Part shown: in pieces, positions 1-64,000 of the stretch | Layout: each line of letters begins with the position of its first letter | How positions within the stretch are numbered: position 1 is the first letter of the stretch | Assembly (NCBI GenBank): GCA_050246315.1 | Contig: JBFWWG010000002.1 | Coordinates: forward strand, 561,159-625,158 | Length of the DNA stretch: 64,000 nucleotides | Source of the DNA: Nitrospiraceae bacterium | Lineage (GTDB): Bacteria > Nitrospirota > Nitrospiria > Nitrospirales > Nitrospiraceae | Reading direction: 5' to 3' | Notes under the pieces: generated by a model | What the model saw: only the letters and a program-made list of their open reading frames with translations | Told to the model about the DNA's origin: nothing | The model's database searches: none | Made by a program: the position numbers and the translations under genes

Positions 1-4
1 GAAG

Positions 5-172
5 ACTAGAACCTATCTCAAAATCAAGAAAGCTCACTTCTGACGATAGTCGGTTGGGCAAATTAAGAGTTCTTAGGCGCGTTTCACAGGAAAACATCAA
101 TTCGTTGATGACTCAGGAACCTTTTGGAAAACGCATTCCCGCTCGACAAGCAATTTTGAGATAGGTTCTAGT
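5..172. mobile_element. MITE-like element with perfect 20-bp terminal inverted repeats
   Basis: ACTAGAACCTATCTCAAAAT (5-24) is the exact reverse complement of 153-172; CTAG at both ends; no internal ORF; the right end overlaps the TAG stop of the lexA-like gene. Confidence 0.85.
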
Positions 173-710
173 TGCAATGACGAATAACGCCGACGACAAC
201 CCCTTCGATATGAAATTCATCGGTCGGATGAACGGGAATCGGGCGCATGGCAGGGTTGGCAGGATGAAGCTCGACGTGCGCGCCTCTCCGTACAAATGTC
301 TTGATCGTGGCCTCCCGATTGAGGAGCGCGATCACGGCCTGTCCGTTGCGTGCCATGTGTTGTTTCCTGACCACGACGTAATCTCCAGGCAGGATGCCCT
401 CATCACGCATCGACTCTCCCTTGATCCTGAGGACCATGGTGCCGCCGGCCTCTATCATCGCTTGCGGGACCTCTATCAGGTCGGATTGAGCGATCGGTTC
501 GATCGGAGACCCAGCCGCTACAACCCCCGCCATCGGCAGCACGCGCTTTTCAGTCAGCTTTTTCAGAATGACATCCACGACCCCGGGGATACGTCGCGTT
601 CCTCCTTCATAGCGGGTCACGGTCATCCGGGTCGTCCGTAACTCCTGGGCCAACTCTTCTTGTGTCAATCCAAGGGCCTGGCGGCGACGCTTCAGTTCAT
701 CCGGCTTCAT
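168..710 (-). CDS. LexA/CI-like repressor: XRE (HTH_3) domain fused to peptidase S24 autocleavage domain
   Basis: N-terminal LGLTQEELAQEL...TVTRYEGG XRE HTH; VAAG cleavage site; GESM catalytic Ser; ATIK catalytic Lys; ELHPANP. Confidence 0.9.
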   Translation of the reverse strand: MKPDELKRRRQALGLTQEELAQELRTTRMTVTRYEGGTRRIPGVVDVILKKLTEKRVLPMAGVVAAGSPIEPIAQSDLIEVPQAMIEAGGTMVLRIKGESMRDEGILPGDYVVVRKQHMARNGQAVIALLNREATIKTFVRRGAHVELHPANPAMRPIPVHPTDEFHIEGVVVGVIRHCN

Positions 711-711
711 A

Positions 712-748
712 TGTATCCAATGGTTACAGTTTTCATGCCTCTTGTCAA
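712..748 (-). promoter_or_regulatory. Promoter of lexA-like gene with overlapping palindromic operator
   Basis: Minus strand TTGACA (748-743), 17 nt spacer ending TGT, AACCAT; palindrome TGTATCCAATGGTTACA at 712-728 covers the -10 region. Confidence 0.55.
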
Positions 749-834
749 GCCCCCACCTGTCTCCCGAGTCGCTTTACCGCCAGTCTACACCTGCACTTCA
801 GAACCCCGCCCACCGCCCGATAAGAGATCAACAC

Positions 835-1101
835 ATGATGACGCGCCTCCCAACCATGGCAGAAATCAGCCTCACCAGGCCTTCCCACACGGGACGCCGC
901 ATCATCGCAGCGTTCCTCGGAACCGCCGCCGCTATAGTGTGGTTCCTCATCGCCCTCTCCCTCTGGCATGCACAGGTTCCTGCAACCTGGTTACAAGACC
1001 TCCTCCTCCTCTTGGGCGGATTGCTCGCCTTCTTAGCCCCCTGCACGTTCGTCTGGGCCATCGTGCGTACTTATGAATGGGCAAAAGGGCTGCTTCGCTG
1101 A
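835..1101 (+). CDS. Small two-TM hypothetical membrane protein, divergent from lexA-like gene
   Basis: Two hydrophobic helices (IIAAFLGTAAAIVWFLIALSLW; LLLLLGGLLAFLAPCTFVWAIV); start uncertain (835/838/856). Confidence 0.55.
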   Translation: MMTRLPTMAEISLTRPSHTGRRIIAAFLGTAAAIVWFLIALSLWHAQVPATWLQDLLLLLGGLLAFLAPCTFVWAIVRTYEWAKGLLR

Positions 1102-1240
1102 TTTCAGCAATCCTTCCCTACCGTAGACGCCTTGCCTCATTGACAGAGTTTCTCAAGGTGTCTCCTCTGAAACCTGTCCGTGATCAGCGCCTTCGGCCGA
1201 GGATGCAACCTCCTCCCAATCCTGCCGCTTGTGATTATTC

Positions 1241-1270
1241 TTGACAAATATACTCCACTTTCCATACACT
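1241..1270 (+). promoter_or_regulatory. Sigma70-type promoter for yezD-porin-modA-lipoprotein operon
   Basis: TTGACA-N18-TACACT. Confidence 0.6.
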
Positions 1271-1356
1271 CCAGCATCTGCATCAATCATTCATCATCCT
1301 TCAGATCAAGGTGCTCATCGGATGAAGGCATACGGTGAGACACCCGGAGGAACGCC

Positions 1357-1551
1357 ATGGGAAACCGTGAATCCGTTGCTCAGTGGAACGACCAAGCGAT
1401 TGAGGATGTCATCCTGCGAAGCCTGCTAGGGATTCGCTACGGTTCGATCGAGATCATCGTGCACGACTCGCGGATCGTCCAGATTGAACGCAAAGAAAAA
1501 GTACGATTCGACATGGCTCAGGCACGGGCCGACTCGAAAAGCGTGGGCTGA
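1357..1551 (+). CDS. YezD/DUF2292 family small protein
   Basis: LLGIRYGSIEIIVHDSRIVQIERKEKVRF signature; GGAGG RBS. Confidence 0.88.
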   Translation: MGNRESVAQWNDQAIEDVILRSLLGIRYGSIEIIVHDSRIVQIERKEKVRFDMAQARADSKSVG

Positions 1552-1566
1552 AACCGTATCGGCCCA

Positions 1567-1655
1567 GAAGGCTGCCGGCCGTCCAGCACATACTGGAGGC
1601 CCAGCCTTCCTCTAATTAGCAGCCGACCAGGCGAGCTGACCGGACAACCGGAGGT
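1567..1655 (+). promoter_or_regulatory. Candidate cis-regulatory RNA: repeated GCYGWCCRG-loop-CYGGAGGY hairpins
   Basis: Copies at 1578-1600 (inside outer stem GAAGGCTG/CAGCCTTC) and 1635-1655; partial copy at 1622-1630. Confidence 0.5.
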
Positions 1656-1681
1656 TCCCATGTCACGAAGGAGCTTCAGAC

Positions 1682-3322
1682 ATGAGAACGTCCGGTGTGC
1701 GCCCTTTCATCATTCTTATCCTTCCAGCAATCTTGGCCCTGACTCCACCCGCAGAGGCTGTCGAAGAGGGGCAACTCGTCAAGAAGGAGGGGAAGTGGGA
1801 ATACTATTCGGGAGAAGACCCCGGTCTGAAATATCTCTACCTCAAGGGGATCATCACTCAGGACGAATACGAAAAGGGTCTCAAGGTGCTCGAGACCAAA
1901 GAGCACGCGTCGAAACCCAATTTCAATATCGACGTCAATAACGGGCTGAACATCCGTGTCGGGTCGAAATTCCTGCTGAAAATACGGCTCCTCACTCAAG
2001 TACGCTACACCTACAGCGATTACAATGAAGGCTGGGGCACAATCGGGGATTCACGCAATCCAGAAATTCTCGGTGGCCAGGTGGAATATCGAGCCGTCAG
2101 GAAACAGAGCGATTCCAGTCAGTTCTCGGTTCCCCGCGCCCACCTGCAATTCATGGGATATGCGTTCGATCCGGATTTCCGTTACAACATCTCCTGGGCG
2201 TTCGATCAAACCACCTGGGATCAGGAGGGGAGCAGTGGACGGGCCGGCCTCCTGGACGCTTATATTTCCTCCTGGCACATCCCCTGGGCAACCGTCCAGA
2301 TCGGCCAGCAGCGTGTCTGGTTCAATCGCGCCTTGATCAGCTCCATGGCCACCTCCACCTTTGCGGACAATCTGATCGTCCAAAATGCGTTTGCAGCCAA
2401 CCTGCAAGGCAGCCGCGACATCGGGATCAGCGTGCTGACCGACGAAGACCGATACAAGTTCAACTATGCCGTCGGGATCTGGGGAGGAGTCGGGGCCAAC
2501 CTTGCACGAGAGGGCACAGCCGTCAGTCAAAACGTCCTCCCTCCAACCGGGACACCGGGAGCGCCCCCAGCCACGATCACTCGCACCTACAACTACGGCA
2601 CCCGCTTCATGACCGGTGAGCTCATGTATACCGCCCGGCTGCTCTACAAGATCTCCGGCAATCCAGGGTATGGCCAAGGAGACATTCTCAACTCACGGAT
2701 ACCCCAGGCCGCCATCGCGTTCGGCTATGCGTATAACCCGGCTCAGAACTATCTGAGTTCGACTCGTTCGGACATTGTCCAGCGCGCCTACCGCCAGCGC
2801 GTCGCCAAAGCCTATAACGGCCGACTCCTCGCCGGGGGCATTTACGATTTCCAAACGTATGATGTGGACTTTATTGCGAAGTACCAAGGCTGGTCGCTCC
2901 AGGCCGAAGGCTACTACCGCCACCAGCGCGTGCGCAGTACCGACAGCGGAACCCAACCATACGATCTCAACACGATCCCGTCTCCCCAAATTCTTGGTCC
3001 ACCGGTGAACCTGGGCCAGGCCTGGGGCTATTACGTGCAGGTTGGGAAATATATCATTCCCCGCAAACTTGAACTCGCCGTACGATATGGATTCATGGAC
3101 CCGTCAACCGAGCAGACTCACGACCTGCTCAAGGAATTCGGCGCCGCCATCAACTACAGTTTCGACGGGACCTACAACAACCGACTCGTTATCGACTATT
3201 CCAACATCACGATGGGAAGCGGCGGGCGGGCCCCTGATCGCTTTCCCTTTGAGAGCGAACCGGGCTTCGGACGCGATCTGATCGAAAATCGGATCAACGT
3301 GCAGTACCAATTCTATTTCTGA
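1682..3322 (+). CDS. OprO/OprP-like anion-selective outer membrane porin (paralog 1)
   Basis: Signal peptide; KGIITQDEYEK helical N-domain; LLDAYI, GQQRVWFNR, RDIGI and GWSLQAEGY motifs; C-terminal YQFYF beta-signal. Confidence 0.75.
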   Translation: MRTSGVRPFIILILPAILALTPPAEAVEEGQLVKKEGKWEYYSGEDPGLKYLYLKGIITQDEYEKGLKVLETKEHASKPNFNIDVNNGLNIRVGSKFLLKIRLLTQVRYTYSDYNEGWGTIGDSRNPEILGGQVEYRAVRKQSDSSQFSVPRAHLQFMGYAFDPDFRYNISWAFDQTTWDQEGSSGRAGLLDAYISSWHIPWATVQIGQQRVWFNRALISSMATSTFADNLIVQNAFAANLQGSRDIGISVLTDEDRYKFNYAVGIWGGVGANLAREGTAVSQNVLPPTGTPGAPPATITRTYNYGTRFMTGELMYTARLLYKISGNPGYGQGDILNSRIPQAAIAFGYAYNPAQNYLSSTRSDIVQRAYRQRVAKAYNGRLLAGGIYDFQTYDVDFIAKYQGWSLQAEGYYRHQRVRSTDSGTQPYDLNTIPSPQILGPPVNLGQAWGYYVQVGKYIIPRKLELAVRYGFMDPSTEQTHDLLKEFGAAINYSFDGTYNNRLVIDYSNITMGSGGRAPDRFPFESEPGFGRDLIENRINVQYQFYF

Positions 3323-3362
3323 GACGGCAACGGATCATTCCATCAGTACGAGGAGACCCATC

Positions 3363-4187
3363 ATGAGACGACTCCGTCTGCATTTTGGAACGTACCTGCT
3401 CTTCAGCCTGGTCGCCATCCTGATCCAGGTCACATCTCTGCCCGCCCAACAACCGGAGCCCCTGACCATTGCGGCCGCAAACAGTCTTCGCGACGCATTC
3501 CGCGAGGTGCTTCCCCTCTTCGAATCACGACATCCGGATATCAGGGTGCGCGTGATCTACGGCCCTTCCCAGACACTCCGGAAGCAAATCGAGGAGGGGG
3601 CGCCGGTCGATGTGTTCCTTCCGTCGCTGTTCGAGGAGATCGAAGATCTGGAGAAGAAGAGCTTGCTGATCAACGGAACCAAATATGTCTATGGAGGGAC
3701 CTCCTTGGTATTGGTGACCAATGCGGCGTTGCCGGCTCCCGTCGACTCGATCCAGGCCCTCAAGACCGTCTCGATACGGCGCTTGGCCGTCGGTGATCCC
3801 AAAACGTCCTCCGTCGGGAAAGTGGCGGCACAATTTCTCAAATATAGTCGGCTGGATGAACGGCTTCGGTCGCACTACGTGTATGGCGAACACTCCCGAG
3901 CGGTTCTCGACCTGGTAGCTCAAGGAGAGGCGGAGTTGGGGATTGTGTATCGAACCGATGCGGTCTCCAACACAAAAGTGCGGATCGTCGATACGGCCCC
4001 TCAGGACTCTCACACACCCATCCACTATGGAGTCGCGGTGGTCTGGTCCCACAGGAATCTGGCCTGGGGCCAAGGATTCATTGAGTTCCTCTCGAAGGCT
4101 GAGGTCCAGGCCTCGTTGCAGAAGTACGGATTTGATCGTGTCTCGACCGACACCGGCCTTGGCCAACGGAAGGAGGTCAAACCATGA
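3363..4187 (+). CDS. modA: ModA-family molybdate/tungstate-binding periplasmic protein (paralog 1)
   Basis: AAANSL, QIEEGAPVDVF, AVGDPK, GEAELGIVYRTDA, HTPIHY, LQKYGF. Confidence 0.85.
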   Translation: MRRLRLHFGTYLLFSLVAILIQVTSLPAQQPEPLTIAAANSLRDAFREVLPLFESRHPDIRVRVIYGPSQTLRKQIEEGAPVDVFLPSLFEEIEDLEKKSLLINGTKYVYGGTSLVLVTNAALPAPVDSIQALKTVSIRRLAVGDPKTSSVGKVAAQFLKYSRLDERLRSHYVYGEHSRAVLDLVAQGEAELGIVYRTDAVSNTKVRIVDTAPQDSHTPIHYGVAVVWSHRNLAWGQGFIEFLSKAEVQASLQKYGFDRVSTDTGLGQRKEVKP

Positions 4188-4918
4188 ACCACATCAACAA
4201 GCGGAGGATGGAGAGCCGAGCCTGGCCGCTCCCAGCGGCTGCAGTCATGATCGGCCTGGCAGTCCTCCCCGGTTGCGCAGGTCAGCCTCCCACCAAGACT
4301 ACCTCTGTGTTGGAAGCAGGGCGGAACGTGGTCCAGCTTGAGGCCGATCCGGAGTCCACCTCCAATTCTCATCCGGCCACCCTCACGTCCGCGGAGGTCG
4401 GAACGTTGCTGCGAGGAGTGCGCGCCTGGGAACGGCGAAACCTTTTCCATCGACTCTACGCCGGGGAAGCTCCAAGGACCAGAGCCTTTCGGGACAATGA
4501 GATCGCCCTGTTGGCGCCCGCACTCTCCAAGGCCTTGGCGCAGGCCGATCCCTCCGAGCGTATCTATTTCCACCTGAGCCACGCCACCGAAGCCGGTGAG
4601 GAGGAGACGACCACCGGATGGATTGCTGTCCGAGAGCCGATTCTCTATTTGGCAGTGAGCGAGGTGCACGACCGACACGGCCCGGTTCCGGACATCAGCA
4701 AATACGATCGCCAGATGCCGAACGTTCCGGAGGTTTCCGCCGCATTCGACGTGATCTTCGAACCGGAGGAGTATCTCCAGGCAGTTGAGAGCAAGGGGCG
4801 CTTCTGGGCGACGGATCAACGCGAAGAGTTGCAAATCCGTTATCGAGAAGCATTGGGGTCCATGCCGACACATCCCGGCCTACCAATGAACTCAGCGCCG
4901 ACCCCGTCTCTACCTTGA
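4184..4918 (+). CDS. Hypothetical lipoprotein (family shared with 19861-20562 and 51507-52313)
   Basis: Lipobox LPGC; ATGA overlap with modA; SHPATLT, AFRDNEI and GWIAVREP motifs. Confidence 0.75.
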   Translation: MNHINKRRMESRAWPLPAAAVMIGLAVLPGCAGQPPTKTTSVLEAGRNVVQLEADPESTSNSHPATLTSAEVGTLLRGVRAWERRNLFHRLYAGEAPRTRAFRDNEIALLAPALSKALAQADPSERIYFHLSHATEAGEEETTTGWIAVREPILYLAVSEVHDRHGPVPDISKYDRQMPNVPEVSAAFDVIFEPEEYLQAVESKGRFWATDQREELQIRYREALGSMPTHPGLPMNSAPTPSLP

Positions 4919-5267
4919 GTTGGAGACAAGGCATCATGGTGATGCTGGTCGTGGATGATGATACGGTTATCGCGTCTGAAGCGGCGTGCAGACGCTTTTG
5001 CCGGATCGGAGTGCTCGGCACTCGCAGGGTCACGGAGGAGCCCCTTCATGTCGTTAGGCTCACCCGCATGATTCATGAACGCTTCTGCTGCAATCGCGGA
5101 TTCGCCACTGCAACAGCGCCAACATACAAGGTCGAAGGCACAGGGTCTCTCCGCCTCGATATGATCGAACGATGCACGATTGTGAGAAATGGTCGCCTTC
5201 CCTCAAGCATCGTGCCGCCCGATTCAACCGCTCGGCCCGGGTGGCACGGAGGAGACCCGAAGCATGA

Positions 5268-6893
5268 TCAAGGAATGGCAGGGCTGGTCAAATCGTTATG
5301 CACGCTGTTGTTGCTTGCGTTCACGTCAATGCCCCCGGCAGGAGGTGGTTTATCGAGATCGACGAATTGAAACGTCCCGAAGGGTTGGATCTGGTCGTCG
5401 GACGGCAATTGATCTCGGTTCCAGCCTCCGCCGAGCGCACGGATCAGTGCGACCGAGGATGTCAGGAGTTCGGCCTTGATCTGGACAGACTCGATGCGTG
5501 CCGTGAGCGTTTGGACCTGCGCATAGATCAGTTCGAGGCTGGAGGCCAGCCCACCTTGATAGAGCTCCATAGTCAGATTTTGAGCCTTGAAGTTGGCTCC
5601 GACGGAGGCGTCTTGCCGGTTGGCCGCGACGGTCAGCCGGTTGGTCAAGCTCAAATTGTTCTCGACCTCGCGAAACGCATTGAGCACCGTCGAACGGTAG
5701 AGGTCTTCCGTCTCACGATAGGCAGACCAGGCCTGCTGCAATTGGGCGCGGCGATACCCGCCTTGGAAAACCGGCAGCGCAACAGTGGCGCCATAGGACC
5801 AAAAACTATTGGCCAGCGAGATCAAATTGATACCGACATCCTCGAATCCACCGCCGATCCGAAACCTCACATCGGGAAAAAAGGCGGCACGGGCGATGCC
5901 GATAGCGCGGTTCGCCTGCGCCATCCGGCGTTCCATAGCGGCAACGTCGGGCCGACGTTCCAGCAAGGTGGATGGGATCGTCTGCGGAACTGAAAAATTC
6001 ACGACCCGTAGCTCATCGACCGGCTTGATGGTGAAACTGGCCGGGGCCATGTTGACGAGAATGGCGATCGCCTGTTCCGCCACCTGACGTTGTCCTTGAA
6101 CGCGGGCTAACTGCGTCTCGGTACTGAACAGCAGGGATTCGACGCGAGCGACGTCAAGCGCCGACGCGATCGCGCCGGCAAATTGGGCCTTGACGAGATC
6201 AAGCGATTGTCGATACAGCGTGATCGACTGAGAATAGATGGCGATTTGCGCGTCGTAGCCGCGCAGGGTGAAATAGTTCGCCCCGATTTCCGCCTGAAGG
6301 CTGAGGCGCGCAAGCCCCCAGTCGGCGGCGCGTTCTTCGGCACGGTAGGTTTCCACTCGCGTCGCATTGCGGATCGCCGACCAGAAGTCGGGTTCCCACG
6401 CTGCCAATCCGCCTAGGAGCACGGTCGATTGTCTACTATCGATATCGGGCGGGCGAAACAGCGCATTATCGGATAGGCGGTTGTTTGAAGCGTCAAAACC
6501 CACACCAACCTGCGGGATACGGCGCGACCTGGCCTTCATCATCATATCCCGAGCCTGTATGAACCGCTCGGCGGCGGCCTGTAGATCCGGATTGGCCACC
6601 ATCGCCTGATCAATGAGCCTGTTCAGAACCGGATCGTCGTAGAGTTGCCACCAATCCGGTCGCAATTCGTCATCCGACGGCTTGGCTTCGACGAAGGGAC
6701 TCGCGCCTCGCCATGAGGCAGGGACGACATATTGAGGCGGTTCATAGGAAGGCGCGAGGTCGGCATGCGGCAGCCAGTCGCTTTGGCATGCGGAGAGAGT
6801 GAGCATCAAGAGGAGCAGGCCGCTGCGCCGCTGAAAGGCACGAACCATAGACGGCACGTCTGAGTTCACACGCGGTCGCAGGCCGATGATCAT
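5268..6893 (-). CDS. RND efflux outer membrane lipoprotein, NodT/OprM family
   Basis: Lipobox LSAC; WWQLYDDPVLNRL, PSTLLERRPDV, AFREVEN, LIRALGGGW. Confidence 0.92.
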   Translation of the reverse strand: MIIGLRPRVNSDVPSMVRAFQRRSGLLLLMLTLSACQSDWLPHADLAPSYEPPQYVVPASWRGASPFVEAKPSDDELRPDWWQLYDDPVLNRLIDQAMVANPDLQAAAERFIQARDMMMKARSRRIPQVGVGFDASNNRLSDNALFRPPDIDSRQSTVLLGGLAAWEPDFWSAIRNATRVETYRAEERAADWGLARLSLQAEIGANYFTLRGYDAQIAIYSQSITLYRQSLDLVKAQFAGAIASALDVARVESLLFSTETQLARVQGQRQVAEQAIAILVNMAPASFTIKPVDELRVVNFSVPQTIPSTLLERRPDVAAMERRMAQANRAIGIARAAFFPDVRFRIGGGFEDVGINLISLANSFWSYGATVALPVFQGGYRRAQLQQAWSAYRETEDLYRSTVLNAFREVENNLSLTNRLTVAANRQDASVGANFKAQNLTMELYQGGLASSLELIYAQVQTLTARIESVQIKAELLTSSVALIRALGGGWNRDQLPSDDQIQPFGTFQFVDLDKPPPAGGIDVNASNNSVHNDLTSPAIP

Positions 6894-8161
6894 GGCGAAA
6901 CCGACGAGGAATGTGCCGCTTGTTCCTTAGGCTCTGATTGTTGCGGTGACTCCGACTGATCAGGCGGTCTCAATTTGTCCTTTGACGCCACGGTTTCGGT
7001 ATTGACGAGGTCGTAACCCGCTGCCGGCGTCACAAGGCGCACCTTGTCGCCTTCAAGCAACGCAGCGCTGGGATTGTTGATGATCCGGTCGCTTGCCGAA
7101 AGCCCCTCCGCGACTTCGACAAATTGATCCATGAGTTTGCTCACCGTGATGGATTTCAAGTGAACTCTGTCGTCCTCCGTCACCACGGCCACTTGCGTGC
7201 CGTGCTCCTGGAACACCAACGCGGTGGACGGCATCGTGAATGCTTGTCGATCGACCGGAGCCGTGAGATGGACCTCGGCGTAAGAACCGGGCCAGAGCGT
7301 TCGGTCCTCATTGTCGATCGTAAAGACCGTCACCGCGGTGCGCGTACTTACATCGAAGCCTTTTGAGACCGTCAGAAATTTTCCAATGAAATGACGTTTG
7401 GGCAATTGCGGCACGGTCACGTCGGCCGTCAGACCCGGCTGGAGGAAAGGCCCGAACGATTCCGGCACGTTGACGAAAAGACGCAATATGTGGACGTCGG
7501 CCACTGTAAACAGGTTGCTTTTCGCATTGGGGGTGTTGAGGTTACCTTCCTTGCTGACCAAGTCGCCGACATTAATGTTGCGCTGGGTCACCACGCCGTC
7601 GAAGGGGGCGACGATTGTTTTGAACCGTATGAACGCTTCGATATTCCTGACCTTTTGTTCTGCGGCCTTGACCTTCGCCGCTTCGGCTTTCAACTCCTGT
7701 TCCTTGACGGTGATCGATTGTTCGGAGACTGCGTGATTGGGACGGAGCGCGATCCAGCGCTTGGCGGTCACCTCGGCAAGCTTATACCTGGCACGTTCCG
7801 TATCCAAATCTGCCTTGGACTGCGCATATTCGGCGTCGAGATCCGGCGCATTGATTTCGGCGAGAATGTCGCCTTTCTTCACATGGTCTCCGTAGTCCTT
7901 GTACCACATTTTTACATAGCCGGTGACGCGCGCGTACATGGGCGCCTCGTACCAGCCCACGATATTGCCGGGAAGCGTAATGGTCTCGGTCGCCGGCACC
8001 GGCTTTGCGGAGACGACGGCCACGGTCGAAATGGCCTCTTCGAGTGTCTTCTCCCGCAGCAGCGCGGCGTCACCTCTACTCTCATAGACCCGATAGCCCA
8101 CATAGCCCACGCACAACAAGACCGCTGAAAGGACCATGCCTCTTCCACCGAATGTCTTCAT
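6890..8161 (-). CDS. RND efflux periplasmic adaptor (MFP)
   Basis: ARVTGYV...DYGDHVKKGD and IVAPFDGVVTQR lipoyl half-motifs. Confidence 0.92.
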   Translation of the reverse strand: MKTFGGRGMVLSAVLLCVGYVGYRVYESRGDAALLREKTLEEAISTVAVVSAKPVPATETITLPGNIVGWYEAPMYARVTGYVKMWYKDYGDHVKKGDILAEINAPDLDAEYAQSKADLDTERARYKLAEVTAKRWIALRPNHAVSEQSITVKEQELKAEAAKVKAAEQKVRNIEAFIRFKTIVAPFDGVVTQRNINVGDLVSKEGNLNTPNAKSNLFTVADVHILRLFVNVPESFGPFLQPGLTADVTVPQLPKRHFIGKFLTVSKGFDVSTRTAVTVFTIDNEDRTLWPGSYAEVHLTAPVDRQAFTMPSTALVFQEHGTQVAVVTEDDRVHLKSITVSKLMDQFVEVAEGLSASDRIINNPSAALLEGDKVRLVTPAAGYDLVNTETVASKDKLRPPDQSESPQQSEPKEQAAHSSSVSP

Positions 8162-9855
8162 GAGGTCTGTCCCTTTTGCCGGGCCATTCGCCGGCTGTAG
8201 ATCATCGCGTATACGCAGGGCACGAAAAACAGCGTAAAGATGGTGGCCACGAGCAAGCCGCCGATGACGGCGCGACCCAACGGCGCATTCTGAGAATAGC
8301 CCGTCGCCATGGGAACCATTCCGATAATCATGGCCGAGGCGGTCATGAGTACCGGGCGGAAGCGGGTCTTCCCGGCTTCGACCGCGGCCAAGAGCGCGTC
8401 GCCGTGCTCATGGAGCCGCTCACGAGCATACGACACAACGAGGATCGAATTGGCGGTCCCCGTGCCCATGGTCATGATGGCCCCCGTCAGTGCGGGCTCC
8501 GACAGACGCGTATGAGTCAGGAACAACGCCCACGCGATGCCCGCCAAGGCACCGGGCAACGCCGTAATGATGATGAAGGGGTCGAGCCAGGATTGGAAAT
8601 TGACGACGATCAGCAGATACACCAGCACGACCGCGGCGAGTAGGCCGAAGATCAGCTCGAAATAGGCGTCGTGCATCAGCGACGCCTGGCCATGGATTTC
8701 GACCTCGGCGCTGCGCGGCTTCTCGTGCTCCATGTTGTGGACAATCTTCTCGACATCCGTCAGCACACCGCCGAGATCGCGCCCTTCGGCGGAGACATAG
8801 ACGTTGAACAGCGGCATGATGTTCCCGTGCGTGATCACGCCGGGCGTGCCCTCCGCCGACAACTCGGCCAAATTGCCGAGGAGTTGCACATCACGATCGT
8901 TCGAAGAACTACCCGCGGCATCGACCGGGACCGTTTTGATACTATTGACGCTGTTGATCTGCGACTGCGGCGTATACACATTGATCAGATACGACATGCC
9001 CGTACTCGGATCGAGCCAGTAAATTTGATCGACCTGTTGACTCCCGGCGGTCGTCATGAGCAGGTTGTCGGCCATGTTCTTCAGGGTCCGGTTGACTCCG
9101 AGTCCGAACGTGCGGTCGCCTTCCACCATCAGGGTCGGCGTGCGCATCGTCTGCTGAATCACCACATCCGCAGCGCCGGGAATCTCGCGAAACTTCCCAA
9201 CTAATTTACGGGCAAACTCATAGTTGGGGTACATGTCCGGGCCGTTGACCTGCACGTCGATCGGCGCAGGGGCGCCGAAGTTGAGAATTTTTGCGGTCAG
9301 ATCGGAAGGCTGGAACGTGAACTCCGTTCCTGGATAGCGTTCTCTCAAGCCCTTGCGGAGAATGCGCCGATAGTCCCACACCGGCGATTTCTCATCCTTC
9401 AACAGGATCGTCAGATCACAATCCTGGGACCCGATCGTCGGCGTCGGAATGAAGGCGAGGTTGTGCGGCCCGACCGGCAGACCGCAATTGCTGACAATGT
9501 TTTCGACCTGGCCCGGCAGCAACTGCTCGATGCTGTTGGAGACGAGCGTGGCAATGCGCCCCGACACTTCGATGCGCGTCCCAAGCGGCGCCCGCATATG
9601 CATCTGAATGACTCCGGACCTGATCTCGGGAAAGTAATCGCGTCCCAAGAAGAAAAAGAGGGACAGGGAAGCCACCGCGATGGCCAGCGAGATCGTGACG
9701 AAGGTCTTACGACGGGCGATCACCCGTTCGAGCAGCCTGCCATAGCCCTCGCGAAACCGCTCGAAGCGGCGCTCGAACCCCCTCTGAAAGCGGACGAACG
9801 GATTCCCCGACGGCTTGACGCCGTCATGTCCATCCTGGTTATGCGGCTGCGACAT
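8158..9855 (-). CDS. RND permease, C-terminal half (split gene or frameshift)
   Basis: FQSWLDPFII, ANSILVV, RFRPVLMT, LGRAVIGGL, TLFFVP (second RND repeat). Confidence 0.85.
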   Translation of the reverse strand: MSQPHNQDGHDGVKPSGNPFVRFQRGFERRFERFREGYGRLLERVIARRKTFVTISLAIAVASLSLFFFLGRDYFPEIRSGVIQMHMRAPLGTRIEVSGRIATLVSNSIEQLLPGQVENIVSNCGLPVGPHNLAFIPTPTIGSQDCDLTILLKDEKSPVWDYRRILRKGLRERYPGTEFTFQPSDLTAKILNFGAPAPIDVQVNGPDMYPNYEFARKLVGKFREIPGAADVVIQQTMRTPTLMVEGDRTFGLGVNRTLKNMADNLLMTTAGSQQVDQIYWLDPSTGMSYLINVYTPQSQINSVNSIKTVPVDAAGSSSNDRDVQLLGNLAELSAEGTPGVITHGNIMPLFNVYVSAEGRDLGGVLTDVEKIVHNMEHEKPRSAEVEIHGQASLMHDAYFELIFGLLAAVVLVYLLIVVNFQSWLDPFIIITALPGALAGIAWALFLTHTRLSEPALTGAIMTMGTGTANSILVVSYARERLHEHGDALLAAVEAGKTRFRPVLMTASAMIIGMVPMATGYSQNAPLGRAVIGGLLVATIFTLFFVPCVYAMIYSRRMARQKGQTS

Positions 9856-11338
9856 GATGACTCTTCATCAGATATTTCGCCATGGTGGGCACCAACGTGC
9901 GCGACAGGATGAAGGAGGCGAGCATCGCGATGATGACCGCCTCCGCCATGGGCTTGAACAGGTAGCCGGCGACGCCGCCGAGCTCGAAGAGCGGGAGCCA
10001 GACGATCGCGATACACAAGGTGGCGACCAGCGTCGGGACGACGATCTCATTGGCGGCGTCGATGATGGCCTGCTCCAGCGGCTTGCCCATTTCGATATGG
10101 CGGTCGATATTCTCGATCATCACGGTCGCGTCATCGACCAGAATACCGACGGCCAGCGCCAACCCGCCCAAGGTCATCACGTTGATCGTCTCTCCGAGCC
10201 AATGCAAGCCGAGAATGGCGCTCAAGATCGACAGCGGGATCGAGGTCCATACGATGACCGTGGCCCTCCATGAGCCGAGCAACAGCAGCACGATGAGGCC
10301 GACCAGGGCGCCGGCGGTCGCCATTTCATGCACGACATCCGAGATCGAATCCTTCACGAAGGTCGAGGCGTCGTCGAGAAGCCTGATCCTCACACCCTCC
10401 GGAGAGATTTGCTCGGCGCGCGGGATCATCTTCTTGATTCCATCGACCACGTCGAGGGTCGAGGCCTCCGTGCTCTTCATCGCGACGATGATGACGGTCT
10501 GCTTGCCCTTCACCAACACCGCGTTCTGTTGCACCCGGCCCATGAGGCGCACGGTCGCGACGTCGCGCAGATAGATATACGCGTTGCCTTCCCGTTTGAT
10601 CGGGATATTCGCGAAATCCTCGATCTTCAACGGTGACGCGTTCGTCAGGACGATCCAGTCGGTCGGCTTGATCTTGATGTCGCCGGACGGCAACACGAGG
10701 TATTGCTGCATGAGAACATCGTGAATGTCCGAGGGAGTGAGATGGCGGGCGAGCATCTTCTGTTGATCGAGGTTGACCATGACCTGCATATCCTGGCCCC
10801 CGTAGGGATGCGGCAGGACGATCCCCGGCACCGTCACGAGCAAGGGGCGGATGCGCATGTAGGCGAGGTTGTAGAGCTCCGCGGGCGTCATGCTGTCGGA
10901 GCTGATTTCGAGCATGGCCACCGGTATCGACGAGGGTGCCAGGCGCATGACCATGGGCGGGGAAATATCGGGCGGCAGCGCCTTGACGACGTTCTGCGCA
11001 ATACCCACGATATCTGCTTCGGCACGGCCTACGTCGACGCCGTCCTGCAGGAAAATATTGGTGATGCTGCTCCCGTAGTAGGAATGACTATGAATGTACT
11101 TAATGCCCTCCACGGTCGAGGTCAGGAAGCGTTCGAATAGATACGTGATGCGCCCTTCCACCTGCTGCGGCAACAGACCGGAGTAGATCCAGACCACGGA
11201 GGTAACGGGAATCGTAATATTCGGGAAGACGTCCGTCGGCATGTGGAGAATGGTAAGACTCCCCATCGCCACGATCAGGATCGACATGACGACGAAGGTA
11301 TACGGTCTGCGCAGGGCGATGAGGACAATTTGGTTCAT
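9839..11338 (-). CDS. RND permease, N-terminal half (split gene or frameshift)
   Basis: ALRRPY, DVFPNI, NVMTLGGLALAVGILVDDATVMIEN; ends after TM6 and overlaps the next ORF by 17 nt. Confidence 0.85.
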   Translation of the reverse strand: MNQIVLIALRRPYTFVVMSILIVAMGSLTILHMPTDVFPNITIPVTSVVWIYSGLLPQQVEGRITYLFERFLTSTVEGIKYIHSHSYYGSSITNIFLQDGVDVGRAEADIVGIAQNVVKALPPDISPPMVMRLAPSSIPVAMLEISSDSMTPAELYNLAYMRIRPLLVTVPGIVLPHPYGGQDMQVMVNLDQQKMLARHLTPSDIHDVLMQQYLVLPSGDIKIKPTDWIVLTNASPLKIEDFANIPIKREGNAYIYLRDVATVRLMGRVQQNAVLVKGKQTVIIVAMKSTEASTLDVVDGIKKMIPRAEQISPEGVRIRLLDDASTFVKDSISDVVHEMATAGALVGLIVLLLLGSWRATVIVWTSIPLSILSAILGLHWLGETINVMTLGGLALAVGILVDDATVMIENIDRHIEMGKPLEQAIIDAANEIVVPTLVATLCIAIVWLPLFELGGVAGYLFKPMAEAVIIAMLASFILSRTLVPTMAKYLMKSHHVAAA

Positions 11339-11488
11339 AGGCGAACTCTGCCAACCACGGGTGCCACAACAGTTGGATGTTTGATCATGACCTTAATGGA
11401 TTTCAATGATTAACGGATGTCTCTGATTCGAAGTCTTGGGACAGGGCCGACCATCCAAATACGAGAATATATAGCAATGCCTGCACAG

Positions 11489-11615
11489 ACAGCAAACTCC
11501 ATACAGCAAACTCCATACCTGATCGTCACATGTTATCAACCGATGGGTCGGGAATGGAGGAAGGATGCATGTCATGCTGATACGGACAGGACCTCGCTGA
11601 TACGGACGGGACCTC
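11489..11615. repeat. Two short tandem duplications in a divergent intergenic region
   Basis: ACAGCAAACTCCAT x2 (11489-11516); GCTGATACGGACRGGACCTC x2 (11576-11615). Confidence 0.85.
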
Positions 11616-11810
11616 TGCAACGCCGACTCGGTTCGGACCGGACAACTTAACAACTCTCCATGGTGCATCCGTTCACAGAGCGCGCCGTGCGGAATCACAC
11701 GATTTTGAGGGTCGTGCGGGCGAGGGGGTCGTATAAGCCTCAGTGAAGAACTCGTTGGAGATGCGATGGTTGGGCTGGTTTTCTCTGATTGATCCCTTCG
11801 AGACAATCGT

Positions 11811-11826
11811 GGGCATTGATCTTGCT
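11811..11826 (+). promoter_or_regulatory. Putative sigma54 -24/-12 promoter of modA paralog 2
   Basis: GGGCATTGATCTTGCT fits GG-N10-GC with TTGCT. Confidence 0.55.
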
Positions 11827-11894
11827 GTCATACCCGCCTCAATAGTCTCGACTCATGGACCCCTCGTGAGAAGAAGATCCGAGAAAGGAGCATC

Positions 11895-12710
11895 ATGACG
11901 CGGAACTTGGCATTCTGGATGGCGATGACGATCATCAGCGGACTTGGAAGCATCGTGACGACGGAAGAGCAGGCCCGCGCCGAGACCCTGACGGTGGGAG
12001 CCGCGCAAAGCTTACAAGCGGCTCTTCAGGAAATTGTGCCGATGTTCGAGAAAGAGTATGAAGCGACGGTACGCGTTGTGTACGGTCCGTCACAAACGCT
12101 TCGCCGCGAAATCGAGAAGGGCGCACCGATCGACGTATTCCTCCCTGCGGCGGTGGAGGAGGTCGAGAAACTGCACGCAAAGGGGCTGACTCTCAGCGGC
12201 GCACCGCGCGTCTACGCACAGACCTCGCTCGTCCTCGTGATGTCGGCGGCCTCCCGCGCCATCGCGGTCTCCTTGAACGATGCGTTGCCGAATCGAGCGA
12301 CGCACCTCGCGATCGGTGATCCCCGCACCTCCTCGTTGGGAGTGGCCACGGCCAGAGCCCTTACCCAGCTTGATCCTGCGTACAAGACCCGCTTCAGCCT
12401 TCTCTATGCTCAACATAACGAGGATCTCGTGAATCTGGTTCATCTGGGGAAGGCGGACGTGGGCATCGTCTACCGCATCGATGCGATCAACAACGGACGA
12501 CTGCGCATCATTGATGAAGCCCCGGTCGGAACGCATACGGCGGTCCGGTTCGGAGAGGCGGTGGTATCGACCTGTCGGCCGGCATCCGTGGACACCGCAA
12601 AAAAGTTTTCCGATTTCATGGTGAGTCCGCGCATACAAAAACTCTTGCTCAAGTATGGATTTGACCCCGTGCCTTCGAAAGAGGCGGAGATGAAAAACGG
12701 AAGTCACTGA
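11895..12710 (+). CDS. modA: ModA-family binding protein (paralog 2)
   Basis: AAQSL, YGPSQTL, GAPIDVF, AIGDPR, ADVGIVYRIDA, LLKYGF; AAGGAG RBS. Confidence 0.82.
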   Translation: MTRNLAFWMAMTIISGLGSIVTTEEQARAETLTVGAAQSLQAALQEIVPMFEKEYEATVRVVYGPSQTLRREIEKGAPIDVFLPAAVEEVEKLHAKGLTLSGAPRVYAQTSLVLVMSAASRAIAVSLNDALPNRATHLAIGDPRTSSLGVATARALTQLDPAYKTRFSLLYAQHNEDLVNLVHLGKADVGIVYRIDAINNGRLRIIDEAPVGTHTAVRFGEAVVSTCRPASVDTAKKFSDFMVSPRIQKLLLKYGFDPVPSKEAEMKNGSH

Positions 12711-12851
12711 GCATGGGCAGTGACGAAGAAACACCGAACTCCGACGTCTCTGAGGCCGAGTCCCGGCGCTCTCCACCATGATCTTCCAACCATCATCCTC
12801 AAAATGGTCGGATGCACCTTCATTCTCGGCGGGAACCGATCCGCGATGTCG

Positions 12852-13937
12852 TCAGCGCGAGATCAGGTGCACCGCGCCGGCCTTGATAGCGGCCTTCACA
12901 TAGATGCCCGGTTGCAGTCCGAGGTCAAGCAAGGAAGAGCGGGTGACCAGGGCCGTCACGAGGAATCCACAATCGACCCGGACCTTGGCCAAGGCGCCGA
13001 CCGATTGGATATCGGTGATGCACCCGAAAAGATGGTTTCTGGCGCTCGTCACCCCCGACTCAGCCGGTTCCAACACCACATCCTCAGCCCTGATGCAGAC
13101 ATACACGTCCTGCGCGATGCCTTCCGAACCGACGGCGGCCAGCAGTAATCCACCCACCTCCACGGTCACCAGGCCGTCAGCCTCCCCGATCACGCGTCCC
13201 TGCAGCACGGTTTCAACCCCGACCACCTGAGCCACCTCCGCATCCAACGGACGGCTGAACACCTCCTGAGGTGTCCCGGTTTGCACGACGCGACCATGGT
13301 TGATGACAACCATGGTATCGCCGAGTTCCAAGGCTTCCGCCCAATCGTGCGTGACGACGAGTGTTGGAATTGCCAAGCGCTTGAGCAGTCCGCGCAATTC
13401 ACCGCACAAACGGGCGCGTGTCGGCACATCCAATGCGGAGAGCGGCTCATCTAATAGCAACAGACGGGGCCGTCGCACAATCGCCCGGGCCAGGGCGACC
13501 CGTTGCTGCTGTCCGCCGGACAATTGGTTGGGACGGCGCTCGGCCAAGTCTTCGATGTGCATAAGGCGCAGTACATCAGTGATGCGTTGTACCCGTTCTG
13601 TCTTCGGGAGGTCGCCGAGGCCGAACGCGAGGTTCCCGGCCACGGTGCAATGGGGAAACAGCGCATAGTCCTGGGACATGTAGCCCAACGCACGTGCCTG
13701 CGGAGAACGGACAATACCGTCTCGGACGTCGAGCCACCGTTCGCCGTCGAATCGAATCGTCCCTTCTTCCGGCCGCTCCAATCCGGCCAAGCATCTGAGC
13801 ACCGTGGTTTTTCCGGACCCGGATGGACCAAACAGAATCGTCACCGATGGAGGGTCCAGTGGAACCCGGAGCCGAGCTTCTACCGTCAGCTTGCTGGGAA
13901 AGGTCTTCCGGAAATCGAGGCTTATTTCTGCGGCCAT
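12852..13937 (-). CDS. modC: Molybdate ABC transporter ATP-binding subunit with C-terminal TOBE domains
   Basis: GPSGSGKT, LSGGQQQ, LLLLDEP, VTHD; TSARN TOBE motif. Confidence 0.92.
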   Translation of the reverse strand: MAAEISLDFRKTFPSKLTVEARLRVPLDPPSVTILFGPSGSGKTTVLRCLAGLERPEEGTIRFDGERWLDVRDGIVRSPQARALGYMSQDYALFPHCTVAGNLAFGLGDLPKTERVQRITDVLRLMHIEDLAERRPNQLSGGQQQRVALARAIVRRPRLLLLDEPLSALDVPTRARLCGELRGLLKRLAIPTLVVTHDWAEALELGDTMVVINHGRVVQTGTPQEVFSRPLDAEVAQVVGVETVLQGRVIGEADGLVTVEVGGLLLAAVGSEGIAQDVYVCIRAEDVVLEPAESGVTSARNHLFGCITDIQSVGALAKVRVDCGFLVTALVTRSSLLDLGLQPGIYVKAAIKAGAVHLISR

Positions 13938-14596
13938 GCCGCCCACATGGTGCGATTGAGGCCGTATACGCCGAGTAGTACGAGATACGAGATGGCCAGC
14001 AGGAGCGCGGACGTCTTGCCGGCAACCGCATAGTTCAAAGATTGGACTTCATCATAGATTTCGATGGAGACCGTGCGCGTGACCCCTTCGATATTGCCGC
14101 CTACCATCAGCACCACCCCGAATTCTCCAAGCGTATGGGCGAAACTGAGCACGAAGCCGGTAATGATCCCCGCAGCCGACAGGGGGATGATCAATTTCAG
14201 AAACGTGCCGAGCTTGGACACACCCAACGTCCAGGACATTTCGACCAAACGCCGATCGACCTGTTGAAAGGCCGAGGCAAACGGCTGCACGGCAAACGGC
14301 AAACTATACAAGACCGAGGCAATCAAGAGACCTTCGAACGTAAAGGGCAAGGGATGCCCCACGATCTCCGTGTACCAGCGGCCTACCGGACTGTGAGGGC
14401 CGATGGCGACCAGAACATAAAATCCGATGACGGTCGGCGGCAGCACCAACGGGAGGGCCACCACCGACTCGACCAATACCTTCCAGCGTTGCCGCGAATA
14501 GGTGAGCCAGTAGGCAATCGGCAGGCCGACCGCCAACAGAATCACGGCGGTCAGCAGCGCCAACTCAAGCGTGAGCAGAATCGCCGTCCAGTTCAC
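13922..14596 (-). CDS. modB: Molybdate ABC transporter permease
   Basis: LPLVLPPTVIGFY, YSLPFAVQP, FAHTLGEFGVVLMVGGNI; GTG start behind GGAGGAGG. Confidence 0.95.
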   Translation of the reverse strand: MNWTAILLTLELALLTAVILLAVGLPIAYWLTYSRQRWKVLVESVVALPLVLPPTVIGFYVLVAIGPHSPVGRWYTEIVGHPLPFTFEGLLIASVLYSLPFAVQPFASAFQQVDRRLVEMSWTLGVSKLGTFLKLIIPLSAAGIITGFVLSFAHTLGEFGVVLMVGGNIEGVTRTVSIEIYDEVQSLNYAVAGKTSALLLAISYLVLLGVYGLNRTMWAAWPQK

Positions 14597-14680
14597 GTAT
14601 GCGAGACCTCCTCCGTCGGCTGACGCGCCCGCCCCGGTGTATCCTGGCAAGCAGGCGCGTCGGAGCGCCCTCGGAAGACC

Positions 14681-14884
14681 TTATTTGCCGACCAGCACTT
14701 CGGTCGCCTTGATGGCGACGGTCACTTGATCATTGACCTTGAGTCCCATGCTTTTCACGGAGCCTTCCGTAATGGCGGCGACGAATTCCAGATTTCCCAC
14801 CTTCACGGCTACTTCGGCCATGGCCTGACCCTCGGTAATTTTCGTGACCGTCCCCTGAAATTGATTGCGCGCGCTGAGCTTCAT
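14681..14884 (-). CDS. mop: Molbindin/Mop single-TOBE molybdate-binding protein
   Basis: MKLSARNQF...AAITEGSV...AIKATEV. Confidence 0.92.
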   Translation of the reverse strand: MKLSARNQFQGTVTKITEGQAMAEVAVKVGNLEFVAAITEGSVKSMGLKVNDQVTVAIKATEVLVGK

Positions 14885-15327
14885 CTATTCCCTCCTTGGT
14901 ATTGGTGAATGAGTTGTGAACTGGACGATCCTCTCGCTCCCGCTCCTGATCTCGACCGCTCATCAATAGGGTCGTGAGCCCCACCTGAGGCAGCCTTGCA
15001 TTCGAACTGTACGCCCCATTTCCGACCGATGCCTTCGTCCTCGGTGCCTTCCTTGGTACCGGAAACGCTCGTATACCCGCGCGCCTCCCCTTCTCGAATG
15101 ACACGATAGCCGGCCGGGCATTTCCGCATCATGAGCGCATCGGCCTGCCTGCGGTAGGGAGACATCAGGTGCCCCCCGCGGTCCTCCTTGTAGGAATAGG
15201 AGACCAATCCTCCCGACGGCGTTTCCCGCACCATCTGAACCGCGTCTGAGCAGCCGGTAGCCGCGCCCCAGAGCCAGAGCAGCACCAGACCCTGACAGAC
15301 CGGCGCGCTCGTCACCCGCCCGTTCAT
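14881..15327 (-). CDS. Hypothetical lipoprotein
   Basis: Lipobox ATGC; two further Cys (KCPAGY, FECK); stop overlaps the mop ATG. Confidence 0.65.
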   Translation of the reverse strand: MNGRVTSAPVCQGLVLLWLWGAATGCSDAVQMVRETPSGGLVSYSYKEDRGGHLMSPYRRQADALMMRKCPAGYRVIREGEARGYTSVSGTKEGTEDEGIGRKWGVQFECKAASGGAHDPIDERSRSGAGARGSSSSQLIHQYQGGNR

Positions 15328-15391
15328 GACATGCCGCTCCTCCAGACCATCGCATTCGTTGCACGTGACCATGCCACCGTACGCAAGCCGT

Positions 15392-16195
15392 TTACGATGG
15401 AAGGACGAAGCCGTAGCGTGTCATGATCGCCCGCCCTTCCTCCGTTTGGAGGAACGCGAGAAATGACTTGGCACGATCCTGATTCGACGAATTCTTAAGA
15501 ATCACGACCCCATGTTCCAAGGCCGGGTGGGCGTCCGCTGGAATCTCCCAATATTTCCCTATCCTCTTCATCGTGGGAGTCATGGCCAGTGACAGCGCGA
15601 TCAACCCGATATCCGAGGCACCGGATTCGATGAACTGTCCCGCCTGCGAAATATTCTCCCCGAACACCAACTTGCCCTTGACCCGATCGTGCACCTTGAA
15701 ATGTTCCATGGCCGCGACGGCGGCACGGCCGTAGGGTGCATGTTTGGGATTCGCAATCGCGACCTTCTTGACCAAGGGATCGAGCAGGACGTCCATCCCC
15801 CGCTCCTCCACCGGAAGCGGAGATTTTGCCAAGGTCCAGAGCACGAGGCGACCGACGGCATACTTGGACAGCGATCCGGGCACGGTCAGCTCCGCGTCCT
15901 CGAGCTTCTTCGGATAGGCCATATCGGCGGAGAAGAAGACATCGAACGGAGCCCCGTTCTGAATCTGCGAGTAGAAATTTCCGGATGAACCGAGCGTCAA
16001 CTTGACCCGTTCACCGGTCTTCTTTTCATACTCGCCGACCAGCTCCTTGAAGGCGAAATTCAGACTTGATGCCGCGGCAATCGTCAGATCGCCGGCCTGC
16101 GCCGAGGAAGGACTTCCCAGCGCCGAAAGCAGCGCGATGACGATCAGCACGCGGCCGATATTCCAAATCGAACTCCTGTTCCCTGCCACCTTCAT
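15392..16195 (-). CDS. modA: Canonical molybdate-binding protein ModA (paralog 3)
   Basis: AAASSL, GSSG, QIQNGAPFDVFFSAD, ANPKHAPYG, GENISQA. Confidence 0.95.
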   Translation of the reverse strand: MKVAGNRSSIWNIGRVLIVIALLSALGSPSSAQAGDLTIAAASSLNFAFKELVGEYEKKTGERVKLTLGSSGNFYSQIQNGAPFDVFFSADMAYPKKLEDAELTVPGSLSKYAVGRLVLWTLAKSPLPVEERGMDVLLDPLVKKVAIANPKHAPYGRAAVAAMEHFKVHDRVKGKLVFGENISQAGQFIESGASDIGLIALSLAMTPTMKRIGKYWEIPADAHPALEHGVVILKNSSNQDRAKSFLAFLQTEEGRAIMTRYGFVLPS

Positions 16196-16340
16196 GAATT
16201 CCTCCATCTCACACTCGATCGTGAGCCGAACCCTATCACCGTCTTCACCCTTCACTCAACCATCCTTACGACGAGAGGTGATACCGTCAACCGCCCTGCT
16301 CCGCCGCACCTCGAGTGACTGGATCATGCTTTGCCGCCTG

Positions 16341-17015
16341 TCACGGACGCGCCGGCTGATCCTCCGGCTGCTGCGGCAATGGCGGATCGATCACCTGGAT
16401 GCGAATGATGTTGGACACGTTCCGCGCGCCGGACTTGTCCCCTGGATTGATGATTCTCGCAAACCCCGGAGCATCGAGCAGCACGCCGTCCTTCGCATAC
16501 GCGACGATCACTTGATGTTGTCCTCCGATCGCCGGGACCAACTCCCCCATGGAGTAGGCTTGCTGATAACAATCGCTGCCCGTAATCAAGATGATCTTCC
16601 GGTTGACATCATTCCTGACCCCCGAGTTCAGCAATACTTCCGCCTGCTGAAGCAAATCATACAAGAGCACGCCGGTCCATTCACCCGTTTCAAACCCGGT
16701 CGGGCTTGCTCCCGATCGATAAAAGGCCCACACCGTCGTTTGGGTCGGCTGCCCTCGTAGTCTAGCCAGATCGAGGGTCATAGGGTTCTTCACCTTACCA
16801 CCCAAGCGAAACTGCGTAGACGGCCCGCCCGGACAATTGAGGAAATGCTTCCGCTGTTCTTCCGGAGACAGATTAGCCGGAACCGGTTGATGGTCGTCGG
16901 CCGCCTCGACGCCATCCAACACCTGGGCCCGGCCCGGGGTCGGCCATTGTCCGAGAGAAAGGACCGCTCCCAGTAGAATGCCCAGCAGCACCGCTCGCGA
17001 CGCACAATCCCTCAT
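16341..17015 (-). CDS. Secreted protein with sulfite-oxidase-type molybdopterin-binding (Oxidored_molyb-like) domain
   Basis: GGKVKNPMTLDL, WTGVLLYDLL, GSDCY, VIVAYAKDG, RIINPGD, RNVSNIIRI; Sec-type signal peptide. Confidence 0.75.
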   Translation of the reverse strand: MRDCASRAVLLGILLGAVLSLGQWPTPGRAQVLDGVEAADDHQPVPANLSPEEQRKHFLNCPGGPSTQFRLGGKVKNPMTLDLARLRGQPTQTTVWAFYRSGASPTGFETGEWTGVLLYDLLQQAEVLLNSGVRNDVNRKIILITGSDCYQQAYSMGELVPAIGGQHQVIVAYAKDGVLLDAPGFARIINPGDKSGARNVSNIIRIQVIDPPLPQQPEDQPARP

Positions 17016-17047
17016 CTCATCCCTCCTTGTAGGGAATGGTTGAAGAG

Positions 17048-17150
17048 TCCCAGACCGTCAGGACGACCCGGGATCGTTGGTGCAGCGGGCCGTCGCGTGG
17101 CCGACGACCCGCTGCCAGTCCAGGTGGCGGTCATGGGGGCCTCCCTGGAC
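17048..17150 (-). other. Structured intergenic region with three hairpins
   Basis: Stems at 17048-17073, 17082-17115 (14 bp) and 17118-17150; mismatches resolve as G.U pairs only on the minus strand. Confidence 0.5.
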
Positions 17151-17161
17151 ACCGAACGCCG

Positions 17162-17980
17162 TTAGCTTGACGCCTTCGTAATCGAGTGGCCGAGATGCAA
17201 CAACCGGCACGGAACCGGAGCCATCGTGCGTTCAGCGCGCTTGATCCAGGCCTCCCAGGCGCCGACCTGGACATCGATCCGTTCGCCCGGCGCCCATTGA
17301 ACCGACGAGCAGGGCGAGGGAGCAATCTGAGCTGAGATGGAGACCTCTCCGAGATCCAGCGATAACAACTGCCCTTCGGAGGTCTGCCGGATATCGGTCA
17401 ATCGTGCCCGCAACCAGATGCGCGCATCACGATCGGCATGCCACGTCCAACGACCACGGATGGAGTCATTCGATGGCTCAGGCCGTTCCACGTGCAGCGT
17501 CACACGGGAGGGATCCACCACCACATTGACCGTATCCCAAGTTTGCAAGCCGGCGGTCTGACTGCCCTGGGGCTGTACACTCTTCAAGATCACCTCGTCT
17601 CCATGAAGCTTGACAGTGACAACCGGGAGGCTGCCCTCTCGTTGAACCAGCACCACGCGTCCGATCCATCGATTCCAGCGTCGCCGACCCCGGCGGAACA
17701 AACCAGCCTCCAGACAAACCGCCTCCGCTGGAATCCGAGCCGTGACCTTCTGGCCGGCCAGGAACGACAGGTCGCCTGAGGTCTGTTCCGTCCATCGCAC
17801 CCGCAGGCGCGTGCGATGGCCCATGACCAATCGCACACTGAACCTGGTCAGCCCTCGATGAACCGCCTCAATCACCCCCGGAAGCAGGTTGTGCCCGCTC
17901 GATAGGACTACCTCGCCTCCCGGTGGACCTGAGACGGGTCCGTCCCTGTCAGGCAGCATCGGTTGCCTCATCCAGTCCAT
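17162..17980 (-). CDS. Multi-TOBE-domain protein
   Basis: Repeated TOBE-like units (SGHNLLPGVI...GQKVTARIPAEAV; WNRWIGRV...DTVNVVVDPSRV; WLRARL...GERIDVQV); GGGAGG RBS. Confidence 0.65.
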   Translation of the reverse strand: MDWMRQPMLPDRDGPVSGPPGGEVVLSSGHNLLPGVIEAVHRGLTRFSVRLVMGHRTRLRVRWTEQTSGDLSFLAGQKVTARIPAEAVCLEAGLFRRGRRRWNRWIGRVVLVQREGSLPVVTVKLHGDEVILKSVQPQGSQTAGLQTWDTVNVVVDPSRVTLHVERPEPSNDSIRGRWTWHADRDARIWLRARLTDIRQTSEGQLLSLDLGEVSISAQIAPSPCSSVQWAPGERIDVQVGAWEAWIKRAERTMAPVPCRLLHLGHSITKASS

Positions 17981-18045
17981 GGTCTGCCTCCCTTCAGTGG
18001 TCATGATGACGATGGCCGCCGGCATTCGGCCGGCCGGCATCGTGA

Positions 18046-19830
18046 TCAGAAGAATATTTGATACTGCACCCGAATCAGGTTCTCGATGAGCGTGCCTCCG
18101 CGGGCATCAAGGGGAACCGTCCCGGATTGAGGAGGAAGGGGTGCGCTGCGACCGATCGCATAGCCGTCGGTGCCCATCGCGATGTTGCTGTAGGTCACCA
18201 TGATCTGATGGTCGTAGGTGCCGTTCAGAAACCAGTTGAGCGAGAGGTCCACCTGCTTGACCAGATCTCCGCCCGACCGAGTGTCGGGATCCCAATAGGC
18301 ATAGCGGCCGGCGATCTCCAGATGACGAGGGATGACGTAGTAGCCGGTTTGCACATACCATCCGGTCGCATTGCCGAGCAGCCCCGGAGCCGAGGCCAGA
18401 CAGCCCGTGTTCGGATCGTTGTTCGCCACCGGCCGCATGCAGGGCAAGCCCTTCTCGTGCCTGGTGATGTTCTTAAAGTAGTATTCCGCCTGCAGCGAGA
18501 AGCCTCGATACTTGAACACGCCGTCGAGCCCCCAGGTGAGGTAGTCCACTATCCCCCACCCGAGCTGACGGGCGTTGCCGTATGCGGCAATCTGCCTGCG
18601 AAAATTGAGATTGGCCAGGTCCGTGCCGATGTAGGAACTGTTGGAACTGGCATTGACCGCCGGGTTATAGGCGATCCCGCCGCCCACGGCCATTTGAGGC
18701 GTCTCCGAATAAACGATGTCACCCTCTCCATATCCTGGGCGGCCCATGATGTTCCAATTCAAGCGCGCCGTGTACATCAGCTGGTTGACGTCGTTCCGTA
18801 GGTTGGCGTTGATGTTGCGTTGAGGACCCGGACAGCCGCTCGGCGAGGGCAATGGATTCTGGCCGGTCGTGCCCCCCGGACAACCATCCGTCGGCTGCTC
18901 GCTGAAGAACCCGCCGAAGCGGTTGAAACTCGGTCCGGCCCCGTTGAAGATTCCCAAGTAATAATTGACCGGGTAAATTTCTTCATCGTTCATAATCGTG
19001 ATGCCGATGTCCCGCCGATCCAGTCCGCTGGCCGTGAAGGCATCCATCACCAAGGCGCGCTCGGCGAACTGCATCGAGGCCGTCGAATTGATCTGCGCCC
19101 GGTTGGAGAAGACCTTGTACTGGCCGAACATGACGTTGAACAGCGGGTAGTGGGTGCTCTGGAAGGACAAGTCCAGGAGCCGGACCGATCCCGGGGTTTG
19201 GGAATTCTCCGCCGTCTCCCCGGAAAGCTGTATGAAGTATTTGAAGTCGGGATTGAACAGGTGCCCCATGAAATAGAGTCGGGCGCGCCGCACATTGAAC
19301 GAGGACCCTGTTTCATCCGACCGGTTGGCTCGATAGTCCCCGAACACGCCGAGCAGCTCTGGAAAATTCTTGGCATCCCCGGGATCTCGATAGGCGTCAT
19401 TCCGAAAGCGCTGGGTAAAGCGTAACTGCGCGCGAAACCGGATTTTCAAGTAGAACGCGTTGTCGTTCATTGAAAAATTGAACCCGCGGTCGTACCAGCT
19501 CCTGGAACTGGGTGAAAGGAGATAGGACCGTTCTTCCGATTCTTTCTTGACCTTCTCGTATTCCTCCTCCGTGATGAGCCCGCTCTTCAGCGCCCTCTCC
19601 AATAGCAGCTTGGTGGCTGGATCGGTGCTTTCCACGAAGACATACTTGCCGTCCTTCTCGATCAACTTCCCCGCATCCGCGGCATGGGTCTCGGAACCGA
19701 CGGCAAGTGCCACGGCTACGACAAACAGACCGAGACCAAGCCGTCGTCGTTCCCGAGGGAAAATCAGGCCGACCGGCCGATCGACCAATCGTGAGATCAT
19801 CGTCATGTAAGCCTCTCCTGTGTTGGTCAC
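18046..19830 (-). CDS. OprO/OprP-like outer membrane porin (paralog 2)
   Basis: FNVRRARLYFMGH, GQYKV, RRDIGI, YRGFSLQAEY, C-terminal YQIFF; homologous to 1682-3322. Confidence 0.78.
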   Translation of the reverse strand: MTNTGEAYMTMISRLVDRPVGLIFPRERRRLGLGLFVVAVALAVGSETHAADAGKLIEKDGKYVFVESTDPATKLLLERALKSGLITEEEYEKVKKESEERSYLLSPSSRSWYDRGFNFSMNDNAFYLKIRFRAQLRFTQRFRNDAYRDPGDAKNFPELLGVFGDYRANRSDETGSSFNVRRARLYFMGHLFNPDFKYFIQLSGETAENSQTPGSVRLLDLSFQSTHYPLFNVMFGQYKVFSNRAQINSTASMQFAERALVMDAFTASGLDRRDIGITIMNDEEIYPVNYYLGIFNGAGPSFNRFGGFFSEQPTDGCPGGTTGQNPLPSPSGCPGPQRNINANLRNDVNQLMYTARLNWNIMGRPGYGEGDIVYSETPQMAVGGGIAYNPAVNASSNSSYIGTDLANLNFRRQIAAYGNARQLGWGIVDYLTWGLDGVFKYRGFSLQAEYYFKNITRHEKGLPCMRPVANNDPNTGCLASAPGLLGNATGWYVQTGYYVIPRHLEIAGRYAYWDPDTRSGGDLVKQVDLSLNWFLNGTYDHQIMVTYSNIAMGTDGYAIGRSAPLPPQSGTVPLDARGGTLIENLIRVQYQIFF

Positions 19831-19860
19831 ACCATGGATGAGCTGGAGACCAATGACTGC

Positions 19861-20562
19861 TTATTTGGTGGAACCAGGAGAGGACCTGGTCGCGCCCTGT
19901 CCTGCTTCCCCTGATTGGAGGAACTTGCGAAGCTCCACCGCTCGGATTTCTTTGGGGTCGGTGACCCAGAAACGTCCCGGGTCGAAATACAGGATGTAGT
20001 CCTTCGCCGGTGGAGGCGGCGTGGGATAGTTGCGGTAGTAGAGATCGGCCTTCCTGACCGGGACTTGGGTGTGATACTGCTCGACCGTGAGGTACAGGTA
20101 CGGTTCCCTGACCGCTACCCAACCGGACAGCAGATCTCTTCCATACTCCGGATTGTTGCCGGGGCCGAGCAGGGCGAAGTGCGCCCGTTCATCGGGTCCG
20201 ATCCGTTGGAACGCTTCCACGAGATACGGAGCAACCAGCTCGATCTCGTCCTCTCGAAAGACCGGTATCGGAGGGGCCTCTTCGGTGAACCACCGCAGCG
20301 GCAGACGTTGCTGCACGCGCAAGGAAAATCCCTTCAACAACGCGGCGACTTCGTCCGACGTCAAGGTGACCGGGTGGGTGAAGGACGGTTCATCGATGGT
20401 TCGCTGGGCCGTCACCACGACTCGCGGCCCCTCGTAGATCGTCTGCGTGGTATACGGAACCCGCGCACAGCCGGCCGCCGCGACGGCGATCATGGCCGCC
20501 GCCATCGCGAAGCGCGTCCTCGATCGAGGCATCTCATCCTGCGCAACCGTTCTCCTCTTCAT
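19861..20562 (-). CDS. Hypothetical lipoprotein, paralog of 4184-4918
   Basis: Lipobox AAGC; THPVTLT, VFREDEI and GWVAVREP motifs. Confidence 0.75.
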   Translation of the reverse strand: MKRRTVAQDEMPRSRTRFAMAAAMIAVAAAGCARVPYTTQTIYEGPRVVVTAQRTIDEPSFTHPVTLTSDEVAALLKGFSLRVQQRLPLRWFTEEAPPIPVFREDEIELVAPYLVEAFQRIGPDERAHFALLGPGNNPEYGRDLLSGWVAVREPYLYLTVEQYHTQVPVRKADLYYRNYPTPPPPAKDYILYFDPGRFWVTDPKEIRAVELRKFLQSGEAGQGATRSSPGSTK

Positions 20563-20656
20563 CGGTCCCCCTCATCTGTTCGAATGGTTGTCGTATTTAA
20601 TAAAATAAAAGACTGTTATACTTGACACCCTAAGCACAAAAAATACGAGGCTCCGA

Positions 20657-21511
20657 TTAACGAACGACGGGCCGGGCGTAATTGGCTCCCGGCACGCCAT
20701 AGCCCGCGCTCCGAACGATGCGTTGCGCCTCGGGCGTTTGAATGAACGCCAAAAAATCTTCGCAGAGCGATCGATTCGGGCAGTACCGCTCCATCGCCAT
20801 CGAGTGCACCGTCGGCTCATACCCACGCTCTGCCACCGCCACGATCCGAACCCGTTCCCGTTCCCTCACCGCCTCATGCTCGAAAATGATGCCCAGGTCG
20901 GCCTCCCCGCCGAGGACATGGTCAAGGACCCCTCGAGAGTCGGTCGCGACGTCCAGCCGGCCTCGCAACTTCCCCTTCAGATCGAACTCTTGCAACACCT
21001 CCTCCGTCTGTCTCCCCAGATTGGTCCGTTGCGGTTCCGCAATCGCGAGCCTGAGCCCTTCGCTTACCCGTCCGAGTTCTTCAAACGATTCCGGAGCATC
21101 CGCCACCGCTTCAGGCGCGACCAAGACCAGACGTTCCTTGGCATAGGCCCGTTTGGTGCCGGGCAGGACGTAGTACTTCATCTCCAGTCGGGTGATCAGC
21201 TCGTCGCCGCCTGGCGCCACCAGATGAATCGGGCCCCTCCCGATGAAAAATTCTCCGGTCATGCTGTTCTCCATCCCGGCAATCGTCCGCCTGAGATCCA
21301 ACCCATCATCGAAGTACAACATGACTTTGACATGCTGATGTTTGGCTTCATAGGCCTCGGCAAGCGCCTTCAACGGCACGCCCAGGCTCGGCGACCCGGC
21401 GATCACGAGCACCTCTCGGGATTGGCCGGCATGGGAGGGCACGGTAAGGCCCCCTACGGCGGCCATGGCGCACAGGTACAGCAACGGACGCATCATCCGT
21501 ATGATTCTCAT
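20657..21511 (-). CDS. Divergent ModA-like periplasmic binding protein (paralog 4)
   Basis: AGSPSL, YAKERLVLV, LAIAEP, GEADLGIIF, FLAFIQTPEAQRIV..AGY. Confidence 0.72.
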   Translation of the reverse strand: MRIIRMMRPLLYLCAMAAVGGLTVPSHAGQSREVLVIAGSPSLGVPLKALAEAYEAKHQHVKVMLYFDDGLDLRRTIAGMENSMTGEFFIGRGPIHLVAPGGDELITRLEMKYYVLPGTKRAYAKERLVLVAPEAVADAPESFEELGRVSEGLRLAIAEPQRTNLGRQTEEVLQEFDLKGKLRGRLDVATDSRGVLDHVLGGEADLGIIFEHEAVRERERVRIVAVAERGYEPTVHSMAMERYCPNRSLCEDFLAFIQTPEAQRIVRSAGYGVPGANYARPVVR

Positions 21512-21564
21512 GACCTCTCCTCTATCAATCCATCCTCTGGTCGTCGTGCGCGAACCATTCGTCG

Positions 21565-22761
21565 TTAGGCTGAGCGCTTGTCCAACAGCTCCCGCACCAT
21601 CCCGGTCTCTCTCGTATCGTAGCCGCCCAACGCCTCCACTTCCGTCCGGAACGGACGGCTCACGATCGTATCCAGAAACTGCTGCAGCGCCGGATGGGAT
21701 TTCAACAGGACGGCCGAGACCACCAGATCATAGCGCTCCGCTTGCAGCGCGAGAAAATCCAAGCCGAATGCCGCAGCGGCCGCGCCCACTCCCACACCCA
21801 CGTCCGCCATGCCGTCCGCGACGGTGCGGGCGACGGCAAAATGCGACGGCACGACATGGCGGTATCCCCTCACCTGCGCCGGCTTCACACCGGCATCGGC
21901 CAAGCGCTGATCCAACAACAACCTGGCGCCGGCGCCTTCTTCCCGATTCACGAGCGTGACATCTCGCCGCCCCAGGTCGCCGGCTTCCCTGATCCCACGG
22001 GGGTTGCCTCGCCTCACCAACCATCCCTGTTCCCATGCCGCAAACGTGACGACGGTATACTGTTCTGGATCAAGATGCCGCCGCAGATAGGGCAGATTCG
22101 ACTCTCCGGTCTTGCGGTCCACCACATGAACGCCGGCAACATGGACCTCGGATCGCTTTAGCGCCTCCACGGCCGCCGCGCTGCCGGCCATCCACCCGAC
22201 GACCGACGCCCCTCCTTGGCGACGCCTGAGATACTCGCCGGCCAGGTAAATGGCGGGATCGCAACCAGCCACCGCAATCTCCTCACGGATCGACGCCCAT
22301 TCCCGCAGCAACCGGACACGGACCTTGGTGCATCCGTGCTTGGATTTCCCCGAAGGCAGACCCGTGACGAGTCCATCGGCCGGAACGGTATAGGTCAGCA
22401 CCTCCCCCAGATGCGTCACCGGCCTGACGATCACGCGGGACCCGACTTGCACCACCTTCACGCGGTGGCGCAGCTCACTGCCCGCCGCGGCTCGCTCCAC
22501 CCCGACCAATTCGCCCTCGATCTCTTCGCCGCTTGAAATCAAATTGAAGAGGTCTTCGATACGGCAGTGCAGCACGCCGGCCAGTCTCAGCGCAACCGCA
22601 GTGGTGGGCAGGTATTGATTGGCTTCGATCGCGCAGACCGCCTGTCTCGTGATGCCGGAGCGCGCGGCCAATTCGGTTTGCGAGAACCCGCGCCCCATCC
22701 GAACCTGGCGCAGGCGATTCTCGATATTCTCAGCCGGCTCGGCTTTGCTCTTGTCGCTCAT
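21565..22761 (-). CDS. XRE-HTH transcriptional regulator fused to a PBP-like (molybdate-sensing type) domain
   Basis: FSQTELAARSGITRQAV..IEANQYLP; GSAAA, HVAGVH, RRGNPRGI, VNREEGAGAR, ERYDLV. Confidence 0.85.
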   Translation of the reverse strand: MSDKSKAEPAENIENRLRQVRMGRGFSQTELAARSGITRQAVCAIEANQYLPTTAVALRLAGVLHCRIEDLFNLISSGEEIEGELVGVERAAAGSELRHRVKVVQVGSRVIVRPVTHLGEVLTYTVPADGLVTGLPSGKSKHGCTKVRVRLLREWASIREEIAVAGCDPAIYLAGEYLRRRQGGASVVGWMAGSAAAVEALKRSEVHVAGVHVVDRKTGESNLPYLRRHLDPEQYTVVTFAAWEQGWLVRRGNPRGIREAGDLGRRDVTLVNREEGAGARLLLDQRLADAGVKPAQVRGYRHVVPSHFAVARTVADGMADVGVGVGAAAAAFGLDFLALQAERYDLVVSAVLLKSHPALQQFLDTIVSRPFRTEVEALGGYDTRETGMVRELLDKRSA

Positions 22762-22770
22762 GGGGCGCCA

Positions 22771-22803
22771 CATGTAACAAATAGAAGCGGTGATGTCAAG
22801 TAT
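22771..22803 (-). promoter_or_regulatory. Putative promoter of the XRE-PBP regulator
   Basis: ATAC-TTGACA-N17-TACATG ending 9 nt before the ATG; weak -10. Confidence 0.4.
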
Positions 22804-22937
22804 GCTGTCACCTCCTCGCACCGTCCAGACGTGGCCGAAAGCCGTTTCCGGCAAGGACACCGAATACCCTAATATCCATCAGGAGTACGGAGGTAGGCAT
22901 AGCACGATCAATACCCATGTATCGCTCGACAGGGGTG

Positions 22938-22973
22938 GCAGGGGCTTGTCGACAGGAGCGAGCAAGCCCCTAC
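22938..22973 (-). repeat. GTAG-type REP-like palindrome
   Basis: Minus strand GTAGGGGCTTG...CAAGCCCCTGC; 9-bp perfect stem at 22940-22948/22963-22971. Confidence 0.45.
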
Positions 22974-23049
22974 TACAAGCGAGGCGAGCGGGAGACGGTG
23001 GGCTCCTCGATCGCACGGAACAGGTCGAATGAAGCCCGCCGCAGCGCCT

Positions 23050-23889
23050 TTACGGTCCAGTCAGTTCAAGATAGTCCGGCCAGTGGTCACCCGTCCCTTT
23101 TGGATGCATGGATGGATGCATGGACGCCGGCACGCAGTAGGCCAGGCCGTCTTCTCTGATCACGACCTCAAGCTCAATTCGATAGAGGCGTCGCAGCACA
23201 TCTTTGGTCATCACGTGGAGTGGATGGCCTTGGGCGATCGCCGTTCCGCCGGACAACAGTACGACCTTATCCGATACCTGAAACGCATGATCAGGAAAAT
23301 GGGTCGATTTGATGACCGTATAGCCTTCGGCGGCCAAGTTGCGAATATGCTCCAAGAGGCGGAGCTGATTGCCATAGTCCAGACCGCTGACCGGCTCATC
23401 CATGATCAATAACCGGGCGCCTTGAGCCAATGCCCGGGCAATCAAGACCAACTGCCGTTCTCCGCCGCTGATGGCCGTATACGGACGCTGCGCCAAATGC
23501 TGGATGCCAAGCCGGCCGAGCGCCGACATGACAATGGAACGGTCCCGATTCGAATACCCTCCATAGAAGGATTGATGGGCCAGACGCCCCAGCATCACCA
23601 CGTCCCGAACCACATAGGGAAATGATAGGGAGTGCGCCTGAGGAACATAGGCCATTTTGCGCGCCATCTCACTCCGAGACAGTTGCGCAATCGGCTGCTC
23701 GTCCAACAAGACGCGGCCTGCCGCAGGAGCCAGGAGCCCCAGCAGGATTTTGAGCAGCGAACTTTTCCCACTTCCGTTCGGCCCCAACAAAGCAAGCACC
23801 TCTCCCTTCTCAACTACGAGGGAGACCTCCTGCAGGACCGTGCGGTCGCCATATTTGAACGCAATCCTCTCCGCTTCCATGAGACTCAT
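23050..23889 (-). CDS. Type II (FecE/MolC-like) ABC importer ATPase
   Basis: GPNGSGKS, YVPQ, ISGGERQ, MDEP, STHFPDHA. Confidence 0.92.
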   Translation of the reverse strand: MSLMEAERIAFKYGDRTVLQEVSLVVEKGEVLALLGPNGSGKSSLLKILLGLLAPAAGRVLLDEQPIAQLSRSEMARKMAYVPQAHSLSFPYVVRDVVMLGRLAHQSFYGGYSNRDRSIVMSALGRLGIQHLAQRPYTAISGGERQLVLIARALAQGARLLIMDEPVSGLDYGNQLRLLEHIRNLAAEGYTVIKSTHFPDHAFQVSDKVVLLSGGTAIAQGHPLHVMTKDVLRRLYRIELEVVIREDGLAYCVPASMHPSMHPKGTGDHWPDYLELTGP

Positions 23890-24959
23890 GAGAGCCATCC
23901 GCTGCGCACGTGACGAAGCACCGCAACGAACACGGGAATGCCGATCAGTTCCGTCGCCACGCCGATCGGCACCTCCACCGCAAAGAGACTCCTCGCGAGA
24001 TCATCAACGCAGAGGAGAAACAAGGCGCCGATCACCGCACTGGCCGGCAGGACCCGTTGATTGTTGGCTCCGACCAGCAGCCGAGCGATATGGGGGATGA
24101 CCAGACCGACCCACACGATCATTCCGGCAAGCGTCACCGTTAACGCGCTGACCAGTGTGGCGCAGGCGATCACGGAGAGCCGGATTCGCGTCACATTGAC
24201 GCCGAGCGTATGAGCTTCCTCATCGCCCATGCTCAGAGCATTGAGATACTTGGCCGAAGCCATGAGGGCGACGGTGCCCAGGATCATGGGCCCGGCCAAC
24301 AGCAAGACGGTGCGCAGGTCCACGAGTGAGAGGCGTCCCATAAGCCAGAATACGATGGCCGGCAACTGATCGTACGGATCCGCTAACGCCTTCACGATGG
24401 ACAGCAGGGCCGTGAACAGACCGCCGGTAATGATGCCGCCCAAGACCAACATCAACAGGGAATCCGCTCCATAGAATCTGGCAATCAACAACGTAATCCC
24501 CACCGCCGCCAGTCCCATGAGAAACGCCCCGAGCTGAACCATAACCCACGAATCTCCGACCAGCATCGCCGCTGCCGCCCCGAACGAGGCGCCGGCCAAG
24601 ACCCCAAGCAGTCCGGGCGACACCAACGGGTTGCGGAACATGGCTTGAAAAGCGGCCCCGGACACGGAGAGCGCCGCACCGATCAACATGGCCGCAAAGA
24701 CGCGAGGAAGCCGGAGATCGAACACCACGGTTTTCAGTTCGTCGTAACGTTCCGGAGCAAGGCCCGCGACGCCAAACGTCGTAGTCATGATGAGGTGGTA
24801 CAAGTCGGACCATGGCACGGGATAGCGCCCGATCGCCAAAGACACGACGCCCATCCCGATCAACACGGGCACGGACACCCAGACGGACATGATCCACCGT
24901 ATGAACGGCGCCTGATCGATCGACCGCATGTCCATCGCAATATCGGTCTGTCCCATCAT
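23886..24959 (-). CDS. FecCD/BtuC-family ABC permease (MolB-like)
   Basis: RLPRV, FRNPLVSP, LPAIVFWLMG, LSMGDEEA, WVGLVIPH. Confidence 0.93.
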   Translation of the reverse strand: MMGQTDIAMDMRSIDQAPFIRWIMSVWVSVPVLIGMGVVSLAIGRYPVPWSDLYHLIMTTTFGVAGLAPERYDELKTVVFDLRLPRVFAAMLIGAALSVSGAAFQAMFRNPLVSPGLLGVLAGASFGAAAAMLVGDSWVMVQLGAFLMGLAAVGITLLIARFYGADSLLMLVLGGIITGGLFTALLSIVKALADPYDQLPAIVFWLMGRLSLVDLRTVLLLAGPMILGTVALMASAKYLNALSMGDEEAHTLGVNVTRIRLSVIACATLVSALTVTLAGMIVWVGLVIPHIARLLVGANNQRVLPASAVIGALFLLCVDDLARSLFAVEVPIGVATELIGIPVFVAVLRHVRSGWLS

Positions 24960-26008
24960 GGAATTCCTTTCAGCATCTCCTCCGCCTCCTCCTCCGACAA
25001 TTGATAACGGAAGAACTGGACGTAGAACCGCTTCATTGCGCCGGTCAGATCCACGTCACCGACCCGACCCGGATGGAACAGCGTCGCAGCCCACAACACT
25101 GTCAGCGGCTGCTCGGCCGTTCGGTATCCCCACGGATGAGCGCCGGCGGGAATCGCATGGACCCGTCGCTGGCGGACCGCCTTCACGTGCCGGAATCGCG
25201 GCTCCTGATAGACTTGCTCGATCTCAACCGGAGCGCTCACGATCAGAATATCGGGATTCCACGCCAACACCTGCTCGGGCGACACCGGCAGACTCTCGGT
25301 CAGGCGGCCGTCGGACGTCACGCTCACTCCCCCACCTTCCGTGATCCACCATTCTCCGATCAGATGCGGCACACTCATCATTCTCAGGCTTAAGAACAAG
25401 ACGCGAGGCCGATCGGAGCTTGGCAGACTCCCCACGGCCGATTGAACGACCCCCAATGTCTCGCCCAGAAACTCCAGGTATCTTCTGGCCTCATCACGCC
25501 GCTCCAGCGCCTCCCCCAGCAACACAATGGTGCGCTCCATGTCGTCACGGTTCCTCCACGAGAGGCACAGGACGCGTAAGCCCTTGTTCGTCAACGCGTC
25601 GGCCAGGGCACGATCCATGGTCAATACGACATCCGGGCGGAGTGCGATCAATGCTTCCATATTGGGTTCGTGGCCGGGTCCCTGGACGACGGGGAGCGAG
25701 GAGAGTGCCGGAGCGATCCGTCGCTGATACTGGTGGCGTCGGGTCTGCGCAAAATAGGGAAGCCCGTTCACAATGGCATCGCCTCTTCCCAACGCGAAGA
25801 CAAAGCTGTTCAAGACCGGAACAGGCCCGAGCGTGGCGACTCGCGTAATGCCGGCCGGCAACTCCACCGTCCGACCCGCCAGATCGACGAACGTCCGCGC
25901 TGCGCCGCTCCCTTGGCCCAATGCCGGTGAGGAACGCGCACCGACCAAGAGCAGACACCACAGCAGCGAGCATGCAAGGATCGCTGCAACCCGACATGAC
26001 CGATTCAT
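24956..26008 (-). CDS. Helical-backbone (class III) periplasmic binding protein
   Basis: Signal peptide; DLAGRTV, PNMEALIALRPDVV, EQVLAWNPDIL, AHPWGY; ATGA overlap with tonB. Confidence 0.88.
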   Translation of the reverse strand: MNRSCRVAAILACSLLWCLLLVGARSSPALGQGSGAARTFVDLAGRTVELPAGITRVATLGPVPVLNSFVFALGRGDAIVNGLPYFAQTRRHQYQRRIAPALSSLPVVQGPGHEPNMEALIALRPDVVLTMDRALADALTNKGLRVLCLSWRNRDDMERTIVLLGEALERRDEARRYLEFLGETLGVVQSAVGSLPSSDRPRVLFLSLRMMSVPHLIGEWWITEGGGVSVTSDGRLTESLPVSPEQVLAWNPDILIVSAPVEIEQVYQEPRFRHVKAVRQRRVHAIPAGAHPWGYRTAEQPLTVLWAATLFHPGRVGDVDLTGAMKRFYVQFFRYQLSEEEAEEMLKGIP

Positions 26009-27159
26009 TGAATTCCATAGCTGATCGGAATCTTCACCGTAATGGACTCCTTCCCGAGGTCGTAGGTCAATGAAACCGGCGAGAGCCTGCCCAGCAGTTT
26101 CAAGGCTTCGTCGTCGAGGATGTCGTGTCCCGAACTGTGGAGGACCTCCAAATCGGTCAACGTCCCGTCGTTCCACATCACCGCCCTGACCACGACTCGC
26201 CCTTCCAGTTTACGATCCAACGCAAGCTGCGGATACCGCTTCATCCGTTCGATGTGGCTTTGCAACAGCTCTTTCAACCACCCGTAGTGGGCCTGCGAGC
26301 CAGGGGCTGCTTTCGCCGTAGGCCGGCTCTCGGGTGCGTCGCGCCGGCTCCATTGAGGCCTTGGGACAGATCCGTGCGCAGCCACCCGCACCTCCACCTC
26401 TTGAGTGTGACGATTGACGGATGCCGCCGGGCGTTCCACCAGGCCGTCTTCGAATGCCCGTTGCTGCGTGGGGACCTTGTGCACCACCTCACCACGCTCG
26501 ACCGGTTTGGATAGATTGGATATAGGAGTCGAAGCTGACACGGTTGGCGAATGGGGCGCATCCGAGACGGGATCGCTAAGAACCGCGCTTGCCGACGACA
26601 CAGCAGTCGGGCTCACGGACTCAGGAACGCTGCGCACTTCCGTTGCCACTCCCGACGGTTCGGGCAGAACGGCAGCAACCTCTCGCTCCATGATGCCCTC
26701 CTCCGCACGTTGGACCTCATGCTGAATGACTTCAGCGCTACGGCTGACGCTTCGTTGTTCAACCGGCATGCTGGCGTTCAACGGCGGCGCAACGGACGCT
26801 GTGGCCTCAACCGCCGCTGCGTCTCGACGCTCAACCGTTCGATCCTGAACAGGCTGCTTCTCAACCGTCTGCTCCATGGCCCGACGATCCTGAATCGGTC
26901 GTTCCTGAACCGTCTGCGCCTTTGACGGCCGCTCCTGAACCGGTTGTCGAGGTGGCGGCTCGGAAGGAGGCGCTTCCGGAGGTGATACGGTGGATCGCTG
27001 GGATTGGTGCATCACCACTTCCCATCGAAACGGTTCGTCCGGTAAGGGCCTGGGCTGGAACTGCGCCATCAAGAACGCTCCGGCCACACAAAGGGCATGC
27101 AGAATGACGGACACGCTCCAACCCTGTGCGTGGTAGGACGGTTTCACCGACTGATCCAC
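26005..27159 (-). CDS. tonB: TonB family energy transducer
   Basis: SVILH TM motif, long Pro/Glu-rich linker, YPQLA..LEGRV and SSGHDILDDEA C-terminal domain. Confidence 0.88.
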   Translation of the reverse strand: MDQSVKPSYHAQGWSVSVILHALCVAGAFLMAQFQPRPLPDEPFRWEVVMHQSQRSTVSPPEAPPSEPPPRQPVQERPSKAQTVQERPIQDRRAMEQTVEKQPVQDRTVERRDAAAVEATASVAPPLNASMPVEQRSVSRSAEVIQHEVQRAEEGIMEREVAAVLPEPSGVATEVRSVPESVSPTAVSSASAVLSDPVSDAPHSPTVSASTPISNLSKPVERGEVVHKVPTQQRAFEDGLVERPAASVNRHTQEVEVRVAAHGSVPRPQWSRRDAPESRPTAKAAPGSQAHYGWLKELLQSHIERMKRYPQLALDRKLEGRVVVRAVMWNDGTLTDLEVLHSSGHDILDDEALKLLGRLSPVSLTYDLGKESITVKIPISYGIQ

Positions 27160-27267
27160 TCATTCCCTCGCCCGATTTGGCTATGTCACGCCCCTCCTGA
27201 AATCCGATCAGGCAGAGACCTCGATGCCATATATAATATATTCTCGTCAACTATAATGGACACTGGG

Positions 27268-29556
27268 TCAAAACTTTAAGCCGATCGAGCCGGCCACTGT
27301 GAAGGGAGCGCCAGGAAAATAGGCGGCGTTGCCGCCGAGCCGATCTTCAAAGGCATTGATCACGCCGACGTACCTCTTGTCGAACAGATTCAAGAACTGT
27401 ACGCTCAGGAACCCGTCCTTGACGCCTGGAATAGCTCGAAACAGCTTCGGATTGGTATAGGTCAGGAACAAGTCCACGACGGTATAGGGGGAGACTCGCT
27501 CCGTATTGGTCACGTTCCCGAACCGGGCGCCGATGTAGCGGACGACCGGGGCAATCTCCAAGCCATACAGTTTGTAACTGATTCCTCCCTTGAGCATGAA
27601 CTCAGGAAAATCCGGGGTCGCGTGCCCCTTGGTTTGGACGATCGCTCCCGAGGGTGTGGTGGTATCGGTGACCATCTTCGACTTGCCGTAATACACCGAT
27701 CCGTACACTGACAGGTCCTCAATCGGCATCGCTCCCGCTTCCAATTCGCCTCCGTAGGCCTTGGCATCCGCCGCGCTCGACCTGACGTTGGTATTCAGAG
27801 CGGGGTCGAACACACCGACCAGCAGGTTTTCGTAATAGGTATAGAACAGCACGGGGGCCACATAGACCTTATCAGTGTGATAGCGGAGGCCCAGATCGAC
27901 ATTTTGAGACGTCGCCAATTTGACCCGATCGACCAGGCTTTGAATCGTGAGTCCCGCCGCATCGAACCGCGCCCTGTTGTTGGCGAAGGTCTGTTGAAAC
28001 TCGGGGAACCCGTGCGGTTGCGCGTAATTCTTGCCGTAGGTCACATAGGTCGTCACGTGTTGATTGACGGCGTAACTGAGGCCGACATTCGGCAACCAGG
28101 TCTCATAGGTCTGGCCTGTATAACTGGCCGCCGGATCCTTAGGGGGATTCAGCGCCAACGCATCTTCATAGCCCACGTTCGGAATGCCCGCATTGTTGAA
28201 TCCCGTGACCGGAGGCTCGTACATGTTGAAATAGCGGAATCCCGCCTCCACGTGCAGGGCGCTGAAATTCTTGGCGAGCTTGACGTAGGGACTATTGATC
28301 ACCCCGTTGCCTTCCTTCTTCGTCAATAACCATTGGTCGAATTGGAGTTGACCGCCCGGCACGCGAAAATATTTTTCGGCGATCGGGAGGCTGAACTGCT
28401 CATACCAATAGCCGACCTTGATCTCCGTATCCCACAGCCGGGTGGCATATTCGAACACGCTTCCGTAGCGGTCGAATTGGTTGGTTCGATCACGGACGGC
28501 CCCCGGAGTTCCGAGAAAGTTCCCAACCCCCGCCAGGCGAGGAATCCACTCCCGGAAATAATAGGGCTTGATCGTGATCATATGATTGTCCGACGGCGTG
28601 ATGGTGATCAGCGAGAAGGCCTGATAATTCGAAATTGTTTCCTTGTTGAAGTCGAAATAATTCGGGTCCTGGAGGAGGTTGTTCATGATCCTGGTGTTGT
28701 AATCCAGGTCGCGCGCCCTATCGAGATTCTGAATCTGCGCGAAGGTGAGCGGCCGGAAAGCGTGTTGCTCGGCCTCGTTGAAGTCGAAGAACAGATCCGC
28801 TTTGACATACCGAGAAAATTCCTGACTGGCACCGAACGACACATGGTTGCGGTTCGTTGGCGCCCCCCCTTCGCCCCGCCACTTGTCGGCCGTGGTGTAG
28901 GAATAGGACGCATATAGTTTCGTTCCGGTCGAGAGCGTCCCCGAATCAATTCTGGCAAAACTCCGCAGAAAGCTGTACGAGCCGAAACTTTGACGGACGT
29001 CGACGCCGAAATGATCCGACGGACGTAGGACGCCAATATCGATCGCTCCCGCAATGTTCATGGCTCCGAGACCCTTGTCAGGCGGAATCGCTCCCCGATA
29101 GAGCGTAACCCGCGAGACATTTTCGAGATCCAGCATGTCAGGTCGCGGGCCCGGGGACTCCTGCGCCCAGACCGGCACGCCTTCGATCGTCATCGCGGTG
29201 CCCTTCCCCGGCTGTCCCCTCACCCGGAAATTAAACGGTGTCCGGGTATTGAGCCCATAGGGATCGGCTGTTTCGACGGTCACCGATGGCAGCAGACGGA
29301 GCGTCTGATAGATGGAAGTCTGTGCGGGCCCGCCCAGCTTTTGAATGGCGTCTTTGGACACCGTGGTCTCCGTCCGCGGTTGCACCGTCTTTTCTTCGAT
29401 AAACCCCCTGCTCTGCACACCTTTGACCTGAACGTCCTCCAGCGCCACTTCGGTCGGTGTGGCTTGTTTAGACTCCTCCTCGATCGACTGCGCGAGAGCC
29501 GGACCCAGCGACACGAACATCAGGGCCAGAACCCCAAACGAACGAACAAGCTCCAT
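27268..29556 (-). CDS. TonB-dependent outer membrane receptor
   Basis: Signal peptide; plug motifs LRLLPSV, RVRGQ, MTIEGVP, GAIDI; NLFDKRY; C-terminal GLKF. Confidence 0.93.
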   Translation of the reverse strand: MELVRSFGVLALMFVSLGPALAQSIEEESKQATPTEVALEDVQVKGVQSRGFIEEKTVQPRTETTVSKDAIQKLGGPAQTSIYQTLRLLPSVTVETADPYGLNTRTPFNFRVRGQPGKGTAMTIEGVPVWAQESPGPRPDMLDLENVSRVTLYRGAIPPDKGLGAMNIAGAIDIGVLRPSDHFGVDVRQSFGSYSFLRSFARIDSGTLSTGTKLYASYSYTTADKWRGEGGAPTNRNHVSFGASQEFSRYVKADLFFDFNEAEQHAFRPLTFAQIQNLDRARDLDYNTRIMNNLLQDPNYFDFNKETISNYQAFSLITITPSDNHMITIKPYYFREWIPRLAGVGNFLGTPGAVRDRTNQFDRYGSVFEYATRLWDTEIKVGYWYEQFSLPIAEKYFRVPGGQLQFDQWLLTKKEGNGVINSPYVKLAKNFSALHVEAGFRYFNMYEPPVTGFNNAGIPNVGYEDALALNPPKDPAASYTGQTYETWLPNVGLSYAVNQHVTTYVTYGKNYAQPHGFPEFQQTFANNRARFDAAGLTIQSLVDRVKLATSQNVDLGLRYHTDKVYVAPVLFYTYYENLLVGVFDPALNTNVRSSAADAKAYGGELEAGAMPIEDLSVYGSVYYGKSKMVTDTTTPSGAIVQTKGHATPDFPEFMLKGGISYKLYGLEIAPVVRYIGARFGNVTNTERVSPYTVVDLFLTYTNPKLFRAIPGVKDGFLSVQFLNLFDKRYVGVINAFEDRLGGNAAYFPGAPFTVAGSIGLKF

Positions 29557-29592
29557 CGTCTCAACCCTTTCCCCTGGCCGGCCATTGGTGGT

Positions 29593-30039
29593 TCAGCACG
29601 ATTTCTGTTCCTTCCGCCCCTTGTCGAAGATCTCGATGAGGTCCCTTGCATGGCCGAGCATGACCGCAACAAGCGCGTCCAGTTTTCCTATCGCGCGAAC
29701 ACGCAGCTCTCTCGACAAGAGACGCAGCGGTTGCGGAGCACAGACGCTCAGCACCATCGGCGCGGCATCCTCCCCGTCCTGCGGACATGTCATGATCTCT
29801 CTCACAAGCAACAGGCTCTGCTCCCCCACTCGGCCAAACCCCATAACACGGGAGAGCCGATATCGCTTCCCGTCAACCATCACGCTCTCCGTGATCAGCG
29901 GATCGTCTGTGAGCCAGACTTCCAGATCCAAATTCATGGCCGCGAGCTTGCCCTCGACACAATTCAGCACTTTCGTGGTTTCCTGGTCTCGTTCCTGTAA
30001 CGGCCCGGCCAACTGACTGAGTTGAGCAAGTAGCGACAT
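29593..30039 (-). CDS. Hypothetical protein
   Basis: 148-aa ORF with AGGAG RBS between the LLM and TBDR genes; no recognised motif. Confidence 0.6.
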   Translation of the reverse strand: MSLLAQLSQLAGPLQERDQETTKVLNCVEGKLAAMNLDLEVWLTDDPLITESVMVDGKRYRLSRVMGFGRVGEQSLLLVREIMTCPQDGEDAAPMVLSVCAPQPLRLLSRELRVRAIGKLDALVAVMLGHARDLIEIFDKGRKEQKSC

Positions 30040-30100
30040 CGCCTGTGACTCTCCTTTCCCGTGACGGTTATCGCTCTCGTCACGATCTCCGACATGGGCT

Positions 30101-31111
30101 TCAAGTGGGGTTGGCTGCTCCTGGCTGATGGGTGGACATGCGCGGCATCACCTCACGCGAAAGCAGCATCAAAGAACGTCGTAAGTGATCGGCGGGAAGA
30201 AATCCGAAGAACGATGATAGGCAGTTGACATAGTCAATGCCCAGCAGACCGCGCAATTCGGCCAGCCGCTGTGCGCAGGTATCCGGTCCTCCGGCGATAA
30301 CCATCTCTCGAAGAAATCGCTCGGGCTCCAGATCGTCGATCGTCAACGTCCCCGGACGCTCAGGAATGCGCGCCTGCTTCAAACGGCCGGTCAGTCGCTC
30401 AATGACTGGTGTCAACTCGTGCGCGGCATCCGCATCGCTCTCGCTCACGTAGAGAAATCTGCCGACCGGTATCTCGTGGACCTTCCCTCCTTCGTCGCCG
30501 AACGCACGCACCATTCTTTGCACGTTGGCCATCGATTGAATGCCGTGTTGAATGAGCTGATGACCGGCCCGTGCCGCCCACCGGGCCCGGTCCTCGCTAT
30601 ACGTCCCGATATAGAGGGGCGGATGCGGACGTTGCATCGGCTTCGGCAGAATGCAATACCGGCTCTTTCCAATCGGCACCTCGTCTTCGGTCCAGCAGCG
30701 CAACACCAGATCCAGATCCTCATCAAACCGCGTTCGACCTTCCTGCGGGTCCAACCCGTAGGCCTCCGAATAGGACGGATTGCCTCCGCGAGAGATGCCA
30801 ACGTCCACACGTCCTCCGCACAACACATCAAGCGTCGCGATTTCCTCAGCGAGCCGAATCGGATGATGCAGGGGCAGCAGCAAGACCGAGAACCCGAGTC
30901 GAATGCGACTCGTCCCGGCCGCCAGCACAGCCGCAAGGACGACCGGAGAAAGGCACAAGCGTCCCGAGCCGCCTGAAGGTTTTTGAAAGTGCTCTTCGTT
31001 GATCCATAGCGCTTCGAAGCCAAGCCGCTCGGCCCACTGCGCATACTCGCCAAGCCGCTCAGGCGCTACAGCCTCGAGACCAGCTCCACAACCCGACAGT
31101 CCAAATTTCAT
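30101..31111 (-). CDS. LLM-class (luciferase-like) flavin-dependent oxidoreductase
   Basis: MKFGL, AERLGFEALWINEEHF, HHPIRLAEEIATLDVL.GGR, PKPMQRPHPP. Confidence 0.92.
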   Translation of the reverse strand: MKFGLSGCGAGLEAVAPERLGEYAQWAERLGFEALWINEEHFQKPSGGSGRLCLSPVVLAAVLAAGTSRIRLGFSVLLLPLHHPIRLAEEIATLDVLCGGRVDVGISRGGNPSYSEAYGLDPQEGRTRFDEDLDLVLRCWTEDEVPIGKSRYCILPKPMQRPHPPLYIGTYSEDRARWAARAGHQLIQHGIQSMANVQRMVRAFGDEGGKVHEIPVGRFLYVSESDADAAHELTPVIERLTGRLKQARIPERPGTLTIDDLEPERFLREMVIAGGPDTCAQRLAELRGLLGIDYVNCLSSFFGFLPADHLRRSLMLLSREVMPRMSTHQPGAANPT

Positions 31112-31346
31112 CGTGACTCTCCCGTTTCGGTCCATGAATACGATACCCTCTCTGAAATCGGGACACCTTGACCGCGGCCTCCACTTTCTTTGTTCTTGAT
31201 CAGCCGCTCCGATGGGTCTTTGGACCCATGACTTCAGCGCCAGTCATGAAATAGTCAGGATGGAGCAGACGCGAATTCGGTCTCATGGCAAAGCCTGCCA
31301 TGGCCGTCGCGACATGGTGACTACGATCAGCAGTTCGGACGTGATG

Positions 31347-32114
31347 CTAGGAGGACGGAGACTGAATCGAGATGGGCGCAGTGGGAGGAAGACTCTCGGG
31401 CGGCAGGAACCCTTTCGCGATTCTGGTAAGACGATCAGGATGGACGAGCGTGATGTTCCTCCCCTCAAGGATGACTAGGCCCTCATCTTCGAAGGCCTTC
31501 AGAAGTCTGGTGGCCGTTTCAGCCGTGATGCCGGCCATTTCAGCCATTTCTTCGCGTTTGAAGCTCACCGCCAGCACGATGTTCCCGTCGACGCTCCGAC
31601 CGAAGCGGGCCGCGATCGTGACAAGCAGGTCTGCGAAGCGCTCGCGGGCCGATCGCAAGGTAAAGCGTTCCAGATCATCGATATGCGTTTGAGCCTCCTC
31701 GCTCAGCAGTCGAATGAGCTTCACCGCAAGGTCGCCGTTGCGGCGCACGAGGTCAAGATACGGTTCTCGCTCGATCAAGCAAATCTCGGAACGCTCGAGT
31801 GTTTCGCACGTCACCTCATGAATCGCGTTCGGCACGAAGGCGTACTTCTCGATCAGTTCACCGGCATCCACGATCCGCACGATCAGGCGCTGTCCGCGCA
31901 TGGAGGTCCGAGTCAGCTTCACCTGGCCCTTGCACAAGACATACAGCCAGAGACAGGCATGGCCTTCATAGAAGACGACCTGATGCGGCTCATAGGAGAG
32001 GACTTTCTTGATCCGGCCAAAGGCAGGTAGGTCCTCTTGACGCAGATCTGCGACGACCTGCTTCGAGCTTGAACAGGCCTGACAGGCGGCGAGCATACGT
32101 GTGCGTGGCGGCAT
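31347..32114 (-). CDS. Crp/Fnr family transcriptional regulator with N-terminal CxxC
   Basis: CQAC; cNMP-like domain (G.VKL, GELI); SARERFA; HTH REEMAEMAGITAETATR; start at 32114 or 32096. Confidence 0.9.
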   Translation of the reverse strand: MPPRTRMLAACQACSSSKQVVADLRQEDLPAFGRIKKVLSYEPHQVVFYEGHACLWLYVLCKGQVKLTRTSMRGQRLIVRIVDAGELIEKYAFVPNAIHEVTCETLERSEICLIEREPYLDLVRRNGDLAVKLIRLLSEEAQTHIDDLERFTLRSARERFADLLVTIAARFGRSVDGNIVLAVSFKREEMAEMAGITAETATRLLKAFEDEGLVILEGRNITLVHPDRLTRIAKGFLPPESLPPTAPISIQSPSS

Positions 32115-32135
32115 AATCGCGAGAGTTCTTGCGGG

Positions 32136-32165
32136 AGTGTATTCCAATAACTTTATTTATGTCAA
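32136..32165 (-). promoter_or_regulatory. Sigma70-type promoter of the Crp/Fnr gene
   Basis: TTGACA-N18-TACACT, same hexamers and spacing as 1241-1270. Confidence 0.6.
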
Positions 32166-32245
32166 GTATACGGAACATCACTTTGAACGCACTCGACCGA
32201 CTGTGGAAACCTAGAGTCGGTCCCGTCCGTATGGTAGGCTACGCC

Positions 32246-33802
32246 ATGTCGTTTCTCTCCCCGCGCCTTCTCCAACGCTTGACCATCGGACAGAAGTTGC
32301 TCACGTCCTTTGGACTCCTGCTCGTCGTGCTGGGCCTGAGCTTCGCGGCCATCCTGTTTTACCTCTCCAAAATCAACAGTTACGTGGATCGCCATCACCG
32401 CATCACCGTACCGGCGCTCGCGACGACGGCGATCATGCAACAACTCGCCGGGGACATGCGCCTGACCTTTCACCGATGGGAACATGCAGGGGATATCCTC
32501 GAATCGGATGAGGCGTTCCGCCAGGGACAGGCGCTCTCGCATACGTTGCAGAAACAGATCGAGGTCTATCGCAACACACACCTGATCCGTCCCCACCACC
32601 CCAACCTCCTCACGATGCTCACCGAGCACGGCCAGCTCCATCTGGTCGAAGAGGAGGAACAGGTGATGGCGACCATCGCTTCGACCCTCTCTCATCTGGA
32701 GCGATTGTGGGCCGACCAGACTCCCGCCACCCTGGAACAATCGGCGGACATCCTCTCGCGTTCGCTCGAGGATTTGGACGAACATCTGATCCGGTTGGTC
32801 CTCCTCCATTCGGCCGTGACTGCCGAAATGAAGGCCGAGGGCGATACGCTGTCGCGCCAAGGCACCGCGATCGTGGCCATTTGCATTCTGATACTCGCCG
32901 GACTGATCGTGCTCACCTATGTCGTGGCGCGCTCCCAGATTGCGGAGCCGCTTCGAAATCTGGCCGCCACCGCCGATCGCGTGACCCATCATGACCTGAC
33001 CGCACAGTTTCAGCCGGTTTCCAGTCAGGACGAGGTCGGGCGGCTATCGAAGGCCCTGGCGATCATGCTGGCCAATCTTCGGGAACGGAGTTCGGCGCTG
33101 GAACGCAAGACCAAGGAACTGGAGGCATTCACCTATTCCGTCGCCCACGACTTGAAAGGGCCGCTCCGCGAGATCGAAGGGTTTTCGTCCCTCCTAGAAA
33201 AGCGGTTTGCCCAGACTCAGGACGAGCAATTGCAGCACCACATCGACGTGATCCACGCGTCGGCCTTGCGCCTGACGCACATGATCGACGCCCTGCTGAA
33301 ATATTCCAGACTGGAACAGCAATCGCTCCCGATGTCGCGCTTCAACCTCCTCGAAATGCTCGGCACACTCGCCGCCGAGCGTCTCTCCGGTACGCAGGGC
33401 CCGAGACCCAAAATCGAGATCGACCTCCCGCTCGCCGACCTCTACGGCGAACCGGTCAGCATCAGGCAGGCCCTCGCGAACCTCCTGGACAACGCCGTGA
33501 AGTTTTCGCAACCCGGTAGCCCCGCCGATATTTCCGTGACCGGAACGTTATCCGAGAGCGAGACAGTCCTGTGCATCCGAGACCGCGGCATCGGATTCGA
33601 TCCGGCCTCTGCCGGACGCATCTTCGGGCTGTTCGAACGGCTGCACGACGCTCGGGAGTTCGAAGGCACCGGCGTCGGCCTGGCCATCGTCAAACTCGTC
33701 ATGGACAAGCACGGAGGACGCGTCTGGGCTGAATCTTCTCCCGAGCGAGGTACGGCTTTCCACCTCGCCTTTCCAAACACGATCCGCTCATGCGCATCCT
33801 GA
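32246..33802 (+). CDS. Membrane sensor histidine kinase with HAMP domain
   Basis: Two TM helices, DEVGRL HAMP, SVAHDLKGPL H-box, NLLDNAVKF, DRGIG, GTGVGLAIV. Confidence 0.93.
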   Translation: MSFLSPRLLQRLTIGQKLLTSFGLLLVVLGLSFAAILFYLSKINSYVDRHHRITVPALATTAIMQQLAGDMRLTFHRWEHAGDILESDEAFRQGQALSHTLQKQIEVYRNTHLIRPHHPNLLTMLTEHGQLHLVEEEEQVMATIASTLSHLERLWADQTPATLEQSADILSRSLEDLDEHLIRLVLLHSAVTAEMKAEGDTLSRQGTAIVAICILILAGLIVLTYVVARSQIAEPLRNLAATADRVTHHDLTAQFQPVSSQDEVGRLSKALAIMLANLRERSSALERKTKELEAFTYSVAHDLKGPLREIEGFSSLLEKRFAQTQDEQLQHHIDVIHASALRLTHMIDALLKYSRLEQQSLPMSRFNLLEMLGTLAAERLSGTQGPRPKIEIDLPLADLYGEPVSIRQALANLLDNAVKFSQPGSPADISVTGTLSESETVLCIRDRGIGFDPASAGRIFGLFERLHDAREFEGTGVGLAIVKLVMDKHGGRVWAESSPERGTAFHLAFPNTIRSCAS

Positions 33803-35148
33803 TCATCGACGACGAGGAATACGTCCGGCTCGTCCTGGAGCAGACACTCCTCGACCAGGGCTGCGACGTCCTCACGGCCGCAAGCGGGCAGTCCGGTATC
33901 GACTGTCTTTCGGCCTCATCCGTCGATTGCGTGATCACCGACCTCCGCATGCCTGGAATGGACGGGCGGGCGGTGTTGCGTTGGGTCAAGGAACACCACC
34001 CGACCATCGATGTGATGGTGCTGACCGGACATGCCGATGTGAAGGACGCCGTGGATGCCATGAAAGACGGCGCCTGGGACTTTCTCGTCAAAGAGACGCC
34101 GTTTGACGCGGCGTCGGTGGCGGCCGCCCTCGCCAAACTTCGAACCATGAGGACCCTCCGGCAAGAAAATCTGGCGGCTCGGCACGGCGGCTTCACCAGG
34201 GATACCATCATCGAAGGACCCAGCCTCCCTTGGCGACGATTGCGCACGCTCATCGCACAGGTGGCCCCTTCCAATGCGCCGGTCCTGATCCAGGGAGAAA
34301 CCGGATCGGGCAAGGAAGTGGTCGCTCGACTGCTCCACGCTCTGAGCCGCCGGCCGGCCGGACCGTTCCTCGCCGTCAACTGCGGCAGCGTAAGTCGAGA
34401 ATTGTTGGAAAGCGAACTTTTCGGCCATGACAAAGGGGCGTTCACCGGCGCCGGTGCATCCAAACCCGGTCTCATCGCGGCAGCCGACGGCGGCACGTTG
34501 TTCCTCGACGAAATCGGAGAGATGCCGGGGCCGATGCAGGTGGGGTTGCTGCGCTTTCTCGACCGTGGAGAATACCGGCCGGTCGGAAGCACGCGCACGC
34601 TCCATGCCGATGTCCGTATCCTCGGCGCCACCAACCAGGATGTGCAAGACCTCGTGCTGCAAGGCCGATTCCGGGACGATCTACTCTATCGGATCAATAC
34701 CGTGACTCTGCGTGTGCCGCCCCTACGCGACCGACGGGACGATCTCCCCTGGTTAGCGGAGCATCTGCTCCAAACTCTGCGCGTTCCGGGCAGCCGGACG
34801 AGAAGCCTCTCGCCTGAGGCGTTGGAGCGGCTTGCGGCCCATCATTGGCCGGGCAATGTGCGCGAACTTCGCAACGTGCTGGAGCGAATCATGCTGATGA
34901 ACCTCGGGACCGGCCCGATCACCGGGGAAGAGGTGCAGGCCATGCTCCCGACGCCGGCCCCTCGAGCACCCGGAGAAGAGAGCACGATGTTGTCGTTGGA
35001 TGAGATCGAGCGCCGGCATATCCTGCGCGTGCTCGATGCCCACGCCGGAAACAAAACCCAGGCCGCCAGGTTGCTACAGATCGATTACAAAACGTTGCTG
35101 GCGAAACTCCGTAGGTATGGAATGGACTCGGCGGAAGGCCAAGGTTGA
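33790..35148 (+). CDS. Sigma54-dependent response regulator (NtrC family)
   Basis: Receiver domain IIDD/TDLRMP, GETGSGKE, GAFTGA, WPGNVREL, Fis HTH. Confidence 0.95.
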   Translation: MRILIIDDEEYVRLVLEQTLLDQGCDVLTAASGQSGIDCLSASSVDCVITDLRMPGMDGRAVLRWVKEHHPTIDVMVLTGHADVKDAVDAMKDGAWDFLVKETPFDAASVAAALAKLRTMRTLRQENLAARHGGFTRDTIIEGPSLPWRRLRTLIAQVAPSNAPVLIQGETGSGKEVVARLLHALSRRPAGPFLAVNCGSVSRELLESELFGHDKGAFTGAGASKPGLIAAADGGTLFLDEIGEMPGPMQVGLLRFLDRGEYRPVGSTRTLHADVRILGATNQDVQDLVLQGRFRDDLLYRINTVTLRVPPLRDRRDDLPWLAEHLLQTLRVPGSRTRSLSPEALERLAAHHWPGNVRELRNVLERIMLMNLGTGPITGEEVQAMLPTPAPRAPGEESTMLSLDEIERRHILRVLDAHAGNKTQAARLLQIDYKTLLAKLRRYGMDSAEGQG

Positions 35149-35200
35149 GCCAGGCCGTTTTTTGCTTCAGACTGCTACACCGCATCCTCAGGTGGAAGCC

Positions 35201-36091
35201 TCACGACGGGCAAGGTTGTACCGCCTTCAGCTCGTCGAGCATTGTCTGAATATCGTTCATGATATCGGTGCGGCTGGGGTCGAACGAGAGGTACCCGATG
35301 AAGCTGTGGCCGCCAGAATAGGCGGGGGCGATGATATTCAGCACATTGCCTCCCCAATTGGTATTGGCCGGCAACGTGTTCGTCAGGGTCAACCGGATGG
35401 CATTGATGAGCAAATCGGTTGAGGATGACCGGTACTTGCCGTTCCCCTTCACCTGCGAGTCCGGTGTCGCCACGCCGGCAATCTTGAGGGCGCCGACCGG
35501 AGGATTGGGCGCAGGACCGCCGAAGGTCAGATCGTACGCCGCGTTGGTGTAGAGATTCCCCTGCGAATGCGGCACCACCAACACGCGCCTGCAAGAGGGA
35601 GGCAACAGCTCCTGACGATAACGGGAAGCATGTCGCTGAATCGTCGCCTGATCGATTTGATTCACGTCCGTCATCGGACCCTGAAGTTGCGTCAACAAGG
35701 GAGAGAACACCGTGACGCCCTCTAAGCCCTGCCAGAAGGTCGCCGGTGACAATCCGAACCGTTGCTGCCCCGCCTCGAGGAAATCCTTCACCTCCCCGTC
35801 CGTCGGGTTGTAGTTCAGTTGAAAGACATAGCAAAAGGCTTGAAGATCCTGCGGCAGGCTCGCGAGGCGTGCCAGAAATTCCCGCTCTAACTTCCCGGCA
35901 TTCACCCGTGCTTCATCCAACGTGGTCGTGACCCCGTTGACATAAAAGATGTCGATCCGCGGAGCTGCGGGACTCAGACAAGCCGGCTGGGGCGCCGTCT
36001 GGGCGGCGACCAGATCCGGCATGCCGGCGAGCGCGCTGAACAGGCCGAACGTCGCGATGAAGCGAAGCGACCTCATCGTCATCTCCTCCAC
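35201..36091 (-). CDS. Secreted alpha/beta-hydrolase-like protein
   Basis: Signal peptide; IFYVNGV; VVPHSQGNLY nucleophile elbow; GGHSF. Confidence 0.65.
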   Translation of the reverse strand: MEEMTMRSLRFIATFGLFSALAGMPDLVAAQTAPQPACLSPAAPRIDIFYVNGVTTTLDEARVNAGKLEREFLARLASLPQDLQAFCYVFQLNYNPTDGEVKDFLEAGQQRFGLSPATFWQGLEGVTVFSPLLTQLQGPMTDVNQIDQATIQRHASRYRQELLPPSCRRVLVVPHSQGNLYTNAAYDLTFGGPAPNPPVGALKIAGVATPDSQVKGNGKYRSSSTDLLINAIRLTLTNTLPANTNWGGNVLNIIAPAYSGGHSFIGYLSFDPSRTDIMNDIQTMLDELKAVQPCPS

Positions 36092-36098
36092 ACAGCCT

Positions 36099-36614
36099 TC
36101 ATGGAGTCACGCAGGTGGACGGCCACTGATCCGCCGGCAGCAGAGCGATCGGGGTCGCGGTCACTTGCGCGTCGGCCTGCAAGTAGGCCTTCGAACGCAC
36201 ATCGCTGTTCAGGATCTTGGCGCGCAGCTCGGAGAAAACCGTCGGAAAATCCGCCGGCCGGCGAGCCATCAGACACTCGATGGCCCTGAACCGCTCATTC
36301 GCGTGGGTCACAGAACGGGCCTGATCGCCGGCATCCAGCATGGCCGCCTGGACGGCCTTGGCATATTGCCGCAAGGCGTCACGGGTCGGACCGGCCGTCC
36401 CGCCACTGTAGGTTCCGTCAATGTAGGTTTCGATGTCGTCGCGGACGCCATCGTTGTCGGCATCCACGCCTGCCACCGTGGGGGTCGTATCGCCGGAGGT
36501 TTCGTCGCTGCCGCAGGCGGGGAGACTGAAGAGGAGGAGTCCCGCACAGAGCGCACGGAGGATCGCCTTCCCGCGTTCGCTCATTGATCCGTTGGCGCCC
36601 AAGGTCTCACCCAT
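36099..36614 (-). CDS. Lipoprotein with DxDxDG Ca-binding-like motif
   Basis: Lipobox LPAC; GVDADNDGVRDDIE; start uncertain (36614/36584). Confidence 0.7.
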   Translation of the reverse strand: MGETLGANGSMSERGKAILRALCAGLLLFSLPACGSDETSGDTTPTVAGVDADNDGVRDDIETYIDGTYSGGTAGPTRDALRQYAKAVQAAMLDAGDQARSVTHANERFRAIECLMARRPADFPTVFSELRAKILNSDVRSKAYLQADAQVTATPIALLPADQWPSTCVTP

Positions 36615-37170
36615 GGTCAATCTCGCTGTATTCCCATAGGGAGGCCGAGTCTACGCTCCTCTATGGACAGAACACAAGCGGGCCGGCTGGCCATGACTTG
36701 CCCGACCGCGGTCCTGATCAGGAGTTGGAGCGGTGCCGGAGGCGTTGTCGGTTGGGGACCTCAGCGCGGCACAACCGTTTCACGGTCGATAAATGTTGTC
36801 CCCCTCGCCGGTGTGTATGGAGGGTCCCGCGGGTCTATCGTCAGGTCCTGTGACGCCGCTGCATAGGCCAGAGGAGGCACAGACCCAAGAGCCTCGGTTC
36901 GAGACGAGCGAGCCATGGCGGTAACCGGGACATGCACATACGGCGAGCCGACTGATTGTCCGGTTCATGAAGTTCATCAATCGCCTCGTCGAGGATTCGT
37001 ACATGTCACGCCGGCACAGACGTCAGGTCGTGGTTCAGCCGGATATCAAGGTCGATCCAGTGTGGCAGGTATGAAGTCGGCCGCAGATTGAACGCGGAGA
37101 GCCGCGAGTCGCCATGCGGCAAGCGGAAGCTCCTCCGGCCTCCATCATGCGGCGTTACCGGCACGGAGCG

Positions 37171-37635
37171 CTATAGGCAGGTGCCGAAATCATTCTGTCG
37201 CCAGGCTTCATAGAGGACCACGGCGACGGTGTTCGAAAGGTTCAGGCTCCGGCTATCGGAAACCATGGGAACGCGGATCCGTTGCTGCTCCGACACGCTA
37301 CCCAGAATCTCAGGCGGCAAGCCTCTCGTCTCGGGACCGAAGACGAACGCATCACCGGCGACATAGCGGTTCAGATCATAGCGCCGGGTCCCTTTGGTGG
37401 AGACGGCGAAGAAGCGACCCTCCTTAAAACAGGCCGCACAATCGGCCCAAGTTTCGTGGACCGTCATGGTGGCGAACTGGTGATAGTCGAGCCCGGCCCG
37501 GCGCAAAAGCCGATCCTCCAACGTAAACCCCAGCGGCTTCACCAAATGCAGCCTGGCTCCGGTATTCGCGCAGAGCCGGATGATGTTGCCGGTGTTCGAG
37601 GGAATTTCCGGTTGATAGAGAATGATGTCGAACAT
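37171..37635 (-). CDS. trmL: tRNA (cytidine/uridine-34 2'-O)-methyltransferase
   Basis: LYQPEIPSNTGNIIRLC, RRAGLDYH, FGPETRGLP, RSLNLSN. Confidence 0.95.
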   Translation of the reverse strand: MFDIILYQPEIPSNTGNIIRLCANTGARLHLVKPLGFTLEDRLLRRAGLDYHQFATMTVHETWADCAACFKEGRFFAVSTKGTRRYDLNRYVAGDAFVFGPETRGLPPEILGSVSEQQRIRVPMVSDSRSLNLSNTVAVVLYEAWRQNDFGTCL

Positions 37636-37808
37636 TGTAGAGTCACCTGCAGACCTGCCGGCATGCCAGTCTACGTCAAGTACCGACGCGATCCCAAGAG
37701 GAGCCGGTTCATGAGGTGGCAGGATCGGAGTTGGATGCAGTGAGGGAGTGCGAGGCTCGGTCGTCAGGCTTGGCCGCACGAGGCAACCCTCATTCTTTGG
37801 CTCCTCCC

Positions 37809-38025
37809 TAGCCCGCATTATTCATGACGGTTCGTCACGAAATGGCGGAGTCGCGTGGCGAGACGGGCGCGTGGAGGCGCGAGACCCCGAAGCATACTTG
37901 AAACAGTATGTTGAGGGGTCGAGTGGCGAGCGCGTCCGCCTGCACACCGCGGAAACCCGTGTGCAGCCTTGTCGCAGCAGCGAATCCGCAATTGTAGTAG
38001 AAACGTTCATGAATAATGTGGGCTA
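37809..38025. mobile_element. MITE-like element, family A
   Basis: TIRs TAGCCCGCATTATTCATGA / TCATGAATAATGTGGGCTA; internal GCATACTTGAAACAGTATGTTG; related to 55705-55948 and 61889-62051. Confidence 0.8.
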
Positions 38026-39249
38026 AGGCGCCGTCATCTCGTCCTGGACCACGTGGCCCTTCATGGATTTCTCGACGATGTTGCGTTGAATCTCCACGGC
38101 AATGACGAACGCGAGTTGGTCTGCCGAGAGCGCACCCATGGGCAGGCCCTTCGTCTCCGCATAGAATGGATCGTCCGGCGCCGCTGTTCGATGGAGATTC
38201 ACCAAAATCTTGGCCGGTTGGATCGGCAGCTCTCGCTCCCCCACCAATACCGATTGATCATCCGGAAGAACTCGTGTCCTCGTGGCCCAATCCCGCTGGT
38301 CGATCTTCACGAACGACACGTTCCAGATCTTTCCGTTCAACAGGCTTCTGACCGCCTTCGGCGTGTGCTTCTCAAAATAGGGATCTCGGACGATGGTCTG
38401 TAGCGCCTCACGAACCCGGATATCATATAGCTTGATCGTTGAATCCGACTGCGTCGGCGGAACCAGCGTGGTGGTGCAGACCTCATAGAACGGCTGTCCC
38501 TCCAGACTCTTCTGATCATCCACGGTGGTGAGATACCTACCGAGTAACTCCTGCACGAGACGCGCCCGCTCCTCCCCCGACAACTCTCCGATCTCCCTGT
38601 TCGAACGGATCGGGGCATGTTGGAGATCCCGTTCGAGCGTGACGACTTTGGATTTCGGTGCCGTATCCGCCTTACTCACCACCCATTGGAACTCGCGGGC
38701 CAGCACCGGAGCCAGTTGCTCAGGGCGGCCCAAATAGCCCTTATCCTTCAGCGAGGCGACGCTGATCAACAGATTGACCCGTCCCGGCTCCTTCGTTCGA
38801 GCGACCAGAAAGGGAAACTCCTTTCCCTCCCGATTGACCACTTTCGGTTCCACGATGACCTGTTCGAGCAGATTCCGCGTCACACTTTCATCGAATCGTG
38901 GATAGTCGGGCCGGTGCTGCATCATGTAGGTCAAGGTATCGATCACCGTCTGGACGGCCGCATCGGGCTGGCCCGGCTCAAGTCCCGCCTTGTCTGCCGC
39001 GGCTGAATCATTTCTCAGGAATACCTGAAAGTCCGCGCCGGGGATCGCATGGCCCGCCCCGGTTGTCTCGCGCGACTCTTCTCCCGCATGGCTCCCATGT
39101 CCTTGATGGTTAGCATCCGCCTGCGACGCGAGAACACCCGTCACTCCCATGACGACGATGGAAAAGACTGCCAGTGGTATCCAAGAGCCCGCCAGAGGCG
39201 TCGAAGGCTCGCCCCTCGCCGATCTTGAAAGCCTTCTCTCGGGCTTCAT
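38023..39249 (-). CDS. Hypothetical exported protein
   Basis: 408-aa ORF with N-terminal hydrophobic segment and His-rich stretch; GAGGGG RBS. Confidence 0.75.
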   Translation of the reverse strand: MKPERRLSRSARGEPSTPLAGSWIPLAVFSIVVMGVTGVLASQADANHQGHGSHAGEESRETTGAGHAIPGADFQVFLRNDSAAADKAGLEPGQPDAAVQTVIDTLTYMMQHRPDYPRFDESVTRNLLEQVIVEPKVVNREGKEFPFLVARTKEPGRVNLLISVASLKDKGYLGRPEQLAPVLAREFQWVVSKADTAPKSKVVTLERDLQHAPIRSNREIGELSGEERARLVQELLGRYLTTVDDQKSLEGQPFYEVCTTTLVPPTQSDSTIKLYDIRVREALQTIVRDPYFEKHTPKAVRSLLNGKIWNVSFVKIDQRDWATRTRVLPDDQSVLVGERELPIQPAKILVNLHRTAAPDDPFYAETKGLPMGALSADQLAFVIAVEIQRNIVEKSMKGHVVQDEMTAP

Positions 39250-39421
39250 GTTCCCCTCCTTCGACGAATCGCCTCATTGCGAAAGAAGCCTATTGCCTCT
39301 GAGCAGCGGCATCGCCGAGTATCAAGTCACAAACCGCGCAGGGTTCATCTCCCCCTCGCTGCGCAGGTCGTCATAGTTAAGACACGGTGGGGGTGATGCT
39401 GAGAACCGGAGTTGCGAGACA

Positions 39422-40156
39422 TCAGCGCTTGGCCAGCTCTCGCAACATCCGTTCGGCCTCCGGCTTGTATTTTCGCTCCCAGGTGTAACGATAATGAGGA
39501 TGTTCGGCCTGGATCACCGCCGTCAACTGCTTTCGAGCCTCCTCGGAACGCCCCTGTTTCAGGTAGAGTTTCGCCAGCATGATGCGCGCATTCGCGAAGT
39601 TTCCGTCAATGGCGATCGACCGTTCCAGATACTCTTGGGCTTTCTTCTCGCTTCCGCCGAGGAACCAGGGCAGCTCCATCATGAGACCACCCATCATCTG
39701 CATGGCTTGAGAATGGTTGGGATCCAATTCGATCGCACGCAATGCACAGTGTTTGATATCTTTCACCGTCAGGGCGGCATGTGTCACCCCCTGGAGGCGC
39801 GCCGCGCTTCCAATATTCAGCGCATGGAAAAAATGCGCATCGGCATTCCGATCATCGATCTCGAAGGCCTGCTTGGCCGCTTTCGCGCCCGCATCGTAGG
39901 CCGCCAACCGTTTCGCATCGTCAGTCAGCAGATCGTCAGCCATATCGAAATAGGTTTCCGCCAGCCGGACGAGCAGCTCCGGTGACGGATTGCCCTCGTG
40001 CACCCTGTCGAGGAGCACCCGCAGCTCTCCCTCCAGCGATTGCGGATATCCCGGCGGCATCTCGTTACGTTGCGCAAAGGCCTGCTCTGAGGCCATGATG
40101 GTGCAGAACACGAAGAGACTTGCCCCGACTACTGTAGCGATAGCGATTTCACGCAC
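39422..40156 (-). CDS. Exported TPR-repeat protein (TatT-like)
   Basis: Signal peptide; ADAHFFHA, ALRAIELDP, LPWFLGGS.KKA.EYL. Confidence 0.75.
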   Translation of the reverse strand: MREIAIATVVGASLFVFCTIMASEQAFAQRNEMPPGYPQSLEGELRVLLDRVHEGNPSPELLVRLAETYFDMADDLLTDDAKRLAAYDAGAKAAKQAFEIDDRNADAHFFHALNIGSAARLQGVTHAALTVKDIKHCALRAIELDPNHSQAMQMMGGLMMELPWFLGGSEKKAQEYLERSIAIDGNFANARIMLAKLYLKQGRSEEARKQLTAVIQAEHPHYRYTWERKYKPEAERMLRELAKR

Positions 40157-40506
40157 CCTATGCCTCCAATGATCCCGCCCTTACCGACCGGGACACCTTC
40201 GTTTGTCATACGCCACTCCACCCGACCGTTGATGCTCGAACAAACATCAGCGCATGGCCGGAGCAGATGATCGGTCTCGATGATAGATCCGGTGACTTTG
40301 CATTGTCTCTATTTCCCCCCGGCTCTGGCAAGATTCCGCCTTCTGCCTCACACTCTTCAATTCTGCGAGCCTCCTCGTTCACGTACCTCACCCGCATTTT
40401 CGTGCACGCGTCTACTGATTAGGCCCATTGGAACAGAGGAGCCATGGGGCAACACCACGCGACACCGCCATGTCGTCACGACCGTCATGAATGGGGTTCC
40501 CTTCGC

Positions 40507-41278
40507 CTACTCGATCAAGCAAGACGGCTTCTCCTTCGTGAGTCTCGTATCGATCGGCCTCAGGACGCGCGTGCCACCGTGACGCGTCTCGTCCTCGCAC
40601 CGAGCCTCACGAATCTTCGATAGAACAGTGATCGGAATTGCGGCGCGCCAGCGATGGCGTGGACCGAGAGTTCCACGAGATCTCCGATCACCACGACGAG
40701 CCCTGTTTCGTCGGTCGCCTCTGGCGGGTCTTCCCGCCGGAATCATCGACCGAGGGAACGAGCCCGGCATACGAACACAGATGGCGGCTGTCGGACGACC
40801 GGTGGATGGCACCGATCTCCGACATCGGATGGAGGAGCCGGGCTGGTGGATCGGATGTCGCCTCTGTCTGAATCGTCTGACTCCCCTACCGGATCTTAGT
40901 GGTCAACGGGTCCAATGTGTGCAAATAGTCGCCAGGCCAGGGTAGAGACCGCAGGGACCAAGTCGGCCCGGAGGAACTGCACCAGCGTCGTCGCATCACT
41001 CGTCTCGGTCATGATCCGCGCGCTATCGGTGAACTTGGACTTCAACGGATGCGCCTATACCATATCCGGATGTCTGTTCTCGATCAGCTCATACCGCCAC
41101 ATGCCGGTGCCGGTCGTCTCCACCGCGCTCCGGGCATCGTCGGAGAGATCGGGCGGTACGCCTGGAGGGTGCCCCTCCTGTGGGCGCGTTCACCCTGGTC
41201 AAGCGCATGATCTCGTCCGTTGATCCGCATGAGCGGCGACTGCGCGTTGGGCAGGTCAATGCCGATACATCCGTTCAC
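40507..41278 (-). pseudogene. Decayed IS110-family transposase
   Basis: CIGIDL; VETTG; AHPLKSK..SARIMTETSDATTLVQFLRADLVP; SEIGAIHR..HLCSYAGLVPSV..SGGK...TKQGSSW; in-frame stops, frameshifts and an internal deletion. Confidence 0.85.
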
Positions 41279-41506
41279 GGCCGCACCTCCTGCTGAAGGT
41301 TGTGCCCTCGGATTCACTGAGAATGAGCACCGGAGCAGCCTTGGCTCCATGGTCCATTAGGACCGTATCCTCACGCGGCCCCGATAGTGAGGCCGTTTTC
41401 ATAGGTGACTCTCCCCCTGTGACTTGGATAATCTCGGCGATGGACCAGACACGGTGAGCAAGGCTGGGCAACTCTTTTCCTTCCCCTTGATTAGAGAGGT
41501 TCCTGA

Positions 41507-43477
41507 ATGATCAGAAGCCTAGGGCTGCTCGCTCCCTTCGCCTCCCTGTTATTGATGTTCGCCATCCTTCTGAAGCGAGGAATCGAATGGCGGGAGGCAT
41601 TCCTCGCCGCCGCCGTCCTCGGCGGAGTCTGCGTGACGGCGATCACAGAGATTCTGTCCCTGTTTCGTGTGCTGAGTTACCCGGGGATTCTCGTTTCTTG
41701 GTCGCTCGTCACGCTCGTCCTGACGGTGTTCTACTCGAAGATCGAGAGACACGCGACACCTCGCCATCGAGAGCCGCTCCGATCCAGCGGCACATGGCTT
41801 GTCGCCTTGCTGGGGGTGGGTTGGGTGATCAGCGTGTCGGGCTTCCTCGCGGGCATAGCGCCCCCGAACAATTACGATTCGATGACCTACCACATGAGCC
41901 GGGTCATGCATTGGATTCAGGACGGCGGAGTGGCCCACTTTCCCACCTCCATAAGGCGGCAGGTCTACAGCAATCCCTGGTCGGAGTTTGCCATCACCCA
42001 TCTTCAACTGTTGACCGGTGGCGATCGACTGGCCAACCTGGTCCAGTGGTTCAGCATGATCGGTTGTGTCGTCGGCGCGTCGCTCATCACAAAACACCTG
42101 GGCGGAGGGACTGCCAGTCAAATCTTTGCTGCACTCATCGTCGCGACTCTCCCAATGGGCATTCTCCAAGCGTCGAGCACCCAGAACGACTGGGTGGCGG
42201 CTCTATGGTGTATCGCCTTTATCCAGGCGGTGTTGATGTTCCGAGACGCCACGATTGATCATCGGAAGGCTCTGGGTGTGTCCCTGATCGCGGGTTCAAG
42301 TGTGGGCCTGGCCCTGCTCTCAAAAGCGACTTCCTACCTCTACACACCGCCGTTTCTCGTCTGGATGGCATGGAGGTGTTGGCGTCGATTCGGAATCTCC
42401 GCAGGGACACGACTATTGGTGCTCGCCGCCGGTTGCGTGGTGTTGTTGAACGTCGGTCATTGGTGGCGCAATTACGAAGTCTTTCACTCGCCCGTGTCGC
42501 CGCCCACCACACGAACAGCCGTGGCCAATGGCGTTCACAGTCCGCCGTTCGTTCTTTCGAATGTGGTGAGGAACCTTGCGCTGCACCTCGCGACGCCATC
42601 CGTGCGAGCCAACGAGATGGTCATGAGCGTGGTCGACGCCATTCATCACGGGCTCGGAGTGGACCCGGATGACCAACGCGTCACATTTCCGGGAAGCCGA
42701 TTCGCCCTCTCGACGCATCAATGGCATGAAGATTACGCAGGCAATCTGCCCCATTTGCTCTTGCTCCTGTTCAGCCTCGGAATCTTTGTCGCCGCGGCCA
42801 GGTATCGCCGGTCAGGCGTGTTGGTCGTCTATTTGCTCTGCACGGTTGGAGCCTTTCTTCTGTTTTGTTTCTACCTGAAGTGGCAACCATGGAGTAGTCG
42901 CTTCCATCTGCCGCTCTTTGTCATGTGCGCGCCCTTCATGGCGGTGTGCCTTGAACACCCATCGATTGCACCATCGCGACCAGTGTTCGCGGGACTCCTT
43001 CTCGTGGCGGCGCAGATGTGGCTGTTCCACAATGAGACGCGGCCGCTCATCGGCTTGGACATTCGGAATGTGTTCGAAACGTCGAGGCTGGATCGATATT
43101 TCGTGAATATGCCTCACTTGCAATCTCAGTATGTGCAGGCAGCCAAAATTGTGACGGACCTCGGCTGCCGCGAGGTCGGTCTCTGGACCGCGGTGGATAG
43201 CTGTGAATACCCGCTTTGGTGGCTGTTGAACCCGGATGACGGCAGGACAGTCCGTATCGAGCACATTAATGTCACCAACGAAACCAGCCGTCTTTACGCA
43301 CCGGAGCGGTTTGGCACGTTTGCTCCCTGCGCCATCATTAGTATCGACAAGAACGAGCTCAAAACCCAGATCCAAACGGGAGCGGTGGTCCATCCACGTA
43401 TCTGGATGGAGAAGGACGTCGCCGTCTATGCCACACAGCCGACCTCTGCGCCATCCGGATCCGTCCTGAATCAGTAG
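41507..43477 (+). CDS. GT-C fold membrane glycosyltransferase (ArnT/PMT-like)
   Basis: Polytopic membrane protein; PPNNYDSMTYH, QASSTQND, GLALLSK, KWQPWSSRFHLP. Confidence 0.75.
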   Translation: MIRSLGLLAPFASLLLMFAILLKRGIEWREAFLAAAVLGGVCVTAITEILSLFRVLSYPGILVSWSLVTLVLTVFYSKIERHATPRHREPLRSSGTWLVALLGVGWVISVSGFLAGIAPPNNYDSMTYHMSRVMHWIQDGGVAHFPTSIRRQVYSNPWSEFAITHLQLLTGGDRLANLVQWFSMIGCVVGASLITKHLGGGTASQIFAALIVATLPMGILQASSTQNDWVAALWCIAFIQAVLMFRDATIDHRKALGVSLIAGSSVGLALLSKATSYLYTPPFLVWMAWRCWRRFGISAGTRLLVLAAGCVVLLNVGHWWRNYEVFHSPVSPPTTRTAVANGVHSPPFVLSNVVRNLALHLATPSVRANEMVMSVVDAIHHGLGVDPDDQRVTFPGSRFALSTHQWHEDYAGNLPHLLLLLFSLGIFVAAARYRRSGVLVVYLLCTVGAFLLFCFYLKWQPWSSRFHLPLFVMCAPFMAVCLEHPSIAPSRPVFAGLLLVAAQMWLFHNETRPLIGLDIRNVFETSRLDRYFVNMPHLQSQYVQAAKIVTDLGCREVGLWTAVDSCEYPLWWLLNPDDGRTVRIEHINVTNETSRLYAPERFGTFAPCAIISIDKNELKTQIQTGAVVHPRIWMEKDVAVYATQPTSAPSGSVLNQ

Positions 43478-43633
43478 CACGACAGTCGTAACAAAGAGAT
43501 CACCCCTCTCGAAGGCTCCGGTCATCCACCCTCTCCTCGCATCAGATCGGCCCGTTGCCGAGGGTGATGCCCTATGGTACCCTCCCCTCTGCTTGATTGA
43601 TTCCTACGATCCAAGATTCGACTGAGGGAAGCT

Positions 43634-44143
43634 ATGCACTCCTGCTTTGCGAGGGATTGTGCGTTTGCGCTCATCGTCGGATGGTTCGTTACTACGGGCT
43701 CCGGAATGGGGCTATCTGCCGACCCGGCGGGATATGGTCAACCGGGAGGCGAGTTCGACATCCGAATCCCCCGAGTTCCTCCCGATCAGCTCGCCCAGGC
43801 CAAGGCCGTGAAACCGCCGTTCCCAGTCACGCCCGAGTTGTTGGAAGAAGGGAAGGCCATATTTCTTGGGCGCGGCACGTGCTTTCAATGCCATGGATCC
43901 GAAGGCAAGGGAAACGGAGGGGCCGCGCAGATCCTTCCGATTCAGCCTCGTGATTTCACCAACCCTCACTTCAAGAAACTCCGCACACCAGGCGAAATGA
44001 TGTGGGTGCTGAAGAACGGCAGCCTCGGGCAGTCCGGGAGAGTACCTGGGACCGGCATGTTGCCGATCGTCGGACAATTCTTGAGCGAAGAAGATGGATG
44101 GAAGGTGCTCTTGTACGAACGGAGCCTTGGCGGGTCCGAGTAA
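43634..44143 (+). CDS. Periplasmic monoheme cytochrome c
   Basis: Signal peptide; CFQCHG heme motif; PRDFT; PGTGM axial Met candidate. Confidence 0.9.
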   Translation: MHSCFARDCAFALIVGWFVTTGSGMGLSADPAGYGQPGGEFDIRIPRVPPDQLAQAKAVKPPFPVTPELLEEGKAIFLGRGTCFQCHGSEGKGNGGAAQILPIQPRDFTNPHFKKLRTPGEMMWVLKNGSLGQSGRVPGTGMLPIVGQFLSEEDGWKVLLYERSLGGSE

Positions 44144-44639
44144 AGCACCAAGCATTTTTGAGAACTGCCATTGCGCTCCGCGCATCGGTTCTGTGGTGGT
44201 TTCGCACACGACACCTTTCCTGATCTCATCCGGTTCCCACAGGACCTTCCGACCTTCCGGACATTGCCACCGCAAGCTTCCTGTTCCCTTCCTTCGACGA
44301 AGATCCTCATGGCCAAAGAAAAGTATGGCTGATCGATGTTCCCACAAAGTTTGCCAGTTTCTTTTTCTCTTGGAAGGACACTCGTACCGGGCTCACTGCG
44401 GTCGTCGAGCGACTCAAGGCTCCATGCCAGCTTGCTTGTCCGGTTTCGCTTGCGAGGTAGTTGGTGCGGATTCCACTGCGCACACCACGACCCGTCGCAT
44501 GAGGCACAGAGCAACGGGTCCCCCGGCACCTTCCGAGTGTGTGGCCTCTGTGAGCACGGAAGCCGCACCAATTGCCTCGCCTCCCCCATCCGCGCGTTCC
44601 GGGAGCACGAGATCAGGACGAGCGCCTTTCCTCGGAATC

Positions 44640-44952
44640 ATGCTCCTTCCAACCATGCTCGTTTGTCTCTTCCCCCACATTCCAGAACGTACCGCTAAGC
44701 CTTTCAGCCGAATGGCCTGGGTGGGCGCCTCACTGCGCGCGTCCAACGAGGGCCTTCTGAGGCCGCGCGTTGCGCGAGCACAGGCGGTCAGCAAAACCCA
44801 ATCCTTTTCCAATGTTCCTTCCAAGCTTGCTCGTTTGTCACTTCCCCCACATTCCAGAACGTACTGCTGAGCTTTTCAGGCGAGCGGCCTGAGTGGGTGC
44901 CTCACTGCGCGCGTCCAACGAGGGTCTTCTGAGGCCGCGCGTTGCGCGAGCA
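44640..44952. repeat. Tandem pair of ~140-bp repeats (period ~172 bp)
   Basis: Both copies contain CTTCCCCCACATTCCAGAACGTAC and CACTGCGCGCGTCCAACGAGGG.CTTCTGAGGCCGCGCGTTGCGCGAGCA. Confidence 0.9.
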
Positions 44953-45145
44953 AGAGCGGCTACCCAGGCCGCTCGCCACATACAACGATCCTCTGGAATT
45001 TCTCCCCACCGTCTCTGGCATTTCTCCATGCCTTCCTGCACCCCACACCGCTTCTCTCTCTGTAACCGAATCTTCATCTCCTCGAATTGCCCGTGTTTTC
45101 ATCACACGCGACACCTTACCAGGCTCCGGCGAATGAATCGGTCCA

Positions 45146-45161
45146 TGGCATGGTCCATGCT
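45146..45161 (+). promoter_or_regulatory. Putative sigma54 promoter
   Basis: TGGCATGGTCCATGCT fits TGGCA..GG-N10-GC, 35 nt upstream of the response regulator ATG. Confidence 0.6.
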
Positions 45162-45196
45162 CGTACGATCTACTTGGAATCGCGCGGAGGACAGCC

Positions 45197-45637
45197 ATGG
45201 CCCCTCAAGCCTCGATGCTCTTGGTCGAAGACAGTCCCGGAGAAGACGAACTGTTCCGCTTAGCGATCGAACAGGCCGGCCTCGGCATCTCGCTTCGAAC
45301 CGAAACAGACCCGGACGAGGCCTTCCGATGGCTGGAGCAAACGCTAAATGCGCATCCGCCCCCGTCTCTGATCCTTCTCGACCTGAACCTCTGCGGACGG
45401 CATGGCTGTGGCTTCCTCCGTCGGCTGCGCACCGATGCCCGCTTCAGACATCTGCCGGTCGTCGTCTTCACCAACTCCGATGCGGTTTCGGACATTTCCG
45501 TTTGCTACGGGAGCGGAGCGAATGGCTACGTCGTGAAGCCCAGCCGCTATGCCGACCTGGTTCAGTGCGTCGAGGCACTCTGCCGTTACTGGCTGACATG
45601 GAATCGCATTTCCGCACCCCTTAAGACACGATGCTGA
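45197..45637 (+). CDS. Single-domain response regulator (Rcp/CheY-like)
   Basis: LLVEDS, LILLDLNL, PVVVFT, GANGYVVKP, RYW. Confidence 0.9.
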   Translation: MAPQASMLLVEDSPGEDELFRLAIEQAGLGISLRTETDPDEAFRWLEQTLNAHPPPSLILLDLNLCGRHGCGFLRRLRTDARFRHLPVVVFTNSDAVSDISVCYGSGANGYVVKPSRYADLVQCVEALCRYWLTWNRISAPLKTRC

Positions 45638-48600
45638 CCCGAGGCGCGCTCAGAAACCCTTACGCCGTCTTTGCACTCTGCATGATCGCAATCGTGCTCG
45701 GCGCCGTGTCCTACCAGAAGATGCGCGTGGACATCTTTCCGGAGATCAAACTTCCGACCATCCTGGTGACAACATTCTATCGGGGTCTCAGCCCGGCTGA
45801 GATGGAGGGCGCGATCACGCTCAGGATGGAACAACGGTTTATCGAGGCCAGCTACATCGAACACATCGAATCGCAGTCGCTAGCGGGCATCAGTTACATC
45901 AAAGTATTTTTTCAGCCGGAGTACGGGATCGACGCGGCACAATCGGAGATTACCAGCCTCGCCTATAGCATCATTCGTCTGCTACCGCCTGGCGTCTATC
46001 CACCATCCGTTTACAAGTTCGGTGTGGCCAGTATGCCGATCGGACTCCTCTCGATCAGCAGCGACCAGTTAGGTGCCAAGGAAATTCGAGATTTGGCTTA
46101 TTTCAGCGTGCGCAACCAGATCGCCAGCATCCCCGGCATTTCGTTCGGCCCTCCACTCGGCGGTAAGGTACGGCAGATCACGGTCTTCTTGGACCAACAA
46201 CGGCTGCTGGCCCGTAGCGTCTCGCCCTCTGAAGTCGTCAAGGCCATCAATTCCCAGAGCGCGATCATCCCCGCGGGAGACATCAAGATCGGCGACCTCG
46301 ATTACTACGTCTATTCCAACAGCCTGATCGACCTCGTGGAGAAGCTCAACGGCATCCCGATCAAAGTCGTGAACGGCACGCCGGTGTTCGTGCGCGACAT
46401 CGGATGGGCCGCCGACTCGACTGCGATTCAAACCTCTGTGGTCCGCGTGAACGGGCGGGAATCCACATACCTGCCGATTACCAGGCAGGAAGGCGCCAAC
46501 ACGTTGGAAGTGGCGGATGGCATCAAGGAGCGGCTCAAACACCTCACAGAAATTCCTGCCGGGACCGCCGTCAAATTCATTTACGATCAATCGCTCTACA
46601 TTCGCCAGGCTATCGCCAATCTCCAGAAAGAGGGTCTCTTGGGGGCCTTCCTGGCCGGTTTGATGATCTACCTGTTTCTCCGGAGCGTGAAGGCCGCTCT
46701 CGTCGTCGGCCTGGCGATCCCTCTCTCGCTGACGACCGCGCTGGTCGCACTGTACCTGACCGGACATACGGTCAACATCATGACGCTGGGCGGCTTGGCC
46801 CTCGTCATCGGCACCTTGCTCGACAATAACATCGTCGTCCAGGAGAACATGCACCGGCATCTCGAATTGGGGAAGGATGGGCGCAGCGCCGCGGAGGATA
46901 GCGCGGTTGAGCTGACGTTGCCGATCTTTGTGGCGACGATCTGCATTCTCATCGTCTACCTCCCAATCGTCTTCTTCACCGGGATCGTGAAATATCTCTT
47001 CGTGCCGTTGGCGCTCACCGTCGCCTTCGCCATGTTGGCGGATTACGCCGTATCCATGTCCGTCACCCCCGTCGTTCTGGCTCGACTCTATCGAGCCGGA
47101 CATCAGGACCATGGCGAGGATCACTCGACCCAATCCGACTGGTTTCGCCACGTGCTCGCGCTCTATGAACCGGCATTGCGACAGTGTCTCCGATTCAAGG
47201 CTTTCGTCATCCTCGGGGCGGTGGTGACGCTGCTCGCCGTCGGTCTTTTCGTCGTCCCGAGATTGCACAGTGAATTCTTCCCGAAGGTCGACGCCGGCAA
47301 CTTCACCATGTTGGTTACCGCACCGGAGGGATCGCGCATTGAAAAAACGACAGCCATCGTGGCGCAGATCGAGGGTCTCATCCAGGAGGTCATCCCCAAA
47401 CAGGAGATCGAACAGGTGATCTCAAATACAGGCCTCTATTACGGCGACGCGGCCCGCTTTGCCCCCAACACCGGGAACCATACGGCCTTTGTCCTGGTCG
47501 ATCTCGTGCCTGGCCACGCAGTCCCCACCGATCGATATCTCTCGCAGCTCCGCACCCGTCTCCGTCAGGAACTGCCTGGCGTGGATGTCGCGTTCCAAAC
47601 CGGAGGCATCATCAGCGATGTGTTGAACTTCGGCCTGCGCGCCCCGATCGATATCCAGGTCCGAGGTCCCAAGCTCGATCTGATCCGTCCGGTGGCCGAG
47701 GAGATCCGCCAGAAAGTGGCGCAGGTCCCCAACACGGAGGACGTGCGTATCAAACAGGGTAAGGCCTATCCCGAGCTGCACATCGACGTCGATCGCACCA
47801 AAGCCGCCTACTACGGCATCACACAGGACCGGGTGATCGTGGACGTGATCACCGGCATCAGCTCGAACATCGCGCTCAGCCCCAACTACTGGCTCGATCC
47901 GAAAACCGCCAACGGCTATTATCTGCTGGCTCAGTATCCGGAGCAGGAACTGAGAGATACGCAAGACCTGCTCAACATCCCGATCATCGGGGCGCGAACG
48001 CCGCTGCTCCCTACGGCCAGTTTGGCGACCGGCGCCGGCTCGGGTACCACCTCGCTGGCGCTCCAGAACACCCCCTTCGCAGGACGTCAGTTGGAATTGG
48101 CGAACGGCTTCTATGCCCAAGGGGACGAGCGGCGCGGCCCTCCGGTGCTGCTACGCGACGTCGCAGACCTGCGGATCAAGTCCGGGCCGGATTCGGTCGA
48201 TCACTACGATCTCTCCCGTTTGATCAACGTACTGGTCACACCGGTCGGGAACGACCTTGGACGGGTCGCCCAGGAGATCGAACGGGTGCTGGCCGGAATC
48301 ACGCTCCCCAAGGACGTCACCGTTGTGCTGCGCGGTGAAGTGGCCAACATGCGCGCGGCGTTCAACAATTTCGCCTTGGCGTTGCCGCTGGCGGTGCTGC
48401 TGATTTTCTTGGTGATGGTCGGTCTATTTCGCTCGTTTATCGATCCGCTTATCATCCTGGTGGCGGTCCCGTTAGGATGGATCGGCACCGTGCTGATGCT
48501 TGTGCTGACTAACACCTCAGCCAATGTTGAATCCATGATCGGCACCTTGATGATGATGGGTATCGTCGTCTCGAACAGCATTCTGTTGGTCGACTTTGCT

Positions 48601-48891
48601 AACCGGATGGCCCGCGCCGGCCTCTCGCCTCGCGACGCCGTACTGGCCGCAGGACGGCAGCGGATTCGTCCGATTTTGATGACCGCCCTCGCCACCATTT
48701 TGGGCTTGCTGCCGTTGGCACTTGGTTACGGCGAGGGGAATGAAACGATGGTCCCCTTGGCCCGTGCCGTCGTCGGAGGCCTGATGGTTTCGACGGTCAT
48801 GACTCTATTCGTGGTGCCGGTGATGCACAACCTGGTGCTGGCGCGAGAGCAACGCCGGCACGAAGCCGAGAGGGCCTCTGCTTCCCGTTAA
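45631..48891 (+). CDS. RND efflux permease (full length)
   Basis: NIMTLGGLALVIGTLLDNNIVVQEN, VSNSILLVD, RIRPILMT. Confidence 0.93.
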   Translation: MLTRGALRNPYAVFALCMIAIVLGAVSYQKMRVDIFPEIKLPTILVTTFYRGLSPAEMEGAITLRMEQRFIEASYIEHIESQSLAGISYIKVFFQPEYGIDAAQSEITSLAYSIIRLLPPGVYPPSVYKFGVASMPIGLLSISSDQLGAKEIRDLAYFSVRNQIASIPGISFGPPLGGKVRQITVFLDQQRLLARSVSPSEVVKAINSQSAIIPAGDIKIGDLDYYVYSNSLIDLVEKLNGIPIKVVNGTPVFVRDIGWAADSTAIQTSVVRVNGRESTYLPITRQEGANTLEVADGIKERLKHLTEIPAGTAVKFIYDQSLYIRQAIANLQKEGLLGAFLAGLMIYLFLRSVKAALVVGLAIPLSLTTALVALYLTGHTVNIMTLGGLALVIGTLLDNNIVVQENMHRHLELGKDGRSAAEDSAVELTLPIFVATICILIVYLPIVFFTGIVKYLFVPLALTVAFAMLADYAVSMSVTPVVLARLYRAGHQDHGEDHSTQSDWFRHVLALYEPALRQCLRFKAFVILGAVVTLLAVGLFVVPRLHSEFFPKVDAGNFTMLVTAPEGSRIEKTTAIVAQIEGLIQEVIPKQEIEQVISNTGLYYGDAARFAPNTGNHTAFVLVDLVPGHAVPTDRYLSQLRTRLRQELPGVDVAFQTGGIISDVLNFGLRAPIDIQVRGPKLDLIRPVAEEIRQKVAQVPNTEDVRIKQGKAYPELHIDVDRTKAAYYGITQDRVIVDVITGISSNIALSPNYWLDPKTANGYYLLAQYPEQELRDTQDLLNIPIIGARTPLLPTASLATGAGSGTTSLALQNTPFAGRQLELANGFYAQGDERRGPPVLLRDVADLRIKSGPDSVDHYDLSRLINVLVTPVGNDLGRVAQEIERVLAGITLPKDVTVVLRGEVANMRAAFNNFALALPLAVLLIFLVMVGLFRSFIDPLIILVAVPLGWIGTVLMLVLTNTSANVESMIGTLMMMGIVVSNSILLVDFANRMARAGLSPRDAVLAAGRQRIRPILMTALATILGLLPLALGYGEGNETMVPLARAVVGGLMVSTVMTLFVVPVMHNLVLAREQRRHEAERASASR

Positions 48892-48900
48892 GGACTGAAT

Positions 48901-50163
48901 ATGACCGACACGCACCCCTCATTCTTTCAGCGCGCATCGGTCCGATGGATCGGCTTATTCCTCGCGGCGCTGATTCTGGCCGCCGTAGGTGTCCACTGGC
49001 TTGCCCATGATGATCGCGGTGCCGCACCGCTGGTCGGAACGGGCCTGTCGGTGCCTGAAGAATTGGTCGAGGTCCAAGTCGCGAAGCCGATTCGCCGGAC
49101 CATCGCCTATACGGTTACGCTGCCCGCCAACATCGCACCTTGGTATCAAACCACGCTCTACGCCAAGGTCTCCGGATACTTGAAGTGGATCGGGCCGGAC
49201 AAGGGCGATCAGGTGAAGAAGGACGAGGTGGTCGCCGTCATCGACGCGCCGGAAGTCGAGGAGCAGTACCAACAAGCGGTCGCGGACTACAAGATCAAAA
49301 AGCTCACCTATGAGCGGCTCTCCAACGTCTGGAAGACCACGCCCGACGTGATCGCCAGACAGGATGTGGACGTGGCGCAGGCCGCCTACGAGGGCGCCAA
49401 GAACCAGATGCAGCAGCGCGCCGTCTTGCGAGACTACACCAAGGTGCGGGCGCCGTATGACGGCGTCGTGACGGCTCGCTTCGCCGATCCTGGAGCACTG
49501 ATCCAAGTCGCCACGTCCTCCGCCACAACCGCCATTCCTCTCTTTACCATCATGGATCTGAGCACGGTCCGGGTCTATGCCAATGTCCCGCAGGACGACA
49601 CACCCTTTGTGACGCCCGGCACAACCAAGACCGTCGTGAACGTCAAGGAACTGACAGGGCGGACGTTCACTGGCACCGTTACCCGAACGACCTTGGCGCT
49701 CGATCCGACCACGCGCAGCATGCTGGTCGAAATCGATCTGCCGAATCCGGACCATGCCTTGCGGCCCGGCACGTTTGCCGAAGTGATCCTGGCGCTCCGC
49801 GAGATCCCCGACGCCTTGGTCGTGCCGCCGAATGCCCTCTCCACCACCAATAAGACCAAATTGGTCTATGTCGTGGATCAAGGCAGAGCCAAAACCAAAG
49901 TCGTCCAGACCGGTATCACCGATGGGAAATGGTTGGAGATCGTGAGCGGATTGACGGAACAGGAAGAAGTTGTGGTCGTGGGCAAATCCAAACTCACGGA
50001 GGGTACGCCCGTCAAGGCCTCTCCCTACAACCTGCCGGAAGGGCAAGTCTCTTCACAACGGTTCGAACGACGAACCGCCGGTAGCCCGGCCCTCGATACG
50101 ACCAAGGGCGACAACGGCAACGGAACCAACGGCGTCAACGGTAACGGCGCCTATTCAAAATGA
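48901..50163 (+). CDS. RND periplasmic adaptor (MFP)
   Basis: AKVSGYL, DKGDQVKK, VRAPYDGVV, LDPTTRS. Confidence 0.93.
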   Translation: MTDTHPSFFQRASVRWIGLFLAALILAAVGVHWLAHDDRGAAPLVGTGLSVPEELVEVQVAKPIRRTIAYTVTLPANIAPWYQTTLYAKVSGYLKWIGPDKGDQVKKDEVVAVIDAPEVEEQYQQAVADYKIKKLTYERLSNVWKTTPDVIARQDVDVAQAAYEGAKNQMQQRAVLRDYTKVRAPYDGVVTARFADPGALIQVATSSATTAIPLFTIMDLSTVRVYANVPQDDTPFVTPGTTKTVVNVKELTGRTFTGTVTRTTLALDPTTRSMLVEIDLPNPDHALRPGTFAEVILALREIPDALVVPPNALSTTNKTKLVYVVDQGRAKTKVVQTGITDGKWLEIVSGLTEQEEVVVVGKSKLTEGTPVKASPYNLPEGQVSSQRFERRTAGSPALDTTKGDNGNGTNGVNGNGAYSK

Positions 50164-50179
50164 ATACAAGGAGCCATCG

Positions 50180-51541
50180 ATGAGCCCTGACTCGACCTCA
50201 GCTCCGCGACAGCTTTGGCTCACAGTTTGCGCCCTCCTTCTAACCGCCGGACCGGCGTTCGCACAGGAGGAGGTCCTGCTGAAAGGCAAGTTTCTCGCCC
50301 TTCGGCAGGCTGTGGAACTGGGGCTCAAACAGCACCCAGCCGTCCTAGAGGCGCAGGCGCAGGTCAACGCGGCGGACGCGCGCATTAAACAGACACAATC
50401 GCTCTACTACCCGCAGATCTATGCCGACGCGAATACGGTCGCCGGAGCCGGGCGGAACAACCCGCGATTCATGATCAGCGGTGGATTGCTACAAGAGAAC
50501 CAGTCCACATTTGCCGGCGGCCTGCTCGCCAACCAACGGATCTACGACTTCGGCTTCACCCAAAACATGGTCGAATCCTCCAAGCTCGCGGCAGAGGCAC
50601 AAGGGCAAGACCTCCGGGCGCGGCGCTCGCTCATCACCTTGACGGTGCAACGGGCGTACTTCAACAGTCTCAAGCGCCAACGACTCGTCCAGGTCGCAGA
50701 GGAAACCGTCCGGGAACGTGGGACCATCACCGGTCAAATCGCCGCGCTCCATCGCCAGCAGCTCAAATCCAAACTGGACCTCAACTTGGCGCAGGTCGAA
50801 TTGACGAACGCCGAATCTCAGCTCGTCCGGGCCCGCAATGATTTGAAAGCCAGTTTCGTCGAGTTGAACCGTGCGATGGGGATCCAGGGCTTGGATGACT
50901 ATGTGCTGGAAGATCTTCCGGTCGCCATTCACGAGCTGCCCCCGCTTCCCTCTTTGTTAGAGGGCAGCCAGGCCCACCCGGAATTGCGCCGTGCCAAAGA
51001 GTTCACGGCCTCGGCCGAGGCCAAACTCGTCGCGACGAAACGGCAGTACCTGCCGACGATCTCCGCATTTGCCAGCGGCGGCGCGTTTGAGCCTTTTGAT
51101 ACGAGGCAAGGCCAGCAGACCGGCGGCTGGTGGACCGCCGGCGCCCTGGTGTCCATGCCGCTCTTCACGGGGTTTTTGATCGAGAACCAGGTGCGGGAGG
51201 CCGGCGCCCAGCAGGCCGCAGCCCAGGCGGCCAGCACCAACATCGAGCAGGCATTGAGCCAGCAAGTCACGACCTCCTATCTCGAAACGCTGACCATCGC
51301 CCAGCAGATTCGCCTTGCGGAGGAGCAGGTTCGGACGGCGCAAGAAGCGCTGCAACTCTCGCAGCAGCGGTACAAGCTGGGGTTAGGCACCGTGGTCGAA
51401 GTGACGCAGGCTCAAGTCGCGGTGGCAACCGCCAAGACAAGACTCGCGGAGTCACAGTACGATTATGTGATTTCCCAGGCGACCCTGGCGTATGCGGCGG
51501 GACTCATTACGGCCGACCGGCCGGATGAAGTGCTGCGGTAG
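50180..51541 (+). CDS. TolC family outer membrane efflux protein
   Basis: Signal peptide; two OEP repeats (YYPQI, YLPTI, RYKLGLGT); AAGGAG RBS. Confidence 0.9.
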   Translation: MSPDSTSAPRQLWLTVCALLLTAGPAFAQEEVLLKGKFLALRQAVELGLKQHPAVLEAQAQVNAADARIKQTQSLYYPQIYADANTVAGAGRNNPRFMISGGLLQENQSTFAGGLLANQRIYDFGFTQNMVESSKLAAEAQGQDLRARRSLITLTVQRAYFNSLKRQRLVQVAEETVRERGTITGQIAALHRQQLKSKLDLNLAQVELTNAESQLVRARNDLKASFVELNRAMGIQGLDDYVLEDLPVAIHELPPLPSLLEGSQAHPELRRAKEFTASAEAKLVATKRQYLPTISAFASGGAFEPFDTRQGQQTGGWWTAGALVSMPLFTGFLIENQVREAGAQQAAAQAASTNIEQALSQQVTTSYLETLTIAQQIRLAEEQVRTAQEALQLSQQRYKLGLGTVVEVTQAQVAVATAKTRLAESQYDYVISQATLAYAAGLITADRPDEVLR

Positions 51542-52313
51542 GGAATGCTGCCGCCCGTACCAAGGTCGGGGGCTCCTGAACCCGATCGAGGTCGATGATC
51601 AGCTCATCCTTTTCCAGACCGATCAGAATATCGAACCAACTGGGACGCTGCTCGACCACAGCGGCTCCATCGTCGAAGTAGAGGTGGAAGCCCTTCGGTC
51701 CCGTCGGGCGCATGGGATACCGCTTGTCGTAAATCATGCCGTAGGCGGGGATGCCGTACATTATCTGCCTGTTCGCGAGGACAAAATGCAGCAACGACCC
51801 CTGTAGGTACAGACCTCCAGAAGTGATTTCCCGCTTGATCGATGTCTCCGGCCGGCTGAGATAGAACATGACCCGCTCGTTCCATTTCGCCTGACTGAGA
51901 GCCTCAGCCAGCTTCGGCACCAGCAGCTTCAACTCCTCTTCGCGGAACGCCGGCTCTCGTGGCGCCATCCCGAGCAATTTTTTCTGGATCACGATGCGGC
52001 GCTCCTGCACCTGGAAGCCGGTCAAGATGCGCTTCAGCAGATCCTCGCTGAGGGAGGCCGGATGGCTGTGAGCGGATGGGGGCCATTCGGGGAGCACATA
52101 GGGGTCCGGCTCCAGGCGAACGAAATTGACCGGGTCTTCATAGACCACGCGGGCCGGCACCTGCGGAATTGCGCAGCCGAAGGCCAGAACCATCGCCGCG
52201 ATGTGAACACCGAGTACCGAGGAAGAGGCCAATTTCAGCCGCCGCCATCCGGAGTATGCACGATCCCGACTCAAACCTTGCTTCCTTCCCTCCTCTCTTC
52301 GCCCAGCACTCAT
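51507..52313 (-). CDS. Hypothetical lipoprotein, third paralog of the porin-associated family
   Basis: Lipobox AFGC; SHPASLS, AFREEEL, ITSGGLY; true start probably internal. Confidence 0.7.
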   Translation of the reverse strand: MSAGRREEGRKQGLSRDRAYSGWRRLKLASSSVLGVHIAAMVLAFGCAIPQVPARVVYEDPVNFVRLEPDPYVLPEWPPSAHSHPASLSEDLLKRILTGFQVQERRIVIQKKLLGMAPREPAFREEELKLLVPKLAEALSQAKWNERVMFYLSRPETSIKREITSGGLYLQGSLLHFVLANRQIMYGIPAYGMIYDKRYPMRPTGPKGFHLYFDDGAAVVEQRPSWFDILIGLEKDELIIDLDRVQEPPTLVRAAAFPTAALHPAGRP

Positions 52314-52331
52314 CGCTCAGGACTCCGTCGG

Positions 52332-52841
52332 TTACTCGCTAATGGTCACCGTCATCTCCACCCGCTCGAGCGGATTGTCGCGGCCATCCCGTTTGGCGCT
52401 CACCACCCGGTCCGCCACCTCCATGCCGCTCACGACCTCGCCGAACACGGTATAGTTCCAGTCCAAAAAGTGGGAATCGGCAACGCAGATGAAGAACTGC
52501 GAGCCGGCGCTGTCGGGATCATTGGCTCGCGCCATGGACAGCGCCCCGCGCTTGTGGGGATTGCTGTTGAACTCCGCTTTGACCTTGTGGCCCGGCCCTC
52601 CCATGCCATGCAATGCGCGGTCGGGCTGCTTACTGTTCGGATCGCCGCCCTGGATCATGAACCCGGGGATCACGCGATGAAAGGTCGTCCCGTCGTAGAA
52701 CTTCTCGCGGGCGAGCTTCACGAAATTCTCCACGTGTTTGGGCGCCACGTCCGGGAAAAAGCGCAGCACCATCTCGCCCAATGGCTCGCCCTTCATCGTC
52801 AACCGTATGGTGGCGCGGGTGGTTTCGGTCACGGCAGTCAT
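52332..52841 (-). CDS. Cyclophilin-type peptidyl-prolyl isomerase
   Basis: FYDGTTFHRVIPGFMIQGGDP, LSMAR, SAGSQFFI, YTVFGEV. Confidence 0.97.
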   Translation of the reverse strand: MTAVTETTRATIRLTMKGEPLGEMVLRFFPDVAPKHVENFVKLAREKFYDGTTFHRVIPGFMIQGGDPNSKQPDRALHGMGGPGHKVKAEFNSNPHKRGALSMARANDPDSAGSQFFICVADSHFLDWNYTVFGEVVSGMEVADRVVSAKRDGRDNPLERVEMTVTISE

Positions 52842-52863
52842 TCCGATGTCTCCTGCGTTGAGG

Positions 52864-53982
52864 TTATTGGAACGTAAACGGCACTTCCTGTTCGACCCGC
52901 AACCCCTCGCTCACCCCGACCCACGTGGCGCCCTCGTCGCTGCTCCGGAAGACGCCGGCGTTGGTGCCCGCGTAGAGCGTGCCGTTCCGAGACACCACGA
53001 GCGATTGGATGGATTGCTCGGTCAGCCCCTTGTTCAAGGGTATCCACTTCTGTCCCTTATTGTCGGTCTTGTAGATGCCCCGTCCCGTCGCGACGATCAA
53101 GGTCTTGTCGGCGACCACAATGCCGCGGATGGAATCGTTGGGAAGCGCGCGGCTGATCGGGCGCCAATTCTCTCCCCGATCCGCGCTGTGGAAAACCCCG
53201 CCGTCGAATGTCCCGATGTAGAGTTCCTGATCTTTGTCCATGGTGATGACGCGGATGAAGTTTTCCACCAACCCTTCATGATCCTTCAAACCCTGCCTCA
53301 TGCGCGACCAGCCCGGGGTCGATTTGTGAAACCGCATCACTCCCTTTCCGGACGTGCCGGCATAGAGGGTCCCGTCCTTGGCCTGAGCCAGCGCATGCAC
53401 CAGCGTGTCATCGAGACCGGTCGTCACCACCGACCACTTGGGCGAGGTTTCAGAACTCTGATAGACTCCGTCTCCGGTTCCGGCGAATAACTGGCCGCGG
53501 TTGACCACCAAAGCCTTCACCTCCAATCGCTTGAGCCCCTCGTTGATCGGTTCCCACCCGGCCTGCGCCGATTTTTTTCGGAACACCCCGCCGCGAAACG
53601 TGCCGGCGTAGACGGTTCCGTCCCGAGCCGTCGCCAACGACAGAACAAACGGATCGCTGAGTCCTTCGTTGACCGCCACCCACTGGTCACCGCGGTTGTC
53701 GCTACGGTAAATACCGGCGCCAAACGTCCCGGCATAGATGAGATGATCGTTCACAGCGGTCAAGGCTTGAATGCTCGCAGCAGGATTCGGGATGACGAAT
53801 CCTCCCTCCTTGCCGTAGGCGGGCCTGTCGCCGAGTTGCCACCTAGCCCATTCGCCCATACCGAAGCGCGAGTCGATCACCGCAAACAACGCGACACCCG
53901 CGGCCAAGCCCGCGACCACACGCAGTCTATGCCCGAGGACCTGCATGCACCGGACACCATCGTGTGTTTTCGGCAGTAGCAT
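52864..53982 (-). CDS. Exported BNR/Asp-box beta-propeller protein
   Basis: Seven repeats of LYAGT.xGVFRS.D.G..W...N.GL. Confidence 0.85.
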   Translation of the reverse strand: MLLPKTHDGVRCMQVLGHRLRVVAGLAAGVALFAVIDSRFGMGEWARWQLGDRPAYGKEGGFVIPNPAASIQALTAVNDHLIYAGTFGAGIYRSDNRGDQWVAVNEGLSDPFVLSLATARDGTVYAGTFRGGVFRKKSAQAGWEPINEGLKRLEVKALVVNRGQLFAGTGDGVYQSSETSPKWSVVTTGLDDTLVHALAQAKDGTLYAGTSGKGVMRFHKSTPGWSRMRQGLKDHEGLVENFIRVITMDKDQELYIGTFDGGVFHSADRGENWRPISRALPNDSIRGIVVADKTLIVATGRGIYKTDNKGQKWIPLNKGLTEQSIQSLVVSRNGTLYAGTNAGVFRSSDEGATWVGVSEGLRVEQEVPFTFQ

Positions 53983-53996
53983 ACGACCTCCTGCGA

Positions 53997-54779
53997 CTAG
54001 CGCATCCGATGACCGGCGGTTTCGATGGGCAACTCGCCGTCGATCGTAAACGCTTGGTTCGCCGAGGGGGCAGGTGCGTATCGGCGGAACCACCAGGCGC
54101 CCCAAATACCGATTTCATATAACACCATCAGCGGAACGGCCATCAACAGCATGGTGAACATGGTCGCGTCGGGAGTGACGATCGCCGAGACGATCAAGGA
54201 CCCGAGGATGGCATGCCGCCGGAAGCGCGTGAACACCTGCCAGCCCAGCACTCCGGCGCGGGCCAGGAGCGTCATGGCCAGCGGCAGCTCGAAGGCACAC
54301 CCCATCACGAAGAGAAACTTGGTATTGAAATCGATATAGGTGCCGACCGCCAACTGCGGCGTCAGCGAGCGCTCCATGCCGAACTCGACGAAAAACTCAA
54401 TGACCAGCGGGAGAATCACCAGGTTGCAAAACACCAATCCCAGAATGAAGAGACCCGCCGCCAGGCAAAACAGCGGAATCGCCCACCGGCGCTCCTTCTG
54501 CAGGAGCGCCGGCTCCACGAATTTCCAAAACTGATAGAAAATGACCGGAAGGCTGACTACCACCGACGCGAACAGCGCCACCTTGACCGACGCGAAAAAC
54601 GCCTCGGTCGGACCATAAAAGACGAGATCATCCGCGAGCGGGCGCCTCAGCCAGGCCACCATCTCGGCCGAATAGGCGAACATCACCACAAAGGCCGCCA
54701 TGACGGTGCCTGCGATGATCAGCAGCCGGTGCTTGAGTGATCGGATGTGCGCTTGAAGCGGAGCCAGAACCGCCGCCAT
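53997..54779 (-). CDS. tatC: Twin-arginine translocase subunit TatC
   Basis: PTEAF, YQFWKFVEPAL, FELP, TPD, LYE. Confidence 0.95.
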   Translation of the reverse strand: MAAVLAPLQAHIRSLKHRLLIIAGTVMAAFVVMFAYSAEMVAWLRRPLADDLVFYGPTEAFFASVKVALFASVVVSLPVIFYQFWKFVEPALLQKERRWAIPLFCLAAGLFILGLVFCNLVILPLVIEFFVEFGMERSLTPQLAVGTYIDFNTKFLFVMGCAFELPLAMTLLARAGVLGWQVFTRFRRHAILGSLIVSAIVTPDATMFTMLLMAVPLMVLYEIGIWGAWWFRRYAPAPSANQAFTIDGELPIETAGHRMR

Positions 54780-54854
54780 GGTGTCTCATCCAAGCCAAGC
54801 CAAACAAAAAAGGGGCGACGCCGCGATCCGGCCCGCCCCTGTCCAGTGAACCGA

Positions 54855-55100
54855 TTATCGTGCGGGCGCCCCCAGACTTTCCTCCCTGGCGCGACGGATC
54901 AGTTCAGCCATTTGGTCTTTCTTGGACAGTTTTTCCTTTTGAATCTGCTTCTTCAAGAGTTCTTCCGCCGGCGTCAACACATGACGCTTCTGCAGATCCG
55001 CAAGCTCGGCATCGAGCCGGTGGTGGGCCTCCTCCAGCTCTCGGTACTCCACGTTCGTAGCTCGCAGCCGGTCGGCGATGACGCTCTCGTCGTTGAGCAT
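54855..55100 (-). CDS. YdcH/DUF465 family protein
   Basis: YRELEEAHHRLDAEL...KEKLSKKDQM; GGAGG RBS. Confidence 0.8.
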   Translation of the reverse strand: MLNDESVIADRLRATNVEYRELEEAHHRLDAELADLQKRHVLTPAEELLKKQIQKEKLSKKDQMAELIRRAREESLGAPAR

Positions 55101-55158
55101 GTGGCACCTCCCTGGTCAGGATGAGGGTGATAGTAGGAACGTCGCTGTGCCAGGACTT

Positions 55159-55680
55159 TCACTCCGTCCGATTCTCCGAAAGCAAGTCGGCACACATCAA
55201 AATCGCATCCTCGCATGGGTTCCGATAGTATTGTTGTCGCACACCTGTTTCCTGAAATCCAAGCCCCCGATAGAGCGCGCGGGCCGCGGCATTGCCGGCG
55301 CGCACTTCAAGAAGCCCGTGGCGGACTCCGGCCCGGCACCCTTCCTGCACGGCGTGGGCTACCATCGCGCGGGCCAACCCCTGACGCCGATCCGCCTCCT
55401 GCACGGCGAGGTTCATGATCCGCAACTCGTCGAAGATGAGCCAAAAGCAGAGATACCCGCTGAGGCGACCGAGGCCACCCAGATGGTCTCGCCGCCGGAG
55501 CACAAGGACACGGGCAAATTGGTTGCCCGTCATCTCCCCGGTGAACATCTTGGCGGTCCAGGGATCCGAAAACGAGGCCGTTTCAACCGCCAACATCTCC
55601 GGCACATCCTTGGCGGTCGCAGGCAGCAACACAAACCCCGCGGGGAGAGTCGGTCTAATATTAGAATCTTGCGCCAGCAT
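55159..55680 (-). CDS. rimI: Ribosomal protein S18 alanine N-acetyltransferase
   Basis: SFSDPW, NLAV..RRQG, LEVRAGN, LYRGLGF, YY.NP.EDA; adjacent to tsaB. Confidence 0.92.
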   Translation of the reverse strand: MLAQDSNIRPTLPAGFVLLPATAKDVPEMLAVETASFSDPWTAKMFTGEMTGNQFARVLVLRRRDHLGGLGRLSGYLCFWLIFDELRIMNLAVQEADRRQGLARAMVAHAVQEGCRAGVRHGLLEVRAGNAAARALYRGLGFQETGVRQQYYRNPCEDAILMCADLLSENRTE

Positions 55681-55704
55681 CCTGCGTCAACTCAGTTCGC
55701 GGGC

Positions 55705-55948
55705 TAGCCCGCATTGTTGATGGCAGCTCGTGACGAAACCGCCTAGACGCCATGCGTTGGACCCATTGCATGGAGGAGAGCAATGGGCACCCCCACGCGG
55801 AGCCGCGAGGAAGGAAGGCATACCTGAAACAGTATGTTGCCGACCGAGCGGCGAGCCTGCCCGCTTGGGAGCCGAAAACTCGCTCCCAAGTTCGTCGCAG
55901 CGGGGTATCGGCGGTTGCGGTGGAAGCGGTCATGAATAGTGTGGGCTA
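55705..55948. mobile_element. MITE-like element, family A
   Basis: TAGCCCGCATTGTTGATG ... CATGAATAGTGTGGGCTA; internal GCATACCTGAAACAGTATGTTG; ends on the tsaB TAG. Confidence 0.78.
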
Positions 55949-56725
55949 GGAGCCGACGTTGACTCCCCTCGGCCCAACGGCGCGCCCCCCGGCCTTTCCC
56001 AATCCTTCGATGATCTGCCTCGACTTAGCCGGCACCAACCCTCTCCTCAGCTCCGCTTCCGCACGCTGCACATAGCGCGGGGCTTGGCCTGACTCCAAAA
56101 CTTCGCCCCTCTCCAGCCGTGCCTGGCCCAGATGACCGACCGTCACGGCAGATGGCCTCATCCGTTCCCGCGAGGCCGGTTGAAAATGGTCGTGACGGCG
56201 GTCCGTCGTCGACTCAATCTGATCTCGATTCGCCTCCCACGCCGGTCCCACCACCACGGTCGGCTTCCGAATGGTCTGGCTCACCATCGCCGCTGATCCC
56301 ACCTGTTCTTCCAAAATGGTCTTCAGTTCGCCGGCACCGATCCATTCATATTGCGCCCAGTACAGCTCACCCTGTCGGCACTTCAGGACCGAGCAGATCG
56401 GCAAAGATCCTCGTTCCACATTCGAGGCCAAGGCTTCCAGCGTCGGCACGGCTGCCACAGGCAACCCTGTCACCGAGCGGAATCCCAATAGGGTCGCCAA
56501 CCCCACCCGAAGCCCGGTAAAGGAACCAGGTCCGATCGAGAGGGCCAACCCGTCCAGATCGGATAACGACAACCGGCACTCGCTCAGGACCCGATCGATG
56601 GCCGGCACCAGCCATTTCGCATGGCTGTTCGGTTCGCTCTGCTCACTCACGGCCAAGACCCGGTCACCATCCATGATCGCGACGCTCTGGTCGGCTGTCG
56701 CCGTTTCAATAGCAAGGATCTTCAT
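55946..56725 (-). CDS. tsaB: tRNA t6A biosynthesis protein TsaB
   Basis: ILAIETAT, GPGSFTGLRVG, VPTLEALA. Confidence 0.95.
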   Translation of the reverse strand: MKILAIETATADQSVAIMDGDRVLAVSEQSEPNSHAKWLVPAIDRVLSECRLSLSDLDGLALSIGPGSFTGLRVGLATLLGFRSVTGLPVAAVPTLEALASNVERGSLPICSVLKCRQGELYWAQYEWIGAGELKTILEEQVGSAAMVSQTIRKPTVVVGPAWEANRDQIESTTDRRHDHFQPASRERMRPSAVTVGHLGQARLERGEVLESGQAPRYVQRAEAELRRGLVPAKSRQIIEGLGKAGGRAVGPRGVNVGS

Positions 56726-56753
56726 CTCGCGATTCTTCTTACTCAGGGGACGG

Positions 56754-57635
56754 CTAAATGACCCCTAACTCGTCCGGCTGTAAGGCGACGTTCGGCACGA
56801 TTTCGTGGAAGGTCAGGCGGACGGATCCACGTCCGCGTCCGTCTTCCAAGGTGATCTTAAAGGGACGCAGCAATGGCGAGGCCGATCCTGGACCCCCGAC
56901 CGGCTGGACAACCTGGTCTCCAACCGCTCGGTAATCTTCGAACTTCATCACGGCCTCAACCTCCCCGCTCGCTGAGAGTCGGTCTTCCTGCACCATGAGG
57001 AGCGTTCGGCGGTCGAACCAGAGTCTCCGGCTATGGCTATTTGCACCGTCTGCGTCTGCCTGATGATCGACGCGGGGCGACCCGTTCAAGTCGGCCGAAC
57101 CGATCGCACCGGCAGTCTGTCCAGAACTCTGCACCTCCAGCCGGTATCGGTCTCCCTCCTCGTACAACAGCACTTGGGCATCAGCCGGCACTGTCGTTAA
57201 ACCCAACGCCCCATGCACAGCCCACAAACTCAACTGTACCGGACGTCCCAGTTTTCCTGCCTCTCCCAAGCGGGCCGTGTGACCTTTCAATTCCCGGCCT
57301 TCGGTGGGCATCGACAGGCGGTAGAGATTGCGGCTGACCACGAGTTCAAACAGCTCCCCACCGAACGGCGTGAACCCCCTCACCCGCATCGCATCGGGAC
57401 GGCGATAATAGACCGCCCCTTCGACTCGGGCCGGTAACAACAGACCCGGCCCCTTGATCTGGGCGCGAAACAGGCCTTTCGCACTCCGTGTCGCCTCGGC
57501 CCGCATCTGGACCAGGGCCACCAACTGTTCGGCAGTGGCCTGCTGATACTCCTCGCTCGATTTCACGGCCGGGCCGACGCAGGCGGCCAGCCCCAGCCAC
57601 GCCAGCACCAATGCCCAGGCCATTCGGTTGCGCAC
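56754..57635 (-). CDS. Hypothetical lipoprotein (LolA/LolB-like or DUF4292-like fold possible)
   Basis: Lipobox LAAC; YYRRPDAMRV, RLWFDR, MKFEDY, PFKITL. Confidence 0.65.
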   Translation of the reverse strand: MRNRMAWALVLAWLGLAACVGPAVKSSEEYQQATAEQLVALVQMRAEATRSAKGLFRAQIKGPGLLLPARVEGAVYYRRPDAMRVRGFTPFGGELFELVVSRNLYRLSMPTEGRELKGHTARLGEAGKLGRPVQLSLWAVHGALGLTTVPADAQVLLYEEGDRYRLEVQSSGQTAGAIGSADLNGSPRVDHQADADGANSHSRRLWFDRRTLLMVQEDRLSASGEVEAVMKFEDYRAVGDQVVQPVGGPGSASPLLRPFKITLEDGRGRGSVRLTFHEIVPNVALQPDELGVI

Positions 57636-57636
57636 C

Positions 57637-59004
57637 TTAGACCAACGCGGCTTCAAGCGCCTCTCCAATCTCCTCCACCCCCACCAACTCCACCCCGAGA
57701 CTCCGATGATTGTCCAGCTTGGCAAGATTCCGTTCCGGCAACAGGCATCGTTTGAACCCCAGCTTGGCCGCCTCCTTGATTCGCAGTTCGACCTGTGTCA
57801 CGGAACGCACTTCTCCTCCCAATCCCACCTCCCCCATCATGACAGTCCGATGGTCGATGGGGACTTCGCGCAAGCTCGACGTGACGGCGGCGACGAGGCC
57901 AAGATCGATGGCCGGCTCGTCGATTGTGATTCCACCCACCACATTTACATACACATCCTGACCGGCTACATGCATCCCAAGTCGCTTTTCCATTACGGCC
58001 AACAGCAACGACAGCCGGTTGACCTCCACGCCGTTCGCCATCCGTTTGGGCATGCTGAAGCTCGTAGAGGAGACCAAGGCTTGAACTTCGCAGAGGATCG
58101 GACGGGTCCCCTCCAGGCTGGACACGACGACAGATCCAGTACCATGCTCCGGCCGTTCCGCCAGAAACAGTTCCGACGGATTGTTGACCTCTTCGAGACC
58201 GCTCTCCTTCATCTCAAAGACGCCGATCTCGTTCGTCGAACCGAAGCGGTTCTTGACGGCACGAAGAATACGATGGGCATGCCCTCGGTCTCCTTCGAAA
58301 TAAAGAACCGTGTCCACAATGTGTTCCAGCAAACGCGGGCCGGCGATGGCCCCCTCTTTGGTGACGTGCCCAATGATGAACACCGGCAGGCCGCTGCGCT
58401 TGGCCAGCCACATCAATTGTGCCGCCACTTCCTGCACCTGGCTCACGGTGCCGGGCGCGGAGGTCACCTGATCGGAATACACGGTTTGAATCGAGTCCAC
58501 GACAAGGGCGGTGGGTTGGAACTCGCGCACGACCTTGAGCACTTCTTGAAGGGATGTTTCGGAGAGGATGAACAACGCGTCGGTCCCGACGCTCAGTCGG
58601 TTCGCGCGCATTTTGATCTGCCGGGGCGACTCCTCCCCAGACACATAGAGCACCCGCTCCTTCGGCCCAGCCAACTTTGGAACGGCCTGTAACAGCAGGG
58701 TGGTCTTGCCGATACCGGGATCGCCGCCGATCAAGACGACCGAGCCGGGGACGACGCCTCCGCCCAGAACCCGGTCCAATTCGCCGATACCGGTCGGTAG
58801 TCGTGGCTCTTCCGCCAGTTCAATCTCGCCGAGGGCCGTGGGTTGTGCACCCTGATCCGAGAGGGGTTGGGGACGGCCACGAGAGACGGGAGTTTCGCGG
58901 ACCTCTTTGAAACTATTCCACTGTCCGCAGTCCGGGCACCGTCCAAGCCATCGCGGCGCCTGATGCCCGCAGGCGTGACAGTGAAAAGTGGTTTTTGCCC
59001 GCAT
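57637..59004 (-). CDS. radA: DNA repair protein RadA/Sms
   Basis: C4 zinc finger, GGDPGIGKTT, KNRFG, GEVGLGGE. Confidence 0.98.
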   Translation of the reverse strand: MRAKTTFHCHACGHQAPRWLGRCPDCGQWNSFKEVRETPVSRGRPQPLSDQGAQPTALGEIELAEEPRLPTGIGELDRVLGGGVVPGSVVLIGGDPGIGKTTLLLQAVPKLAGPKERVLYVSGEESPRQIKMRANRLSVGTDALFILSETSLQEVLKVVREFQPTALVVDSIQTVYSDQVTSAPGTVSQVQEVAAQLMWLAKRSGLPVFIIGHVTKEGAIAGPRLLEHIVDTVLYFEGDRGHAHRILRAVKNRFGSTNEIGVFEMKESGLEEVNNPSELFLAERPEHGTGSVVVSSLEGTRPILCEVQALVSSTSFSMPKRMANGVEVNRLSLLLAVMEKRLGMHVAGQDVYVNVVGGITIDEPAIDLGLVAAVTSSLREVPIDHRTVMMGEVGLGGEVRSVTQVELRIKEAAKLGFKRCLLPERNLAKLDNHRSLGVELVGVEEIGEALEAALV

Positions 59005-59130
59005 GCTTACAATATGTTAATGCATGGGCTCCCAAAAAGAAAAGAGAGTCTTCGTGGCCAGACGTGACCGATCAATTGAATGGCGAAGGATCAATGGCGA
59101 AGGAGGGTGTCGCGGCATTCCGGCGTCCGC

Positions 59131-59997
59131 CTATTCTTGCAACCGCTTGCGTGCATCCTTCCATTCCTTCACGCGACGGGCTTTTCTGGGCAGCTTGACC
59201 TTGTCATCCTCGGTGATCAGGACAGCCGTCAGGCGCTCCGCGATCAGCGCCTCGGCGAATACCGACGTTGTTCCCACGCCGGACTTGATATTCTCCCAGC
59301 CATCAGCTCGCAACTGTTCAATCAGACCGCGCAATCCGTCCACGTTCGAATCGGCCGGGAGGACGACACCTTGGGGAAACTTGTGCTCCTCGAGCCACTC
59401 ACGGAATTGCCGGACGCTTTTGAGCGCTGATCCTCTCGGCGGCACCAGGTAGAGCAGGTGATAATAGAACCGGCTGAGACGCTCCAATTCATCCGCCGCG
59501 TGTTCCGCAGGCTTGTCGACTGTGACCGATAGGGGCATAGGCATCGGCAGAGAGGGGGTGATGGCACGTTCCATGGAAGCGAGCAGGGCCGCTCCCTCCA
59601 CAAGCAGGATCGGGCGTCGTCGTTCCCAGACCGCCAGGATCCCGGTGCCTTCTGCGTTCGCCACGCGAGGAGACTCGCCGACCGCGACTTTCACACGAAA
59701 CGTGCCGAGTTTTGAGGGAGTATACTGAAAGAACGCCCGCCCATCGCCGCCGGTCATGGCCGTCGCCGCACGAACGTTGTCCACCCACAGAATGAGTGGC
59801 TCGCCCCCCACCCCCTGCGAACGAAGGGCGCCTTCCTCAAGTAAGAGCGTTTCGATGGTCACAGACCGATCAGTCTTCGTGAGGTTGTCACCCACAACCA
59901 CGGAGACGGTTCGGCGCTCCGCCGCCCATCCATCAAGGGCGGACCAGCAACTCATCAACAGGCTGAGAAGACAGATCCAGACTGACAAGGGTCGCAC
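59131..59997 (-). CDS. Exported hypothetical protein (Ig-like plus degenerate HAD-like domain)
   Basis: Signal peptide; AMTGGDGRA; PILLVE; REWLEEHKFPQG; SGVG. Confidence 0.6.
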   Translation of the reverse strand: MRPLSVWICLLSLLMSCWSALDGWAAERRTVSVVVGDNLTKTDRSVTIETLLLEEGALRSQGVGGEPLILWVDNVRAATAMTGGDGRAFFQYTPSKLGTFRVKVAVGESPRVANAEGTGILAVWERRRPILLVEGAALLASMERAITPSLPMPMPLSVTVDKPAEHAADELERLSRFYYHLLYLVPPRGSALKSVRQFREWLEEHKFPQGVVLPADSNVDGLRGLIEQLRADGWENIKSGVGTTSVFAEALIAERLTAVLITEDDKVKLPRKARRVKEWKDARKRLQE

Positions 59998-60033
59998 GTT
60001 GGCAACAAAAAGGGTGAGCCGGTCGATCGAGAT

Positions 60034-60498
60034 TTACTTCAAGGCAGCCAGCACATCGTTGACATGTCCGTCGACCTTCACCTTGCGAAAGGCCTCTTTG
60101 ATCTTGCCCGTCCGGTCGATCACAAACGTGCTGCGTTCGATGCCCCAGTATTTCCTTCCGTACATGCTCTTCTGCTTGTACACGCCATAGGTCTTGGCCA
60201 CCGTGGCATCCTCGTCCGACAGAAGCGTGAACGGTAGTTTGTACTTGTCGATGAATTTCTGGTGAGCTGCCTTGCCGTCCAGGCTGACTCCGATGACCAC
60301 TGCCCCGGCCTTGGTCATGCGCGCCATGGAATCGCGGAAGTCGCAGGCCTCCTTGGTGCACCCGGGCGTATCGTCCTTGGGGTAGAAATACAGCACCACC
60401 GGCTGTCCCCGCAACGACTTGAGGCTGACCGACTTTCCGGATTGATCGGGCAACGCGAATTCAGGCGCCACATCGCCGGTCCCGAGATCTTTCGCCAT
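60034..60498 (-). CDS. bcp: Thioredoxin-dependent thiol peroxidase BCP
   Basis: YFYPKDDTPGCTKEACDFRD, ERSTFVID. Confidence 0.96.
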   Translation of the reverse strand: MAKDLGTGDVAPEFALPDQSGKSVSLKSLRGQPVVLYFYPKDDTPGCTKEACDFRDSMARMTKAGAVVIGVSLDGKAAHQKFIDKYKLPFTLLSDEDATVAKTYGVYKQKSMYGRKYWGIERSTFVIDRTGKIKEAFRKVKVDGHVNDVLAALK

Positions 60499-60537
60499 GC
60501 TCATGCTCCTTGGCAGCTCGTTTGCCACTCACCCGAC

Positions 60538-61011
60538 TCAACTGCCAGATCCCAAGCCGCCCAGTCCGCTCGTGGGCCCGCGCCGATTGTTCACGTTTGG
60601 CGTCGCCTGCGCTGGCCGCGAGACCTCCGGGTTGCCGTAGGGTCTTAAGGCCGGAGAATCCCAGATCACCTTGTGTCCGGGTTCGAGTGTGGCGGCCTCG
60701 ATAAATTCATCATGGGCCCCTTGCGCATCACCGAGCGCGTTGAGGGCCAAGGCCAGATTGTAATGCGCGGCCCCCAAGCGAGGGGCCATCTTCACCGCCT
60801 GTTCAAAAAAGACTTTGGCATCATCAAATTGTTGGGCTTGATAGGCTCCGCTTCCCTGGTCAGTGAGCGCGATTGCTTCCTGGGGGGCTCGCGAATCGAG
60901 CGGCAAGGGCAGCAGCGGCAGGGATTTGGTTCGGGAACAACCCTGGCCGGCCAACGCCATCAAGAGAATCGCCACCCCCAGCATCCGACAATGCGTTCCA
61001 TGTGTGAGCAT
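60538..61011 (-). CDS. TPR-repeat lipoprotein
   Basis: Lipobox-like GQGC; AHYNLALAL. Confidence 0.75.
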   Translation of the reverse strand: MLTHGTHCRMLGVAILLMALAGQGCSRTKSLPLLPLPLDSRAPQEAIALTDQGSGAYQAQQFDDAKVFFEQAVKMAPRLGAAHYNLALALNALGDAQGAHDEFIEAATLEPGHKVIWDSPALRPYGNPEVSRPAQATPNVNNRRGPTSGLGGLGSGS

Positions 61012-61062
61012 TAGATGTCACCTTTTCTTTTGCAGGCGACCGCGCACGTCCCGATCACCGCC

Positions 61063-61341
61063 CTACCGAGCCCCTACCCGACGGCGCAGCTCCTCTTCCG
61101 AAAACTTCCGATACAACACATCCCATTCCTGCGTTCCCTCGATGAGAGGTCTGGCATAGGAAGCCAACCGCTGGCGTACCGTGCGGTCGATGGCAGCGTC
61201 CTGCTCCAGTTCCGACGCCAACACCCGTTTGATGAGTCGCAAGACCTTCGCCTCGTCCCCGACCAGCCTTGCAGCCGGGGTGCGTTTGAGACTCGCCAGG
61301 ATGACGTGCGAGAGATGCGAGATCTTGTCGTCGCTCAACAT
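61063..61341 (-). CDS. DUF507 family protein
   Basis: MLSDDKISHLSH...EGTQEWDVLYRKF.EEE. Confidence 0.8.
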   Translation of the reverse strand: MLSDDKISHLSHVILASLKRTPAARLVGDEAKVLRLIKRVLASELEQDAAIDRTVRQRLASYARPLIEGTQEWDVLYRKFSEEELRRRVGAR

Positions 61342-61356
61342 GGGCCTTGGCGCTCC

Positions 61357-61638
61357 CTACAGCACAAGCCCTCGGTCGCGCGCCAACTTGGTCTTGATCA
61401 TCGTGAACATCTTCTGGTAATCGACCTGACCACGTTCAATCTGATCCGCATAGCCCTTCAAGAGTTCCCGGACCTCGGCATTCAAGCGATCCTCGACCTG
61501 AAGTTCGTTCGTGATGGCCTGTTCCAATGCTTCGCCCAGAGATTTCTTGTCCTCCGAGACGCGGACCAGACCTTCGGACTGGAGCTGTTCGCTGAGAGTC
61601 TGGGCAAGATGGTGAACACGTTCCTTCGACAGACGCAT
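61357..61638 (-). CDS. DUF507 family protein
   Basis: MRLSKERVHHLA...EDRLNAEVRELL...MIKTKLARDRGLVL. Confidence 0.82.
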   Translation of the reverse strand: MRLSKERVHHLAQTLSEQLQSEGLVRVSEDKKSLGEALEQAITNELQVEDRLNAEVRELLKGYADQIERGQVDYQKMFTMIKTKLARDRGLVL

Positions 61639-61650
61639 GACGCTCCACTC

Positions 61651-61888
61651 ACAGGATGTCGAGCATGTCCGCCAACCTTATTGAGGCACCCATTGCTGAC
61701 CGTATCCTGATGCAATGGGTCTGCCGCTCAGCGGCTCTACGTACGGAAACGCGCACGCTTCGTCTCCTCGCTCGGTGCGGCCTCGCATGACGGTCTTTTT
61801 GACCATCCTGCACGGAGTTCTATGATCATCCGTGGCCTCTCGCGGTGCGGCCATTCACGGGTACTCGAAGGGTTTTTCAACAGCCTGC
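61651..61888. mobile_element. MITE-like repeat, family B
   Basis: CAGGATG.../...TTTTTGACCATCCTGC unit plus extension ending TTTTTCAACAGCCTGC; 61789-61888 is a near-identical reverse complement of 63578-63677. Confidence 0.75.
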
Positions 61889-62051
61889 CAGCCCGCATGA
61901 TTCATGAAGATTCGTGATGAAAGTGCGGAGACGCCACGCGAGACGAGCAAGCGGCGAGCCCGCCCGCCTGGCCCTGTACAGGCACGGCCAGGCTTGTCGG
62001 GGCGGCGTATGCGCGGTTGCCGTAGAATCCTTCATGAAATAAAGCGGGCTA
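61889..62051. mobile_element. MITE-like element, family A (short variant)
   Basis: AGCCCGCATGATTCATGAAG ... CTTCATGAAATAAAGCGGGCTA. Confidence 0.75.
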
Positions 62052-62186
62052 GCAGGCCGCGGAAAAACGCGATTTGTGTGCTTCGACAGGCTCAGCACGA
62101 TCGGAAAACACCAGTATATTCAATGACTGCTCCGTTCGTCCTGAGGCTCTCGAAGGATGAACGGAGGGTTGTTCCGCAGCCTGCTA
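62050..62186. mobile_element. MITE-like element with TAGCAGGC ends and internal REP-like palindrome
   Basis: TAGCAGGCCGCGGAAAAAC / GTTGTTCCGCAGCCTGCTA; internal CTTCGACAGGCTCAG...CTGAGGCTCTCGAAG. Confidence 0.75.
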
Positions 62187-62567
62187 GATCTTTTCAATCT
62201 TGATTTTGCTTGCTTCGAATCCCTGTCGGAGGACCGTCGCATCGCCGACGATCTGCCCGATGACATTGACACGATCGGCGGGCACCGGATCGGACCCCAT
62301 GCTCATGGGCGTCCGCCCAAAGAAGATTGCCAGCACCTCACCCGGCCCCCACCAGGCAACGTCGCCGGCTTTGACTTTGGTCGTCGCGGTCTCTCGGAAA
62401 TCTTTCACGCCTCCCAGTTTACAATAGTACTCCTCTCCCCATGTATTCAACGGCGCCTCGACAGGCAAGGCCGCATAGACGCTGTCGGCGGTCTTTGTGG
62501 ACTTGAGTTCCGCATCGACCCGGACAGGCCCGACGGTGATCCGGATGCGTTTGGTGACCTCCGTCAT
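62184..62567 (-). CDS. Cyclophilin-like fold protein (DUF369-like)
   Basis: LPVEAPLNTWGEEYY, GDVAWWGPG..LAIFFGRTP, VNVIG. Confidence 0.82.
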   Translation of the reverse strand: MTEVTKRIRITVGPVRVDAELKSTKTADSVYAALPVEAPLNTWGEEYYCKLGGVKDFRETATTKVKAGDVAWWGPGEVLAIFFGRTPMSMGSDPVPADRVNVIGQIVGDATVLRQGFEASKIKIEKI

Positions 62568-62712
62568 AGCCGACTCTTCCCTCCTCTGTTCGCGATGTTC
62601 CGCGAGAATGTAGATCGGAAACTGTAGCGACTCATCACCGTGAAATCAAGGCTGGATTCCCCATAGTCGATTCTGGCAGACTCGACCGGCCTCCCGGTGA
62701 TTCCTCGCGGCC

Positions 62713-63525
62713 ATGCAGGGTCTTCCGCCTCCAGTTGGACAAGGAGGAATGACGACGACACCTACGGGACAATGGATCGGATACGGTCTCAGCGATGTCG
62801 GCCTGATACGTGCCTCGAATCAGGATGCCGTGCTCGTGCTGAATGATCATGGGCTTTGGGCGGTCGCCGACGGCATGGGGGGCCACGCAGGAGGCGACAT
62901 CGCCAGCGGGTTGGCGGTCGCCGCCATCCGTCATCTGGCAACGGAGGCCGCTCCTCTTGGCACCCCGACCGGTTCAGAGTTTGACGCCGAACGGCACCTT
63001 CGGAATTTGGTAGATGCGGCAAATCGCCGTGTGTTCGACGAGGGCGCAGCCGTTCGCAGCCTGCGCGGGATGGGCACCACCTTGGTTATCTTAATGATCA
63101 GGGATGGGCCAACCTCGGTCGGTTATCTCGCGCATGTCGGCGATAGTCGCGCTTATCTCGTCCGTGCAGGTATCTTAACGCTCCTGACCTGCGACCATTC
63201 CCTCGTTGAAGATTATGTCCGACGGGGACTGCTCACGCGGGATCAGGCCGCCACCCATCCACGCCGACATGTATTGACTCGGGCGGTTGGTCTGGACCCG
63301 ACCGTCGAAGCCGACACGACACAGCTCGAGTTGGAACCCAACGATCGGTTGATCCTCTGTACGGACGGCCTCACGAAGATGCTCGATGATCGGGATCTCA
63401 CCGCACTCGTGGTGAAGGCTGGACGGCGTCCAGCCGACCTGTCTCGGATCTTGGTAGAGGAAGCCAACCGCCGTGGCGGAGAGGACAACATCACCGTGCT
63501 CGTCTGTGCGCGCCAGGATTCCTGA
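62713..63525 (+). CDS. PP2C/PPM-type Ser/Thr protein phosphatase
   Basis: SDVGLIRASNQD, VADGMGGH, GMGTT, HVGDSRAY, LCTDGL, GGEDNIT; start at 62713 or 62749. Confidence 0.95.
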   Translation: MQGLPPPVGQGGMTTTPTGQWIGYGLSDVGLIRASNQDAVLVLNDHGLWAVADGMGGHAGGDIASGLAVAAIRHLATEAAPLGTPTGSEFDAERHLRNLVDAANRRVFDEGAAVRSLRGMGTTLVILMIRDGPTSVGYLAHVGDSRAYLVRAGILTLLTCDHSLVEDYVRRGLLTRDQAATHPRRHVLTRAVGLDPTVEADTTQLELEPNDRLILCTDGLTKMLDDRDLTALVVKAGRRPADLSRILVEEANRRGGEDNITVLVCARQDS

Positions 63526-63547
63526 TCCACCTTCTGATCCACCTCCA

Positions 63548-63576
63548 TTGACAAGACCTCGACTGCCGCGTAGCCT
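63548..63576 (+). promoter_or_regulatory. Sigma70-type promoter
   Basis: TTGACA-N17-TAGCCT. Confidence 0.55.
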
Positions 63577-63780
63577 AGCACGCTGTTGAAAAGCCCTTCG
63601 AGTACCCGTGAATGGCCGCACTGCAAGAGGCCACGGATGATCATAGAACTCCGTGCAGGATGGTCAAAAAGGCCGTCCAGCGAGACCGCAGCGAGCGAAG
63701 AGGAAGCGTACTTTTTTCCGTTCGTTGAGCCTCTGAGCGCCGCGAGAACAAAGCTGGCGAGCTTTTTCATCATCCTGCTA
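63576..63780. mobile_element. MITE-like repeat, family B
   Basis: TAGCACGCTGTTGAAAAG ... CTTTTTCATCATCCTGCTA, flanked by CTAG. Confidence 0.8.
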
Positions 63781-63835
63781 GCCCCCCCACCATGCCTCAA
63801 ACATCATCCTCTCAGATAGGCAGGCGATCGCACAC

Positions 63836-64000
63836 ATGAATCGATTCCTCGGGAGCTTCGCTTCCATCCTGGTTGGACTGGCGAGCCTCCTGTGTACGTT
63901 CCCAGATAACCTCCGCGCCGAATCCGTTGGGACGTCTGAGACCGAGAAGCCTGAGCTACAGGGACAGTGGGAGATCAAGGAGGAAGACAAGTCCTATGTG
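63836..64000 (+). CDS. Exported hypothetical protein (partial, runs off the window)
   Basis: MNRFLGSFASILVGLASLLC...LQGQWEIKEEDKSYV, open to the window end. Confidence 0.6.
   Translation, partial: MNRFLGSFASILVGLASLLCTFPDNLRAESVGTSETEKPELQGQWEIKEEDKSYV

Follow-up and report, generated by a model that had tools for sequence, protein, structure and literature searches.

Organization and conservation of the locus

We analysed a window of 64,000 nt from a 4.39-Mb Nitrospiraceae genome, in which gene families were called by Pfam and NCBIfam scans, together with 80 Nitrospiraceae loci chosen by porin homology, 40 of which carried full 10-kb flanks (hereafter full loci). The original prediction had presented positions 1357–32165 as one integrated ~31-kb island for molybdenum and tungsten acquisition. 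Synteny comparison showed that this interval is composite, consisting of a conserved core of ~13 kb and lineage-specific insertions. The integrated unit holds for the syntenic core and not for the RND system with ModA2, the TonB-dependent receptor (TBDR) module or the genes for a luciferase-like oxidoreductase (LLM), a CRP/FNR regulator and a 148-aa protein (hyp148), all of which are lineage-specific.

The core is one array of 11 co-linear minus-strand genes encoding a regulator, ModA4, LipoB, PorinB, a TOBE protein, an Oxidored_molyb-like protein, ModA3, Lipo163, Mop, ModB and ModC. It is accompanied by module A (DUF2292, PorinA, ModA1 and LipoA), and both are syntenic across Nitrospiraceae. 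The order XRE-PBP_like regulator, ModA4, lipoprotein, porin, (TOBE protein), ModA3, small lipoprotein, Mop, ModB and ModC formed a conserved core in 39–40 of the 40 porin-selected full loci. By gene, the regulator, ModA4, LipoB and ModA3 were each present in 40, ModB and ModC each in 39 and Lipo163 in 34, and in 39 loci Mop separates Lipo163 from ModB; the core order was maintained in all 10 relatives' regions examined. A second porin/ModA/lipoprotein trio was found in 22–24 of the 40 full loci. The mod genes, porins, lipoproteins, Mop/TOBE genes and regulator form one syntenic unit.

Module A opens with a small DUF2292/YezD protein (1357–1551, plus strand; 56.8 bits), which precedes PorinA in 10 loci and likewise in 5 of the 10 relatives' regions (G002, G004, G010, G012 and G021). 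The cluster is flanked by a LexA-like repressor with HTH_3 and Peptidase_S24 domains (168–710, minus; adjacent in 34/40 full loci), a conserved neighbour that probably stands outside the cluster function. On the other side lie a sensor histidine kinase with HAMP, HisKA and HATPase domains (32129–33802, plus; 29/40) and a sigma-54-dependent response regulator (33790–35148, plus; 27/40), both conserved neighbours.

A single ModBC importer and four ModA-family proteins

The claim of four ModA-family proteins with a single ModB and ModC was confirmed by the Pfam and NCBIfam scans and a six-frame search of the 4.39-Mb genome, and the predicted Mop, multi-TOBE protein, lipoproteins, Oxidored_molyb-fold protein and XRE-PBP_like regulator are likewise real genes. 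ModB (13922–14650, minus) is the sole copy in the genome (224.6 bits, cut-off 182.6), other ModB-like matches being only 28–32% identical. ModC (12852–13946, minus) is an ATPase with a C-terminal TOBE domain and scored 266.6 bits, under the curated modC cut-off of 285.05. Mop (14681–14884, minus) is a 67-aa molbindin with a single TOBE domain (62.7 bits). The TOBE-repeat protein (17162–18040, minus; 11/40 full loci) contains two to three diverged TOBE-like segments, which Pfam placed at 47–108 (TOBE) and 123–180 (TOBE_2), the third being weak. These three proteins account for all TOBE matches genome-wide, and ModE is absent from the genome. The exported Oxidored_molyb-fold protein (16341–17015, minus) matched its family distantly (37.4 bits), and a PDB sequence search with it returned no match.

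The genome encodes exactly four ModA-family matches, all in the island. Against a TIGR01256 cut-off of 62.5 bits, ModA1, ModA2, ModA3 and ModA4 scored 164.9, 123.7, 212.1 and 76.8 bits, respectively, and all carry ordinary signal peptides. ModA3 (15392–16255, minus) is a canonical ModA whose best PDB matches are ModA structures. When aligned with the molybdate ligand residues given in a passage of PMC9171197, it retained all four P. aeruginosa ModA ligand positions, and ModA1 (3363–4187, plus) and ModA2 (11895–12710, plus; 43% identical to ModA1) retained the E. coli-type positions, which in ModA1 are Asn, Ser and Tyr. ModA4 (20657–21511, minus), the universally conserved trio member, is divergent (28% identical to ModA1) and lacks the canonical ligand side chains: positions 1 and 2 hold Pro and Gly/Ala, respectively, Phe/Ser replaces Tyr, and the protein has gained a 10–12-residue insertion. 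Judged from these altered residues and the insertion, ModA4 may therefore bind something other than the canonical oxyanion, or nothing.

Porins and lipoproteins

Both predicted OprO/P-like porins were recovered. PorinB (18046–19830, minus) has a SHOCT-like N-terminal segment and matched Porin_O_P at 51.8 bits. PorinA (1682–3322, plus) had no Pfam match at E ≤ 0.01 and was assigned as a PorinB paralogue by 37% identity over its full length (567 columns, E 5e-104). In the OprP/OprO and PstS-PstCAB systems of the Pseudomonas Pho regulon, co-regulation or co-location likewise links an anion-type Porin_O_P channel to an ABC importer that depends on a high-affinity binding protein. The present genome itself holds a phosphate-type copy of this design elsewhere, comprising Porin_O_P, Slp, Lipo163-like and LipoA/B-like genes with a PstS-like gene nearby. 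Unlike OprP/OprO, the Nitrospira porin lies within the mod operon, where a non-canonical paralogue of the binding protein and a lipoprotein are dedicated to it.

Dedicated outer-membrane entry had also been proposed, and the locus comparison agreed with it. In PorinB-less relatives, the regulator and ModA3BC were retained in 3/3 loci examined, and the PorinB position was occupied by an unrelated, AlgE-type channel of the Alginate_exp family in 2/2 loci tested. An outer-membrane channel is thus encoded at this position throughout, OprO/P-like or, where that type is absent, AlgE-like. Because relatives without the porin trio have an AlgE-type channel at the same site, this replacement argues, at the level of gene content, for dedicated outer-membrane entry. 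In one genus, 8 of the 11 genomes sampled lack the porin, and the trio is therefore dispensable.

The trios of porin, ModA-like protein and lipoprotein might instead handle a different oxyanion (sulfate or thiosulfate, tungstate only, vanadate, selenate or chromate) or act in sensing, being merely co-located with modABC. DUF2292 is a familiar neighbour of sulfate-uptake genes. It opens module A, and L115, one of the relatives, has CysTWA-like genes adjoining a DUF2292 gene and a distant porin. The missing ligands of ModA4 point the same way, as do the several oxyanions bound by SBP_bac_11 members according to an excerpt of PMC10443332. Nevertheless, in 40/40 full loci the trio is embedded in the mod operon, with the regulator on one side and ModA3 on the other, and it brings no additional permease or ATPase gene. 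Molybdate ligand positions of the E. coli type are retained in ModA1 and ModA2, and trio-less relatives have a single ModA and a different channel at that site. We consider the other-oxyanion reading quite unlikely.

LipoA (4184–4918, plus) and LipoB (19861–20562, minus) are 37% identical lipoproteins of an unnamed, Nitrospirota-restricted family for which no known fold was matched. The family has 1–9 matches per genome in 41/41 relatives, and its paralogues elsewhere adjoin a phosphate porin, a urea ABC operon and an efflux channel; the family is therefore not Mo-specific. The third lipoprotein, Lipo163, is small and spans 14881–15372 or 14881–15327 on the minus strand, depending on its uncertain start codon; it has a GCS lipobox and two conserved Cys residues and gave no Pfam match at E 10.

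Complex prediction was performed for PorinB, ModA4 and LipoB, against a pass mark cleared by 116 of 157 complexes of solved structure and, among 215 mismatched pairs, by 2. With LipoB as the partner, the median score was 0.59 (runs 0.59, 0.36 and 0.77), in a range (≤ 0.60) that held just 18 of the 157 solved complexes and both passing mismatches. The runs had at least 47% of contacts in common and a partner pLDDT of at least 76, and the best of three controls, which included one with PorinB replaced, scored 0.00. The models lend weak support to the docking of LipoB on PorinB.

LipoA/B and Lipo163 could also be generic envelope lipoproteins that, for instance, anchor outer-membrane channels or help them to assemble and take no direct part in oxyanion handling, a reading that we hold to be plausible but short of probable. 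It would fit the paralogues beside unrelated systems and the fall of the complex score to 0.00 when the porin was replaced with ModA4 still present. It is compatible with, rather than opposed to, molybdate acquisition as the function of the locus; against a purely generic role, each paralogue stays with a specific channel, and the stop of ModA1 and the start of LipoA overlap.

The regulator and a shared promoter motif

The regulator (21565–22860, minus) combines an XRE-type HTH (HTH_3) with a PBP_like domain (PF12727), and its true start is likely the ATG at 22761. The TaoR family of tungstate/molybdate regulators, reportedly described by Rajeev and colleagues in 2019, is said to carry an excisionase-like DNA-binding domain. 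Like the Nitrospira regulator, TaoR reportedly binds DNA in the cytoplasm, has a PBP-type sensor domain and is encoded beside Mo/W transport genes; the Nitrospira protein differs in its DNA-binding domain, which is HTH_3 (XRE type). PF12727 also occurs fused to MoeA in Desulfovibrio, as stated in a passage of PMC10102598.

An extended -35 motif, ATTCTTGACA, lies upstream of the DUF2292/PorinA operon (1237–1246, plus), and a related palindrome, TATTGTTGACAATA, occurs in relatives. The form ATACTTGACA was found at a promoter-like position upstream of the regulator's likely start (22794–22803, minus), just upstream of the CRP/FNR gene (32160–32169, minus) and, antisense to the genes, between ModA4 and LipoB (20618–20627, plus); ATAGTTGACG lies upstream of TonB (27245–27254, minus). 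The consensus ATWNTTGACR had 5 matches in the window versus 1.01 expected, a number reached in 0 of 100 shuffles. All five fell inside the island, no other 32-kb span of the 4.39-Mb genome (70 matches) being as rich in the motif, and four of the island sites are at promoter positions. Across loci, 44 of 65 carry the motif upstream of the regulator, and 22 of 31 have it on the PorinA side. The shared motif includes an ordinary -35 hexamer, and it may merely mark strong promoters.

Lineage-specific blocks

An efflux operon of ~6 kb (5268–11338, minus), which the original prediction did not mention, encodes RND system 1 as a genus-specific insertion: the outer-membrane factor OEP1 (5268–6893), the periplasmic adaptor MFP1 (6890–8161) and a split permease, all on the minus strand. 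The C-terminal half (8158–9855) covers ACR_tran profile positions 499–1020 and the N-terminal half (9839–11338) positions 4–494; the split is also found in G001 and G002. The block of RND1 with ModA2 occurs in the window's own genus only.

The TBDR, TonB and type II ABC genes predicted beside the core are present at 23050–29556 on the minus strand: an ATPase (23050–23898), a FecCD-family permease (23886–24959), a Peripla_BP_2 binding protein (24956–26176, start uncertain), a TonB-family protein (26005–27159) and the TBDR (27268–29556). The module could be ordinary iron-siderophore, heme or corrinoid uptake, and the RND system drug or metal efflux, both inserted by chance at a variable spot beside a core that alone is Mo-related. 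The module is found in 3/40 full loci and RND1 with ModA2 is confined to one genus. The TBDR gave partial NCBIfam matches to siderophore and heme receptors (siderophore-receptor model, 82.3 bits; cut-off 223.5), the best solved relative of the ATPase is FhuC, and the binding protein's nearest relatives of solved structure carry only annotations as periplasmic or iron-complex binding proteins. However, the permease is clearly nearest MolB (HI1471; 210 bits vs 153 for the next match), unlike the genome's other FecCD permease, which as a control best matched hemin permeases. TBDR orthologues adjoin the regulator in 5/5 genomes holding one, in two different gene orders (79–81% identity in G043, G044 and G045), and none was found elsewhere in 2/2 genomes without one at that site; none was found in N. 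defluvii and just an E 5e-4 match in N. moscoviensis. Moreover, Oxidored_molyb-like genes accompany the module in G000/L028, L033 and L064 and in no other full locus, the shared motif precedes the TonB gene, and the window contains no cobalamin riboswitch or other Rfam family. We regard this reading of ordinary uptake and efflux inserted by chance as somewhat unlikely. A second importer class, as originally proposed, is in keeping with the MolB-like permease and with a TBDR found only beside the regulator in the genomes checked.

Like the Haemophilus influenzae type II molybdate/tungstate importer MolBC-A (HI1470/71/72), this importer combines a permease of that type with a Peripla_BP_2 protein beside mod genes; in contrast to it, the Nitrospira importer is coupled to a TBDR and TonB, and its binding protein matches MolA over residues 282–391 only.

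The LLM gene (30101–31135, minus) and the CRP/FNR-family gene (31347–32147, minus) also went unmentioned in the original prediction. Together with hyp148 (29593–30039, minus), which has no family assignment, they are confined to G000 and its near-identical relative G002.

A model for oxyanion acquisition in Nitrospiraceae

Judging from gene content and synteny, we lean slightly towards reading the locus as an extended acquisition and homeostasis cluster of Nitrospiraceae for a group-6 oxyanion (molybdate, possibly tungstate), built around the single canonical ModA3-ModB-ModC importer. In this model, the anion would pass the outer membrane via the OprO/P-type PorinA and PorinB, with one lipoprotein of the unnamed Nitrospirota-restricted family predicted to sit on each. 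Soluble ModA1 and ModA4 could serve as capture or relay proteins or as sensors at the porin exit or close to it, and ModBC would receive the anion from ModA3. Buffering of the anion in the cytoplasm, with feedback on transport, may fall to Mop, the TOBE-repeat protein and the ModC TOBE tail. As the oxyanion-sensing regulator, the XRE-HTH/PBP_like protein would stand in for ModE, and promoters with the shared extended -35 element are its candidate targets. In this lineage, the TBDR, TonB and MolBCA-like type II ABC importer may provide an energised second route, and the RND efflux pump with ModA2 a further accessory block. The presence of porins, extra ModA-type proteins, lipoproteins, storage proteins and a sensor-regulator beside the importer suggests an undescribed outer-membrane step in trace-metal uptake.

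A ModA-type protein and an outer-membrane protein have been proposed as partners before: a passage of PMC11734730 describes a secreted ModA of the P. aeruginosa H2-T6SS, proposed to act jointly with IcmP, a protein of the outer membrane, in molybdate acquisition. The Nitrospira cluster differs from this system in having no T6SS, in its ordinary signal peptides and in a porin/lipoprotein pair as the putative partner. With the ModABC, ModE and Mop/ModG systems of E. coli and Azotobacter vinelandii, it shares an adjacent canonical ModA3, ModB, TOBE-tailed ModC and 67-aa Mop; unlike them, it has an XRE-HTH/PBP_like regulator instead of ModE and adds three ModA-like proteins, two porins and three lipoproteins.

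Gene content of the mod island

We mapped the island (1357–32165 of the window) from an ORF listing and from Pfam and NCBIfam scans. The original prediction had held that several ModA proteins are encoded here beside a lone ModB and ModC, and a six-frame search of the whole genome (4.39 Mb, 30 contigs) bore this out: exactly four ModA-family matches were found, all in the island. ModB and ModC are single. On the plus strand, a DUF2292 gene (1357–1551) is followed by genes for a porin (PorinA, 1682–3322), a ModA-family protein (ModA1, 3363–4187) and a lipoprotein (LipoA, 4184–4918) and, beyond a minus-strand efflux operon (5268–11338) of OEP, MFP and an RND permease in two ORFs, by ModA2 (11895–12710, +). 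The core array runs co-linearly on the minus strand from 22860 down to 12852, in the order regulator, ModA4, LipoB, PorinB, TOBE-repeat protein, Oxidored_molyb-like protein, ModA3, the small lipoprotein Lipo163, Mop, ModB and ModC. Upstream of it, a minus-strand block from 32147 down to 23050 encodes a CRP/FNR protein, a luciferase-like oxidoreductase (LLM), a 148-aa protein, a TonB-dependent receptor (TBDR), TonB, a Peripla_BP_2 protein, a FecCD permease and an ABC ATPase, and genes for a histidine kinase and a sigma-54 response regulator lie at 32129–35148 (+). The genes listed in the original prediction are thus real; the list had passed over the 6-kb RND operon and the LLM and CRP genes. 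Homologues of the window proteins bear Nitrospira or Nitrospiraceae names in public sources. Two further ORFs, 4915–5370 (+) and 11393–11806 (−), were dropped as genes because they had no family match and an odd composition.

The RND permease (8158–11338, −) consists of N-half and C-half ORFs that overlap by 17 nt in different frames. Since the split is also kept in two genomes of the same genus, G001 (91–96% identity) and G002, a permease conserved as two genes, or a programmed frameshift, seems likelier than a fresh pseudogene.

Conserved core and accessory genes

Conservation was assessed in two comparison sets: 40-kb stretches that surround the top LipoB match of each of 10 relatives, and 80 species-level loci that were fetched with the PorinA/PorinB alignment and kept out of 252 relatives returned. 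Because these 80 loci were picked by porin homology, the presence of the porin itself is by construction. Full 10-kb flanks were available for 40 of the 80, and genes were counted in those 40 by tblastn (E ≤ 1e-8). The regulator, ModA4, LipoB and ModA3 were detected in all 40 full loci, ModB and ModC in 39 each, and Lipo163 in 34; Mop lay between Lipo163 and ModB in 39 loci. The histidine kinase was present in 29 and the sigma-54 regulator in 27, followed by LipoA (24), ModA1 (23), PorinA (22), the TOBE-repeat protein (11), the TBDR and the Oxidored_molyb-like protein (3 each), FecCD (2) and ModA2 (1), and DUF2292 was found upstream of PorinA in 10 loci. A LexA-like repressor gene (XRE HTH plus Peptidase_S24; window 168–710, −) follows ModC in 34/40 full loci; this neighbour is highly constant but has no obvious link to metal uptake.

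The 80 loci are all recorded as Nitrospira, Nitrospiraceae, Nitrospirota/Nitrospirae or uncultured bacterium, except L061 ('uncultured Nitrosospira sp.'). They include Ca. N. defluvii (L073) and N. moscoviensis (L100), and the occurrence of the cluster in these cultured organisms makes experiments feasible. Most relatives have the PorinA module divergent from the regulator; in the window's own genome (G000) it has been relocated and lies beyond the RND insertion. Among the regions compared, the RND operon with ModA2 was confined to the window's own genus (G000, G001 and G002), and the LLM, CRP and 148-aa genes occurred only in G000 and the near-identical G002. A second ModB–ModC pair lies directly behind the first in several relatives (L038, L064, L069 and G014 regions).

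Inner-membrane importer and the four ModA proteins

ModB scored 224.6 bits with TIGR02141, over the curated cut-off of 182.6. ModC, with an ABC_tran domain and a TOBE tail, scored 266.6 bits with TIGR02142, under the curated cut-off of 285.05, and 288.9 with the WtpC model, for which the cut-off is 440. The Mop/molbindin protein (67 aa) has a single TOBE domain (62.7 bits vs a cut-off of 22.3).

All four ModA-family proteins exceeded the curated cut-off of TIGR01256 (62.5 bits), with 212.1 bits for ModA3, 164.9 for ModA1, 123.7 for ModA2 and 76.8 for ModA4. The ligand residues of P. aeruginosa ModA are Asn33, Thr60, Tyr141 and Ile168 (PMC9171197). We read the corresponding positions from an alignment of ModA3 to the P. 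aeruginosa ModA structure and from a 12-sequence alignment. ModA3 retains all four and is canonical. ModA1 and ModA2 retain Asn/Gln, Ser and the Tyr of a GIVY motif and resemble the E. coli type, whose ligand Tyr is Tyr170. In 26 ModA4 sequences, the ModA ligand side chains are not kept at the canonical positions: position 1 is an invariant Ser-Pro, position 2 is D(D/S)(G/A), Phe/Ser replaces Tyr, and a 10–12-residue insertion is accompanied by invariant motifs peculiar to ModA4. Judged from its sequence, ModA4 is a conserved yet non-canonical member of the ModA family.

Porins and lipoproteins of the outer-membrane module

The two sets of porin, ModA-like protein and lipoprotein are paralogous, with identities of 37% for PorinA/PorinB, 37% for LipoA/LipoB and 28% for ModA1/ModA4. 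PorinB matches the OprO/OprP family (PF07396) with 51.8 bits vs a gathering score of 20.9; PorinA has no Pfam match at E ≤ 0.01 and is tied to PorinB by the 37% identity alone. OprO/OprP porins are anion-selective channels lined by an arginine ladder and a lysine cluster. In both porins the barrel is preceded by an N-terminal helical stretch that contains a SHOCT-like motif, G-[LI]-IT-x-[ED]-EYEK; the SHOCT match of PorinB is sub-threshold in Pfam.

The lipobox Cys and a His-Pro motif are invariant in LipoB, which has no Pfam or NCBIfam match. Its homologues are named merely 'hypothetical' in their sources, and its Atlas clusters are labelled 'hypothetical protein' or 'Lipoprotein family protein', with Nitrospirota as their commonest phylum; the named hosts of homologues are Nitrospira, Nitrospiraceae and Nitrospirae. 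Searches with the AlphaFold model of LipoB (pLDDT 77) gave no fold relative in the PDB by Foldseek at E ≤ 0.001, and the best Z in a wide VIA-align search was 3.6. The top match of Lipo163, a chain of the Salmonella flagellar LP-ring entry 7bgl, had a Z of 6.2 (rmsd 3.6, 71 residues aligned), below the tool's meaningful level. Pfam models are lacking for two lipoprotein families that the cluster defines, and one of the two has no detectable fold relative.

We predicted one complex of PorinB (residues 100–594), ModA4 (29–284) and LipoB (33–225), with LipoB as the partner. The median score was 0.59 (runs 0.59, 0.36 and 0.77), and none of three controls exceeded 0.00; the runs had at least 47% of contacts in common, and partner pLDDT was at least 76. 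Of 157 solved complexes, 116 attain the pass mark of the method, as do 2 of 215 mismatches, and scores of 0.60 or below belong to just 18 of the 157 solved complexes and to both passing mismatches. The prediction weakly suggests that LipoB docks on the porin. Because the score fell to 0.00 when the porin alone was replaced, the predicted contact would be between LipoB and the porin rather than between LipoB and ModA4.

All 41 relatives had matches to the LipoA/B family, 1–9 in each genome; this tally takes in one unpublished genome (G009). A phosphate-type copy of the design lies elsewhere in G000 (locus L025, G000:C2:52001-72000, about 7443–12579), where a Porin_O_P protein (562 aa), a Slp-family lipoprotein, a Lipo163 paralogue (42% identity) and a 308-aa LipoA/B paralogue with a coiled-coil tail adjoin a PstS-like PBP_like_2 gene and Ppx/GppA. 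In another locus of this genome (L026, G000:C5:262001-282000, 7872–15956), a LipoA/B paralogue of 326 aa and a 392-aa coiled-coil protein are divergent from a 463-aa protein without a family match and a urea-type ABC operon (Peripla_BP_5 and two BPD_transp_2). Within the window, a second RND system (45631–52313) comprises an unsplit 1086-aa permease, MFP and OEP, and a LipoA/B paralogue (51507–52313, −) converges on its OEP gene. The common denominator of the lipoprotein copies is an outer-membrane channel.

Replacement of the channel in related genomes

In a 151-genome sample of the phylum, G000 and 10 of the 18 other members of its family had relatives of PorinB (E ≤ 1e-20); at the same threshold none were found in 132 genomes of 21 other families. 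Eight of the 11 genomes of one genus were without PorinB; five of these eight were searched for ModA, four having one match and the fifth having two, one of them containing stop codons. The regulator, ModA3, ModB, ModC and the LexA-like gene were retained in all three PorinB-less loci examined, and ModA4, LipoB, Lipo163 and Mop were not found in any of the three at E ≤ 1e-6. In both PorinB-less loci tested, a gene for an Alginate_exp (AlgE-like) channel, unrelated in sequence to PorinB, was located between the regulator and ModA3 (L113:8147-9757 and L114:8306-9829; 192.9 and 213.3 bits). Since PorinB and Alginate_exp occupy the same position, an outer-membrane channel has been kept there through a non-orthologous swap. 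This exchange is our best argument that the channel would belong to molybdate uptake. In a further locus (L115:377-6822, −), the divergent operon by the regulator consists of DUF2292, a distant porin (29% identity) and CysTWA-like ABC genes, which hints that the same architecture serves sulfate there.

A candidate regulator in the absence of ModE

ModE combines an HTH with two TOBE domains. No ModE was found in the genome: a genome-wide six-frame search for TOBE domains gave exactly three matches, all inside the island, namely Mop, ModC and the TOBE-repeat protein. The regulator of the core array has a PBP_like domain (PF12727; 209.1 bits vs a cut-off of 27) and, in addition, aligns to the C-terminal portion of a model for archaeal-type MoeA fusions (E 1.3e-61). 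In Desulfovibrio the PBP_like domain is fused to MoeA (PMC10102598). The PDB sequence matches of the regulator are XRE-type repressors only and cover the HTH domain alone. The Mo/W regulators of the TaoR family combine a PBP-type sensor with an excisionase-like DNA-binding domain; the island regulator is like TaoR in its PBP_like sensor domain but differs in its N-terminal domain, which is of the HTH_3/XRE type.

Two extended −35 elements recur across loci, a ATAGTTGACA type before the regulator and the palindrome TATTGTTGACAATA before the PorinA module. The motif ATWNTTGACR occurs five times in the window vs 1.01 expected, a count reached in none of 100 shuffles, and the island is the genome's densest 32-kb span for it; three of the five exact ATACTTGACA copies in the genome are also in the island. 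The ATWNTTGACR sites lie before DUF2292/PorinA, before the likely start of the regulator (22761), before TonB and before the CRP gene, with one antisense site between ModA4 and LipoB. This clustering suggests that the island, the accessory module included, may be under common control; the motif contains the ordinary −35 hexamer. The 14-mer palindrome TATTGTTGACAATA at up to three mismatches was set aside, with four matches in the window vs 1.25 expected and four reached in 5 of 100 shuffles; two of its window matches fall inside RND genes, and the shorter motif is the more informative. Sigma-54 promoters (TGGCAC-N5-TTGCW, up to two mismatches) were not enriched (26 vs 25.5 expected), so they give no link between the neighbouring sigma-54 regulator and the cluster. 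No Rfam family, the Moco and cobalamin riboswitches included, reached its gathering score in the 64-kb window.

A TonB-dependent module linked to the cluster

The closest solved relative of the FecCD permease is MolB (HI1471; 2nq2_A; E 4.2e-61, 210 bits), followed by FhuB at 153 bits; the one other FecCD permease of the genome, taken as a control, matches hemin permeases best and has HI1471 in fourth place. The island permease is in this respect like that of MolBC-A, a type II molybdate/tungstate importer (PMC4245157). The match of the Peripla_BP_2 protein to MolA (3psa) is partial, over residues 282–391 only (E 3.2e-15), and comparison of the type II ABC ATPase does not discriminate. The TBDR has Plug and barrel Pfam domains and fell short of the siderophore-receptor model TIGR01783 (82.3 bits vs a cut-off of 223.5, C-terminal part only).

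Orthologues of the TBDR (79–81% identity) were found directly upstream of the regulator in three relatives' loci (L033, L038 and L064), where the gene order is unlike that of G000 and the flanking core genes are just 55–63% identical. Among five genomes searched, all three orthologue holders have the gene at the regulator; the match in N. moscoviensis reached E 5e-4 only, and no orthologue was found in the N. defluvii genome. Oxidored_molyb-like genes accompany the TBDR in G000 (L028), L033 and L064 and occur in no full locus without it. The exported Oxidored_molyb-like protein of the island matches PF00174, the sulfite-oxidase-type Moco domain (37.4 bits vs a cut-off of 24); it has no usable PDB sequence match for placing the Mo-ligand Cys, and no twin-arginine motif was seen by eye in its N-terminus. 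The TBDR module and the mod cluster are physically linked time and again, which does not prove that the substrate is Mo.

Proposed uptake route

Nitrite oxidisers rely on nitrite oxidoreductase, a molybdoenzyme, and often live at nanomolar Mo or below. To our knowledge, the passage of molybdate across the outer membrane is not settled, and general porins are usually assumed. The channel, lipoproteins and extra binding proteins inside a mod operon provide a concrete candidate for a dedicated outer-membrane step. The regulator of the cluster is a candidate substitute for ModE, and in certain strains the TBDR module may be a TonB-dependent route for Mo or W. In the literature searched (subscription papers excepted), we found no description of a porin/lipoprotein/ModA-like cassette or of a TonB-dependent Mo route. 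The finding is real. It is best understood as ModABC extended by a dedicated outer-membrane module and a non-ModE regulator, joined in the lineage of G000 by optional extra routes.

Beyond ModA3BC, Mop and the TOBE domain of ModC, we infer the mechanism. In the boldest reading, an anion porin, a dedicated new-fold lipoprotein docked on it and a soluble binding-protein paralogue would form a modular capture device for scarce oxyanions, in which the paralogue would take the anion at the porin exit and pass it on to the binding protein that belongs to the importer itself. The design would have been duplicated for molybdate and reused for phosphate. Some lineages would add a TBDR, a MolBCA-like importer and a Moco-fold periplasmic protein, which, if true, would be the first TonB-dependent Mo/W route, and a single regulator with a PBP_like sensor would govern device and route alike. 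That all these parts hold together we consider unlikely.

RNA-library contigs

Contigs from RNA libraries (four runs from three studies) were compared with 12800–32200; such contigs are silent on level, strand and regulation, and the libraries may contain DNA. Two runs of one study gave 15–18-kb contigs with 95–99% identity; these resemble DNA carried over from a related strain. The other two runs gave short contigs (270–1044 nt, 0–8 differences) matching island genes; these touch Lipo163, ModA3, the Oxidored_molyb-like gene, the TOBE protein, PorinB, LipoB/ModA4 and the regulator, as well as the permease, the binding protein, TBDR/the 148-aa gene and LLM.
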